DNA of 57,538 nt, counting the filler, from Sanchytrium tribonematis (taxonomy: Eukaryota), in NCBI GenBank assembly GCA_018985235.1. It is 6 parts of 6 records of this genome, joined end to end, with 100 filler letters (N's around TTAATTAATTAA, not from the genome) between each part and the next. Parts side by side here need not be neighbours in the genome. Positions count along the whole stretch, not along the records: positions 29,075 to 38,525 come from JADGIG010000328.1; positions 38,626 to 48,050 come from JADGIG010000329.1; positions 48,151 to 57,538 come from JADGIG010000330.1; 3 more parts are not named here. One strand, 5' to 3'. The position numbers and the translations under genes were made by a program. A model generated the notes under the pieces. The model did not search any database and was not told the origin of the DNA. It saw only the letters and a list, made by a program, of their open reading frames with translations. This document shows, piece after piece, positions 1-57,538 of this stretch. Positions within the stretch are counted from its first letter, which is position 1, and each line of letters begins with the position of its first letter.

Positions 1-1320
1 TTGGATCTGCAAATTGCAAAGATATCATTTGACAATAGCATATATTCCTGGACCACAAAATACCGTAGCAGACGCGTTAAGTAGACATGGTTACGAGCCA
101 TCCACTTCTCAGCTTAATAATATGAAATTAAGATCACGATCTAATTCGGATACGAATGACAAAGTTGTAATAGACCCAAACATTAAACAATCATTCCGAA
201 GTATCAATTGGAGTCTAGAGCAAAGTAAAGATTTAGTACTTCAGGATTTGGTTAAGAACAGGACAGCAAATATTCAAGATATAAAAGGAATTTTATACAA
301 GATTAATCGATGTAGTGAAAAAGTATATGTCCCCGAACAATTGGTTGACAGTAATCTATAGCACTTAGTAGCAGTATATCCGCACACGCTGGTTCTGCTT
401 AAGTTTCGATATACTTGAATGATTACTACGTTCCAGGAAAACAGAATAGGCTTCGCAAATTTATTAAAAGCTGCGAAACTTGCCTAATGGCAAAAGCACC
501 TTAGTATAGAACATCATTTCGAAACAAGGCTTTCGGCTGAGCCTTTAGAGAGTATTTATATCGATTTTAAGGGACCTTTACCAATTAGTTCCACTAATTA
601 CGATCAAGACTACAAATATCTGTTCACCATCTTAGATGATGCAACTAGATTTATGAACGCAGTACCCGTCTCCCGAATACGAGCAATTGATGCAGTGGAT
701 GCATTAAAAAGACATTGGATTCAAATATTTGGACCTCCAAAAGAAATAATAGCAGATAATATTCCCTTTAAATAATTTCTTAAAGGTGCCAATATAAAAC
801 TAAAAGCAACAGCACCTTATGCACACTTTGGTAATGCAGTTGAACGAAAACATCGAGAACTAGATGTAAAATTAAGGGCATTTAAACATGCTCAAACCTT
901 AAAATGGACAGAACCACTTCATTATGCGCTCATATCAATGAATAATGCCACAAACGGTGCCACTGGAGAAGATCCGTCAGAATTACTATTTCAAAGAAAA
1001 ATAGGCCCAATACAAATGAAAAGATATACAGAACTACGACGAAATGCAAACCACACGGCATACAATTATAGAAAAAAACAATTGCCAAACATAAACTCTA
1101 AAATGGTAATGCCTACATATAAAAGAGGTGACAAGGTCTTCATTATCAATTCATGGAAACAAGGTAAATTAGACTATTACTATAATCCTGATCCAGTATA
1201 TTTCGTCAAGAAACTGTCGACAAACATCGCACAACTTCCCGACAGCTTCCAGACAGCTTCCCGATGAATAAGACAATTTAATTGAATGTCATATGGAACA
1301 AATAAAGCGTATTTAAGTGA
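1..1320 (+). mobile_element. Degenerate Ty3/gypsy LTR-retrotransposon pol remnant (RNase H C-terminus, zinc-binding domain, integrase core)
   Basis: WICKLQRYHLTIAYIPGPQNTVADALSR (end of RT/RNase H); HAG...CETC zinc domain; IYIDFKGPLP, TILDDATRF, FGPPKEIIADN, AVERKHREL integrase motifs. Broken by stops and frameshifts. Confidence 0.9.
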
Positions 1321-1978
1321 TAAATTGGCTGCCAAACACCAAGCACAATTTTGTTTATTTTAATGGAGGATGAAGATTTATATGGCAAACACCCTCTATA
1401 AATCCATGTGGTCTTAATAATCTTTATGTAAAAAGATAACAGACTTTTTATCTTATAAAGACCCAAACAATTTAATTTTCGAACAATTTTACAAAAGGTT
1501 TGCAAAATTAGCTAAATTCCACCCAAAATAAGCCAAAATTAGGCAATATTGGGACGTTCTAGCCTAATAGGTGTAAAGTAAGCTAATATCAATATCTAGG
1601 ACTAAGAAACAATAGTCTCCTACCACTACATACGAGACTATGAAAATTAGTCCCAATCAAGGTGTTTCTTGGCATATTTTGGACACTTGAATGAAATACC
1701 CGCCAATCAATTAGTTTTATTAGCTTTGTGAATGTTTTCATTCTATAAGGTACCCAATTATATATTTTATTTCCAATTAAGATGGTTTTGACTCAGAGCG
1801 GACATTCGAGTGCCACAGCTAAATTTTCGTCGTTCCATGTCAAAATGGGGACGTTCGCTATTTAAAAATACACAGATCACACGGGTATACAACGTGTTAC
1901 CCCTTGTGTGACTAATATTACCATAAATAGAGACCTTCCCTCTTTTTGGATATTGAAATAACAAGTCAAAATAATTCC

Positions 1979-2344
1979 ATGCCAATCACGCCTTAAACAA
2001 CTCCAATCAAGCAACCACCAGTTGGATCTACAAATCCTGAAGATTTTGCAATTGGTCTGCCACCAATTGACTCCAATCAAACCACTCCAATCTCAAGAAA
2101 TGCGAAAGCAAAAGTTCGAAGATTCAAGCGAAAATACGATACTGACAAATTAAAGTCAGCATTGGCTCAAATCAGAGTCAAATGCCATCAAATATTAAAA
2201 TTTGCGCATTTAGAAGAAGGCCCAAATGCTTCTCAAGAGATTAATGAGGTTGTGGATGCTGGGATTGAGGCAATGGAAGAGCTATTAAAAGAAGAGTTTG
2301 AGGTCGAAAAAATAAGCGGCTTTAAATTCACTAGAATTGGGTAA
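1979..2344 (+). pseudogene. Small ORF of unknown function with one in-frame TAA, within the TE region
   Basis: Frame MPITP*TTPIKQPP... runs on into the track ORF 2162-2344. No recognisable domain. Confidence 0.35.
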
Positions 2345-2575
2345 AACACAGACTGGAACTACCTGATGTTGTTTAAAACTTATTTTGTTGGTGATAATTC
2401 AGTGTTCTGGGAGCCAATGAAAAATGTTGAAAATATATTGGTCTTTCGTGATTTTATTAAAAAGGCGAAAAAAATCCCAATCACATCTTTTACAAATATA
2501 TTGATGGAAAATAAATGGTTAAAAAAACATTAAAGTAAAAATAAAAAAATAAAGAAAAAAATTAAGAGTGGGGAA

Positions 2576-2655
2576 TGTAACAGGAATGTCCTCTAGAACA
2601 TTCTACATTCCAGTTATAAAGGATCTCCCCCCAATTAATACCTTTCCCCCTTACA
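2576..2655 (+). repeat. Possible very short LTR (TGTAA...TTACA) preceded by a polypurine tract
   Basis: AAGAGTGGGGAA immediately before TGTAA; 5-bp terminal inverted repeat; internal GGAATGT/ACATTCC inverted repeat. No second copy in the window. Confidence 0.35.
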
Positions 2656-2699
2656 ATCACCTTTTTTACGAACAAGGGTTGACCATGTAATAGTTTTTC

Positions 2700-3992
2700 A
2701 ATAAATTCATTGCGCATTTTAATTTGGTCATTTTTAATTTTTATCTGTTTATGTACTTTTTCAACCTAGTACGCAATTCCTGCACAACTAATGTGAATCC
2801 CTAAATATTTAATATATTCTGAACATTCTAATTTTTGATTTTCTACCACAAACGTGTATTCAGAAGATGCGCAAATTTGGTATTTATGGGGATTGGCCTT
2901 GAAATTATGCTCTTTGAGTTTACTAGTGATTTTATTTAAAATAAGTTGCAAATAATTTAGATCATTTGCGCAAAGAAATATATCATCTGCTTACAAACAG
3001 ATGGCTATTTTGGCCTTGGTGATAACATTGAAATCACAGATATTTATTAAAAACTGTTTGCTCTTAAATACCGCAGCTATTCGCCTGCTCCTCCTTTGAT
3101 TGGTACCATCTTGTTCTTTATTATAATCGCCTTGATATAGGCTTGTTCAAAAAGATGTTTTGATGTTATGATTTCATTAGATGGTAAATATTTTAATGAT
3201 ACATTTGTCAATATGCCACCAGCAGATTTTCTCGTGTTAAATCTTCTTACTTCTTTCCTGATCTTTTCACAACTAAATAGTAATTTGGAATCATTATATG
3301 CTTTGTCTATTTGATCTTCTGTGATATATTGTTTATTCCAGTTGTGGTCTGGTGCATCAAAATGACTTTTTTGGTATTCAATCATTTCAGATTCGTTGCA
3401 AAATAAGGGATTTGTTTGAGAACTAGAATTTTTTATTTTACAAAGTTTGTGATAAGCATTAGTAGAATCTCGATTTATTTCTTCCAGTGCTTCCAATTGA
3501 TTTTGGTACAGTTGTTTTTCCATTTCTGCATTATATTTTTTGCGAGATTGCTTTATTTGTTTTAATAAAAGAATGCGTCTTTTCCTAGATTTTACACGAG
3601 AATACATCTGTTGCTTTCTTTTAATGTATTTATTCATAGTATCCAGGTTGCTAGTTAATATCCTAGATTCTAGAAAATTAAGAATAATTCCAAGTGTCTG
3701 TCTTCCTGCTGTCAGAACACAATTAGTCATAAAACTGTCAATTATTATTCAAATTTATTGATTTTAGTACGTTATTGTTGTACTTTTTTAAAAAGTCTGT
3801 AAAAGTGATAGATATTGCTTTCTGAATTTTTGAATTTTCCAGTTCATTTTTTCTTGTGAAAGTATCATTTTACTGGTTTCCAATTTAATTATTGTTGGCC
3901 AATGATCAGAGGTGTATTTATCTGGTCTCTGTATTGTTGTCAAAGATTTTACAGAATGTTGAAGACTAGAATGTGACCAAAAGTGGTCTAAA
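2700..3992 (-). mobile_element. Degenerate non-LTR retrotransposon (LINE): APE endonuclease C-terminus plus reverse transcriptase
   Basis: LDHFW...TSDHWP endonuclease end; KSAG; (Y>*)ADDIF; FKANPHK; YIKYLGIHI RT motifs. Internally deleted, with stops. Confidence 0.85.
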
Positions 3993-3999
3993 ATTTATT

Positions 4000-4925
4000 A
4001 ATTGGGAAGCATTGTATTACGGAAAATTCGATATTTGCAAAATTACAAAGAATATCCAGAAAAGCTAAAAGCTAAAATTATAATATCCTGAGCAAATTTG
4101 TTTAAGCGGTCATAAACTTACACAAGCTATTTAGAGAGAGCTTTATTGATGTTTATTAGAATTTCACAAAATTGCCAAATCCTAGTTAGTGTCACACAAT
4201 TTGAACAATAAGCTAAGCAGCTCGAATTAACGAAAAATTTTAGATACACAGGTGATGAATTTAAATGTAGTCCAACTTGGAGTACAAATTTTTTTTCAAG
4301 AAATAATTTAAAAATAAGAAGTGCAGCTGGAATAGCTGGAAGTGTTTCATTAATTAGGGATGACGCATTAGCTTAAATAAAAGATCAGTGTCCAGAATAT
4401 GAAAGTTTGCAATTGTGCCAGTTGTGGAATCTGGATGAAAGAGCGTTATTCTTTAAAATGAATGGTAATAAAACCATTGCATTTTGTGGAGATGAAGTAC
4501 ACGGATCATCAGAATCTAAGAATAGAATAACAATAGTGTCTATTATAAATGCTGCAGGTAAAAAATTGTCGTTAATATTTATTGGAAAATCCATAATTCC
4601 AAATGATATGAACGCGAACAAGAATCATTGGAAATGGCTTGATCCCGATGTTGCTACTAAAGTATCACAATTACGTAATAACGGTAAATTTCAATTACAA
4701 GAATTTACCCAGTTTAATATATTTTGTAGCAATTCTAACAAAGGTTGGATAAATTCAATTGAGCAAGTTTGCTATTTTATGGATAGTCACGCAGATGTCC
4801 TAAACGGATCAATTTTGTTGATGGACAATTATGGTGCCCATTTTATGTCAGATGAAGTTTTATCCCGCTTTTCAAAAGTGAAACATTTTTTTTTGCACCA
4901 AACACTACTTCACATTTTCCTTTGA
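4000..4925 (+). mobile_element. Degenerate pogo/Tigger-like (CENP-B HTH + DDE_1) transposase
   Basis: FKCSPTWSTNFFSRNNL (HTH), LWNLDERALF, RITIVSIINAAG, KGW, LLMDNYGAH, and frameshifted PNTTS. Cut off at about 4925 by the next element. Confidence 0.85.
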
Positions 4926-5760
4926 ACTGTTTATTATGCGCGAAAATTGACGCAATCGAGGCGGATCTTCCAAACCGAAATTCCCTCGTGTCATGTAAAG
5001 AACTATTAAAGGAGATGCGGGTTATGGCAACAAAAGCCTTACGCGAATTAGAGATTAATTACCTTGAGAAGCAAATCCATAAGTTAAAGAAAGAGCTGGA
5101 AAATAAAAAGAAATTACTGGAGCAAGGGGACATAGTAAAAGGAGATTTTGTGTATAAGAAAAATGGCCTGTTATATAAGAAAGTTAGCACAGGAGGAAGG
5201 TACACATTGGCTGTGTACATACCGACAGTAAAACGAACGAATATCGTACTAGCCATCCATGAACGATCAGGACATATTGGAATGAGTAAGACTATAAAAT
5301 TGGCGAAGAACTTGATCTATTTCCCGGAAATCGATCAATTTATCCAGTCATTGATTAAAAGTTATCCGGTGTGTCAATGGACCAAAGTTAAGTTATTACC
5401 AAGGATTCAAAAGAATTAAGTAGGCCAATCCAGTCTTTTTCAATTCCAGCATCCAAGAGGGTCTAGGAGTAATGTTCATCAGAAGCTACCATAACACCGG
5501 CATCCGATTGATCCTAGAGATAAAGAACATATTCCCATATTTGGATTTATATAGTATGATTGTAGAAGTGTATAAGACATTGAATGAAGTATGGGGGGAT
5601 AAAGTCAGAGATCGGTTGGATAAGGCTAAATTTACGTACAATATTAGTAGGGTGGATATAGTTTTCTTACCTGGGCAGAAATCATGTACTTAATAGTAGC
5701 TAATACAACAGCCTTGCGGGTAAGTGATCGATTCCAAGTCCATCGAGATGAAATGGTGGC
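4922..5760 (+). mobile_element. Second Ty3/gypsy integrase-region remnant
   Basis: KNGLLYK...YIP...IHERSGHIGMSKT...YFP...PVCQ is an HHCC-type integrase zinc-binding domain; downstream frames are broken. Confidence 0.8.
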
Positions 5761-6539
5761 AGGGGGCAATGTTGAGACATTTTAACGTAAAAATTAAACT
5801 ACAAGATAAACAGGACAGCCTTGTAAAGGTAGTGGATGTGCAGTCTGTAACTAAAGCAGCTGATGAGTGGAACGAGTTAGTCTTGGATGGCACCAACACT
5901 CTAGAAAAGGGCTTTTCGCGAAGCGAGTTAGGGACGACGGATAAGCAAGTTAAAAGAGCTCAACCTGTGAACTTAAGGGACGATCCAATCATTGCTAGTC
6001 GGAGTTTGGCAATTAGTCAGAAAACAGAGCCAAGTGATTGGTTCAGAAACGTTGGAATTGAATCAGGCTTAGCAGATTCTACTTAGAGATCCGTCAATAG
6101 ATATAATTTCTATGAGCAAACAACACACACATGAATTACAAGAAGAAACACCTGTTGTTTTATCAGGAAAGATGCAAACGCAGACTTATAGTCCCCAAGA
6201 GGACCATCTCTCACACCCTAGCATCTCAGAGACTAGTATTAAAGAAAAGAAAGCAAGCGAATTGCAACATGATGCGTCTAACAGAGCGCATTTAACCCAA
6301 GCAGAATTGAAAGAAGAGAAAAGGCTTTATCAGAAAGAGAGGAAGAGTTAAGCAGAAGAGAATATCTAGTAAACATCAGTTTACTGGAAGTAGAGGAAGC
6401 AAAACACTCAGGACAATTTAGTGCTGCAATTCACGCTAGAAAGGATGAGAGTATCCTGTTTAGGAGAAGAATTCAGCCGTTGCTCGTGGTTGGTCCCAAG
6501 CACGAGCAGGGTACGCCGCATTTACGAGATATATTCAAT

Positions 6540-7571
6540 AGATAACACTTGAGTTGCTTGCTAAATAAATTAGATTTTGAATCAGTTTCCAAAATATTAA
6601 AATTTAATCTTCACATTTATAAGCATTGTTGGAGATTGCTTCATTTAGAATAAAACTGATAGATTCAATATTTTTAGTTCTAATATACTGTTATGGAATA
6701 TAAGTAAAGGCAATATTTAAAGCATTAATTTTAATAAATTTTATTTTTTTACATCTGTTACACCATTTTACATCTTCTGATGAAATGGATTCATCCATCA
6801 ACTCATCAAGACAGATTGCTTTGGCGTAGGATCACCACTCACTTATGTATTGGGAGTTGCCAATTTATTGAAAAAATCACTTTATAACAATTTCGTAAAT
6901 GGCCAGATTTGACTGAAAAAGTAGCCATAAAACAACAATTTGAACAATATTGTGGTTTTTAAAATATAATTGGATGCATAGATGGAGCCCATGTGGGGAT
7001 ACCTGGTATTGGCAAATTCAGAAATAGATATACAACAAGAAAGAGTGTCTACGCAATTAACGTGACATTTGAGTGCGATTAAAATAAACAAGTACGATTT
7101 AGTATAATTGGCTGTTCAGGTGCATATCACGACAATCTAGTATACAACAATGAATTACAATATTTTGATGGAAATGATGTTATGTTGGGAGATTCTGCAT
7201 ACAAGGGATCCAATCATGTGGTTGTGCCTTATGCAAGTCCATCATTAAGAGAGAATGTCAGTTTTAATTATTTACACGCCAAAGCACGTGTAAAAGTTGA
7301 AAATACGATTGGATTAAACATGGGAAAATTCAAGGTGATGGGAACACAAATTAGAATCAAATCAATTAGAAAAATAGTGATTATCATCAAATAATTACAG
7401 TGGTGCACAATTTTATCATTCCCGAAACAGTACAGAAGATGTTTGGGAAGAGGATGAATTACATGAAAATGAATTGCAAGTTGTAGAGCAATATCCAGAG
7501 CATGCAGCCATTAATTATAGACTTAATGTATCAGCATTTGAAAGAAAAGAGATGATGAAGAGGACAAATGA
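6540..7571 (+). mobile_element. Degenerate PIF/Harbinger (DDE_Tnp_4, HARBI1-like) transposase
   Basis: NIIGCIDGAHV, GAYHD, LGDSAY, HAKARVKVENTIG, VHNF motifs with stops and frameshifts. Confidence 0.88.
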
Positions 7572-7599
7572 ATAAATGAATTTAAAACTAATTAATTTA

Positions 7600-8365
7600 T
7601 TTTATTGTGCCATTCCTGATGCTTTCAAGTTTGAATAGATAATTGATCTTTCTTTCAACTGCTGCAAATCCAACATTTCCAAATCCTTTTCTGTTTTGCT
7701 TTTCCTTAATGATTTAATGCACTCATACTCATTTTCAATATCCTCACATTCTCTTTTCATTTTATTGACTGATCACTCTAGAATCATCGGATGATTCTTT
7801 TCATTTTATTGGTAAAATAAGACTGATCACTCTAGAATCATCGGATGATTCTTTTTATTTTATTGATGAAATAAGACTGATCACTCTAGAAACATAATCA
7901 TCGGATGATAACTTCCTTTTTGCAGTTTTATCAGCGGCTTTCACACTAAATGGGTTGTTTTTCATTATTATTCATTTCCACACATTCCGGGTTTTCTTTT
8001 AATGTTCCAACAAATGCCTGTTGAAATTTTCAAGAATTTCTTTGAACATTTGCACTTCTTCTAATGATGCCGGTGTAACAATGGTATGATGTGAACCATC
8101 CATACAATTATTTCCAATTTTTGAAATATTTTCATTGAATTTGTTTGCCCATTTAATGAAATCCTTTTCATTTCCCTCAATAGAATTGATAAATCTATTG
8201 AATCCTTTCTGTGTCAACAAGTGATTTGTAGAATTGGGACACAGTACCTTGATTTTTAGTTGCTTTTAGTTTACCATCTTCTCCAATTTTATATTTTGCT
8301 GTTTGATGTGAATGTGCATACACTACACTACAAATCAAGATTCCTTTTGTTGTCCAAAGAGCCAT
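7600..8365 (-). pseudogene. Degenerate ORF convergent with the Harbinger transposase, possibly the element's second (Myb/SANT-like) ORF
   Basis: ORF pieces 8195-8386 and 7999-8220. Position matches two-ORF Harbinger architecture, but the domain was not directly recognised. Confidence 0.35.
7767..7908. repeat. Tandem repeat, 54-bp unit, about 2.6 copies
   Basis: GACTGATCACTCTAGAA... starts at 7767, 7821 and 7875. Confidence 0.9.
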
Positions 8366-8504
8366 TGTATTGACAAGGATTACCAATTGTCTTTTTGAGC
8401 TTTAATTAGACAATTTGATTGGTCCAAAAGATACAACGAATGCTGATTGGACTACATAAACTCGAAAATTGATTGGCTAATTTATTTTTTTTCACAACTC
8501 GATC

Positions 8505-8684
8505 TGTTGAGGCTACGGAGCAAAGAATGGAGTTGAAACAAGCATTTTCACACGTGCATCACGGCTTGGGCTACTTTATGGCATGGGAACATTCTATTGG
8601 AATGGTCTCCAAAGTATGTAAACAACAGCGGGTTGCTGTTGAGAGAGTAGTCAATAAATAGTTTATTAACGATGTACAATAACA
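8505..8684 (+). repeat. Putative 5' LTR (180 bp) of a Ty3/gypsy element
   Basis: TGTT...AACA termini, internal AATAAA, followed directly by a TGGCGCC PBS-like sequence and a gag-like frame. Confidence 0.55.
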
Positions 8685-9650
8685 TGGCGCCTCCAAAGGT
8701 CGAAGATTCCCAAGAAGTTCAATCAGCAAGATTAAAACAAAGGCAAGAGATGGAATTACAGGAAGCTATGTCACATAAAGCCACTGAAGACGAGCTAAAT
8801 CAGTTGCGCGGTGTTCATCTGCTTCAACAACAATAAAATTCTAGGATTTTATCGGGGCTTCAAAAATTATCAACAATTGGGGTTTCTCAACAATCTTCGT
8901 TTGTAAATGTAGGAAATACTTCCAGAAGACCTATTAAAACAAATTTGGTTCCGAAGATACTCCCAGGAGGATTGGAAGTCATGGTATCTACCCCAGTAGC
9001 AGCTGACGATCCAATGGAATTAGATAATGATGTCGGGGTTTTTAATTATAGCAAAATTCCGTTTCAATTGGTCACAAAAGTGATGTTTACCATTGATGCA
9101 AACCCTTATACCTTTTTGTCACAATACGAAAGACTAATGCAACATGTGGGTGCTAATTATTCAGATTATTGGTACTTTTTTGCATTTCACTTTGATGATT
9201 ACACCCTAGAGCATGTTTCTTAGATTTGCGCAAGCAACCGCTATTGACCTCGAAACTGAACATTTAGAGATGTTGGTTTATTATATGTTGCAGGTTATGT
9301 AAATTTAGTGAGGCCTAATTGACACCGGAGCAGGAGGCAATTTTGTTGGTGAAAGTTTTTTTAAATCGCTAAGGTGCTCCAATGAAGTATTATATGAAAT
9401 TTTTATTAATGTTGTTCTTCCGAATGGTAAATGCTTGGTATTAATAGGTGCAGTACACCTTGATATTAATTTGAGTGGTTTTAAATGTCGCGTTTTGTTA
9501 CATATTATTCCGAAATTAAATAAAGGTGTGATTCTTGGAAATTTATTTTTACATCAATATAAGGTTGATATTTTGTATTCGCAACAATTAATCAAGTTGA
9601 CTGATAAGTTTATTCCTTTTAAATCAGTGTCAGGCAAGAATCTGTATAAT
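8684..9650 (+). mobile_element. Degenerate gag + aspartic protease of an LTR retrotransposon, truncated by contig end
   Basis: MAPPKVEDSQ... gag-like frame with an in-frame TAA; LIDTGAGGNFV and VILGNLFL retropepsin motifs. Confidence 0.8.
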
Positions 9651-9750
9651 NNNNNNNNNNNNNNNNNNNNNNNNNNNNNNNNNNNNNNNNNNNNTTAATT
9701 AATTAANNNNNNNNNNNNNNNNNNNNNNNNNNNNNNNNNNNNNNNNNNNN
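9651..9750. other. Artificial contig spacer (44N-TTAATTAATTAA-44N)
   Basis: Six-frame stop linker; the identical structure occurs five times. Confidence 0.98.
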
Positions 9751-11019
9751 TTCAAAAGAATCTCCAGAATCTTGTACTTTTGTAAGTACCTCGCCCACAG
9801 CATTGATTTTAATTCCACCCATTGAATAGTGAATGACGGGAGTAATTTTAGCAATGTAGTGAGGTTTCGTAGCGTCGAATTTCACAGGGAAGACAGTTTT
9901 GTTGAATTTATCATCTTTGCCGTAGTTTGACAGAGTCTGAATGACTTCTTCTCGAGAGGCCTCGTCTCCAATGAATTTAACAAGATCATCTACAGATTCA
10001 CATTTCTCAAATAATCCTTTTTTCTGATAAAATTCAAAGGTGGATTTGTCAAATAATTCCACACTTTCTTCATTCATAATCATAAAACAGAGATTGTTTT
10101 TACAATTGGAGAAAATATCATTCGTGACCAAGTCGCGAGATTTTAATTCATCTGTAAATCGACAGCCTTTTTCATTTACAAGAATTCCACCACTTCCTCT
10201 TAATGCTTCAGGGGCTAAAAATTTTGTGTTTGGCCCATTCGCAAATCCAGTGGGATGAATTTGAACAAATTCCATATCTTGCAGAATCGCGCCATGTTTT
10301 GATGCGATTTTAGCGCCTTGACCTACAGCAAAATTTCCATTTGTGGTTGGTAATTTCAGAAATTGTGGTGTGTACTCTTTTAAATAGCCATCATAGTCAT
10401 GACTATAACCCCCTGTAGTCAAAATTACTGCATCTGAAAGTATCTTCTCACTTAGAATTTCGTTTTCTTGCTTGACTTCGATAATAACTCCATTTATCTC
10501 ATTACCATTCTTGATCAAGTCTTTTAACTCAGAATTAAATTTAAAATCAATCGAACCATATTCGGGTTTGGTTTTCCTTTTTTGCTCGGTTTCCAAGTAA
10601 TGCTTAAGTGCAGAGACAATATTCCATCCCACACTACTAGGCTTATCAGATGGTGGTTGCCGGTGCGTTCTCCCAACAGAATGCCCCCCGCATTGGGATA
10701 TTTTGCTAAGCGTCAAATTGAAAGACTCCAAAAACTCAAGAGCACTCGTACTTTCAGTGACTAAGGTTTGGACCAATACCGGATCATTCAAATTGTGACC
10801 ACTCTTGACAGTGTCATCATAAAACAAAGCATTGCTGTCGCTAATTCCTTGGTCCAGTTGGTAATGGCTTAAACTATTCATTCCGCTGGATGCTTTACAG
10901 CTATTTCCAAATAGACCTGCTTGCTTTTCGATCATTACGACTTCGCTTCCATGTCGGTATGCTTCTATAGCAGCTGATAATCCTGCTAATCCTCCGCCAA
11001 CAACGATTACTTTTGTCAT
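9751..11019 (-). CDS. Soluble FAD-dependent fumarate reductase (Osm1/Frd1 family), 3' truncated
   Basis: VVGGGLAGLSAA, GGHSVGRTH, QIHPTG, PEALRGSGG, IHYSMGGI. Confidence 0.93.
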
Positions 11020-11216
11020 GAACAAACGGAGATCTAATAATTTTATAAAACTTAGTTCGGAGTTAGCCGCATATCTAAAATATTATATTGTCATTTTGGC
11101 ACCATATGATTGGAACCGCACTGAATTCAAATAATTATTTTAATTACAACATGGTGAACTTGTATTTCGGACGGGTTAATTTCTTAAAACGAAATAATTT
11201 TCCAAACATTTAAGAA

Positions 11217-12251
11217 ATGATTTCTACTAAAGTGTATTATAATGTGGGTTTACTAGCCGCTTTAGTGCTTGTCTTTATCTACGTACCCATTGCCAAAAAT
11301 ATTTGCATATTTATGAGTGGTATTGCGTTGTGGAATATATTTGATGGGCTATCAAAAAGAATTCCACGCCCTAGAGACCGGATAGTTAAAACTCCATTCA
11401 GCGCATCCACAAATAATACGATTAATTCAAATTGGTCAAATATGACCCCACTAACACCCGTATCGCCGTTAGCAGCAAAGAAACCAACTTACAATATGAA
11501 AGTATCACAAAATATATTATCAACACTCAATAAGCAATATGAAAAAGCAAAACACACAACAGATAATAATATCCAACAATATCCTAAAGAAATTAACGAA
11601 CAACAAGTTATTTTACTCAAGACTTGGATTGTAAGTAAAATTTTAAGGCCATTTATGCGAGATTTGAAAACAGTGGATTCAGTTTATTCCTTGGAAAAAA
11701 GAATAGATCACCATAACAAATCTATTCCATTTGGTCCAATTGAAGATGCTTTCGTTGAATGTGAAGAAGAATTCGAGTTGCACTCTGATAACAAATGGGT
11801 CATAAGAAGATTGACATACGAAATCTTTTTGCAAATTCCAAGTACAGACCAGACCGTTAAGGCTAGAAAATATTTGCTGCAAAGAGTACAAGAATTAGCC
11901 CAACATTCTCAACTTATTAATTACTGCTCTGATTCAAGAAGCATCGTACAATTTCAACCGACTTTTCCAACTGATGGTCAAATAATTTTACATTTTGTAG
12001 ACGTGTTTCTAAAAATCAACGCCCCATATCACAGTCAATCTATCTTACAATTTATTTGCTGTATGAATCGGCTTCCGGATGAGTATGGTTTTACTTATAG
12101 AAGATCCTTGTATAAATTGAGTGATAAAGAAAATTTGTTTCGTGCAATCGTTGCATTTATGCTCTATATTCAAGAAGAGTGTGCTGGGTACTTTGGTCTA
12201 TTGAATATGTCGACGCCAATGGTTGGCACTCCAAATTTAATAAAAAAGTAA
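11217..12251 (+). CDS. TMEM209-like nuclear-envelope membrane protein
   Basis: N-terminal TM segments; FPTDGQIILHF and NLFRAIVAFMLYI...GYFGLLNM resemble the TMEM209 C-terminal motifs. Confidence 0.6.
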   Translation: MISTKVYYNVGLLAALVLVFIYVPIAKNICIFMSGIALWNIFDGLSKRIPRPRDRIVKTPFSASTNNTINSNWSNMTPLTPVSPLAAKKPTYNMKVSQNILSTLNKQYEKAKHTTDNNIQQYPKEINEQQVILLKTWIVSKILRPFMRDLKTVDSVYSLEKRIDHHNKSIPFGPIEDAFVECEEEFELHSDNKWVIRRLTYEIFLQIPSTDQTVKARKYLLQRVQELAQHSQLINYCSDSRSIVQFQPTFPTDGQIILHFVDVFLKINAPYHSQSILQFICCMNRLPDEYGFTYRRSLYKLSDKENLFRAIVAFMLYIQEECAGYFGLLNMSTPMVGTPNLIKK

Positions 12252-12256
12252 ATTTA

Positions 12257-12784
12257 TTACGCCACCATCATAGGCTCGCTTACCTTTTCTTTAATTTCTT
12301 TGCCCTTTAATTTTTCCACCAACGCTAAAGCAAATTCTAAGGCAGTTCCTGGTCCACGACTAGTGATCATTTTATCAACTACAACACGTTCTTCCGAATA
12401 TCTAAAAGATTTAAGCTGGTCTTTGACACATGGATGTGATGTAATTGTAGAGTTGGTATGTATTTGCCATTTTTCCAGGGCAATAGGAGAGGCGCAAATG
12501 ACAGCAATCAACTTTGATTCGTGTCTTTTCAGGGCTTTTCCGACTCTTTCGTCTGATTGAAACTTTTTAGCACCATCCATTCCACCAGGTAAAACTAAGC
12601 AGTCAAAAACTTTGTCCGGAATGACTGTTGTGTCGGCTATTAAATTGGTTCCCCTAGCACATTTTACGTGCAGTTCATCCATACTACAGACAACCACTAC
12701 AATGCCTGCTCTTCTAAGAACGTCAATTACGGTGACACTTTCAATTTCTTCAGAACCATTTGCAATTAAAACTAGGGCTTCCAT
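12257..12784 (-). CDS. DJ-1/PfpI family glyoxalase/deglycase
   Basis: GSEEIE, LVLPGG, AVICASP, ITSRGPGTALEFAL. First ATG at 12784. Confidence 0.95.
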   Translation of the reverse strand: MEALVLIANGSEEIESVTVIDVLRRAGIVVVVCSMDELHVKCARGTNLIADTTVIPDKVFDCLVLPGGMDGAKKFQSDERVGKALKRHESKLIAVICASPIALEKWQIHTNSTITSHPCVKDQLKSFRYSEERVVVDKMITSRGPGTALEFALALVEKLKGKEIKEKVSEPMMVA

Positions 12785-12907
12785 TTTTAAAACAAGGGAT
12801 AAATTTTGGGCCAAAAATTAGTTATTATAATCAACCGTTTTGAAGCGCGCCAAAAAGAGTTGAATGGCTTAAACGAGCAAATAAACACTGTCTTGGCAGG
12901 TTTAGAC

Positions 12908-13729
12908 TTACCAACAGAAGATGAAATGAGGAAAATCCAGTCTGAGTATGAAGAACAAGCAATAGCACAAGCAGGAGTGACAGATGAAAATGTTGAGAGA
13001 TAGAGTTTTGAGAGCTGAAAAGATAAATGAAGATCCGGAAATGTTGAAATATAGCAAATGCTCGTGGTAAAAAGAATTGACTAAGACTAGGCTCTTAAAG
13101 AACTCCTCGGAATAGGCAGTTGTTCGTCTTGAAATCATAATAACTTCAATGTCGTTTTGAAAGTGATTTCTGATCCATTATAAGCGCTTGCTTGAAACAA
13201 GCCAACAATCTATTTCGAAACGGAAATGCATAATTTAAATATCAATTGAAAAATTAATGTACTTTGAAGGTGAAATTGTTAGACGTACGTTAATGGAATA
13301 GTGTTTGTGATTTCTGACTAGACACATTACTGTAATATTTGGGTTTTCACTATAAGTTGTGATGTTATGATGGAAATGATTGGAATAAAATAATTGGAAA
13401 TTTGGGGTCTTTGGCCATTGCAATACCATTGATTTCAAATGTGTAATAAAAAGCTCAACAACATCTCTAATAGACGCATTAATATACCTAACCAAACAAT
13501 ACTAAGTCGAATTTTACACCCACGTGCCTCTTGTGCGTTGTTAAATAATTGACAAATGGATATAAATCTGTTGTAAGTTTTCGACAATCTCACGTCGCAT
13601 TCTGTATATTTTCTTATATGCTCTTGGGACTAGATACGTAATCTCACTAATTTGATTTGGAAATTTGTTCCCTTGAATTTTGAACAAATTTTGAACAAAT
13701 AGCTGTATATTAACACCAAGAGTCAACAC
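12908..13729 (-). pseudogene. Decayed ORF of unknown function (one frame, about 270 codons, five TAA/TAG stops)
   Basis: Track ORFs 13541-13729, 13235-13495 and 12908-13138 are all in the same frame, separated only by TAR stops. Confidence 0.5.
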
Positions 13730-14097
13730 ATCGTATAAAATTTTATTGAGCTTTGGTAGTCATCAAAATCGCTGTTAAAATTATGTCGGAATGAGCGAAT
13801 CGACAGACAAAATGCAGTGGAATTGAAAAAGATATGTCGATTTATTAGCATGTGTTGGAGCATATGCTACCCAAATTGCACGATAATGCATCATGTGTTG
13901 TTTCATACCTTTAATTTTATGTTTTGGTAAACGATGGTATGCGAGCTGACCGTCTGACTTGAGTGTGAAACAAGATTGGGGCTAAATATTTATTTATTTT
14001 ATATTGCCTATAAATTTATTGATTAATTCACGTCATTCATTTATTTGTTGAGGCTCAATATGTCTTAATTTATAAGAAAGGGAGTAATTTCATTTAC

Positions 14098-14574
14098 ATG
14101 TTGCTTTCTTGTGATCCTGGTAGTAAAAATTGTGTAATTGTGATATTACAAAATTGCCAAACCATGGAATTACAAAATGGTAGATTTATTGACGTTAATA
14201 CTGGGTTTTACAGAGTTGTGTATCGAACAACTATCGATTTAGTTGCTCTAGGTGGAGGTGGAACGACGGTACAGTTATCAACAACCTTGGCCAGTTCCAG
14301 GAGTAGGCAATGTAGCGTTCGTGGCATTTTTGTCGAAGCTGTAAGAAATTGTGTTTTTGAATCAGTAATGATTACAATTGCAAATACTCTTAATTTGCCT
14401 TGTGTATCGTTAAATCCTACTATTTGGAGACACCATTTTCAGATTAATGGTCGAAAAACCCCGCGATCTTATAGGCAAATGAACGTCTTTGCCTTAGTGC
14501 AAAATCCAGATGAGTTGCAAAACATTCATGAGATGGATGTCACATTAGTTGCAATTGCATCTCAAATTGATTAA
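14098..14574 (+). CDS. RuvC-like Holliday-junction resolvase (RuvC/poxvirus A22/Ydc2 fold)
   Basis: N-terminal LSCDPGSKN, central IFVE, LPCVSLNPTIWRHHFQINGRK and C-terminal HEMDVTLVA match the order and spacing of RuvC-family motifs; 158 aa. Confidence 0.65.
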   Translation: MLLSCDPGSKNCVIVILQNCQTMELQNGRFIDVNTGFYRVVYRTTIDLVALGGGGTTVQLSTTLASSRSRQCSVRGIFVEAVRNCVFESVMITIANTLNLPCVSLNPTIWRHHFQINGRKTPRSYRQMNVFALVQNPDELQNIHEMDVTLVAIASQID

Positions 14575-14603
14575 AATAGCAGTAAAAGAATGATATTTAT
14601 TTA

Positions 14604-16118
14604 TTATTCATCATTTTTTCGAAAATAATCACGCGCACTACGATAGGTCTTCAAACTGGGATATCTTGATTTAAATTGCTCAAATGTTGGAAATTTGTTG
14701 AAATGCTGGCCCACTATTACTTTTTCCTTGAAAGCATGCCTATCAGGAGAATTAACTTTGTACATTTCCACTACATGGTCTTTAATTGGAATTGGACATG
14801 TCTGTGGATCGCCTTCTTTCCATAATTTGAAGAAATACTTCATAACCTTTGAAATGCTTGGAAATGACTTGAAAGTAACTGATTTAATATCAATACATGT
14901 TTGTATAGATGCTGCTTGAGAAATTGGAAGTGGTAATGGCCTTTGTTTACTTGTAAAATGACCCAATTCATGTTTTAATAAATCTACTACTTGCTTCGCC
15001 ATTTCTTTGTAATTGATAAATAAAATGCCTTGTTTATCTAGTTGGGATGTCAGTCTTAAAGGGTTCATAACGTCTGATATATCTTTGTGACGAGATATCT
15101 CTAATTGCAATATATATTTAGTGAATGTGGCTGGTGATTCCCATCTGCCCCATTTCATAGCTGATTCAATGTCCATATTCATATTTGATTGAAAAAGAAT
15201 CCAGCGGGCACCACCACGTCTGTATGAATGCCCTCCAATTGATCTTGGAATCAGAGAATTGTCTTGTTGCAACATTGAAATGACATCTTTAAATTTGGTA
15301 AATGACAGAGATTTAGTAGCATCTAATGTCAATTTACCAGTTGGAGAGATGTGGAAGTCGCAGAAGAGAAAAGAGTGGCGTGTCAATGGTATTTCTAGAG
15401 ACTTCAAAAAATCCATATAATTTCTAAAGAAAGTAACTGGTAGAATTGGATGACCATTAGGATGGTCATAAAAGTTTCTTGGACTAAATGCAGCATTTAA
15501 TTGTGCTCCATTGCCATTAATTTTCTTTCCCATTGTTTTGTGCCATGTCAGTTTAATTGACAAATATAATGATTTTTCACTGGGTTTGTGCAGTTTAACA
15601 TTATCATGGGATAAGTGGGACGCTTCATCATAGCTGTGACAGCCATAAAATAGAAAAACTAACATACACTGGAAATATTTGCAAATAAACGGATGTTTGC
15701 TTTATAATGAATTTATCATTTCCGACAATTCATTAATACACAACGGATAGGCACGTATGTCAGACTCTTCATTAAAATCTCTTATATGTGTTGTACGTAT
15801 TCCATGTACAGTGGATCTCAATTTCTGGTCTTGTGCAGGATTGGGAGTTGGATGATAAATTCCAAATTCTGTCTCAAAAAAATATACTAAAGCACTTTTG
15901 ATAGATACTACAGTTCCTGATTTAATAAACTGTTGTTTCCAACAGAGAAAATCCTCAATTTGCTGGACAGTTTGATTATAATTGGTGACATTTAAAATCA
16001 GCTTATTTTGCCAAAGTCATTTTTTAAACTGGCTAATATATGATTTCCAACATCTAATCGTCTCTGGCGCTCTCCGGCGCTCTCTGAATTCGGATGCAGT
16101 CAAATGTGGATTTTGCAT
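14604..16118 (-). mobile_element. Crypton-like tyrosine recombinase pseudogene (about 504 codons)
   Basis: GHSYRRGGARW, WGRWES and KY catalytic region; GCR1_C-like tail (LWKEGDP..PIKD). Frame extends to ATG 16118 through TGA (16017-19) and TAA (15702-04), with a SAM-like N-terminus (APETIRCWKSY...NPA). The first catalytic Arg position reads Ser (HSYDE). Confidence 0.85.
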
Positions 16119-16299
16119 CGTAAACTTGCTTTTTGAAATTTGGGGAAGGGGAAATCAATTTGTAAAATTAATCAAATTTATTTTGTCCAATGAGACTCTG
16201 AGACAATTGATGCTGTGAGAATTGTCAATTTTAATCTCCGAGTACAAATTCATTGCAAATGATTGGGTGAAATTTCGGACATCCAATCAAATTGGCCAA

Positions 16300-16320
16300 C
16301 CGAGGTCAGTCTGACCTCGG
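16300..16320. repeat. Perfect palindrome CCGAGGTCAG-T-CTGACCTCGG
   Basis: 10-bp arms with a 1-nt spacer, GC-rich in an AT-rich context, about 180 bp upstream of the recombinase. Confidence 0.9.
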
Positions 16321-16440
16321 ACTGTAAGATGATGTCGTGTCTAATTGATTTAATCAGCTCCTGCTGAATTTGGATTTGAGATTCGGTGTCCCATACATGT
16401 TCTATGCAAGAATATAGAGTCCTTTATACGTCGCACAATC

Positions 16441-19255
16441 ATGAAACAACATCACAATGATTTCAATCTAACTGTTTCGTCTACTACCCCTCCTTTTTTG
16501 CCTTTGGAGGAATCACCTCAGAATTTGAATGACAATTTAATGCCAATCCCCTGTATACAACTCTCTAATTTCAAATTAATGACGAAGTTAAAGCCACCTC
16601 TACATTCAAAATACTTTGATTCACTCTGCAAAATATTCAAAAATAACTCACAATAACACTAAAATTGTGTCTGAGCACAGTAATGATGCTCAATCTTCTT
16701 ACTTCCACAGACCTGATCGTCTTAGAACAGACCTATTTTTCTCCTTAAAAGGAATCTCACTACAACAAGTAATGGCCGAACTACAATTAATGTCCAAATC
16801 CCGAAAAGCATGACATCTTTTTTCAGTGGTGATAATGGTTCAAGATATGAACACCTATTTTTCACAGGCATGCCCATTTCTAACTTGGACGGAAAGGAGT
16901 TGTTGACAGCAGCCTCCTCTGCACTACCTTGTGTGAGCAAGGAAACATCAAATTCAGAGACATCCCAAAGATTTATTACTTACATGGTAATCGAATTGTT
17001 GAGGTTGTCATTAAATCCCGCAGCAAAACCAAATTTATTACTGCACTTGACACTTTCTCTAAAGATGAGGACTTGGGATCGGCCTTTTCTAATGTTCAGC
17101 AAATTCCTCTTAAAGAGTGGCTAAGTTTCTTGGCAACTAATAATGATTTGAAATACAGAGAATTCGAGCAAGTTAAATCGAAGGTGCTTGATCTTGCCTA
17201 TTTGATCCAAAAAATAGCAATTTTGACCATCTTTATTCAAATCCATTAGCGACTTTTATTTGGACTATGCTGCCTCCTTCATTCCACAATTCAATGAAAA
17301 TGCCTTCTTATTACAGATCAAATTCCTCATTGATTCAAATAAAATTAAAAAAGCATCAATTCTAGCCAGTAATGAGAGTCAAGAAACCACTCAAATGCTT
17401 TTGATTTCCCAGTTTGTACCCCCAATTTTGAATGAAACAACAGTACGACGAACAATTTAACAAACCCATCACAAACAGTAGACGACATTAGTATCAATTC
17501 TGAATCTAAATTGGATGAAAATGGTGACTTGCCGGACACAAATAGCGTCAAATTTACTACTAATGATATTTGTGTCATCCGAGTATTGCCAAATTCAACA
17601 ACATTACAAGATCTAGTTAATAAACACAGTGCCACTGAATGCATTTACAATCTAAGCTCTCCTACTGACTTAAATTTGACTCTTGCTGATCGATCTAGCG
17701 TGGTTTTAATTGTTGCCAACGAACTGGTCTCAAATATTTCCTGTCACGTTCTTGGTGAGTCATATTTACTCAAAATCCCCAAATTCACGAATTTAATCAA
17801 TCTAATCCCAGAACAATACTGGTCAGAAATTGGAATTGCTTATGGTCTTTTGGTCAATGATCAGGACTATACCAGTCAAATCTCAGGCTTCTCTCAGTGC
17901 AGTCAAATCAATTCATTTAAATTATATTCATTAAACAACAATTCATCTTATCTATCAAATTTAATTATTAATATTTCTATCAAAATCTGTAATGGAAAGT
18001 CAAAAATCTACACAACCCCATGCCACACGTGGCTTGATTTTGTACAAACCAATAACTTGTTTAAATTCTCTTCTGCAAATATTTACTGTGACAGCCAACT
18101 CAAAATGAATGAGTTCCTACTCACCAATGGCTGCCTCATCCTCATCACTGGCAAGTTGCTTGGTGGCTCAAGTCCTAAAAGACAGCGCACGCACTATCCT
18201 CAAATGGCTAAAATTCCGCCAATCTCCATTTTGAACGACTGTTTTTCTAAAAACCTAATTTACCAAGAAATCAATGACACAATTTACACCTTCTACAGGG
18301 ACTACAATGGCATTCAAACATCATTTGTAGACCACATTATTGTACCAACTCTACCGCAATTAAAAATCACCGACACTGGTTCAATTCCCGTAACCACCAG
18401 TTATCACTCTCTCAATTTTTGTGATGTACAGTGCGGAGAGATCCATTTGCTTCAAAAGAATTCTCGTATCAAATCTTACAAGCTAAAAGATGAAGACACC
18501 CAGTTTTATTTTCAACAATATCAAAATGCCAATTGTAGCAAAATTAAATCCATTATTTATTCTTGTCTAAATAACTTCCCTTATGTCCGCCAACAACATG
18601 AAACAAATGATTCCAGCATTCGTGATAAATTGACCACTGCAATTGATAACATCCAACACATTATTATTGACTCCGGATGGAACATCGTCAGAATATTTTA
18701 GAGGTTGAACTGCAAGTCGATGAATCAGTTATGGCTAGCAGATTCCTAGAAGAGCAAGAATTTGGGAACTTGTCAACTATCTTGAATCAAGAGGAAGAAG
18801 AGAATATTAGTTATAGTGGTCTATCTGCCAATTACCAGTATCATAGTTATTTTATGATGTATGATGCGCAGAAAGCCATTCATCCCTCCCTTATTGGTTT
18901 AATGTTTAAATTTGTTTTTAAGAAGTGCAATTTGGATGTGACATTAATAAGATTCCCAGTAATTATTCCCATTATTTCAACAAATATTGAGCAACCGTCT
19001 AGTGAAAGCGACGGTACATCTAGTGAAACCACTAGATCCCCCATCCACATGTATGAACTCGTTGCAATTGGCGAACAACGGTGCCATGCAGAATTTGTTA
19101 AGTTATTTTACAGATTTAGAATCACTTTAAATAGTGTTTATCTTGGACAATTGACTTTACAAAAGGAGAATGAGTTTTTAGAAGCCTTCTGTCAGCACAC
19201 AGAAGATCGAGAAATGTTTACAAAGTTCATGTTTGAGGTGTTTTCACATGAATAA
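16441..19255 (+). pseudogene. Long frameshifted coding region of unknown function, probable element cargo
   Basis: Chain of overlapping + strand ORFs (16441-17460, 17511-18701, 18677-19255) ending TAA within AATAAA. No recognised domain except a ubiquitin-like ...KLLGG. Confidence 0.45.
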
Positions 19256-19348
19256 AACAACCAGTATGCCAGCCCATTTCCAAAGATTCGAGCAGTACAT
19301 AATCACTTGGAAAGAAGAATTTACAATAGTGAATATGGTAGAATGAAT

Positions 19349-19448
19349 NNNNNNNNNNNNNNNNNNNNNNNNNNNNNNNNNNNNNNNNNNNNTTAATTAA
19401 TTAANNNNNNNNNNNNNNNNNNNNNNNNNNNNNNNNNNNNNNNNNNNN
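19349..19448. other. Artificial contig spacer
   Basis: 44N-TTAATTAATTAA-44N. Confidence 0.98.
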
Positions 19449-19771
19449 AAATATTGAAAGATGAAATTACTATTTTGTGGATCCATTTGGATCCTATAAT
19501 ATTACATGCAGAGTTTAAATTGTTTTATTATTTCATTGTATATGGTGATGTGCACTATTTGGTGGAAATGGATGCTATTTATTTGAATTATGGAGGATTT
19601 TTAGAGGATTTAGAAATATTAAAGGCAAATTTATATAAATATTCAATCATTGTTGGATTTATAGTTGAATTAATTCATGAATTGACAGATATGGGTATGA
19701 CAAAGGCATATAGACCATTGTTTGATAATATCGAGTCAAGAAATGCAAAGAAAAGAAGAGAAATCAAATAA
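19449..19771 (+). CDS. Hypothetical protein, 5' truncated by contig start
   Basis: Open frame from the contig edge to TAA; no motif. Confidence 0.45.
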
Positions 19772-19813
19772 ATATGTAAATTAAAGAATAATTGATATTT
19801 AAAATTGATTTTA

Positions 19814-20282
<469 letters not shown>

Positions 20283-20500
20283 ATGAATATTTTTGGATGT
20301 TCTTTCTGACTATTAAATGATTGATAGAAAGCAACAAATTTTTTTAATATAATTGACTCAAAGATTGCGTTGTGATGAAGTTTTAAAAAGTATTACAGTT
20401 TCAAAACTCAGGAGAATCACATTGGTAGGACAAGGTTGAACAAGATCTCACAACATTCTCCTTTCTTTGAATATAGTCGAAGTAGTCCCCGAACACAATC

Positions 20501-20704
20501 ATGTTATTTATTACAGCCGCTACTGCAATACCAACACCAAATGATGCACTAATTGGAATTGGGATTTTGGCTGGAACTGCATTGGGAGTCACAGCATTGG
20601 CCACTCGGCCTGGCTATTATGGAGGATATGGGGGAATGTATGGAGGATATGGGGGAATGTATGGAGGATACGGTGGCTATCCATGTGGCAGTTGGTTCTG
20701 TTGA
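20501..20704 (+). CDS. Small Gly/Tyr-rich secreted or membrane peptide
   Basis: Short hydrophobic N-terminus, hydrophobic middle, YGGYGGM repeats encoded by a 21-bp tandem repeat (about 20618-20668); AATAAA after the stop. Confidence 0.7.
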   Translation: MLFITAATAIPTPNDALIGIGILAGTALGVTALATRPGYYGGYGGMYGGYGGMYGGYGGYPCGSWFC

Positions 20705-20826
20705 AATAAATAAGTTACGTAATTAATTTGCAAACACTTTCAAGTCAAAAACCAACTTGCCATCCAATCACGAAGCACGGCAAGGCAATTTCTGACAATA
20801 TCTGTAAATTGCCCCCCTTGATCAGA

Positions 20827-21462
20827 ATGCTGCTGAGTTGTGTGTCTGGTTTAAGTACTGCCGACATACCTAACATAGCACATCAGATCGAAGCACAAGT
20901 ACCACCTTTAGTTGCAAAATTACCTTTTCCATTACCTCCACCAGCTACAGCAGCGCCTCCATCTGCTGCCCCTGTATCTACTACCAAAATCAAGTCGCCT
21001 CCAGTCTCTCCACCTCAAGCGTCAACACCAGATCCCCAAATAGCTGCAAACCCAGTACCTACACATGTAGCTACGATACACTCTGTAAAAATATCACCCA
21101 ATATGACGAATGCTGATGATTTATCTACGAATTCTAGTGGTGGACTTGAATCGCAGCCTGTTTCAGGACAAACTGAATCTGCAAAAGGAGATGAGAGCTC
21201 AGGCCCAGATAAAACCCCTATTGTTATTGGTTCTGTATGTGGTGCCATAGTTTTTGCAGGGGTTATAGTGGTTGTCTCCAAAATGCGAAAGAAAAAGGAA
21301 AAAACATTTACAATTAGTTCGCCAATGTCGGAGCATAGAAAAGGATCAGTTGGTTTTACGCCTCAGGAATTAAGCAGATTAGAGGGTACTCTGTCTTATG
21401 CAGAATTATCCAAAATCGATCACAGTAACCCACGCTACAATGAATATAGTAACTATGAATAA
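20827..21462 (+). CDS. Pro/Ser/Thr-rich single-pass membrane protein
   Basis: Low-complexity ectodomain, TM PIVIGSVCGAIVFAGVIVVV, basic stop-transfer RKKK. Confidence 0.75.
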   Translation: MLLSCVSGLSTADIPNIAHQIEAQVPPLVAKLPFPLPPPATAAPPSAAPVSTTKIKSPPVSPPQASTPDPQIAANPVPTHVATIHSVKISPNMTNADDLSTNSSGGLESQPVSGQTESAKGDESSGPDKTPIVIGSVCGAIVFAGVIVVVSKMRKKKEKTFTISSPMSEHRKGSVGFTPQELSRLEGTLSYAELSKIDHSNPRYNEYSNYE

Positions 21463-21479
21463 ATTGTGAAAAGAATTTA

Positions 21480-21821
21480 CTATGACAAAAGTGATTTATA
21501 ACCTATCTTCACTTTATCATAATCCTTTTTAGCTTCTTCAGCAGCGCATTGTAGCAAATTATCTTGACGATCAACGGCAAATTTGCTACATCGGATATAA
21601 TGGTTTTTAATAACAGCTGGACGTCCAATGTATTTCAGTGGTTTTAAGCAATATTTGCATGGGACTGGATTTGCATGTACATGTTTAAGATGTCGTAAGG
21701 CTGTGCTACTATCGCAAAATCGTCTATTACAAACAGGGCAAATTCCACCAGATATCAATGATTTAGCATCTACTGGTGAAATCAACACCGAAGCATCATC
21801 TAGTATGTCATTAAGATCCAT
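21480..21821 (-). CDS. Small C2H2 zinc-finger protein
   Basis: CPVC...HLKHVH and CKYC...H...C. Confidence 0.75.
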   Translation of the reverse strand: MDLNDILDDASVLISPVDAKSLISGGICPVCNRRFCDSSTALRHLKHVHANPVPCKYCLKPLKYIGRPAVIKNHYIRCSKFAVDRQDNLLQCAAEEAKKDYDKVKIGYKSLLS

Positions 21822-22542
21822 AAAGGACAAGCAGACTAACTCTTGATCGATTCAAGGCCTAAAGGAGAGTCCTTCACGTTTGAAAAACCAATCAAATACT
21901 ACGGATATTTGTAGCAGATTTCACAAGCATGGAGAATTTAATTTATTGTATGACGCTATGTGTTGAGACATTTTAAAATGCTCAACAAGTCGTATTTGTA
22001 TGCAGAAGCAGCACTGCTGCAGTAACTTACAGTCAAAGGGATAGAACAACCTAGTTGTAGCAACAACATGATAATTTACAACAGATTACTTTTAACTTTT
22101 ATTGTGCAAAGAATAAGTCACAGTGAGCCAATTAATTAAGCCAAGGGGGTAATGATTGACTTGGCATGCTTTGCTTTACTTTTGGATAAATTGTTACGTT
22201 GTTCACAACAAAGAATTCAATACCAATTTAGTTTATATCTTAGGATTTGGCGTTTGCCTTCAGGTTCTAGATTCTTTATTCAATGAATTGATTCAAATCA
22301 TTTACCAAGTCTTTCTAATATACGTTGATGTTGATCTTTCAGCTGTGTAGAAAAGCATGTTAATAAAAAGCAATAAAATATGCATCTGGATAAAAAGTAA
22401 AAACTTAGCGAACAAACTTTGTAAATATCACCAATTAATGGACAACCAATCACTAAAAATTGAAATAATTTGCAAAGTCCAATCAAAAACCATAAAATCA
22501 GTCAACCGCACTTAACTCATTAATTGCACATTTGATACCTGA

Positions 22543-22962
22543 ATGGACATTGACAACGAATACCTAGCGTATGTCATCAAACCACTTCAACAAAAACGAC
22601 TTTGTGAATGGAATGGTTGCAACAAATTGTTTGAGAGTGATCAAACTTGCTACGAGCATGTTAAAGTTGATCATAAACCCAAAAAAATTCATAAGTGTTG
22701 TTGGCGTACATGCGATCATTATTCACACAACCCAAATAACAATTTAAACCACGTCAAAAAACACTTTAAATTGATTGAGGGTATTTGCTTAAGTTGCTCA
22801 ACCACATTTAAATGGAAATTCGATCTAAAAAGGCATTTGACTAATTTTCACAAGGGTGATGAAATGTCAAAGCAAACAATTAAATTTAAAGGATTACAAT
22901 TACAAGTCACTCAAAAAAGGAAAATAGTCCACAATTCTAAAATAGCATTTTTATTAAATTGA
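22543..22962 (+). CDS. C2H2 zinc-finger protein (three fingers, GLI/Zap1-like CxWxxC)
   Basis: CEWNGC..H..H, CCWRTC..H..H, CLSC..FKWKFDLKRH..H. Confidence 0.85.
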   Translation: MDIDNEYLAYVIKPLQQKRLCEWNGCNKLFESDQTCYEHVKVDHKPKKIHKCCWRTCDHYSHNPNNNLNHVKKHFKLIEGICLSCSTTFKWKFDLKRHLTNFHKGDEMSKQTIKFKGLQLQVTQKRKIVHNSKIAFLLN

Positions 22963-22963
22963 T

Positions 22964-23812
22964 TTATTTTTCCAGATGCTCAAATATGCCATTTAATATA
23001 GTATTTTTAGGCCCCATTTGGTAAACTTGATTATCTGACTTGGTGTCTACATTTTCACCGAATTCTTCACAATCATCCATTTCCTGAAGAAACGCCATGG
23101 CATCTGGATCATCTCCCACCCTAATAAAAAGAACATTGAGTCGGTCCCCTTTAGGATCCACTTTTGCTATTTTATTTAAAATTAATTGCTTGATCAACCT
23201 CTTTTGTTCTATGGATGAGGAATCTGATGTCATTGGCTTGCCATCTGTAATCACAATAAATAATGCATTTTCAGACGTATTGGTAGGTAGATACTTGGAA
23301 ATGGCTAGTTTTAGTCCATCGAGTAAATTCGTAGTACCTTTTGGTGAATAAGTTTGAAATTCTTTGTATAATTCACCTGGATTTCTCACAATGGTGTCAT
23401 TTACTTTTGTTCCAAAGAATACGACAGGGATTTGACCATCCTTATCATAATCAAACATACTTTCCGTCAAAAAATTAGAGATCATAAAAGTGGAATCCCA
23501 CTTTGTCCAATTTGGTTTAGTTTGTTTTCTGTCACTCTCCATTGGATATTGATCTGCCTCACTTTGAGAACCAGACCGATCTACCAATAAAATGATTTGT
23601 AGATTGTCTAGTGCAGATTCATACTGTTTCGACTTCTTATTGAATAAATTTTGATGATTTTCAATCAAACTTTCTGGGATTTCGTAATGTTTTAATGCGT
23701 CATTATAATTTGGTGGAGTATCTATATACTCGTTGTTATAATTACTCTGTGTTCGGTTAGTTTGGTTCATTGGAATTAATTCCGGTTCTGATTTTGACTG
23801 CGTGCATCCCAT
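22964..23812 (-). CDS. vWA-domain protein with N-terminal myristoylation/palmitoylation signal
   Basis: MGC N-terminus; DRSGS MIDAS; GTTNL; VITDG. Confidence 0.85.
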   Translation of the reverse strand: MGCTQSKSEPELIPMNQTNRTQSNYNNEYIDTPPNYNDALKHYEIPESLIENHQNLFNKKSKQYESALDNLQIILLVDRSGSQSEADQYPMESDRKQTKPNWTKWDSTFMISNFLTESMFDYDKDGQIPVVFFGTKVNDTIVRNPGELYKEFQTYSPKGTTNLLDGLKLAISKYLPTNTSENALFIVITDGKPMTSDSSSIEQKRLIKQLILNKIAKVDPKGDRLNVLFIRVGDDPDAMAFLQEMDDCEEFGENVDTKSDNQVYQMGPKNTILNGIFEHLEK

Positions 23813-23944
23813 TTTGAAGATGTTTCAAGAAAGAGGGAAACTAAATATTTTGCAACATGGGATTTAAAAGTAATGAAATGTGTTAAATTTCGAACAATTA
23901 TAAAAGTTACATGACGAAATGAAAATGTAAATACGTTAACATTA

Positions 23945-24017
23945 TGAGGAGTAAGTGAATTGAACACTTAACCTTTGGATTTGGAATCCAACGCTCTGCC
24001 AATTGAGCTAACCCCCC
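23945..24017 (-). tRNA. tRNA-Trp (CCA), intronless
   Basis: GGGGGGT TAGCTCAATTGGCAGAGC G TTGGA-TTCCAAA-TCCAA ... GTTCAATTC ... ACTCCTC A folds into a 73-nt cloverleaf. Confidence 0.92.
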
Positions 24018-24072
24018 AACAATGAAGGAGAAATTGTAGTCAATAGATAACATGATATTTATTGGATCTCAC

Positions 24073-24993
24073 TCATCTAAATTCAAATTCATGACTAATA
24101 TAGGCTGGTTGATATCTTAAATCTAATTTTTGAAACCATTGACTACTAGAATGATAATAGTAACCTTGAATTCTTTGAGTGCTTAGTTGAATACAGATGT
24201 AATAGAAACCAGCGAAACTGGCACCAGGTATTTGTTGAATATGATGATCTGGAACTAAGAAATGCTCTTTAAACCGAAAATATACGAAATCTTGGTTTTG
24301 ACGGACATCAAATTCAAAATCTTCATGATTCATGACAGCATCATATTTGAAAGTACGAAATGAAGGGAATTTGACCCAGTGCATTTTGTCAATTTCCTCG
24401 TTTGTTTGCCATTTACGAGTCAGGAAGCTGTGATGTTTTCCAATCATTTCTCCGTCGAAGAATGTTGTTAATTTATCAACTGCTTTGGTGATGCCTTCAA
24501 TCATTATGTATCCGGATACATATGACTTGTCTAGTTGAACATCGTTGATAGTAATCTCAACATTGTAACTTGTTTTACCACTTTGTTGGACACCAACAAA
24601 TTTTGCACCAGAATGGATACACTGGAAATGGGTCGGGGAATTGTAAAATGGGGTTTTATAAAAACCTTTCTTAGCATTTTCACTCAATGACATGCCATTC
24701 CAGACAGGTGAAATGGGTAAATTGCTATTTAAAAGTTTGGCACCTTGAGCTGTTTTTAAATATTTGCTGGATTTCAATTTGGCATTTTGTGCACTGGATT
24801 GAAATGATGTAAATTGAACTTTGACGTTCATGATATTCACGTCTGATTTTGTCATTTCATTTTGAGTCACATTGGTTAATTTAAAAGGTTTCAACTCAAA
24901 AGAATTTAAAGTATTGGGAACTGAGTCATTATCTATTCTCTGTAGCGCCAACTCTTTGTCGCTTTGTATTGTCGTTGCGTTCTCATTGTGCAT
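24073..24993 (-). CDS. GID4: GID4/Vid24 substrate receptor of the GID E3 ligase
   Basis: FVGVQQSG, LTTFFDGEMIG, FLTRKW, YFRFKEHFLVPD, GASFAGFYYIC, FQKLDL. Confidence 0.92.
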   Translation of the reverse strand: MHNENATTIQSDKELALQRIDNDSVPNTLNSFELKPFKLTNVTQNEMTKSDVNIMNVKVQFTSFQSSAQNAKLKSSKYLKTAQGAKLLNSNLPISPVWNGMSLSENAKKGFYKTPFYNSPTHFQCIHSGAKFVGVQQSGKTSYNVEITINDVQLDKSYVSGYIMIEGITKAVDKLTTFFDGEMIGKHHSFLTRKWQTNEEIDKMHWVKFPSFRTFKYDAVMNHEDFEFDVRQNQDFVYFRFKEHFLVPDHHIQQIPGASFAGFYYICIQLSTQRIQGYYYHSSSQWFQKLDLRYQPAYISHEFEFR

Positions 24994-25201
24994 CGCAAAA
25001 AGTTGGCTCAAGTGGGTTAAAAACAATTTGTAATTCTGAGAGTCGTGATGATTGGTGCAAATTTATTTTCATGACTTTTTGTAATTGCGAATGACCCTGT
25101 CAGATTCTGTCAAGTGACGAAGACTTTGTTTTCTTTCCTGAGTAGTATTTTCTGACTTTGTAATTCTTTTTAATGACTGTTTACCCATTTGGAAATATCA
25201 A

Positions 25202-25999
25202 ATGTATTTCTTCTCTTTTGTTTTGGGAGCTTCTACTTCATTTCGCAAATCTTCCTTTTCTAGTACAAGTACCAAAGAAATACTTCCCACAATGCCGGTA
25301 TCGGGCAACCCAATGAATATTATAGAAGGTCCCGCTACTGATCAATCTACGGATTCCTCAGGGGAAGTTTCTCAAGACCAGTCTGTTCCGTTGGTTCCTC
25401 CTACACAGCAGGATCAACCTGCTCTAATTCCATCAGACCTAGTACCAATTAATACAATAACTCCAATTAACCCCGTACCAGCAATCAGTCAGTCGGATTC
25501 ACGACCAAAGAAGCAATTGGAAGCTTCAAAACCTCTTACAGTTCAACAGCCAACTAGTCAACCAACACTGATACCACCATCTCCAACAACTAGATCTTCA
25601 GCTGCCAATCCACCAAATCCAACATTATCTTCTACTGCATCTATCTCTCCATCCCCTTTTCCTTCAACAAATCTGGTGGATAGCAACTCCAAGAACAAGA
25701 ATGATTCCCATTCAAATTCTGGTTCATCTAATACCCCAATTATAGTAGGTTCATTATGTGGGATTGGCTTGTTAGCATTTGGTGTATTTGGTACATCAAA
25801 ATACTTTAAATCAAAATCTAGATCATTTGAAAGAGATTTGGAAGCTATGTCTGAAAGCCGATTAAATACAATGGAATCATTTCATGATGCCCATTATCGC
25901 ACATCTTCACACTCAAATTTCGAAAATGAAACGAATCATGTTAGCGATGAGTTAAATTCCAATGAGCCAACCCGAAAAAGATTTAGTTTTTTGCAATAA
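25202..25999 (+). CDS. Ser/Pro/Thr-rich single-pass membrane protein
   Basis: Short signal, low-complexity ectodomain, TM PIIVGSLCGIGLLAFGVFG. Confidence 0.75.
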   Translation: MYFFSFVLGASTSFRKSSFSSTSTKEILPTMPVSGNPMNIIEGPATDQSTDSSGEVSQDQSVPLVPPTQQDQPALIPSDLVPINTITPINPVPAISQSDSRPKKQLEASKPLTVQQPTSQPTLIPPSPTTRSSAANPPNPTLSSTASISPSPFPSTNLVDSNSKNKNDSHSNSGSSNTPIIVGSLCGIGLLAFGVFGTSKYFKSKSRSFERDLEAMSESRLNTMESFHDAHYRTSSHSNFENETNHVSDELNSNEPTRKRFSFLQ

Positions 26000-26076
26000 A
26001 ATAGTCAATTTAGTTTGTGACTAGAATATTAGATTTTCTTTAGATTTCTCTGCTAATTTCATGGCACAATTGAAAC

Positions 26077-27246
26077 ATGAAGATTATTTGCCATTTGATA
26101 GTTGTGATTTGGATTTTTATCTGCGCAACGTATCACGCCATACTAGGATATCTTAATAGATTATTCAGATATAAATCAATACACTTTTATGCTTATCCCA
26201 TTAGTCGATTTATTAATGTACTATTAAGTCATAAATCATTCACAATTTACAGATTTAGACTAATTAACATTCCTTTCGACTACTTTTCATACAGAATGGC
26301 ATTAAAAAAGCTTGATATATACAGAAAATTGGAATTAGGTAGACCGGATCAACCTCATTATTATTCACTAAAGCAAGAAAAAGGCATTGTCATCAGTAAT
26401 TATACATTAAAAGAAAGCTGTCTCAAATCTCCTCATTGGAATATTCAATTAATCAATTCACCGGATAATTTAGATGATTACAGAAGCCATCATCTGGGTG
26501 ATTCATTGAAGCAGTTTGACGCAACTTATTTTTTACCCAAAACTAGCTGCAATGGTAAATGGATATTTTATGTACCAGGAGGTGCATTTTTGTTCCACAA
26601 CTATCATTTACTTTCCCGAATCCATCAAATGTTTCCAAATTATGGCATTTGTTTTGTCAGATATTCGTGCTTACCAGAAAAAAGTTGGCCATCTCCAATA
26701 ATTGATGTGTTGGATAGCTATTATTATTTCTTAAATGTCATGAAAGTGCAATCGAACAACGTAGCCTGCATGTCTGACTCAGCAGGTGGAAATTTGGTAT
26801 TAAACTTACTTATAAAATGTAAGGACTATAAGATTGATAGCCCTTCTTGTGCAGTATTCATAAGCCCATGGACAGATTTAAGTTGCACTGGAGATTCATT
26901 TCAGTCGCTTAATAACTTAGACTTTTTAAATAATGAATTACAAATACATGCATTGTTAGCTGGATATTGCAGTATGACTAATTTGGATCTTGACTTGTTA
27001 TTCCATCCCGAAATCTCACCAATTTATGGAGATTTATCAAAACTACCACCCATTTTAATACAGACTGGAGGCGTCGAGGCTCTTTTGGATGACAATAAAA
27101 TGCTAGCTAGTAAAATCAGGCAAAATGGAAATATAGTAGAACATCAAATTTATCCAAAAATGCCACATATCTTTCAAACCATGCCATTTCAAGTATCGAA
27201 AATAGCACTGGCTAAAGTGAAATTGTTCATTGATCAGTTTCTTTAA
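26077..27246 (+). CDS. Alpha/beta hydrolase, hormone-sensitive-lipase-like esterase
   Basis: PGGAF, DSAGGNL, SPWTDL, LPPILIQTGGVE, MPHIF. Confidence 0.9.
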   Translation: MKIICHLIVVIWIFICATYHAILGYLNRLFRYKSIHFYAYPISRFINVLLSHKSFTIYRFRLINIPFDYFSYRMALKKLDIYRKLELGRPDQPHYYSLKQEKGIVISNYTLKESCLKSPHWNIQLINSPDNLDDYRSHHLGDSLKQFDATYFLPKTSCNGKWIFYVPGGAFLFHNYHLLSRIHQMFPNYGICFVRYSCLPEKSWPSPIIDVLDSYYYFLNVMKVQSNNVACMSDSAGGNLVLNLLIKCKDYKIDSPSCAVFISPWTDLSCTGDSFQSLNNLDFLNNELQIHALLAGYCSMTNLDLDLLFHPEISPIYGDLSKLPPILIQTGGVEALLDDNKMLASKIRQNGNIVEHQIYPKMPHIFQTMPFQVSKIALAKVKLFIDQFL

Positions 27247-27388
27247 ATAAATGGATGGCCCTTTTGATTATAACTTGCAAATTAATACGTTTTGCAGGTT
27301 TTATTGGTTTTCTGCTTGCTCGCCAATCAAATTAATTAACAGACTCTGTTTTTATTATAACTTGATGACGAAGTAGAATCGACCTCAA

Positions 27389-27691
27389 ATGATTTACCCG
27401 CTGGTCAATGCTATGCCCCAGTTATTAAATGACGACGATACAGGACCCATTTTGGATGATCAATCTACCTTTAAACCATACATTATCATATTTAGTATTT
27501 GCGTATCTGCAGCCTCCATTTTATTTGTTTATTGTGCCATTAGGTTGTATAAAAGATCTAAAAAGCAACAGCCTGCTCCCAAATTAAAAAGAGTAGAGTC
27601 TTTAGGATTTACTGGAAAAGAATTGAATGAATTGGAAAAGGAAATGAACTATGAACAAATCACTTTAGAGCGCAACAAGTCGATCAAGTAA
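27389..27691 (+). CDS. Small single-pass membrane protein
   Basis: Short signal, one TM, cytoplasmic SLGFTGKEL motif shared with the protein at 20827. Confidence 0.65.
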   Translation: MIYPLVNAMPQLLNDDDTGPILDDQSTFKPYIIIFSICVSAASILFVYCAIRLYKRSKKQQPAPKLKRVESLGFTGKELNELEKEMNYEQITLERNKSIK

Positions 27692-27696
27692 ATCTA

Positions 27697-28341
27697 TTAT
27701 TTATTAGCAAAATGAAAGTGTGCAAAGACCTCATCCCTCGTCAAGTCGGCCCCTTTCCCATACAAATGACCATTTGTGATACTTTTATATGTATCAATGG
27801 TTCTAAATGTTAAACTGATACGTGCTTTTGCATTTAATTGCTTTTTGATAGCATGTGAATAATCTTGATTCGTTTTCCAATCTAACAAAAAGAGAGAATT
27901 GTGACTCAAGTCACAATATGATATATTTTTGGTCAATTTATGCCTTAATTCCAACTTCCTGGTTCCCCCTAAGCTATATCCAAATATGGTGGTACCATCT
28001 TTAATATCAATAGTTTTATCAGAATGTCTTGAAATAAAATCTTTTCCATCACGGTATTTTTGTATTAAACAGTGATTTAATTTAACGTTGTATAGCGCTT
28101 CTATTTCTTGTTTTACTTTTAGCACGTTTGGAGTAAATTTGGTGTAAATCAAATCCTCAGAGTCAGTTGGATGTCTATAAATTGGAATACATGTATGTTG
28201 ATTGATGGTTGTAGTTTCTAATTGCAATTGGTATAATCTCGGTACATTTCCGCCTTGCAACGTCATTTGATGCCATTCTATTTCATTATCAATATCCTCA
28301 AAACTAATTGGTAAATTCAGCTTATGAACCAATCGATCCAT
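27697..28341 (-). CDS. AlkB-like 2OG-Fe(II) dioxygenase
   Basis: NHCLIQKYRDGKDFISRHSD, HAIK, RISLTFR. Confidence 0.9.
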   Translation of the reverse strand: MDRLVHKLNLPISFEDIDNEIEWHQMTLQGGNVPRLYQLQLETTTINQHTCIPIYRHPTDSEDLIYTKFTPNVLKVKQEIEALYNVKLNHCLIQKYRDGKDFISRHSDKTIDIKDGTTIFGYSLGGTRKLELRHKLTKNISYCDLSHNSLFLLDWKTNQDYSHAIKKQLNAKARISLTFRTIDTYKSITNGHLYGKGADLTRDEVFAHFHFANK

Positions 28342-28431
28342 TTGTTTTAAAAAAGTTAGACCTCAGAATTATATATTAAAATGATTTTATAGCTATTAAG
28401 AAGATGTCAAAGAAAGTCACGTAGCTAACTC

Positions 28432-28875
28432 ATGTCATCGTTTATAACACGAGGAGATTACGTCGTTCTTTTTAATCAGAGTGATTCGCACCAAAGCTAC
28501 ATATTTGAAATGTCTCTACCGAGATTCGAAAAGAGCTACAATTACATGTGTTCATATCCTGACTTGGAAAGTTTAGACCAAACACCTTCTCTTATTCATA
28601 ATGAACTGTTTGACTCATTTATGCCTCTTGATAGCTCTGCGTCTAATAATCGCATTAATTTAAATCTGCTGCTGCGAATTTCAAAAGTATTAATGATTTT
28701 GTGGTTCGTTATTTGTATGATTCTATTTATAACCAGTTTGGCAATTCAAGGAAGATGTATACATTGTGACGTTGATTCAAACTTGAGTTCCTTGATGATC
28801 TGTGCGTTTATATCGGCTGGTTTGTTTGTGTTATTTGGCATTTCTTACTTTAGCTTTCGATATTATAAAAAGTAA
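28432..28875 (+). CDS. Hypothetical two-TM membrane protein
   Basis: ATG-started 147-aa ORF with two C-terminal hydrophobic helices. Confidence 0.6.
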   Translation: MSSFITRGDYVVLFNQSDSHQSYIFEMSLPRFEKSYNYMCSYPDLESLDQTPSLIHNELFDSFMPLDSSASNNRINLNLLLRISKVLMILWFVICMILFITSLAIQGRCIHCDVDSNLSSLMICAFISAGLFVLFGISYFSFRYYKK

Positions 28876-28903
28876 ATCATTACTTATAAAAAAAGTTATT
28901 TTA

Positions 28904-28974
28904 TTAAGCACCAAATCCATACAATGTTCTTCCTTGTCTCTTTAATGCATAAACAACATCTAATGAAGTAACAG
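28904..28974 (-). CDS. Second histone H4 copy, 3' end only (cut by contig end)
   Basis: Identical to 19814-19884 except for two synonymous changes. Confidence 0.9.
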
Positions 28975-29074
28975 NNNNNNNNNNNNNNNNNNNNNNNNNN
29001 NNNNNNNNNNNNNNNNNNTTAATTAATTAANNNNNNNNNNNNNNNNNNNNNNNNNNNNNNNNNNNNNNNNNNNN
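28975..29074. other. Artificial contig spacer
   Basis: 44N-TTAATTAATTAA-44N. Confidence 0.98.
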
Positions 29075-29095
29075 TGATTTAAAATTTGAAACAAA

Positions 29096-29434
29096 ATGAG
29101 TCAATTTTCAATCGATGAAAACGGAAATTTTAGAGTTTTGGATTCGAGCACATACAAAGAAAGCGAGAATTTGGGGGTCTTAGGAAATGATTTTCTATTC
29201 AAAAGTAAAGAATTGCTGGAATACACACAATCAAATCTTTCTAATCTTCAAGCACAAGTTGATAACATTGAAATTAAAAGGAAGCTAGCAATCAAATACA
29301 GACTACTAACTAAATTAGAAAAACAAAAGAGAGTATCTCTTGAAAAACAATCTAAGGAAGAGTCGCATAGACTGAGTTTGGAATTGGAACAACTTCAGAA
29401 TTACCTCCTATCGATTTCTAAAGGAGAAGAATAA
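29096..29434 (+). CDS. IFT20: IFT20-like intraflagellar transport protein
   Basis: FSIDENGNFRVLD...F...E..K.LAI..R followed by a coiled coil matches the IFT20 pattern (FDELNKLRVLD...KMKAIGAR). Confidence 0.65.
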   Translation: MSQFSIDENGNFRVLDSSTYKESENLGVLGNDFLFKSKELLEYTQSNLSNLQAQVDNIEIKRKLAIKYRLLTKLEKQKRVSLEKQSKEESHRLSLELEQLQNYLLSISKGEE

Positions 29435-29452
29435 ACACGTGAAGTCAACTAA

Positions 29453-30443
29453 TCAGGACTCTGCTAATTTATTTAAGTCCATAAATGACATCCGAAATAT
29501 TTCGCCTTCATTATCTTCGTAGGAATCTTGTTTCATTGTCATTATTTTTGAGTTGAGCATTTTTAAGACTTGAGACTGAACCTAGATGAATTTGAATTAC
29601 TTTCACCTCATCATCTTTCGAATGAGATTGAAGTTCAGGATCGGGTATATCTTGAATAATGACTTCAAGCTTCTTTTGAAGCTCTTGAATGGATTCTAAT
29701 TTTCTATGTCGAACGACTTTAAGATCTGATTTTGATGACATTGAAAATGTTGCTGGAGAGCGGTACTGTAAATCTACAGCTATACAACCAAGTTGAGTTT
29801 CGATATTTGGCATTTCATAATGTAGTATTTCGTCTGCATCGTCTATTTTGTTTTCCATTTGAAATGCATCGGAGTCGCTTTGATCTGATGTATATATATT
29901 ATAAGTAACATGCCATCCAAACCTTTTTATCATTTTTGATTTCTCTGATTTCAACAAATTATGAGAAGGAAGCCTTTTTAAAATTGCAACTAAAAGTCTA
30001 AAATATTGGCATGTATATTTGTAAACACTCTTTGTGTCTATCACAGTCTCTTTTGTCGTATCACAAGTAACATGCCACCTCTCTAATATTACGCTTTTAA
30101 TATTTCTCGGCAGCTCTTTTTCGTTGTGATAAATTTTGGTTTCATTTAGATGTTTCCAGCTTAATATAATTTCGACTGTCAAAGGCTGCAAAAATGAGGG
30201 ATATTCTGAGTCTAGACCATCCATCCAGGCAAGATCAAGGTGAATTGGTTCAGATTGATACAAAATATTGAACCATGTGTCCTGAGCTGTGATCATTTGC
30301 GATGTGTTTAATCTGCTTTGTAAAATCACTTGAATAAGTTTTTCATAGAAATGACGCAGCATACTAATAAGTTTTGATCTGGACTGATGAAAATTAGATA
30401 GTTGACTAAGTGGACTGCTTGACAATTCTGAAGTGTCGCTCAT
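29453..30443 (-). CDS. ATG13: Atg13 HORMA-domain protein; probable 19-nt intron at 29582-29600 (323 aa spliced)
   Basis: KLIQVILQSR, WFN, ILERW, VYK...FRLL..LP. The intron fits the consensus, but the unspliced ORF ending at 29511 is also possible. Confidence 0.75.
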
Positions 30444-30482
30444 AAAGTCGTTTCAAAAGTTTAATGGCAAAAAATTTATAAT

Positions 30483-31424
30483 TTAATTATGACGCTTGCG
30501 CAACGCAAAATAAAGTAGAGTAGACGATGAAAATATACCTATATAGGTGCCAATTTTCCAAAAATTGAAGGGGATATTTTTAATCTTTGCACTGTCTACT
30601 TCGATATGCTTCAAATTATCAACTAAATCGCTTTTATCTTTAAGTGACTGAGTTTGAGAATACTTTTCAAGTTTCTTTAAACTTTCTGGAATCTTCACTT
30701 TGATTATTGTGTCAATTGCCGACTGGGGAACCCACCCACCAGGATCGCCATCTGCAAGCTGAATCAATTGGCATTCATTATTTGATCCTTTCACAACCAT
30801 GACTCCAGCTAGACCAGCGCTCATTCTGATAGTTCCACTCACTGATTCTTGAATCTCCTGTCCCACAACATCATCCACACTTTTAGTAACATTCACCAAT
30901 CTATTATCATCAATTCTTTGAAGCCTTGAATGAAGAACCATGTCTCTACTACTTACAGGGAACATTGCAATTGTTTTGAGGTATGTGAGCCTTTCATTAT
31001 CATTTAATATTTTCTTTACCGCGCTTTTTTCGCATGTTGTGTCCCATTTAAGCCTTTCAACGGGATTTGAAATAACGTCATACAATTGAATGTAATCGCA
31101 TTTAATTGTCGCAACTGTTTTAAAGCACAAATTAATATTCTTATGTTTGAAGACACGAATCCAGTCGTTTTCAAGAATCAATGTCCAATCGTCACTTTCT
31201 AGCCTACTCAAAAATTTGTCGACCATCTCAGTGGACGGAGTTGCTTCTTTTTCTTTGATTTTTTTCTTTTCCGAGTTGCCACTTATGGTTTCTCGTCGAT
31301 AAAATACACTGCCTAATAATAATTGAGCCAGAAGATAATGGAATAAATCTATTCTCCAAGTTCCTAATACGCTAATCAAGCTCAAAAGCAAGGATGACAG
31401 AAGAAGAGGTGCCTGTTGTTTCAT
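30483..31424 (-). CDS. START lipid-transfer domain protein with terminal TM segments
   Basis: RLKWD, FPVSSRDMV, DPGGWVP. Confidence 0.88.
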   Translation of the reverse strand: MKQQAPLLLSSLLLSLISVLGTWRIDLFHYLLAQLLLGSVFYRRETISGNSEKKKIKEKEATPSTEMVDKFLSRLESDDWTLILENDWIRVFKHKNINLCFKTVATIKCDYIQLYDVISNPVERLKWDTTCEKSAVKKILNDNERLTYLKTIAMFPVSSRDMVLHSRLQRIDDNRLVNVTKSVDDVVGQEIQESVSGTIRMSAGLAGVMVVKGSNNECQLIQLADGDPGGWVPQSAIDTIIKVKIPESLKKLEKYSQTQSLKDKSDLVDNLKHIEVDSAKIKNIPFNFWKIGTYIGIFSSSTLLYFALRKRHN

Positions 31425-31448
31425 ACGAAATTTGCAAAGTAAAAACTT

Positions 31449-31745
31449 TTATTCAGTTGGATTTTGGATTACAATCATGCAATAATCAGGATGAGGAGCA
31501 ATCATCCACTCATATTTTTTTGTTCTGACTCTTAAAAATTGCAATTCATCCTGTGCATCGACATCTTGAACTATCATCTGTGCTTTTTGACTCAATTGTG
31601 AAATAAGTGCTGCATACTGTACAGCCAATGCATTATCTAATGTGGATTTAATTGGAATTCCTTCATTATTAATAATTAATACTCCAATGACTCCTTTGTG
31701 GCTGCTTAATCTTTTAATGGTATCTTCAACCTCACTTGCTGACAT
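31449..31745 (-). CDS. DYNLRB: Dynein light chain roadblock-type
   Basis: EVEDTIKRLSSHKGVIG...GIPIKST...LQFLRVRTKK...IVIQNP. Confidence 0.95.
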   Translation of the reverse strand: MSASEVEDTIKRLSSHKGVIGVLIINNEGIPIKSTLDNALAVQYAALISQLSQKAQMIVQDVDAQDELQFLRVRTKKYEWMIAPHPDYCMIVIQNPTE

Positions 31746-31875
31746 TTTCTTGTTTCAGAGAAAATTGAGCGAAATCATTTTAATTATAGCTAATATGAGA
31801 TAGCAGACTAATGTTTGTGTCATTTATTCAATATTAAGTTTTTGTGTACCAGGCTTGCAATTTTGCAATACCCCA

Positions 31876-33015
31876 ATGTCAAACACGAGTCGATTTCTAC
31901 CATTAAGAAATTGTTCACAAACCGACGAAATAGCCACAGCATTGAATTACAAACAAACTCAAATATTAATGTATAACGTAAAAGCGCCAGTTCCAATAAC
32001 AAAAGTTAAACCAAAAGTGGAGACAATCAAGCTGGAAAGAATTTTGGATGCTCCAAACATATTGGATGATTATTATACCGAGCTTTTGGCTTGGAATAAA
32101 GATAATATAGTGGCTATCGGAATGCAAAGTAGCGTATATTTGTGGGATGGTCATACTGGTGATGTTCAGTCAGTTGATTTCGATCATGTTGTCAGAGTTG
32201 TACACTGGATGGGCCAAATTCTTGTGGTTTGTACTTATCACACAGTCTATTTAATAGAGCATTTAAAAATGGTGCAAAAATACGAACTTGAAGGAATTTG
32301 TAGTTGCCATCACTACAAGACATTGCTTAGCGTAGGAGACATTGAGGGAAAAGTTCATGTAATTGATACCAGACAACAGGAAATCCAGTCTTTCGAGGTG
32401 CATGAAGGAACTTGTTGCGGGTTACAATTTAAAAAAAGTGGTGATTATTTGCTAACGGGTGGGAACGACAACTTTGCCAATATATGGGATATTAGAATGC
32501 AGATGACCATGACTAGTCAGTCTCATATGGCAGCAATTAAAGCGCTTTCTTGGTGTCCGTTTGATAATTACGTTATAACTGGTGGAGGGACCCAAGACAA
32601 ACAAATTCTAGTTTGGAATCCCATGAGTGGTCAATTATTACAACAGCTTATGACAGACTCTCAAATCACTTCTTTAAAATTTGCAAATTCTCATGTTGTT
32701 AGCACTCATGGATACCCTAATAATGAATTGCGAGTTTGGACACCTCAGATTATGAATCGTCCTATAGAGCAGCCATCAAACATATATGGAATGGAAAGTG
32801 ATACGACTGTCGAATTAAAATATATAAAAACACCTTGGCCCTATAAAAGCGTTGTAGCTCATACAGATCGAGTTTTACATAGCTCAATTAGTCCAGATGA
32901 GAGCGTCTGCGCCACTTTAAGTCCAGACGGTAACTTAAAGTTTTGGAAAATGTTCAACGAAGTCAAAAAGCCCACTATGGTGAAAAATAAAGGAAAAGTT
33001 AGACTTAGACGATAA
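31876..33015 (+). CDS. CDC20: Cdc20/Fizzy-family APC/C activator (WD40)
   Basis: C-box-like SRFLP, RILDAPNILDDYY, GGNDN, AAIKALSWCP, GGGTQD, HTDRVL. First ATG at 31876. Confidence 0.9.
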   Translation: MSNTSRFLPLRNCSQTDEIATALNYKQTQILMYNVKAPVPITKVKPKVETIKLERILDAPNILDDYYTELLAWNKDNIVAIGMQSSVYLWDGHTGDVQSVDFDHVVRVVHWMGQILVVCTYHTVYLIEHLKMVQKYELEGICSCHHYKTLLSVGDIEGKVHVIDTRQQEIQSFEVHEGTCCGLQFKKSGDYLLTGGNDNFANIWDIRMQMTMTSQSHMAAIKALSWCPFDNYVITGGGTQDKQILVWNPMSGQLLQQLMTDSQITSLKFANSHVVSTHGYPNNELRVWTPQIMNRPIEQPSNIYGMESDTTVELKYIKTPWPYKSVVAHTDRVLHSSISPDESVCATLSPDGNLKFWKMFNEVKKPTMVKNKGKVRLRR

Positions 33016-33053
33016 TAAATTGTATAATAATTTGGAGATTTCGAAACGAAGTA

Positions 33054-33374
33054 ATGGGATTAAAAGTCAAAATCAAACAAATTTCAGCTATCGCTAGTTG
33101 GAAATATGATTGTGATCAAGAGCAATGTGGAATTTGTCGTCACACTTTTCAATATGGCTGTCCCAATTGCGATTCTCCTGATAAATGCCCCATTATTTTT
33201 GGAAAATGCAACCATGTGTTCCATTTTCATTGTATTTCTCAATGGCTTCAACAACCTTCATCTAACTATACCTGTCCGCTGGATAGAAGTACTTTTGCTA
33301 TGGAAAAAGCTACCTCGGAAGACATACAATTACCCAAACAGCCGCTTAATCGCCACAACATTCCAAATCTTTAG
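33054..33374 (+). CDS. APC11: APC/C RING-H2 subunit Apc11
   Basis: KVKIK...ASW, CGICR, GKCNHVFHFHCI, CPLDR. Confidence 0.88.
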   Translation: MGLKVKIKQISAIASWKYDCDQEQCGICRHTFQYGCPNCDSPDKCPIIFGKCNHVFHFHCISQWLQQPSSNYTCPLDRSTFAMEKATSEDIQLPKQPLNRHNIPNL

Positions 33375-33473
33375 ATAAGAAACGATAATATGTGCCATTG
33401 CCAAACCCTTTAAATTTGATTTGTAATAAATTTTATAATTCGACAAGGATTGTCATTTTTGCCAATTTGAAAC

Positions 33474-34821
33474 ATGATCTTGGAATACAAAGGCACAAAA
33501 GTTGAAACTGAGCCTGTGGATGGTTGCATCTTGTCAAGTGAGCTAAAAAAATTGGGAATTAGTGGATATGATAATGGCTATGTCAATACAGCAGTATGCA
33601 AATCCCAAATCTGTTTTATTGATGGAGATGAAGGTATTTTAAGGTACCGCGGGTATGACATTGAAGAACTAGCTGAGAAATCTACTTTTTTGGAAGTTGC
33701 TTACTTGTTGATATTTGGTGAACTGCCAAATCCCAAAGAATATCAAAATTGGTCGAGTAGAATTATGCGACACACATATATTCACGAAAATATGATCGAC
33801 TACCTCAAGTCCTTCCGATTTGATTCACACCCTATGGGAATGATTGTTTCTTCCCTGGCCGCATTATCTACTTTTCACCCGGAAGCTTCACCTGACTTAC
33901 AGGGCGAAGATATTTACTCAAATGAAAAAATTAGGCAAAAACAAATCTTTCGGATCTTGGGTAAATTGCCCACTCTTGCTGCCTGCTCATATCGTCACCG
34001 AATTGGCAGAAATTACAATTACCCAAGAAATGATTTATCATACACCGAAAATTTCCTTTATATGTTAGATAGACTAAATGAGTCTAACTATACCCCTAAT
34101 CCTGTTTTATCAAGAGCCTTAGACATTATTTTAATGCTACACGCAGATCATGAGCTCAACTGCTCTACAGCGGCTATGAGAATGGTGTCATCAACAAATG
34201 TCGACCCTTTCACAAGTATGAGTGCAGCGGCAGCCGCTTTATATGGACCTAGTCACGGTGGTGCCAATGAAGCCGCGCTTAGAATGCTTGAAGAGATTGG
34301 TACTAAAGATAAAATCCCTCAATTTATTGAAGAGGTTAAACAGAAAAAACGTAGGCTGATGGGATTTGGTCATCGAGTGTACAAGTCCTACGATCCTAGA
34401 GCCAAAATACTCAAGAAAATAGCAGATCAAGTCTTTCAAGTAATGGGAAAGAGCGAATTAATTGAAGTCGCGATTGAGCTTGAAACTATTGCTTTGAATG
34501 ACGAATACTTTAAACAAAGAAATTTATATCCAAATGTAGATTTTTATTCGGGTATTATTTACAAAGCTATGGGATTTCCAACTGAGTAATTTATTCTAAT
34601 ATAGTATGTTCCCGGTATTATTTTGTCTTGGCAGGGCTCCAGGCTGGCTGGCTCATTGGTACGAGCAATTAAAAGATAACCAAATGTATGCCCCAAAACA
34701 TGTTTACACTGGTCCAGATCGAGAGTACGTCAAAATGGAAGCTAGAAAGGACTCTCGCCACGAAACGACATATAAAAGAACTTCGGAATCATCGAATATT
34801 CGTAAGAAATATGCTAAATAA
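33474..34821 (+). CDS. Citrate synthase (bacterial/peroxisomal type), two exons, 442 aa
   Basis: IDGDEGILRYRGY, HADHELNCST, HGGANE, MGFGHRVYK, PNVDFYSG. Splicing restores GFPTDMFPVLF. Confidence 0.95.
34586..34604 (+). other. 19-nt spliceosomal intron GTAATTTATTCTAATATAG
   Basis: Removal joins two ORFs into a continuous citrate synthase. Confidence 0.9.
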
Positions 34822-34824
34822 AAG

Positions 34825-35685
34825 TTAGATTTTAAAATACAAGTTTAAAAATCCGTCTTGGCCAATTGAAGCAAATCGATTTTCTGTAGCATGTGCAGAA
34901 ATTGACTGTACACTGTTAGAATGAGCTGGTAATTCATTTATCAACTCAAAATTTTGGTCAAAAATATTGATACTTCCTTCAGCAGTTCCAAAAATAATCC
35001 ATTTTTCATTAAACCCGACTTTGCATTTCAAATTCTCACTATACTTTTCAACTTCATGAAATTTGCACAATTTTCCATTATACCTGTCTAACAATCTTAT
35101 AACACCATCTTGGGATAGAGTCAAAATTCCATTATTGCTTTTTAAAATTTGAATATCGGTTATCACCGACCCAATTTCGTCTACATATAGCTGGGCTTGT
35201 CTTAAATCGTAAGTCCTAAGGATTCCATCGGCACTTCCGGTGTAAATGTATTTATCGTTGTACTCTAACGATATGACACTATCGCTGGCTTCCGAAAAAG
35301 TCTGAAGACAAGTTTTAGCTCTGATATCCCAGGCTTTCATCTCACCATCTAATGAGCTTGTAATGAGCAAATTCTCATCGCAAAATTTAACATCCATAAT
35401 TGGACTGAAATGACCAGCAAGTTTTTGAATTATAGAATGCGAGGCCACATCCCAAATAAAAGCTTGTTTTTCTCTTCCTCCAGAACATAGTTGGCTGTGG
35501 TTTGGATTGAAATGGACTGTGGAGACTTCGTATGTATGGCCTTTAAAGTTTGAAAGAATTTTGCCACTTCGGCTAGAAATAATTGAGATAAATCTATTTT
35601 GAGTTCCGATTGCTAAATATTCAAAATCTGAGTTATAGCAGATACAAGTTAAAGGCCCATTGTCTATCTGAACTTTGGACAACAT
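34825..35685 (-). CDS. WD40 protein, WDR83/MORG1-like
   Basis: GHTYEV, WDVA, AWDIR, QTFSEASDSV, GSADGILRTYDLR. First ATG at 35685. Confidence 0.8.
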   Translation of the reverse strand: MLSKVQIDNGPLTCICYNSDFEYLAIGTQNRFISIISSRSGKILSNFKGHTYEVSTVHFNPNHSQLCSGGREKQAFIWDVASHSIIQKLAGHFSPIMDVKFCDENLLITSSLDGEMKAWDIRAKTCLQTFSEASDSVISLEYNDKYIYTGSADGILRTYDLRQAQLYVDEIGSVITDIQILKSNNGILTLSQDGVIRLLDRYNGKLCKFHEVEKYSENLKCKVGFNEKWIIFGTAEGSINIFDQNFELINELPAHSNSVQSISAHATENRFASIGQDGFLNLYFKI

Positions 35686-35708
35686 AGATTGAAATTTTGA
35701 GGAGAGGA

Positions 35709-36470
35709 TCAATTTATTTGACTTTTTGCAATTTCTTCGCGTATTTTGCTACTGCTGAGTTTATCTCCATTTTTAAAATCTGGAAGTGGATCCACAAATA
35801 TCAATTGCAATTTGTTCAACCCATTTCTTGAGCGGATTTCGTTTATTTTCAACGAGTTATCGATAGTTTCTGTAGAAGCAATCAAACCGCCGATAGTTGC
35901 ATCCGAGATGGTGGGACCGTAAGGATCTTCTAAGGGTATGACATCTACCTCCTCTACAATGTCTTTTAAAATTGACTCTATTATCAATTTTCTTTCAGAA
36001 TAGCTTTGGATCAAAGACTGATGATTCTTTTTTGGCGCTTTTACGATTCCAATGGTGACTTTGTCACTAAGAAAAGCCGCTGAGTATAGCAAAAGCATAT
36101 GGCCTGAGTGTAAATGGTCAAAAGTGCCACCTAATGCAACATGGTGGATTTGTTTCTTTTGCAGTGGCATATCAGGAATAAGTTTAAGCTCAGGTTCTTG
36201 TATTTCAAATAATGGCTCAATATCAGCATGATCCTTCCAGTCCTTAGAGACTAAAATTTCGCTTAGTTCCAAATTAATCATCAATTCGGTTTTGTATTTG
36301 AATTTTGCATACTCTTTTACATAATATAATTTGAATAGAATAGCGTAAAATGATTGGAAATCTTCATCGGATATAAATTTCAAGCTTATGGATGATTTTT
36401 CAATGTCTCCGGTTAACTGATTAATTGCTCCTGAAGTCTGGTTTTTCAATGAATAGATTGTTTGTATCAT
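35709..36470 (-). CDS. CAB4: Phosphopantetheine adenylyltransferase (Cab4-like)
   Basis: LGGTFDHLHSGH, DPYGPT, INEIR, KLSSSKIR. Confidence 0.9.
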   Translation of the reverse strand: MIQTIYSLKNQTSGAINQLTGDIEKSSISLKFISDEDFQSFYAILFKLYYVKEYAKFKYKTELMINLELSEILVSKDWKDHADIEPLFEIQEPELKLIPDMPLQKKQIHHVALGGTFDHLHSGHMLLLYSAAFLSDKVTIGIVKAPKKNHQSLIQSYSERKLIIESILKDIVEEVDVIPLEDPYGPTISDATIGGLIASTETIDNSLKINEIRSRNGLNKLQLIFVDPLPDFKNGDKLSSSKIREEIAKSQIN

Positions 36471-36599
36471 CCCTCAAGTTAAAGTTGAACCAATTTAGGT
36501 AAAATTTTAGTTTGATTAAGACTTTAAGTGAATATAGTAGAGAACAAGTGGAAATAAGCTCTTTGCTGAGAAGTTTTTCTAAATTTGAAACAACAAAAA

Positions 36600-37379
36600 A
36601 TGTCAATTGAAGCTTGGAATATTGTACTAGCATACAGTATTGGATCTCGCAACTACAAGGATATATGGAGTATCAGATCAATTAACAAAACGCTATACAA
36701 TTTAGCAAATAGCGTCATTCCATTAGAGTACTTGATTACAAGCTGCGAAAAATGTAGACATTGTGGCCTCGAAACTAAACTATTGCAGCCAAATGACAAA
36801 TTCTACAGGATGTGTAAGACATGCTTAAAATGCCATTATAGGCTTTACGATATGGTGCTCCATAGAGATGTGGTGGAATTGTACGCTTTAAAAAAAGAAC
36901 ACGTTCGAAACTGGATCAATTTGGGATTGCTTAAAGGCAAAGGTTCTTACTTTTGCGGGATCACAGCTAAGAGATTGGCTCTCCAACATTACGAGAGCGA
37001 TGAAGCACTGAAAGCCGCTTTAAAGAGAAGAAATCGATTCAAAATAGGCGCCCAAAAGGCCAACAAAACTAAGCTCGAGCGTAAAATGAAAAAAATGGAA
37101 GATAAAAAGGCAGCTAGAGAAAAATCCAGAGTGGAAAAGAAACTTGAACAAGAACTTTCTGTGGTCGAGCTAAAAACCACAACTCAAATTTCAAAGCCTA
37201 AAATTTATGCACAATTCCAAGTCTGTTCCAGCGCGGTTAAAAGAGCACAATTTCTATTCGAAGCTGCAGCGAAAAGAAATATCAAAATTAGCACATGCAA
37301 AATCGTGACTTGCTTCTTGTTGGGCAAAAGTGAAATGACTCTCTATGAAGTCTTGGATGCAATGGAAAAAGTGAAATAA
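36600..37379 (+). CDS. Hypothetical basic protein with an F-box-like N-terminus and CxxC motifs
   Basis: MSIEAWNIVLAY...IRSINK; CRHC...CKTC; lysine-rich helix. Confidence 0.6.
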   Translation: MSIEAWNIVLAYSIGSRNYKDIWSIRSINKTLYNLANSVIPLEYLITSCEKCRHCGLETKLLQPNDKFYRMCKTCLKCHYRLYDMVLHRDVVELYALKKEHVRNWINLGLLKGKGSYFCGITAKRLALQHYESDEALKAALKRRNRFKIGAQKANKTKLERKMKKMEDKKAAREKSRVEKKLEQELSVVELKTTTQISKPKIYAQFQVCSSAVKRAQFLFEAAAKRNIKISTCKIVTCFLLGKSEMTLYEVLDAMEKVK

Positions 37380-37391
37380 AAGTTGTATTTA

Positions 37392-38490
37392 TTAAGCAGT
37401 TTGATGAATTTTGTGAAACATTTCTTCCGTTGTCATTAAATGAGAGACCTTGTCTATAGAGTTTAACATATTTTCAACATTTGAAGTCCAATCTTGCACA
37501 GAATGTTGTGGCTTCTCAAAGGTAATAATTTGGGTAAGTCTGTCAATTTTACAGGTAATAATTTTTTTAGTGACCAGATCGCAAACAATTTGCTCAAGTT
37601 GATCCACTGGAATTTTAAGCAAAGACGCCATGTGTGTCATATTGATTCTATAGTAATACAAACTCATGACTCTGACATTCTAAATTAAAAAAAATTACAT
37701 GCTGCTGAATTCTAAGCTGTAATATCTCATCAGGAAAAGAGATGTTTTCAGTGATGAGTTCATTTCCAACAACCTGTTTCAAAAAGCTCTTGAATGGGTG
37801 GTCATATTTAATCAATTGCTGCAGTTCATGGATTTGCTCCATTGAATATTCTGCAAGAAATGTGTAGAAACAATTTTTTAAATTTTCAGATGACTTTTCC
37901 AATTGATATAAAGTGGCATAAGTTTGCCCCAATTTTTGAAAATTTTTGACAGCTAGATAATACTTTGCCAGTAATTGGTAATATGTCTTATTTTCAGCTG
38001 GATAATCTTTAAGGACATTCATGTTTACTTTTTTGGCTAGTAATTCGACCTTGCTAAATTGTTGCAATTTCACTAAACATTCAAATTGTTGAAGTATAAA
38101 TGATAATTTCTCATATCTATCAAGTTGAATCGTGTCAATGTTCACATCCAGTAATTTTGAAGGATCATTTTTGCTGAGTAGTAAAACAATTTTTGCATAT
38201 TGACCTTCTAAATAAATCTTATTTTGAGTCACATCATATAAATCTAACAACTGTTTTTGGGACGGATTTTTGGTATCCAAAATATGCTGCACAATCTTGG
38301 AGATATTTTGTTTAATTAGCCCGTGTTTATTAGCAATTGTGGCTAGATCTTGGGCCAAGTCTTTAGAACTATCGACAATGTGTTTGATAATTGCATAATT
38401 TTCGTCTTTAAGCTGGTTGTTGCGGCTGTATTTTTCATACTGAAAGTAAATTTTGGAGTCATTTGATTTCAAAGCCTCGGCAAGTTGCAT
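37392..38490 (-). CDS. RPN5: 26S proteasome lid subunit Rpn5/PSMD12 (PCI domain), two exons, 359 aa
   Basis: KHGLIKQ, KIYLE; splicing gives QQHNVRVMSLYYYRI; CKIDR; HLMTTEEM. Confidence 0.88.
37680..37698 (-). other. 19-nt spliceosomal intron GTAATTTTTTTTAATTTAG
   Basis: Restores the Rpn5 HN.RV..YY.RI motif. Confidence 0.9.
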
Positions 38491-38525
38491 GGAAAGGAGT
38501 TGTAAGAAAAATTATCAATTTTATT

Positions 38526-38625
38526 NNNNNNNNNNNNNNNNNNNNNNNNNNNNNNNNNNNNNNNNNNNNTTAATTAATTAANNNNNNNNNNNNNNNNNNN
38601 NNNNNNNNNNNNNNNNNNNNNNNNN
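38526..38625. other. Artificial contig spacer
   Basis: 44N-TTAATTAATTAA-44N. Confidence 0.98.
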
Positions 38626-40135
38626 TTTCTAATGAGTTGCAAAATAGTTTGTATTTTTTAATCAAGGAATATAAATCAGTATCAAATCGAAATTCAACAT
38701 CATGTTCTGTATCATCGTGGTCAAATGGCAAGTCCAATTTGAAATTTTCTCTTTTGAACTGATTGTGTAGAAAATAGTTTGTGTGCAGTACGGGAGAATT
38801 TCCGAAATTGTTAAAAATGTCCCTTCTATACTCTTTATAATTGGACATATGTATATGCCAGATGCATGCGATGTCTGCAGGTAAATCCATTTCCTCATAA
38901 TTGTCATTTTGATTCAAATAATTTAAAAATATAATATATCTTTGAATAGCAATATGGAGATGATGCGGATCTCTTAGTATATTGGATTTATAAAACATTT
39001 GATACAAAGCATAATTTTGACTCAATTCGGCTGAAGTGAAAGGAACAAAATCAAATGAGTCTTCCATCAAAAATGAATCATGCTTTAAAAATTTTTGAGC
39101 TAAATTTGGAACTTTGGCAAAAGCCACCTCTTTAACAAAGAGTGAAACGACAGTTCCATAATCTTTTTTGCTTTTAAAGTAAGAATATACTAAAAACTGA
39201 TTTGTTTTCCAACCATCTTCATGCTGCAATTCGCAATTTTCTAATTTTATCTTTGGCCAAAATTTAGAAAAATCCTTGGGACTAATTGAATTACTGTTCA
39301 ATTTTTTCACAAGTAGGTGCCATTTTATCATTGCAGAATGACAAGACTCGACAATTAAAGGATAGTCAGCAGGATCATATGAATACTCTAAAGTTTTCCA
39401 GTTAATATCTACATTTACATAATCATAAAGCATGCTTAAATGTAGGCAACTAATAGCATCCAAAGTTGCTTTTTTTCTCTTTAAATTGTTAAGACCATTT
39501 TTAAAATAGTTTTGCACTTGTTTAAGATCAATAAAATTCAAAATCGAAGTTTGATGTAAATAATTTAAATAATACCAAAGATCTTGATATCCGTAAGAGC
39601 TTCTACACCCCGTGCAATTTTCAATATAAACAGTATGACATAGGCAGCATGTTTGAATCATCGATTTGCAGCATCCGGTGCAAGTTTTATCTGTATTCAT
39701 AGTCCCACAATAATGGCATTCATGCAAAAATATATCTGGTGATTTATGTTCAAGTAGTATTGTAGATAAACAAGCTGCACATTTGGGCTTGATATTCATT
39801 GAATGACAATTTGGGCAAGATTGTAATGGTAAAAAGCCACATGCCTGGCAATAAAATCCTCGAGTCATAGTTTGACACTTTGGACAATCAAATATTTCCA
39901 GGGAATAAAGACCACATGCAATACAGGATTTATCGCTATTATTGATAGTTTGACAATGCTCACATGTCCATAATTCCATATCCGCAAAAGGAAATGCCAA
40001 TGCGTAATTACACGCCGTACATTCGGGACCCATACTTACGGTGCCACATTGACAATAATTCATTATGAAGTTATCACATGCGCTGCAGCTCTCTGTATTG
40101 AGACTAATTGTATGGCACAACGCGCAACTTTGCAT
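38626..40135 (-). CDS. CxxC-repeat protein with a GRDP/DUF1399-like domain, 3' truncated
   Basis: About 180-aa array of CxxC pairs; AIQRYIIFL and PADIACIWHIHM motifs. Confidence 0.65.
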
Positions 40136-40284
40136 TAATTTCAAGGAGATATCCTAAATCTAAAATTACGGGCGAAATGATTTTGTGACGATTCTGGTAA
40201 GTTGTTGCGCCTGACAGTTGCATATTTGAGGATATTTAGGATTTTTGTTTCCCCAAATTAATTTTCACCCCCATCTAAACATTC

Positions 40285-40795
40285 ATGAGCTCGATTCATG
40301 TCCCACATCTTTATGATAAAATAATTTCTAATACGATCGACAAAATGAGATCAGAATTCGAAAATAGCGGTATTCCAACTAGCGTTTTAGTAGAATTGAA
40401 TGCAAAATGGAGAACAAAACTTCACCAACCTAACCAAACTCAACGTAATTTAACCCCACCATCAGATGATGAGGAAGACGAATATGCGGACCATGCAAAT
40501 AATTACTACAATGGCTTCCAAGTAGATGGAGATCTACATTTGCCATACGTGGCGAATATTGCTCCAACCCCACCACCCATGCAAAGCAACAACGAATTAC
40601 CTAGCGAGACCAGTAGCGATGAAGATGAAATGATAAATGATAAAATACTCTGTCAATTTGAGAAAGTAAGTCGCACTAAGAATCGTTGGAAAACTAATTT
40701 TAAAGATGGTAAAGATAATTAACTTAGGAATTATGAATTTTAATGGGACAGATTATGTTTTTCACAAAGGAACTGGAGAGTTTATTTTTCAATAA
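40285..40795 (+). CDS. TOA1: TFIIA large subunit (Toa1), two exons, 163 aa
   Basis: LYDKII...FENSG...W..KL; QVDG; LCQFEKVSRTKNRWK; splicing gives KDGIMNFNGTDYVF. Confidence 0.93.
40709..40727 (+). other. 19-nt spliceosomal intron GTAAAGATAATTAACTTAG
   Basis: Restores the conserved TFIIA C-terminus. Confidence 0.92.
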
Positions 40796-40823
40796 AGTGA
40801 CAATAAGGTTTAAACTTTGTTTC

Positions 40824-43800
40824 ATGCTTTTCCAAAAAATGAAAAGTATGGGAATTCCATTAATACCGCAAGAATGGAATTCACATTTATTTAAGCAGTC
40901 TAATATATACCCTACTGAAGAATTGTCTAGTTTGAGCCTCAAACACCTTGAAAAACACTTACCAACAAGATCTACAAATGAAGTCGTTGTACCTAATTTG
41001 AAACTTCCTCCTTTAGCTGGTGGCTCATTAAAAGATCATCTTTACACAATCGGGCAATTGTATTTAAACCCAACTCAATCCCTCGTAAATGAAATAATCG
41101 CAAGTAACGTTAAAAAACCCCTGAAGTGGTCTACAAAACCTGGATGGTCTAAATATATGGGTGAGGTAATTGAAAAAGTTCCATACCCCAATGAAAAAGT
41201 ATTTGTATTCGATACGGAAGTACTAGTCCCACAATCCAAATACCCAATTTTAGCAGTTGCGAAAAGCTCCAAATATTGGTACTCTTGGTGCGCACCGTGG
41301 TTCCATCTAGATGCAATTGAGAATGATACAGAACAAATTTCGACTGAAATTGAAAAATTCCCAATAGAAGAAAAATTAATATCTTTTGGAAACAACGATA
41401 CAAAATTGTTTATAGGTCACATGGTTTCTTTTGAAAGAGCTAAAATATTGCAAGAGTATCTTTACTTTCCTACAAAATACCAATATCTGGATACGCTGAG
41501 CATGCATATTAGTGTTTGCGGGCTCAGTAGTCAACAAAGAACCTCATTCATCAAGCAAAAAAAGATAATGGATCTTCCTGCACCAGATTTTAATGATCCG
41601 ACCAAGCTTTTAGATTGGAATGATCTTCAACCAGACAAATGGGTTCAAGAATCTTCTATGAACAGTCTTTTACATGTAGCTAAATTTCACTGCGATATAG
41701 ATCTCAATAAGTCTATTCGTGATATCTTTGTGAAAGGTAATTTGGAAGAAGTTCAACAAAATGCACAAACTTTATTTCAGTATTGCGCAGAAGATGTAGA
41801 GGCTACACATCAGGTTTTCAAAGCTGTGTATCCAAAGTTTCTCAAAAAGTGTCCCCATCCTATTTCCCAAGCAGGTCCGATGATTATGTCCAAGTCGTTT
41901 TTGCCCGTAAGCAAAAGATGGGATGATTTTGTGGAAATAAATGAAGCAAAAACTAATGCTTTACAATTTAGGATCGAGTCTCGACTCAAAGAATTAGCAT
42001 TAGAAGCGTTAGACAAAATTATTATTAGAGGCCCCCTATTGCCTGTTGAAATCCTTGAAGGCGTCAACTATTCCACTCCGTTGGAACTGGAAAGATACGA
42101 GTTTTGTTCAGTCGACACTAAATTATTGATGCAACATCCCCATTGGTGTTTTTTGGACTGGAGAATGCCCAGCGCAAAATATACCAAAATCGGCATGCCA
42201 TACAAAGGACAGAAACTGCGGAATTATCCTTTGTGGGTTCACCAAATTATAGCTGGAAATGAAATCAAAATATCTATGAAAGTCAAAACTGCAGTTTATT
42301 TGATGGAGGCAAAACTGGAAAAACAATATGTTTGGTATCATCCGAATGAAGGCTACTGTCTTTTGACGCAGTCTCAAGACGTTTTGGAGAAATATAAACA
42401 TTTAACTCAATTTCCATTTGAATCAAATTTTCGTAGCAGCTATAAGGGTAAGTCTGCTTTGGGCTATGATAGTAAAACAAAGACAGTATCAAATTATGAG
42501 GACACTGAAGAATCGATTTTGGATGCGTATAAAAATTACAATGTTATTAGACTCAGCTCTGAAAAAACAATTATGGGAACATTTTTTACAAAATCAATCG
42601 GAAAAAAGAAAAGCATTTTAAGTTGTAAAGACTCGGAATGTTTAGAAAATATCATATTACTAGCTAATAATGCTTCTTATTGGGTGAGTGCGAGAAAAAG
42701 AATAGAGTCGCAGTTTATAGTGCCTGCTAAATCTATGCCCGATAACAAAGGCGTTATAATGCCTATGATTGTTCCTTGTGGAACAGTCACACGAAGAAGT
42801 GTCGAGCCAACATGGGTGACTGCTGCCAACGTCAAAAAAGGAAGATTTGGAAGTGATTTAAAGATGCAAATTCAAGCACCAAGCGGATACAGTATAATTG
42901 GCGCAGACGTTGACAGCGAGGAACTATGGATTGCTTCTTTGCTTGCAGATGGTCAATTTGAGGAGCATGGAACCAGTGCTATCGGATTTATGACGTTGCA
43001 AGGTCAGAAGAAAGACAAAACTGATATGCATAGTGTCACAGCAAAGCTTGTCAACATAAGTAGAGATGAGGCAAAAGGTTTCAACTATGCGCGGATTTAT
43101 GGAAGCGGGGAAAAACATGCAGCTAGAACATTAGAATTGGGACAAAGTATCAGTAAAGAAGAGGCTGATGAAAAGGCCAAACAACTTTTTAAAGGTACAA
43201 AGGGTATGAGGCTAGAATTTAGAGCCGAAGGACTTAAACTTCCAAGACGAGTTTGGTGTGGTGGTACTGAATCTTTGATGTTTAATGTTTTAGATAATGC
43301 AGCGGAATTGCCAGAGCCCTGTACTCCCACACTTCGCGCAGTCATACCTGATAGTTTACTTCCAAGAAATGTAGATCGAGATTTCGTAACAACTAGAATC
43401 AATTGGATTGTTCAAGGTAGTGGTGTGGATTATTTACACATGCTCCTTGTGTTGATGAATCACTTTATTCAACAATCTGGAATTGATTGCAAATTTATGC
43501 TCAGTGTACATGACGAAATACGATTTCTTTGCAATAACGACGATATTTACAAGGGCGCTTTGCTTTTGCAATACAGCAATTTGATTGTCCGTGCGTTTTT
43601 TGCAGAATCAATTGGAGTTGAATCTCTACCATTGAGTTGTAGTTTCTTCAGTGCCATTGATGTTGATACGGTGCTTCGCAAGGAACCAACAATCTCAAGT
43701 GAAACATTTCCTGAAATTCCAATTGGTAAAACAATTGATATTTATGACATTGTGAAGAACATAGACTTTGACAATTTTCAATTGAATGGGGTGAATCAAG

Positions 43801-44072
43801 TTTACGAGGCACCAGAAACTAAAAAATACTTGGACCTTGTCTTTCCTTTTGTAAAATTGTCTAAAGATGCCCACATGAAGTGGATTGAGATGCAACTAGC
43901 GGAAGACAAGGACGAATTTTATAGGTTGGGAAAAGAGCTGAGAGTATTGGTCAAGAATTTGGATCCTAGAAAAAGTACATTGAAACCAGTTCCGTTCAGA
44001 ACTATAAAAAAAATAAGAAAAATACGGCCTATTCCTGAAAATGACAGGTCATGTGTAAAAATTGTAAATTAA
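40824..44072 (+). CDS. MIP1: Mitochondrial DNA polymerase gamma
   Basis: VFDTE exonuclease motif, GTVTRRSVEPTW, GADVDSEELWIA, FNYARIYG, SVHDEIRF. Start placed at 40824 because 40743-40795 is TFIIA exon 2. Confidence 0.95.
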   Translation: MLFQKMKSMGIPLIPQEWNSHLFKQSNIYPTEELSSLSLKHLEKHLPTRSTNEVVVPNLKLPPLAGGSLKDHLYTIGQLYLNPTQSLVNEIIASNVKKPLKWSTKPGWSKYMGEVIEKVPYPNEKVFVFDTEVLVPQSKYPILAVAKSSKYWYSWCAPWFHLDAIENDTEQISTEIEKFPIEEKLISFGNNDTKLFIGHMVSFERAKILQEYLYFPTKYQYLDTLSMHISVCGLSSQQRTSFIKQKKIMDLPAPDFNDPTKLLDWNDLQPDKWVQESSMNSLLHVAKFHCDIDLNKSIRDIFVKGNLEEVQQNAQTLFQYCAEDVEATHQVFKAVYPKFLKKCPHPISQAGPMIMSKSFLPVSKRWDDFVEINEAKTNALQFRIESRLKELALEALDKIIIRGPLLPVEILEGVNYSTPLELERYEFCSVDTKLLMQHPHWCFLDWRMPSAKYTKIGMPYKGQKLRNYPLWVHQIIAGNEIKISMKVKTAVYLMEAKLEKQYVWYHPNEGYCLLTQSQDVLEKYKHLTQFPFESNFRSSYKGKSALGYDSKTKTVSNYEDTEESILDAYKNYNVIRLSSEKTIMGTFFTKSIGKKKSILSCKDSECLENIILLANNASYWVSARKRIESQFIVPAKSMPDNKGVIMPMIVPCGTVTRRSVEPTWVTAANVKKGRFGSDLKMQIQAPSGYSIIGADVDSEELWIASLLADGQFEEHGTSAIGFMTLQGQKKDKTDMHSVTAKLVNISRDEAKGFNYARIYGSGEKHAARTLELGQSISKEEADEKAKQLFKGTKGMRLEFRAEGLKLPRRVWCGGTESLMFNVLDNAAELPEPCTPTLRAVIPDSLLPRNVDRDFVTTRINWIVQGSGVDYLHMLLVLMNHFIQQSGIDCKFMLSVHDEIRFLCNNDDIYKGALLLQYSNLIVRAFFAESIGVESLPLSCSFFSAIDVDTVLRKEPTISSETFPEIPIGKTIDIYDIVKNIDFDNFQLNGVNQVYEAPETKKYLDLVFPFVKLSKDAHMKWIEMQLAEDKDEFYRLGKELRVLVKNLDPRKSTLKPVPFRTIKKIRKIRPIPENDRSCVKIVN

Positions 44073-44076
44073 ACAT

Positions 44077-47000
44077 TTAATTATCAGAAATATCTTTCAC
44101 TCTGCCTATTTCGTCTTCGGTACCACTTCCTCGCCTGACTCGCTTTAATTGTCGAATCAAATTAGCAGTGGCGGAAGTCTTGATTTTTTGCTCATCTTCG
44201 CTGTAAGAGGTCTGCTGCACTTCTTTTTTTCTCCAAGTAACTTTTTCTTTTAAGAATAAACTGGTATGAGAAAGTGCAGCTTTAAAAATGTCTTTTCTTA
44301 ATTGTCGCAAAAAATCTAAATACGTCCAGGTCTTGTCTTGATATTCAATAAGGGGCATGGTAAACAAAAATTGAGTCATATCCTCAAAATTTCTCTCTTT
44401 TTGACCCAAGTAGCTGATACATAGTTGAAAACTAGGAATTCGGATCAAGCAGAAAGTGCGATTTGCAACTGCCCTCATTTTCATCATTTCGATTTCAGTA
44501 TCATCTGCAGTGGCAGAGGTCGGCACTGTCACTGTAAACGCCTCTGAGTCAGAGCTCGACTCTTTGACACTATGGGAACTAGGAGACCGTGATAATGTAA
44601 TTTCCTTGCTACTAGACCTGCTTAAAGGCGGAAGAGCTAATTGGAGGGACGGGCTCTGGTCTTTTGTACTTTTCTTTTTGCCAACGCTTTTAATTGCGTT
44701 AAGCTTAGTTTGAGAAAAGATGTATTGAACCATCTTCTTCCCTAATTCATAAGTCATTTGTAGTCTTATTGGGGCAATGTCTACTTCAAAATGATCAACC
44801 ACACCGATTCCTGCCACAGCTGGTCTGTTCTTCAAATACACCCTCATCATTTTGTGAGGGTTTTCGAGTGGCGCCAAAAGTTCCTTAAAATTGCTGATCT
44901 GACTTAAATTAAGAAGCATTAACTTGTCGACCTCAATAACATTCACACGACTTTGATCGTCATAATCTACTGCAGTGTATGCAAATTCGTTACATATAAT
45001 TTTTGCGAGTGGTTCTTTATCCAACATTTCCCATTCTAGCAGATCTGCAGTTATTTTAAAACCATTTAACATGCTAAATTCTGTTTTATCAGATTTCGAA
45101 TGATCTGAAATACGGGACTGAGCTCTCATTAAAGAGTAAAACTTTTCCTCGAGAGTTCTCGTTTTAGAATCCAATAACTCCTTTATATTACCTGTAAAAG
45201 TAAATTCTAGCGTTGTGCTCAAGATTGTCTCGATATCGCTATTCGCAAGTACTCTGAGTTCTTGAATCTCTAATTGAAGATCGTGCGCCATTTGTTGTAT
45301 TTCAATAGAACTTTTCAAATGCATTGCAAAAAAGAATGCTTGAGTTTGCTGCATACGATTTTCAAAAAGAGGGTCCTTGTAAAGTACAAAATCACTTATA
45401 ATTTCACTAATAATGACAAATGCATCTGATTGACTAGAAAACTGAAAGTGTGGAAAATTTAACGACCAAAAATTGTATTGACTGGCATGTATCAATTGTA
45501 AAAACTCAGTGTCGTCATTAAAATTAATATATAAGGGATTACACTTTTGTAAATAATAAAATGCACTCGACTGTTTTAAAACTTTGCTGAGTTGCTTGTT
45601 TTCCAAGTCCTTGAGCATCTCAGCCAATGATATCCACGCCAAGTCTGGCGCTATTTCTTCAAACTGACCTACATGTATTGAAAAACCATTCACGCTTAAG
45701 GTCATTAAAGTCCTTATCCATTCTTCTTTGTCCATTAAAATGTATCCGTTCAAACTCATACTTTTGCTGCTAAAAATAGCAAATCCACCCATATCATTTT
45801 CTCCTTCTACTCTAATTTGAGAATTTATCATTTGAATAAAGTAACTCCGCATAATATTTTTGGAGCTTGTCAAACCTAATAGCTGATTCACGATCGTTTC
45901 AATACTATTGACCTTACCAGTTGCGTTCAATCCTGGCTTCGATTCACTTGAACTTTCAGCTTCGTTGATTGGATTTTGTTTGGCATTCTTCACTTGAAAA
46001 TAGAGATAGTCTACAATGCCATTAAATAAATCCTGCAAATATATGATTTTGTACAAAACATCTCTTAGCTTCGTGTTGAACCTGAGCTTCGGATTATGAA
46101 TGATTAATCGATGTTGAAATCCAAACAAATCACTGCTTTCTAAAGGTGAATTGGGAAATGGATCGCTACCTTTAGAAAGAGCGTCAAGAATCTCTGTGTT
46201 TTTTGCAATTGAATTTACCAAAAACTTTTGTTGACTTAGTCTTGCAGCATCTAGTTCAGAGTGCTCATGCTCAAGTTGAGCCAGTTGAATTTGTAATTGA
46301 TGAGTGTCTTTTTCTAATTTCAAAATATACTGCTGAATAAAATTGCGTTGGTAATATAAGATCTCATCAGCAACATTAGCCTCTGTTTTATGCGGTATGT
46401 CACAATTTCGATAATACATGATCATTGGAGAAGTTAAAAAGTCATAAGATTCTGAGTGATTAAAAAGTCTCATATTGACATCAATCCAGTAAATCTCAGA
46501 AGAATCAAGCAGCCATTGACAAAGCTTGGAGCTAAAAAAGGTTCCAGTATCACGCTCTACACCCAAAACAATTTTCATTTCGTGACCATTAGCAATTAAG
46601 CCAAAAGGGTCATTTAATGTATATTTAATGTTGAACGGCTTCAGGTCGACAACTAATTTGATGTCGAAAACATGCCGTGTGATGGTGTTTCCAAATGTAA
46701 ATTGATCTGGAGCAAAAATAATCCCTGTTCTGATTGGGATACTTCTATTACCTCGCAAAAAGCGAATGTATCTGTAAAACTCAAAAACTGTGTTTGGATT
46801 TAAAATCACCGTGTTGCTGGCATCCTCTTGATTCATGGACGTGATATGGCAACCAACGCGCAAGGCTTGACTTTTGAAATAAAACATTTCGTTGGGAGAC
46901 ATGTGGTTGTGTGTAAATTGTTCTTTATATTTCAAAGTTAAAAACTCAAAAGAAAATTTCCATTCGCATTTACCTTGTAGAACCAAATACTGCGAATATG

Positions 47001-48050
47001 CAATTATGTCAGAATATGGTATATCGTTCAAGCCAAACATAAAAGAAAATGCAGATTTCTGCATCTCCTTCTGCTGCCTTACGAACGGGACTTCCCACGC
47101 AATATATTCACTATTGATGATCAATGAGTTTCTAAAGCCATTATATTTTCTAAATTCGTCAAAAGAATGCAGCACATCGTTGACAAATACCCCATCTTTA
47201 CAATGCCACTTCCATTCTGAATTTTTAAATAGAAATGAAATACCACTGCTCCTATCCGGACAAATTGGAGTCTGGTTTGCAAACTTACTACCCAAAATGC
47301 GAACTCGAAGTGAAGCATCTTTTAAATTTAAATTAAAATTTCCATGGACCAGCCACCTTAGAATATCAAACCATTTCAGAGGCTCCTTTTGAAATGGAGA
47401 TTTGGGTTGCAATGCACCGAAACTTCTACTAACATATCTCAGTGCACTTTCATAACCTGGTCCATGGGTCATGTTCATCTCAGTATGTTCCAAGAGGTTC
47501 ATCTCGAAATTAATAAACAACTTTAAAGGTTGCCAAGATTTTCTGAGTTTGTAATCTAAAATCTCAATCTCAATTGTTTCGTCTATTTGACTCTCGTTAG
47601 TACCTAAAGCAAAAGTTCCAGATATAGAAAATGCATCCCTTCTATCGCCAATAATGCTCATTAATGGAAACATATAATTCCTCAATTTAACGACTGCTTT
47701 GCTTGCCGAAAAATGAAAATTTCTAAAAGCCTTAAATTCATAAAGATTCTGACTGTTTTCTACATTTTTCATAAAGCTCTGAAGGTCATAGGCTGGCGTT
47801 GTTTCCATTTGAAATTGGTCGAGAGCATATGTGAGCAATGGAATTTGAACAGGGGTCTTATCGCTGCTAAATGGCTTTATAAAATTCCTATACTCTCTAG
47901 AAATATCTTCTTTAAACATCTTATTTAGTTGAATATAATAATCGCTCATGTACTCCAACAGTTCATAGTATTTTTGTTTCAAATCTGCATTTTCCTCGAC
48001 AGAAAACTCCTTGTGCTGATTGTGATGTAACGGATTGCTATGCATGGTCT
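44077..48050 (-). CDS. Fmp27/Hobbit/BLTP2 bridge-like lipid transfer protein, C-terminal part (5' truncated)
   Basis: PAVAGIGVVDHFEVDIAPIRLQMT, MKMRA..N.TF..IRIP, EYQDKTWTYLDF (Apt1 region); LKWFDILR.LVHG. Confidence 0.85.
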
Positions 48051-48150
48051 NNNNNNNNNNNNNNNNNNNNNNNNNNNNNNNNNNNNNNNNNNNNTTAATT
48101 AATTAANNNNNNNNNNNNNNNNNNNNNNNNNNNNNNNNNNNNNNNNNNNN
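48051..48150. other. Artificial contig spacer
   Basis: 44N-TTAATTAATTAA-44N. Confidence 0.98.
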
Positions 48151-49032
48151 CCACCAACTTGTACCTTGCCCCTTAATTATTATAATTTACCATAGCCTAC
48201 ACTTTTCACAACCTACGCAATTCATGATTTCAGATATATTATAAAACTTTTGCTGCAAATTGATAAGAAAATTTCCTTTCAAGACTTTTTCATTAAAAAT
48301 AGAATATTTCATGGCTGGACATTCTTTTATAGAAAGTAGCAATTGATCGGTAAGAGATTTAATATGGAAATCTTCCCACTCATTCCCAGTTATTATATTT
48401 ATCATACTTTCTTTCATTTTGAATAACGATTTGGTCATCATGGTATAGAGGGCAAACATATTTTTAATTCGCTCAGGATATTTGCCGATCCTATCAGTAT
48501 AACAGGTTGAATTTGCTTTAAATGTCTCATCTTTATCATCAAAATATTCACCGCATACATGCATGCTAATAGACGTGTGTAATCCACTAATTAATTGATA
48601 AAATAACATTGTTTCTTTGCAGTAATACGCTGATTTTGTAAACTTCGAAGGGATGTCAAAACAATTTTCTTCGTAAATAGCATTCCATACTTGATGAGCA
48701 GAATCGCCAGCATATCCTGTGTATCTTTCCGGATTTTCTATAAGATCTATCACATACCCAGGATCTTCTTCTATATTACAAAACGGATTATTAATTTTGA
48801 TTTTTTCAATCTTGACAGTGTCAATGTCTACTTTTCTCTGCTGAACTGAGCAATCCTTTCGACTACACATTCCATCATCCACCCAAAATGGACAGTCTTG
48901 AAATAAGTTCACACTGACGAAACGGTAATAATCAGTAGCTATAAGAGATTGGAGTGTAGGGTAGATATGAGTATTAATATGCAGAAGATCTTGAATTTTA
49001 TCAGCAAAAAGTAAATTTGCAAATAAAATCAT
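48151..49032 (-). CDS. ERO1: ER oxidoreductin Ero1, with an intron, 3' truncated
   Basis: CPFW..DGMC, DLIENPERYTGY, ISGLHTSI, MNCVGCEKCRLW|GKVQ. Confidence 0.95.
48172..48190 (-). other. 19-nt spliceosomal intron GTAAATTATAATAATTAAG
   Basis: Restores CRLWGKVQ. Confidence 0.9.
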
Positions 49033-49105
49033 GTTTCAACTTTCAAATGTAATTCGGAAATACTTTAAAATGAGGTCAGAATTACTTCGAAGATGAATGG
49101 AGGCT

Positions 49106-49393
49106 TTATTTAGGTTTAGAACTAGGTGCTTTTCCTTGTTCTTTTTGAACTTGCTGACGGTATTGTTCAATGGCCTTTTCAACCCTCTCTTTTTCTTTGC
49201 TAATAAAATCAAGTCTCTTTCTCACATTTTGTACAGCTTCATCATTTTCTATCAAGGTAAGGCCAATTCCTCTAACTTTAAATACTTGGCATTCTTCATT
49301 TAACAGCTCCAATTCTTTCAGTACTAATTGATTTTCATTGATCTGGGTGGTTAGAGTATGTAAGCTTTGTATTTGTTTTTGAATGTCAGCCAT
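49106..49393 (-). CDS. Prefoldin subunit 6 (Yke2-like)
   Basis: Q.NEN..V.KEL, VFK..G, EA.QNVRKRLDFI..E. Confidence 0.85.
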   Translation of the reverse strand: MADIQKQIQSLHTLTTQINENQLVLKELELLNEECQVFKVRGIGLTLIENDEAVQNVRKRLDFISKEKERVEKAIEQYRQQVQKEQGKAPSSKPK

Positions 49394-49416
49394 TTTCTAA
49401 TTTTTGCTTGAAGGGG

Positions 49417-51132
49417 ATGGCACAATTAAATAAAAAATTCAAAGCTGAAAATTCATTTGAGTGCAACGTGGGAATATTCAAAAGTTTGAATGCAAATGTG
49501 ACACTCAAGGCAAACATTAAGAGTGAAGTGTTCGACTTCATTGTGAAGGAAGTTGATTTAACGAAAAATGTAGTTCAATTTAATCCTCTAGCAGAATTGC
49601 CAAATTTGCCTCAGACTGAAGAGGCAGAGAATTGGAAGAATACTGTTATAACGACTAACTCTGTATTTCAAAAGTACTACACAGCGGATGAGCTAGAAGA
49701 TTTGTCACAAAAAATTGAGACTATATTAAGTAATAAAAATGGTCAATTAGAATTGAAACCGATTAAAGACAAATTAGATAGAACAAGCATTCACAAATTG
49801 TTCAAGTCTGTGACTAATATACACTCGAAAGCTGATAATGGACTGATCAAAATTAAATACGGAAATGAAAGAGCCAAGGGACGATCTATTAACTGGAAAG
49901 AGCTGGGAGGAGACTTTTTACAATTCAGTCTGGCAAAGTCTAACATAGATACAATACAAGCAATAAGCGAGATCAGCAGAAAATCAAAATTAACCACAAA
50001 GAATTTTTCGTACGCTGGCACAAAAGATAAAAAGGGATGCACAGTCCAAAATGTGAGAGTGTATAAAACTTTACATACCAAGCTACTTAATTTGAAATTT
50101 CAGTTTGATAATGAGTTTAAAAAAATTGCATTGAGCAATTTTGAATATAGATCTAAGCAATTGCGATTAGGCGATATTTATGGAAATAACTTTACTGTTG
50201 TTTTACGTGAAATTACGCTAAAAAGTACGAGAGACATAAGCGATGATCGCATTTCAATCTTAAATGATTCTTTCGAGCATTTAAAGCAATTTGGCTTCAT
50301 AAACTATTTTGGGCTTCAAAGATTTGGCCATTCGTCTGTTGGCACAGAAGAATTTGGGAAATTGGTTTTACTAAAGGATTGGAAAGGATTAATAGACCTA
50401 CTGCTTAAACCAAGATCCAACGAGACAGAAAAAGTAATGGTAGCTAGACATAACTTTTCCTTAAATCAAGACTTTGAGGAAGCTCTCAAACTATTTCCGA
50501 GAGCCTGCCTGGCAGAAAGATCAATCTTGATGCATTTGAAAGATAACAGGAATGATTTTTATGGAGCATTTATGAAAATTCCTCGAAATTTAAGAACTTT
50601 GTACGCACATGCGTTCCAGTCCTATATTTTCAATCACATGGTGAGCAAAAGACTGGAACTGTACGGTAATAAGCTAGTTGAAGGAGATTTAGTCATAGAT
50701 TGTACAAACGAAACAGATAGACACGATAACGGTGTCAAGTCAATTATTCCTTTAATAATTACGTCCGAAAATATTGGGAAATTCAGTATTTATGATTGTG
50801 TGTTGCCTTGCCCTGGATCAGAAACTATGTATCCTTCAAATATGGAAAGATATTATGAAGATTTTTTAGAATCTCAGAATTTGAACACCGAAATTTGGGA
50901 AGATGATTCGCAATTAAATTTATCAGGCACATATCGCCATATCGTTGCAAGGGCCGAAGATCTCAAATGGAAAATATTTAAATACAATGACATCCAACCC
51001 ACAGAACGGATATTTCAGCATGATGCAGTTGACTTTGACATAGCTGATGGCAAAAATTTAGGAGTCAAAGTTCAAGTTACCTTAAAAACGTCAAGCTACG
51101 TCACCATGATGTTAAGGGAAATTATTTGTTGA
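49417..51132 (+). CDS. PUS7: Pseudouridine synthase Pus7/TruD family
   Basis: YAGTKDK, LGDIYGNNFTVVLR, GFINYFGLQRFG, HAFQSYIFN, SSYVTMMLRE. Confidence 0.93.
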   Translation: MAQLNKKFKAENSFECNVGIFKSLNANVTLKANIKSEVFDFIVKEVDLTKNVVQFNPLAELPNLPQTEEAENWKNTVITTNSVFQKYYTADELEDLSQKIETILSNKNGQLELKPIKDKLDRTSIHKLFKSVTNIHSKADNGLIKIKYGNERAKGRSINWKELGGDFLQFSLAKSNIDTIQAISEISRKSKLTTKNFSYAGTKDKKGCTVQNVRVYKTLHTKLLNLKFQFDNEFKKIALSNFEYRSKQLRLGDIYGNNFTVVLREITLKSTRDISDDRISILNDSFEHLKQFGFINYFGLQRFGHSSVGTEEFGKLVLLKDWKGLIDLLLKPRSNETEKVMVARHNFSLNQDFEEALKLFPRACLAERSILMHLKDNRNDFYGAFMKIPRNLRTLYAHAFQSYIFNHMVSKRLELYGNKLVEGDLVIDCTNETDRHDNGVKSIIPLIITSENIGKFSIYDCVLPCPGSETMYPSNMERYYEDFLESQNLNTEIWEDDSQLNLSGTYRHIVARAEDLKWKIFKYNDIQPTERIFQHDAVDFDIADGKNLGVKVQVTLKTSSYVTMMLREIIC

Positions 51133-51281
51133 ATAAATTTTTTGAACATTGAGATTTCCATATTCTGTTCTAAATTTAACAATTTAATTTCAATCTTAAA
51201 ATTTAACTCTTCCCCGGCCACATGTTTTTTTGGATTTTAAAGAAAACAATTGTGAAAACCGAAAACACCCCTTTTTGATAA

Positions 51282-53571
51282 ATGAACCAAACCGTTAATC
51301 AATTAATTGTCGTTAGCAATCGGTTGCCTATTACCATAAAAGCCGAAAAGGATGGTTCTTTTAAATACAGCATGTCCTCTGGAGGTCTTGTTAGTGCTTT
51401 GAGTGGATTAGCAAAAGAAATGACATTCAAATGGATTGGTTGGACAGGAATCGAAATTCCTAAAGAGAAACAGGCCCAAGTTATTAGGGAGTTGGCAGAT
51501 TTAAATTGTGTTCCGGTTTTTATGCCAGACGATGTCGCAGAATTATTTTACAATGGATTTAGTAATTCAATTATTTGGCCATTGTTCCATTATACACCGG
51601 GAGATCTTAACTTTGATAATAGCATGTGGGAAGCGTATAAGCATGCGAATCATCTATTTGCTGATACTTTGAGAGAAATTGTTACTGAGAAGGATATGAT
51701 TTGGGTTCAAGACTATCATCTTATGTTATTACCCGAAATGTTACGGCGGCATAACCCTTATTGTCACATTGGATTTTTCTTACACACCCCATTTCCAAGT
51801 AGTGAGGTCTATCGAATCTTACCCGTTCGAACTGAAATTTTACATGGCTTATTAAATTGTAGTTTGATAGGATTTCACACATTTGATTATGCGAGGCATT
51901 TTTTGAGTAGCTGTACTCGAATTTTGGGTTTACAAACATCACCAAATAGTGTTGAGTATAAAGACAGGCGTGTTGCAGTTGGTGTATTCCCAATTGGAAT
52001 TGACCCCGATAAATTCAAAGAAGGATTGACAGAAAACGAAAACATTAAAAAAAGAATTTCTAGTTTGAAAGCCAAGTTTGGAGATGTCAAAATTATGGTT
52101 GGTGTTGATAGATTGGATTATATTAAAGGTGTGCCGCAAAAGCTACATGCTTTCGATGCTTTTCTTAGCAAGCATCCCGAATGGATTGAAAAAGTGATTT
52201 TGGTTCAAGTAGCTGTGCCATCTAGAACAGATGTAGAAGAATATATACAATTGAGAAACAACGTGAACCAACTAGTTGGAGAGATCAACGGTAAGTACGG
52301 TACAATTGAATTCAGCCCAATTCACTTTTTGAACAAGTCAGTTAATTTTGAGGAATTGACAGCTTTGTACGCAGCCAGTGATGTATGTTTAGTAACTTCT
52401 ACCAGAGATGGAATGAATTTAGTAAGCTACGAGTATATTTGCTGTCAGGCAAACAAACATGGCGTCCTTGTACTGAGCGAGTTTGCGGGTGCTGCACAAT
52501 CAATGAATGGAGCTATAATAGTTAATCCCTGGAACACTGAAGAGCTGGCGCAGGCCTACAATGACGCACTTACAATGACTCCTGAAAACAAAAAATTAAA
52601 CCACGAGAAACTTTATAGATATGTTAACAAATATACGGCCGCTTATTGGGGTGTTAGTTTTGTGAACGACTTCAAGAGAGTAATAGAGGAATCTGAGAAT
52701 CATGGAGAACTGAAGCTCTTGCAACCTAGTTTGGTTTTGCAAAACTTTTCCAAGGATGGTAAAAAGGTCATTTTGCTTGATTATGATGGGACATTGACAT
52801 CAACAAATAAGATGCCTGAATTTGCAAGTCCTTCGGCTCACTTGCTGTCATCATTAACTCGACTTTCAAACATGGAAAATGTTTATGTCTACATCTTGAG
52901 TGGTAGAAGTAGAAGCTCATTAGATAAATGGTTTGGAGAGACAGGAATTGGACTAGTAGCGGAACATGGCTGCTTTTATAGACATCCGCAAAAAATTAGA
53001 GGTGATTTAACTCCAACTGGCGATACAATATTGATGCAAGAAAAGCAAGCAAAGCCTTCGTTAATCGATGACAAGTGGATCAGACTAGTAGATGAAATCG
53101 ATATGAGCTATCGCGAAACTATTCGACCATTATTTGAACACTTTCTCGAACGTACTCCAGGCAGTTACATTGAGGAAAAGGAGGTATTTTCGATTGATTT
53201 AGATAAATATAACTTGGCACTACAAAAATGCTGATCCCGAGTTTGGGAGATGGCAGGCGGCAGAACTACAAGTCAATCTGGAGAAATTACTTTCTCACAT
53301 CCCTTTAAGCATTGTGTTATCTCAAAAGTGTCTTGAACTTAGACCCTGCAATATTGACAAAGCCATTGCCTCCAAATCCATTTTGCATGATCTGGGTACT
53401 AATGACTTTGTTCTTTGTGTTGGTGACGGTAAAACAGATGAAGCAGTTTTTGAATTACTTGCAGATCAAAAGTCAATCACCGCAACTGTTGGTAAGAAAC
53501 GCAGTACGGCTCAGTATTATCTGGAAGACGTATATGCTGTACAGGATTTGCTTGATTTGTTAATTCAATAA
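51282..53571 (+). CDS. Trehalose-6-phosphate synthase/phosphatase fusion, two exons, 756 aa
   Basis: VSNRLP, DYHL, HTPFPS, VDRLDYIKG, RDGMNLV; HAD motifs LDYDGTL and GDGKTDE; splicing gives EEKEINITWHYKNADPEFG. Confidence 0.95.
53184..53202 (+). other. 19-nt spliceosomal intron GTATTTTCGATTGATTTAG
   Basis: Restores the TPP WHY..ADPEFG motif and joins the ORFs. Confidence 0.92.
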
Positions 53572-53573
53572 AT

Positions 53574-56500
53574 CTATTTACTTGAAAACCGTTCTACATT
53601 GCTCATTCCATCTTTAAATTTGGTTTTAAATAATACATCTGCGTTGGTAAACATGCCTTCTTTCAAACTGACAACAATAAACTGGGAGCCACTGAATCTG
53701 GTTCTCAAAATTTGACCAATATTCTGAGTGTGGGATAAATCCAGAGCTAAATAAAAATTAATGTACCAGCATCAACTTCGTCCAATACATAAAGTGGCGA
53801 GGTCTTGAATTTCAAAAGACTCAAAATTAAAGAGATGGCCACAAGTGAACGCTGACCACCACTTAATTCACTTAAGGATTCCTTCCATTTGCTGTTTAAT
53901 TGGACTTTAATTTCACAACCGTCCACAACGCCAGATGGGGAAGGCACAAGCCGAGCTGTAGATCCAGGCAGAATCCCTGCTAGTATTTGACCAAAAGAGT
54001 CAGTGACTTGTTTCCAGGTGGAATCAACTGCTGTCAACTTATGTTTGTCAAGCTCTTCAATAGCTCCCTCGATCTTAATTTTATCGCTCTGGACAGTCTT
54101 GAGCATTCCACCGAGTTTCAACTCTTCCTGTTCAGCAACATCTATCATACTCATTACCTGTTGGTTAACATTGACTTTCAGCTTATCGTGCAATTCCTGC
54201 AGCCGATCAAGTTCTTCTTTTTGAGAGTCAAGGTTGTCATTAATTTCAATTTTTAAAGGGTTCCGTTTTTCCAGCTCCACTATACGCTTTTTTGTTTTGG
54301 ATAATTCGTCCCTCCAAACTTTACATTGGTGAGTAATTTCTTTCTCTTTAACTTCTAAATCTTCAACCTGAGAAGTATAAGTTTGTTTTGAGTTATTCAA
54401 GATATTAATTTCGTGTTTGTATTCATTACTTTGAGCAATCGCTTGATTATAGGTTTCTTCGATTGTGACAAATTTTGATTTCAAACCTTGCAATTCAAGT
54501 TCTATTTTGCTTCTCTCGCGATTAAGTTCCTGAGATTGAAAGTTAAGCTCCGAAAATTTAGACTCGCAATTCTTGATATCACTGTCAAATTGCTGTTCAA
54601 CAGATTGAAAGTTTTCATAGGTATTTTGAATAATTTCATAGTTTTTAAGTGCAAAATTGTATTCGTGCTGAACTTTGGCAATGTCTTGTTTAATTTGTTG
54701 TGCATTTCCCTGTTGTTTGGTGAGTTTTTGGGCATTTTGGCAGCTTTCAAGCTCTTTTTGAATTTCCAAAAATTCCTCCTTTTTGGTGTTCAGTAATTTC
54801 AAATGTTCCTCGCCGTCGAGCTTGGCCTGGGCATGATTGCCTTGATGCCTTTCTTTTTCAACCATGGTAAACTCTCTCAATTTTTCTTGTAAAATCAGCT
54901 GATAGTCATGCAGAGTTCTGGATTTTGTTTGCAATTTATGTTTTGCCTGTTGGACGGAGTCTTTTTTTAAATTCAAAGTAGACATTTGGTTCTCTAAAAT
55001 ATGGATTTGATTAAAACGTTGCATTAAGAGCTCTTTAGGTTTTCCACCTCCACTAACTGTCCCACTTGGGTCGTAAACATCTCCCTGTAACGTTATGCAC
55101 TTCATCAGTACGTTTTTGTCGAAAGCAACCTGTTCGGCAACCTTGCTAGATTCTGCAAAGAGTACATTACCAAAACAATAATCTATGCATTTTCGATACT
55201 CCTCAGGATAATTTATAATATCATGAACCGAGTAAATTTTATCACTTATCCTCTTGGCATATTCTACCTTTGACATTGTGATAGACTTAGACTGAAGAGT
55301 GTTCATGGGGACGAAACTAGTTCGCATTTCAAGTTTAATATTCTTTAAAATGAATGCGGCAACTTCATCTGTTGAAACAACACAATGCTTTAATTTGTTA
55401 CCTCCTGCTATTGATATTGCAAGATTAAACTTATCGTCGCATGAAATAAAAGTCCCAATACAACCAAAAATGTTATTTTTTAAATTAGGATATTTTAGTG
55501 GCAAATCCTGTAAAAAATAGACACCGCGCAGAGGACGCTTTAATTGAAAAATTTGTGACTCGACCTGTTTAAAGCTTTGTTCCAGTTTTTTAACTTCTTG
55601 GTCATGTTTCAAGTCTTGAGCATTAAAGTTGCCAAATTGAGCTGTCAAGCCTGTTAGCAGAAGCTGCACTTGACTCTTGAAATCTTCGAGTTTAAGCGGG
55701 TCGTTGCCATTGAAATGCCGAATTTCATCAGTTATTTTCTGGGATTGATCTATGATTCTTGACTTTGCCTGTTCCAGATCACGCAGATGTTTGTCAGCCT
55801 TGTCAAATCGGGACTTATGAAAGGAACCCCATTCTTTTTCGAGCAGCTTCAATTCATTTTGAACATTCTCAAAAGCCGAATGGGTCTTCTTCAATTTTTG
55901 ATTTATGCGCTCTATTTCAACATCTAACTCTCCATTTACCATACTTGAAAGAATTTGCAGCTGTTGCTCTGAATTTTCTTTTTCAGATTTGAGCTGGTCA
56001 AATTGCCTTTGAACATCAGATTTTGAGTGCAAATGAGACTCGAACTGAATTTTTAAGTCGGCCAATTTTTTACCCTCGTCACACTTCTCCTGAGATAGCA
56101 CACTTAAGTCTTTAAGCAACATATTCAGATTGGTTTCTTGTTTTGTTATCTTATTCTGGGTATCCTTGTGCTGGCGTTCCAGGCTTTTGTCGACCAAGTT
56201 GGTAGTATTTTTGGTTTTTAGCAACTTCATTTTATCTAAAATTTCAGTGATTTTGGATGCGAGAAGATTTTTTTCCATAGTTAATTGCTCAATATGGATC
56301 TCTTTCTCCTTATATTCGGCGTCTACTTTCTCAAAATGGCTAAGTCTCAAGCTATATTCCAGATTCATGACATACTTGGTTTTTTCTTCCAGTTCCACTG
56401 AAACTCGTTTCAATTCCATATAATCGTTTCTTTGTTTTTGATATTGCTGAATTTTAGGCAGTAAATCATTTTCTAGCGTATCTTGAATTTCCTGAACTTT

Positions 56501-57073
56501 TTGATCTTTTTTACTTAATACTTTCTCAGCACTCTCCTTACGCTGCTCATAATGCAAAGTTCCAGCTGCTTCTTTTAATAATAAAGAGAGTTCGTGGGGC
56601 TTCATCATAATAATTTTGGTGATTTTACCTTGAAAAATGATAAAATTATTTGGAGTAGCCGGATTTAAACCAATCGATGCAAAGAGGTTGTGAATGTTGA
56701 CATTATTGATAGAATTCCCATTCAATAGATACTTGGTCTTGTTCGGAAGAGAGCAGATTCGTGTTACGATAATTTCGTCAAGATTTTCAAATCCAGCAGG
56801 ACTTTTCGTCTTATCCTGATTGTTAAAAGTTAAAGATACAGACGCTCTTTTAATGTGAGCATTTCCTTGCTTGTAAATAAGGTCACTTAAATGTGTACAT
56901 CTCATTAACGACAAATCTCGGCAACCTATTACAAAAGTGATGGCATCCAAAATATTTGACTTTCCGGAACCATTTAAGCCAGAAATACAATTGAAATTGG
57001 CAGAAAATGGCCCAATTGTGGTTTTTGTGCTGTATGATTTAAATCCATCAACATCAATTTTTTCCAAAAACAT
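53574..57073 (-). CDS. SMC2: Condensin subunit Smc2, two exons, 1159 aa
   Basis: [12 protein letters not shown], hinge [24 protein letters not shown]; splicing gives [17 protein letters not shown]...[12 protein letters not shown]. Confidence 0.96.
53747..53766 (-). other. 20-nt spliceosomal intron GTACATTAATTTTTATTTAG
   Basis: Restores the SMC Walker B/D-loop DEVDAALD. Confidence 0.93.
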
Positions 57074-57243
57074 TTTGGAAAGTGGTGCTACAAAGGAGTT
57101 ATCGCCATATTTGACAATAAATAGTAAATTTATTACATATCACCTCACAACAAGGGCAACGGGTTTTCTTAAATGTGTTTGATAACTATCTTTATCGCCG
57201 ATCTTCGTAATTTTGTTTTGAATTAAAATTTTCCTCCTTCAAA

Positions 57244-57538
57244 ATGTTGCAACAACGGAAACAAATTTTAAAAGAAATCGAATCAAGTAAATTTGATCTT
57301 GATCATGCAAATCAATACCATCCAGGTCTAGTTATCCTTACGCTTGTTCCATTCATGGAACACTCAAAAACAGAAACGTCTCTAACTTATTTGGAAATTA
57401 TATTAAAACTAATTGAAACTCATACTTTGGAGGATTTGCTAATACCAAAACAGAGAGACGTCATTATAACATACATCATTACGCTACCAGAGAGACTGCC
57501 ACTGGCCTGGAAAAATGACAATTATTACAGCTATATTT
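57244..57538 (+). CDS. Hypothetical helical protein, runs off the window end
   Basis: Open frame from ATG 57244 (MLQQRKQILKEIE...), divergent from SMC2. Confidence 0.55.
   Translation, partial: MLQQRKQILKEIESSKFDLDHANQYHPGLVILTLVPFMEHSKTETSLTYLEIILKLIETHTLEDLLIPKQRDVIITYIITLPERLPLAWKNDNYYSYI

What the first reader, a model, noticed from the sequence alone, without database searches (positions are those of the whole stretch)
12815..19348. Candidate new mobile element: Crypton-like tyrosine recombinase paired with a RuvC-like resolvase plus cargo ORFs
Seen: just upstream of the DJ-1 start, intact host genes give way to about 6.5 kb of decayed orphan frames. At the centre, a 158-aa RuvC-motif ORF (14098-14574, +) ends 29 bp from the stop of a roughly 504-codon YR (14604-16118, -). 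Established: Cryptons normally encode only a YR; YR recombination passes through a Holliday junction; standalone RuvC/A22 resolvases occur in bacteria, phages, large DNA viruses and as mitochondrial Ydc2/Cce1. Inference: a large YR-mobilised element or endogenised virus-like element carrying its own resolvase. This copy looks dead (two stops; first catalytic Arg appears as Ser).
Basis: partly seen in the sequence, partly recalled or inferred. Interest (0 to 1): 0.72.

Follow-up and report, generated by a model that had tools for sequence, protein, structure and literature searches.

The report
Crypton transposon relic carrying RuvC resolvase
This is a broken copy of a repeated DNA unit in which a dead tyrosine-recombinase gene faces an unbroken gene predicted to encode a Holliday-junction-cutting enzyme; it is likely a Crypton-type jumping gene that carried its own junction cutter, a pairing I did not find in the papers I searched.

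Summary
Both genes are there as described. The 504-codon YR (two stops, Arg read as Ser) folds like Cre; its named relatives are eukaryotic (Sanchytrium, Aphanomyces) and lack GCR1_C, which fits CryptonS. The 158-aa ORF matches a Holliday-junction-resolvase family (E 1e-4) and Pox_A22/RuvC clusters, but its fold was not confirmed. Two of them join there from other flanks, both carrying TATGG, the published CryptonS terminus. One contig links RuvC to YR across a 1.6-kb deletion; another holds a rearranged YR relic. The right end is open: 16395 (2.5 kb, two genes) or beyond 19348 (with an orphan pseudogene). Best reading: a dead CryptonS-like transposon with its own resolvase, which would finish junctions at mismatched targets (inferred). 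No neighbourhood of a relative could be fetched, so conservation across species is untested here. This scan noted similar Crypton-plus-resolvase pairs (A22, RusA, GEN1) on other DNA before; those notes are unchecked.

The parts
13914..13931 (.). Left terminus of the repeated unit (3' end on the YR strand). Two other contigs start matching at 13928 and 13931 from different flanks; both read TGTAACCATA at the junction (CCATA = TATGG on the YR strand), the window reads TGTTTTGGTA
   Evidence: table 7; exact crossover base not resolved because the three flanks share a degenerate TATT..TGT
13932..14097 (+). Subterminal non-coding stretch upstream of the RuvC-like gene, present in variant versions
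   Evidence: a 116-nt record with 7 differences at 14012-14127; a 668-nt record matching up to 13974 and 14014-14080 with 39 nt skipped
14098..14574 (+). Unbroken 158-aa RuvC/A22-like Holliday junction resolvase gene (predicted); candidate catalytic D6, E80, H144/D147
   Evidence: phrog_1770, E 1e-4, residues 1-128; Atlas 0.93, 183 of 256 features, Pox_A22 on 43% of members; fold not confirmed
14604..16118 (-). Tyrosine recombinase pseudogene, 504 codons, CryptonS-like architecture (SAM-like N-terminus, catalytic domain, conserved C-terminal domain, no GCR1_C hit); stops at codons 34 and 139; Ser at the first catalytic Arg; K194, H297, R300, W323, Y335 kept
16300..16320 (.). Perfect 10-1-10 palindrome upstream of the YR start, the longest in the window; candidate binding site, untested
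16391..16395 (-). Candidate right terminus of a compact 2.5-kb element: the only TATGG on the YR strand between 15644 and 19348; weak, and the contig graph argues against it
   Evidence: CCATA occurs 46 times in the window, 0.0008 per base
16441..19348 (+). Run of overlapping orphan frames (largest 421 and 194 aa), by eye one long frameshifted pseudogene; cut by the contig end; whether it belongs to the element is unresolved
   Evidence: no family or Atlas match; one unbroken record covers 15946-19348 and runs 410 nt further
12860..13924 (-). Decayed frame (355 codons, 12 stops) outside the left terminus; unidentified
12257..12784 (-). Host DJ-1/PfpI gene, flank
   Evidence: PF01965, E 7.9e-39
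19349..19448 (.). Artificial spacer between unrelated contigs

Best explanation
This is a dead copy of a repeated DNA unit, likely a CryptonS-type tyrosine-recombinase transposon, that carries tail-to-tail with its broken recombinase gene an unbroken gene predicted to encode a RuvC/A22-type Holliday junction resolvase. Shown: the two frames, the YR fold, the damage, a left end shared with two other flanks, TATGG at that end in two copies, a deleted version with parts of both genes. Inferred mechanism (about 0.4 on its own): the element would excise or copy out as a circle joined at TATGG; the YR would make the first strand exchange with a TATGG-like target; where the 5-nt core does not match (this copy has TACCA where the others have TATGG) or the junction meets replication, the YR could not finish the second exchange, and the element's resolvase would cut the four-way junction so that host repair completes the insertion. 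The right end is either 16395 (2.5 kb, two genes; about 0.4) or beyond 19348 (at least 5.8 kb with the orphan pseudogene; about 0.6).
For: YR: 46 other proteins at E<=0.001, best 29% over residues 7-501; organism named for 9 of 30 looked up: 3 Sanchytrium, 5 Aphanomyces, 1 Tulasnella; model pLDDT 71, best PDB match Cre, E 9.7e-8; no GCR1_C among 28 proteins scanned, conserved C-terminal block, both as described for CryptonS. Resolvase: phrog_1770 E 1e-4, Atlas rows Pox_A22, RuvC, Ydc2 at 0.90-0.93. Repeat: two of 12 records laid on 13750-14400 have 255 or more unrelated letters before 13928 and 13931, both ending in TGTAACCATA; TATGG is the listed terminus of most CryptonS. Linkage: one record joins 14293 to 15938, with about 73 other letters between (111 loose letters minus the 38-nt side). 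A further record holds three YR pieces with gaps.
Against: All copy evidence comes from short contigs of one run that may be the source of the window, with 8 of 27 and 8 of 13 pieces shown. The deleted version ends where the long right-hand record starts, so it may be an allele or tandem duplicate of this locus and not an independent insertion; depth sums do not add (167+56 against 147 and 157). This copy lacks TATGG at its left end. No RuvC fold was obtained: single-sequence model pLDDT 31.5, no Pfam, NCBIfam or PDB RuvC hit, a five-sequence bacterial/phage RuvC profile scored no better than 24 of 200 shuffles. No relative's neighbourhood was obtained. No annotated CryptonS sequence was compared. 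The window YR is unplaced in the tree (support 0.03 for its sister).
Confidence: 0.6

Rival explanations
1. Passenger or chance nesting: an ordinary CryptonS-like relic sits beside, or once picked up, a RuvC-like gene that plays no part in its movement; the other versions are alleles or a local duplication.
For: The foreign-flank record appears to merge with the second allele of this locus and no exit is visible for 3.8 kb of identical sequence, which fits a tandem or segmental duplicate. The resolvase gene is unbroken while the YR is dead. No second species was checked.
Against: The 668-nt record is only about 88% alike over 14014-14080, has its own flank and starts at the same terminus on the resolvase side, so the resolvase's upstream region lies inside the repeated end. 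The gene sits between the YR stop and the TATGG end, 170 nt from the end.
Confidence: 0.2
2. Fragment of an endogenised DNA virus (giant virus or polinton-like) in which YR is the integrase and A22 the concatemer resolvase.
For: All five Atlas clusters shown for the small ORF are mostly viral. Ectocarpus endogenous giant viruses encode a YR and an A22-like resolvase (passages). The orphan pseudogene on the right could be viral.
Against: All 9 named YR relatives are from eukaryote genomes; IMG/VR scans found no relative (low sensitivity); no capsid, ATPase or polymerase match in any frame tested; CryptonS-type terminus; GC like the host.
Confidence: 0.1
3. The 158-aa ORF is not a RuvC-family nuclease.
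For: Searches gave no RuvC support; shuffled proteins reach an Atlas score of 0.9 in 4-10 of 100 cases; the stretch between E80 and the proline motif is short.
Against: Two different methods agree (PHROG E 1e-4; Atlas 0.93 with 183 shared features, recognition 3228), and the D..E..H/D motif order fits.
Confidence: 0.06
4. It is the host's single mitochondrial resolvase (Ydc2/Cce1).
For: Ydc2 shares the fold; one Atlas cluster carries Ydc2-catalyt on 41% of members. The whole genome could not be searched.
Against: No Pfam Ydc2 hit at E<=1; the first motif starts at residue 2, leaving no room for a targeting peptide or the SAP domain (Ydc2 layout recalled); it lies inside a repeated end, and one version is deleted through it.
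Confidence: 0.04

Closest known systems
CryptonS DNA transposons of oomycetes and a diatom (Kojima and Jurka 2011, PMC3212892; parts 1-2 of 7 of the text, passages and supplementary file 1 read)
   Same: YR without GCR1_C and with a conserved C-terminal region; oomycete relatives; TATGG at a terminus; optional second gene; autonomous lengths 2.5-5.9 kb in their table, which covers both candidate lengths; internally deleted derivatives
   Different: Second gene is RuvC/A22-like, not a C48 peptidase; host is not evidently a stramenopile (nearest named full-length relative is from Sanchytrium); this copy has TACCA, not TATGG, at its left end; a direct repeat at both ends is not shown
CryptonF (fungi, oomycetes), including MarCry-1_FO and CryptonF-2_PS (same paper)
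   Same: YR DNA transposon with short terminal repeats and sometimes a second gene
   Different: No GCR1_C hit in 28 proteins; different termini
Poxvirus A22 / phage RuvC-like / Ydc2-Cce1 resolvases
   Same: Size, motif order, profile and language-model matches
   Different: No sequence relative found among 27 word-sharing candidates; sits in a transposon end, not in a viral replication block or mitochondrial role
Endogenous phaeoviruses of Ectocarpus (PMC13236599, passages read)
   Same: YR integration through a circle and an A22-like resolvase in one element
   Different: Giant viruses with full gene sets; A22 discussed for concatemer resolution
Integron attC x attI recombination (PMC3458562, abstract and outline read)
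   Same: A YR makes one strand exchange and another process resolves the junction
   Different: Resolved by replication; a section heading states that RuvABC and RecG do not process these junctions

Membership tests
Tyrosine recombinase superfamily | Cre/lambda-integrase fold with SAM-like N-terminal domain | tested here: met
   (Cre, E 9.7e-8, probability 1.00); relatives hit PF13495/PF00589; the window protein itself has no Pfam YR hit
Tyrosine recombinase superfamily | Catalytic R-K-H-R-(H/W)-Y intact in an open frame | tested here: not met
   Ser162 for Arg, two stops; K194, H297, R300, W323, Y335 kept: a dead copy
Crypton (general) | YR DNA element without reverse transcriptase, DDE transposase or long terminal repeats | tested here: met
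   no such domain in the frames scanned; no long direct or inverted repeat in 12800-19348; sequence beyond 19348 unseen
Crypton (general) | Several copies with a common end and different flanks | tested here: met
   left end only: three flanks, one run, possibly the source; one of the two foreign flanks may be a tandem or circle junction
CryptonS | No GCR1_C; conserved C-terminal region | tested here: met
   (0 of 28 proteins hit GCR1_C at E<=0.05)
CryptonS | 5-6-bp direct repeat, mostly TATGG, at both termini | tested here: inconclusive
   TATGG at the left junction of two other copies, TACCA in this one; right end not fixed
CryptonS | YR clusters with annotated CryptonS sequences | not testable with these tools
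   no Repbase sequence on hand; tree of 24 proteins places it outside the Aphanomyces clade with weak support
CryptonF | C-terminal GCR1_C domain | tested here: not met
RuvC/A22/Ydc2 resolvases | Profile or feature similarity | tested here: met
   not seen with Pfam, NCBIfam, PDB sequences or a five-sequence profile
RuvC/A22/Ydc2 resolvases | RNase-H-like fold | tested here: inconclusive
   single-sequence model pLDDT 31.5, not searched
RuvC/A22/Ydc2 resolvases | Acidic catalytic residues in three motifs | tested here: inconclusive
   D6 and D147 align with invariant E. coli D8 and D142 in a six-sequence alignment whose middle is misregistered; E80 and H144 assigned by eye from recalled motifs
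RuvC/A22/Ydc2 resolvases | Cleaves four-way junctions as a dimer | not testable with these tools
   needs an assay
Endogenous giant virus / polinton-like virus | Capsid, packaging ATPase or DNA polymerase genes | tested here: not met
   none in the frames scanned; orphan pseudogene unidentified; contig ends at 19348
Host Ydc2/Cce1 | Single-copy gene with N-terminal targeting/SAP region (recalled) | tested here: not met

The most novel reading that the evidence does not exclude
A lineage of CryptonS-related transposons in early-branching fungi carries a virus-type RuvC/A22 resolvase as a working part of transposition, and Cryptons have recruited unrelated junction cutters (RuvC, RusA, GEN1) several times, which would mean that eukaryotic YR transposons often move by one recombinase strand exchange plus nuclease resolution, freeing them from core homology.
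Probability: 0.35. Interest if true: 0.8.

Novelty: new variant of a known kind. Interest (0 to 1): 0.58.

Why it matters
A 2026 review says that Crypton transposition has not been shown experimentally (PMC13565253, passage). Tyrosine recombinases normally resolve their own Holliday junction, so a dedicated resolvase inside the element predicts a different route: one exchange by the recombinase, then a cut by a nuclease. That is testable with a two-gene system of about 2.5 kb and would bear on how YR elements insert at imperfect targets. It would also be a case of a virus- or phage-type resolvase living in a nuclear transposon. This copy itself is dead, so the value lies in finding an intact relative.

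Tried and rejected
Whole genome not held. Word-indexed protein searches found only the window's own proteins for YR and RuvC and nothing for the left relic. PDB sequence searches gave no RuvC or YR hit. Phage tblastn with the small ORF: no match. Single-sequence fold of the small ORF failed. RuvC profile from E. coli and four phages: not significant. Neighbourhood searches all blank: IMG/VR, metagenomes (31 pattern matches, none confirmed; 87 matches, none a family member among the 89 loci checked), prokaryote genomes. These blanks are weak: the motif fits only 6 of 50 stored relatives. One search had a gap one base too long and is uninformative; one search repeated that pattern on the window to no purpose. 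No RNA holder listed. GCR1_C, first guessed by eye, not supported. Pogo/DDE_1 reading of 12860-13924 rejected. Inverted similarity between the left end and the 16300 palindrome is not above chance (score 22; other contigs reach 28). C48 peptidase in the right-hand frames: no Pfam hit. First tree run timed out. phrog_1770 in one viral record: no match. Paper searches without a report of a Crypton carrying a resolvase: (listings; passages read). Repbase and subscription papers were not searchable, and bioRxiv supplements were not seen, so a prior description cannot be excluded.
Full report
Setting. The window is six pieces of about 9.5 kb joined by five 100-nt spacers; the finding lies on the piece 9751-19348. 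The genome is a compact, intron-poor eukaryote by its gene content (my inference), 30-39% GC in most bins with no shift over the finding. No whole genome was held.

Observation. The 158-aa ORF and the 504-codon YR frame are at the stated places, tail to tail, 29 bp apart. The YR has stops at codons 34 and 139, and Ser162 in a column with Arg in 15 of 19 aligned relatives; K194, H297, R300, W323 and Y335 are kept.

The recombinase. A full phmmer scan of 1.84 billion representatives gave 47 hits at E<=0.001, one of them the window's own protein. I looked up 30 of the other 46: an organism was named for 9 (3 Sanchytrium tribonematis, 5 Aphanomyces, 1 Tulasnella), the rest are unnamed assembly proteins. 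Relatives hit SAM-like and phage-integrase Pfam models; none of 28 proteins hit GCR1_C. A model built on 20 sequences (pLDDT 71) matches Cre best (E 9.7e-8). Kojima and Jurka describe CryptonS as lacking GCR1_C, with a conserved C-terminal region, mostly TATGG termini and sometimes a C48 peptidase gene. The architecture fits, but no annotated CryptonS protein could be compared, and a FastTree tree of 24 proteins leaves the window's YR weakly placed outside the Aphanomyces clade.

The small ORF. It matches phrog_1770, annotated Holliday junction resolvase, at E 1e-4 over residues 1-128. The Atlas rows shown are Pox_A22 (0.93, 183 of 256 features, family on 43% of members), two unnamed viral clusters, RuvC (0.91) and Pox_A22/Ydc2 (0.90). 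D6 and D147 fall on invariant aspartates of E. coli RuvC and four phage proteins; E80 and H144 are placed by recalled motifs. Against: no Pfam, NCBIfam or PDB RuvC hit, a failed single-sequence model and a five-sequence profile that 24 of 200 shuffles equal. I put RuvC/A22 ancestry at about 0.9; activity is untested.

Copies and ends. One public run holds the stretch (0.99 of words) and may be its source, so it is not independent. Of 21 records laid on the contig, 8 of 27 pieces were shown; of 12 laid on 13750-14400, 8 of 13 pieces and 4 loose ends. Two records start matching at 13928 and 13931 after 255 or more unrelated letters; both read TGTAACCATA at the join, which is TATGG on the YR strand, while the window reads TGTTTTGGTA. 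One is a 668-nt record that skips 39 nt and is about 88% alike over 14014-14080 before it drops below the threshold. A third record joins 14293 (RuvC codon 66) to 15938 (YR codon 61), with about 73 other letters between by subtraction. A fourth holds three YR pieces with gaps (joints 15124-15692 and 15766-15910). So the unit is repeated, its left end lies at about 13914-13931 on the resolvase side, and 12815-13913 is outside it. That left stretch is a decayed minus-strand frame with no match.

The right end is open. For a compact element: a perfect 10-1-10 palindrome at 16300-16320 and the only YR-strand TATGG between 15644 and 19348 at 16391-16395 give 2.47 kb, near the shortest autonomous CryptonS listed (2,541 bp); but such a pentamer is expected about 0.3 times in that intergenic stretch. 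For a larger one: a single record runs unbroken from 15946 to 410 nt past 19348; bin depths are fitted exactly by a second allele (13911-13962, depth 51), the foreign-flank record (13928-13962, depth 35) and their merger (13933-13971, depth 90) (four unknowns on four bins, so a reconstruction, not a test), and no exit of that extra path is visible; depth is 114 left of the terminus and 138-167 right of it. This would fit a tandem copy or circle junction of a unit of at least 5.8 kb that includes the orphan pseudogene at 16441-19348 (no match). It also means that the deleted version may be allelic or tandem, which weakens it as proof of independent co-insertion. Depth sums are noisy (167+56 against 147 and 157).

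Other species. No neighbourhood of a relative could be fetched: scans of IMG/VR, metagenome and prokaryote collections were blank and of low sensitivity. Conservation of the pair is therefore untested here. Several relatives lie on contigs of 2.2-2.6 kb, which would suit a small collapsed repeat, but this is only a hint.

Mechanism. Established: a YR exchanges two strand pairs through a Holliday junction; integrons show that a YR can stop after one exchange and leave resolution to another process (abstract); Cryptons are proposed to move through circles, and one TATGG is taken as target, the other as terminus. Inferred: the resolvase would cut junctions that the YR cannot finish, for example at a mismatched core such as the one at this copy's left end. 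A role in resolving replicated circles or multimers is the main alternative within the same reading. Neither was tested.

Prior knowledge. Second genes reported for Cryptons in the passages read are C48 peptidase, DDE transposase, HTH protein and Fanzor. Four searches pairing Crypton or YR transposons with RuvC, A22, resolvase or Holliday listed 2, 4, 4 and 10 papers; the passages read show no Crypton with a resolvase, and the YR-plus-A22 case found is a giant virus. Repbase could not be searched. Earlier notes of this scan report the same pair in Rozella allomycis and Crypton pairs with RusA and GEN1 elsewhere; I did not check them and count them as leads, though they raised my prior that the nuclease is a working partner.

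Verdict. A real, dead, repeated YR element of CryptonS type with a probable RuvC/A22 resolvase gene: a new variant of a known kind. Interest 0.58, held down by the single-run copy evidence, the unconfirmed fold, the open right end and the lack of a cross-species check.

Noticed in passing
window 9651-9750, 19349-19448, 28975-29074, 38526-38625, 48051-48150: Five identical 100-nt N/TTAATTAATTAA spacers: the window is a chain of unrelated contigs of about 9.5 kb, so adjacency across them means nothing.
   Followed up: yes
window 16520, 19097-19098: The run's contig differs from the window at three bases at full depth: assembly errors or another strain.
   Followed up: no
window 9965-10087: A four-difference bubble (depths 66 and 102) in the flavoprotein-like gene at 9703-11019, which is cut by the contig start; 9751-9964 has no listed cover.
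   Followed up: no
window 13311-13352: A 42-nt match to another record with loose letters on both sides: a short repeat or chance.
   Followed up: no
window 16322-16328: CTGTAAG right after the palindrome is the terminal repeat listed for the diatom element CryptonS-1_PTri; may be chance.
   Followed up: partly
window 19814-20125 and 28891-28974: A histone H4-like gene and an 84-nt 95% copy of its 3' end at the end of the same contig.
   Followed up: no
window 8837-9650: Gag-like and aspartyl-protease-like frames (weak Pfam hits, E 0.008), an LTR-retrotransposon relic on the neighbouring contig.
   Followed up: no
window 4458-4925 and 3077-3730: By eye a pogo/Tc5-type transposase fragment and a LINE-like fragment; no Pfam support.
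   Followed up: partly
window 7767-7921: Three 54-nt tandem units, each with a 9-1-9 palindrome in the first two.
   Followed up: no
P0042: A 697-aa protein matches the YR's C-terminal block in eight stretches, so that block may be a repeatable DNA-binding module.
   Followed up: no

What the first reader, a model, noticed from the sequence alone, without database searches (positions are those of the whole stretch)
34586..53766. Ultra-small 19-20-nt spliceosomal introns in a fungus-like nuclear genome
Seen: six conserved genes are each broken once, and removing a GT..AG piece of 19 nt (citrate synthase 34586-604, RPN5 37680-98, TFIIA 40709-27, ERO1 48172-90, TPS 53184-202) or 20 nt (SMC2 53747-66) exactly restores a conserved motif and the reading frame. 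A seventh 19-nt candidate lies in ATG13 (29582-600). No longer intron was found. Established: introns this short are known from heterotrich ciliates (15-16 nt) and the chlorarachniophyte nucleomorph (18-21 nt); fungal introns are normally much longer. Inference: an independent origin of a fixed-length mini-intron system, implying a modified spliceosome.
Basis: partly seen in the sequence, partly recalled or inferred. Interest (0 to 1): 0.88.

Follow-up and report, generated by a model that had tools for sequence, protein, structure and literature searches.

The report
19-base introns in sanchytrid fungi
Core genes of this small alga-parasitising fungus (a sanchytrid) are interrupted by stretches of only 19-20 bases that are very likely spliced out as introns, apparently shorter than any typical intron reported for fungi or animals, and the public protein sets checked here stop short at them.

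Summary
Confirmed. All seven GT..AG segments (six of 19 nt, one of 20 nt) lie at the stated coordinates. Removal restores gap-free alignment or profile continuity in citrate synthase, RPN5, TFIIA, TPS and SMC2; ERO1 is cut by a contig end; ATG13 rests on motif alone. All seven share GTA, T at -8 and A at -6, a branch-point-like signature with Stentor's geometry. The organism groups with Amoeboradix gromovi (Sanchytriomycota). A. gromovi ORFs break at the same three sites tested, decoding to 20 nt (citrate synthase) and fitting 19 nt (TPS, SMC2); unnamed relatives fit 19-22 nt. The RPN5 intron matches a human PSMD12 intron position, so it is an old intron that shrank. All seven lie in the last 27% of their genes. 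No RNA data were available, so splicing is inferred. I found no report of sanchytrid introns; the published genomes were annotated with an intron-blind ORF caller. A. gromovi's annotation keeps U1-70K, U2AF and BBP; Slu7 and Prp18 were not found (weak lead). The scan noted 26-37-nt fungal introns on other DNA (Rozella, Neolecta), not these. Tiny introns are a known kind; this is a new, independent fungal origin.

The parts
34586..34604 (+). 19-nt intron, phase 2, in citrate synthase (CDS 33474-34821); putative branch A at 34599
   Evidence: same site in A. gromovi, decoded as 20 nt
37680..37698 (-). 19-nt intron, phase 0, in RPN5/PSMD12 (CDS 38490-37392); same position and phase as the human intron after c.1083
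40709..40727 (+). 19-nt intron, phase 1, in TFIIA large subunit (CDS 40285-40795)
48172..48190 (-). 19-nt intron, phase 2, AAG acceptor, in ERO1 (CDS from 49032, runs off the contig end at 48151)
   Evidence: exon 2 almost wholly outside the window
53184..53202 (+). 19-nt intron, phase 0, in the TPS-TPP fusion (CDS 51282-53571)
   Evidence: same site in A. gromovi, fits 19 nt
53747..53766 (-). 20-nt intron, phase 1, in SMC2 between Walker B and D-loop (CDS 57073-53574)
   Evidence: same site in A. gromovi and two unnamed lineages
29582..29600 (-). 19-nt candidate intron, phase 0, in ATG13 (CDS 30443-29453); weakest case
   Evidence: full motif; spliced stop lies 18 nt from the neighbouring gene's stop; exon 2 has no Pfam match

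Best explanation
These are very likely genuine major-class (U2-type) spliceosomal introns, shrunk to 19-20 bases in a sanchytrid fungus and predicted to be removed through a 14-15-base lariat closed on a branch adenosine six bases from the intron end. Shown: GT..AG ends, GTA start, T at -8, A at -6, pyrimidine at -5, restoration of conserved proteins, shared positions in relatives and, for RPN5, in human. Inferred: U1/U6 read the short GUA donor, U2 pairs loosely with the U-rich U-N-A-Y branch site, and the acceptor is simply the first AG, a fixed five bases after the branch A, with no room for a separate pyrimidine tract. At that distance yeast needs no Slu7/Prp18, so their loss would be tolerated (untested). 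Origin (inferred): most ancestral introns were lost, and survivors were eroded by deletion to the smallest size this spliceosome handles, convergently with ciliates, mikrocytids and nucleomorphs.
For: Homologue and profile continuity. Invariant 3' signature, 34 of 200,000 shuffles. A. gromovi read-through peptide of citrate synthase is explained by a 20-nt intron followed by 9 out-of-frame exon-2 codons, with the motif allowed (only 41 nt, explaining 2 codons, was also feasible); the same decoding returned 19 for the window's own TPS intron as control. Relatives' tails fit 19 nt (A. gromovi TPS; SMC2 x4 rows), 20 nt (P0244), 21 nt (P0367, read by hand) and 22 nt (P0002). Human PSMD12 has a donor after c.1083 = codon 361 and window exon 2 starts at human residue 362. 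A. gromovi annotation holds PRP8, SF3B1, U2AF35/65, BBP, U1-70K, Prp40, Luc7, Prp5, Prp21, Brr2, Snu114 and DEAH helicases. Stentor introns have the branch A at 10 of 15 and 11 of 16, also -6.
Against: No transcript evidence was obtained. Only 57.5 kb of the genome was seen, so longer introns elsewhere are not excluded. Relatives' intron lengths are decoded from protein tails, not read from DNA; for most rows longer lengths are also feasible. The branch A is inferred from conservation only. ATG13 and ERO1 lack a full homology test. Small introns of microsporidia are often poorly spliced, so efficiency here is unknown. The TPS tree was a quick single-gene tree and did not resolve the clade's place among fungi.
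Confidence: 0.9

Rival explanations
1. Sequencing, amplification or assembly errors create the breaks.
For: The assembly is fragmented and the only DNA run that holds the stretch may be its source.
Against: Errors do not produce GT..AG segments with a shared internal motif, at the same codon in A. gromovi and unnamed relatives and at a human intron position. X1 contigs show no indel there.
Confidence: 0.01
2. The introns are real but make up only the short tail of a broader length distribution, so there is no mini-intron system.
For: Only 7 introns from 6 contigs were seen; P0002 needs 22 nt or more and several relatives' lengths are not bounded above.
Against: 7 of 7 are 19-20 nt; no supported longer intron among 180 ORF-extending GT..AG candidates of 12-60 nt; long genes (POLG, Hobbit, PUS7) are unbroken; the best-constrained relative case is 20 nt.
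Confidence: 0.06
3. The segments stay in the mRNA and are bypassed by recoding (frameshift, hopping, editing) or removed by a non-spliceosomal route (protein nuclease, DNA excision).
For: 19 nt is far below the size usual for the spliceosome; no RNA was seen.
Against: Canonical ends, branch-like motif, an ancestral spliceosomal position and an annotated spliceosome in the sister genus; mere frameshifting would add about six residues inside invariant motifs and 4 of 7 segments hold stops; no DNA contig lacking the segments.
Confidence: 0.03

Closest known systems
Heterotrich ciliate (Stentor coeruleus) 15-16-nt introns (PMC9505925, passages read)
   Same: GUA start, U-rich interior, branch A six bases from the 3' end, U2-type; most core spliceosome kept
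   Different: Shorter (10-11-nt lariat against 14-15 here), over 8,000 introns against about 0.2 per kb here, unrelated lineage
Mikrocytid (Mikrocytos mackini) 16-17-nt introns (PMC10245619, passages read)
   Same: Parasite with few hundred introns in a very narrow size range
   Different: Rhizarian; strongly reduced spliceosome (17-19 proteins); none in metabolic genes, whereas citrate synthase and TPS carry them here
Chlorarachniophyte nucleomorph 18-21-nt introns (PMC6009652, passages read)
   Same: Same length class, GT-AG, AT-rich
   Different: Relic endosymbiont nucleus, very dense introns, no discernible branch A; here a true fungal nucleus with sparse introns and a clear -8/-6 signature
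Short introns of other opisthokonts: Encephalitozoon cuniculi about 25 nt, Rozella about 30 nt (PMC6349667), Hamiltosporidium mean 28 nt (PMC10542269), myxozoans median 22-27 nt (PMC13644364, first third read)
   Same: Parasitic opisthokonts with compact genomes and introns under 30 nt
   Different: All longer in typical length; E. cuniculi's first-described set is 5'-biased in ribosomal protein genes, whereas these sit near 3' ends; separate origin, sanchytrids being placed with Blastocladiomycota in print
Fixed branch-point-to-AG distance in intron-poor eukaryotes (PMC2483917, passages read)
   Same: Acceptor anchored at a set distance from the branch site, no pyrimidine tract
   Different: There the branch motif is strong (WCTRAY) and introns are longer; here it is reduced to T-N-A-Y

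Membership tests
U2-type spliceosomal intron | GT..AG boundaries | tested here: met
   7 of 7
U2-type spliceosomal intron | Removal restores the conserved reading frame | tested here: met
   5 of 7 by homologues or profiles; ERO1 partial; ATG13 not testable by homology
U2-type spliceosomal intron | Branch-point adenosine in a yUnAy-like context | tested here: met
   T-8, A-6, Y-5 in 7 of 7; 34 of 200,000 shuffles; sequence signature only
U2-type spliceosomal intron | Position shared with established introns of distant eukaryotes | tested here: met
   1 of 1 tested: RPN5 equals the human PSMD12 intron after c.1083; other six not tested
U2-type spliceosomal intron | Absent from mature mRNA; lariat formed | not testable with these tools
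   no RNA holder listed
U2-type spliceosomal intron | Organism encodes the major spliceosome | tested here: inconclusive
   core proteins annotated in sister genus A. gromovi; window's own genome not available; no snRNA in the window
U12-type (minor) intron | RTATCCTT donor and TCCTTAAC branch site (motifs recalled) | tested here: not met
   none of the 7 has them
Ultra-short intron system (Stentor/mikrocytid/nucleomorph type) | Essentially all introns of the genome in one narrow size class under about 22 nt | tested here: inconclusive
   7 of 7 in 57.5 kb; relatives fit 19-22 nt; genome-wide count not possible
Reduced spliceosome (microsporidia, mikrocytids, Cyanidioschyzon) | Loss of U1 snRNP, U2AF35 and many factors | tested here: not met
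   U1-70K, Prp40, Luc7, U2AF35, U2AF65, BBP annotated in A. gromovi; Slu7, Prp18, Prp28, U1C, SF3b14 not found, absence not proven
Sanchytriomycota | Groups with a named sanchytrid | tested here: met
   A. gromovi is the closest named relative: 87% (CS), 81% (TPS), 52% (SMC2) against at most 75%, 64% and about 31% full-length for others; TPS clade SH-aLRT 100

The most novel reading that the evidence does not exclude
The whole phylum Sanchytriomycota has only 19-22-nt introns, the shortest of any fungus or animal, kept almost solely near gene 3' ends and spliced by a spliceosome that retains U1 and U2AF but has shed the second-step factors Slu7 and Prp18 and finds the acceptor by distance from the branch point.
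Probability: 0.3. Interest if true: 0.86.

Novelty: new variant of a known kind. Interest (0 to 1): 0.72.

Why it matters
It adds an independent origin of near-minimal introns, inside the fungi and so much closer to yeast than ciliates, mikrocytids or nucleomorphs; sanchytrid spliceosomal proteins could be compared with and tested in yeast to ask what sets the lower size limit of an intron. Convergence with Stentor on a branch A at -6 points to a structural floor. The 3' position bias runs against the usual pattern in intron-poor genomes. In practice, the public sanchytrid proteins checked here are truncated at these introns, so gene-loss and domain inferences for this phylum may need rechecking.

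Tried and rejected
Whole genome: none held, so no genome-wide histogram or snRNA search. RNA: no RNA holder listed; this is no evidence either way. Metagenome pattern scan for a short intron at the citrate synthase site gave 4 matches, all chance and not citrate synthase; no relative's DNA was obtained. Protein atlas gave no answer. Other motif matches in the window (13067+, 12110+, 36499+, 47893-, 35645-, 27688+) have no homology support or lie in intact frames or on the antisense strand and were rejected or left open. A scan of 39 ORFs for 5' introns found none with the full motif. Rfam found only one tRNA. The careful tree did not finish; the quick tree was used, on 30 chosen TPS rows of 123 held. 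U12-type, recoding and assembly error were considered and rejected. Earlier notes by place and by sequence gave nothing relevant.
Full report
Window. The 57.5 kb are six contigs of about 9.5 kb joined by N-padded spacers, GC 34.6%. Contig 1 is transposon debris; contigs 2-6 are densely packed eukaryotic genes, with gaps of 12-149 nt between most neighbours measured. POLG and IFT20 point to a flagellum-bearing opisthokont.

Observation. All seven segments are present as described. Splicing gives a 442-aa citrate synthase that aligns without a gap to 116 of 119 homologues (two end earlier, one breaks at the same site) and restores the SMC2 Walker B/D-loop run found contiguous in 116 of 119 homologues. 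Pfam positions continue across the junctions: citrate synthase 326/327, TFIIA 395/396, SMC_N 169/171, trehalose phosphatase 113/115, each as expected from the split codon or ORF start. RPN5 exon 2 aligns from human residue 362. After splicing, convergent neighbours nearly touch (TPS and SMC2 stops 2 nt apart, citrate synthase and the WD40 gene 3 nt). ERO1 exon 2 is cut by the contig end after 7 codons; ATG13 exon 2 has no family match and is the weakest case.

Aligned on the 3' end, 7 of 7 have T at -8, A at -6 and a pyrimidine at -5, and all start GTA. Shuffling intron interiors gave an invariant T.A pair in 34 of 200,000 trials. The full 19-nt motif occurs 9 times in the window, 6 of them the reported introns, against 3.2 expected (3 of 200 controls reach 9). 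This is the yUnAy branch-site core at a fixed distance from the acceptor.

Organism. The best citrate synthase, SMC2 and TPS relatives are, or cluster with, EukProt proteins named Amoeboradix gromovi, at 87%, 52% and 81% identity. A quick TPS tree of 30 chosen rows groups the window, A. gromovi and three unnamed ENA proteins on a long branch with SH-aLRT 100; the clade's deeper place is unresolved. The window is thus a sanchytrid but not A. gromovi; Sanchytrium tribonematis is the probable species, being the other sequenced member with a published GC of 34.64% (PMC8371127 Table 1; inference).

Relatives. Their proteins were called without introns, so they read into the intron and stop. A. gromovi breaks at the same codon in 3 of 3 genes tested. 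Its citrate synthase tail is explained by a 20-nt intron followed by nine out-of-frame codons of the conserved exon 2; 41 nt (two codons explained) was the only other feasible length from 10 to 45. The method returned 19 nt for the window's TPS intron as a control. A. gromovi TPS fits 19 nt (24 and longer also feasible). In SMC2, four rows from three lineages (P0124, P0125, P0243, P0126) all stop at intron positions 12-14, as a TAA or TGA branch site of a 19-nt intron would cause, though other lengths are feasible. P0002 needs 22 nt or more; P0367 (RPN5, 74% identical) fits 21 nt or more (read by hand). P0244 and P0246 lack the window's TPS intron but break 11-12 codons further on, P0244 fitting 20 nt. 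So the class is 19-22 nt, narrow but not single-valued, and intron positions still differ between lineages. These lengths are inferred; no relative's DNA was seen.

Age. Human PSMD12 has a splice donor after c.1083, codon 361 (c.1083+1G>A listed in PMC13292365 and PMC11364055; passages), the same position and phase as the 19-nt RPN5 intron. A distant unnamed RPN5 (P0369, 31% identical) also breaks there. At least this intron is ancestral and shrank; the other six were not tested.

Artefact check. No RNA holder was listed.

Position. The introns lie at 0.73-0.95 of their coding sequences (ERO1 overestimated by truncation). No 5' intron with the full motif was found in 39 ORFs, about 38.5 kb of coding sequence, and long genes are otherwise unbroken, giving about 0.2 introns per kb. 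Intron-poor genomes usually keep 5' introns (recalled; stated for E. cuniculi). With n = 7 this is a lead; coupling of last-intron recognition to 3'-end processing is one untested explanation.

Mechanism. Likely U2-type splicing with a 14-15-nt lariat loop and five bases between branch A and exon 2. Stentor has the same 3' geometry. In yeast Slu7/Prp18 are not needed when this distance is under 7-9 nt (PMC3392075, PMC10158995; passages). The published eggNOG table of A. gromovi (supplement file 4 of PMC8371127; the stored copy is cut early in the second species' sheet) lists PRP8, SF3B1, U2AF35, U2AF65, BBP, U1-70K, a U1A/U2B'' protein, Prp40, Luc7, Prp5, Prp21, Brr2, Snu114 and Prp2/16/22/43-type helicases. 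Slu7, Prp18 and Prp28 were found neither by KEGG nor KOG id (the first two also not by name); U1C and SF3b14 not by KEGG id. The ids were recalled, and only about half of the proteins were annotated, so this is a lead, not a loss. The spliceosome is not of the heavily reduced microsporidian kind.

Known or new. Tiny introns are known from Stentor (15-16 nt), mikrocytids (16-17), chlorarachniophyte nucleomorphs (18-21), myxozoans (median 22-27), E. cuniculi (about 25), Hamiltosporidium (mean 28) and Rozella (about 30). Searches joining sanchytrid names with intron or splicing terms (22, 6 and 4 papers; listings seen) and general searches showed no report of sanchytrid introns. I read passages and the annotation section of the genome paper, where 'intron' occurs once, in a reference title, and ORFs were called with TransDecoder on contigs, and passages of PMC10459994, PMC13262936 and PMC8476143. 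Its Supplementary Information PDF and one spreadsheet were too large to read, PMC10406608 was not opened, and subscription papers are not searched; a mention could be there. The window's truncated citrate synthase, TPS, SMC2, TFIIA and ATG13 ORFs stand verbatim in EukProt, so the public proteome ignores these introns.

Verdict. Real and very probably spliced; a new independent origin of ultra-short introns, with typical length below any reported for fungi or animals in the papers seen. Genome-wide uniformity, splicing itself and spliceosome changes remain to be shown. Interest 0.72.

Noticed in passing
window 29582-53766 (all seven introns): All lie in the last 27% of the coding sequence, opposite to the usual 5' bias of intron-poor genomes.
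   Followed up: partly
P0244, P0246 (TPS of unnamed relatives): They lack the window's TPS intron but break 12 and 11 codons downstream, at sites 3 nt apart: possible intron sliding or separate gains.
   Followed up: partly
window 51282-57073: TPS and SMC2 are neighbours here and also consecutive ORFs on one A. gromovi contig (NODE_238): conserved microsynteny.
   Followed up: no
window 17436-19255: Two overlapping ORFs (421 and 194 aa) in different frames with no Pfam match; a 17-nt GT..AG could join them but lacks the branch motif. Frameshift, pseudogene or foreign insert.
   Followed up: partly
window 14023-16016: ORFs without Pfam match; 14604-15701 looks by eye like a tyrosine recombinase of a mobile element, preceded in frame by a stop-separated ORF.
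   Followed up: no
window 1-9650: Decayed LTR-retroelement (integrase) and DDE transposase fragments.
   Followed up: no
window 23945-24017 (-): One tRNA gene without intron (Rfam RF00005).
   Followed up: no
window 37392-38490 (-): RPN5 is only 359 aa against about 445-456 in yeast and human.
   Followed up: no
window 29090-29434 (+): IFT20 retained, in line with the published partial IFT-B set of sanchytrids.
   Followed up: no
window 36499-36520 (+) and 13067-13085 (+): Full-motif 22-nt and 19-nt GT..AG segments outside called coding regions; possible UTR or non-coding introns, or chance.
   Followed up: partly
run X1 on window 29075-38525 and 48151-52423: Contigs differ from the window at scattered sites, some at lower depth: alleles or a second strain; none falls in an intron.
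   Followed up: no
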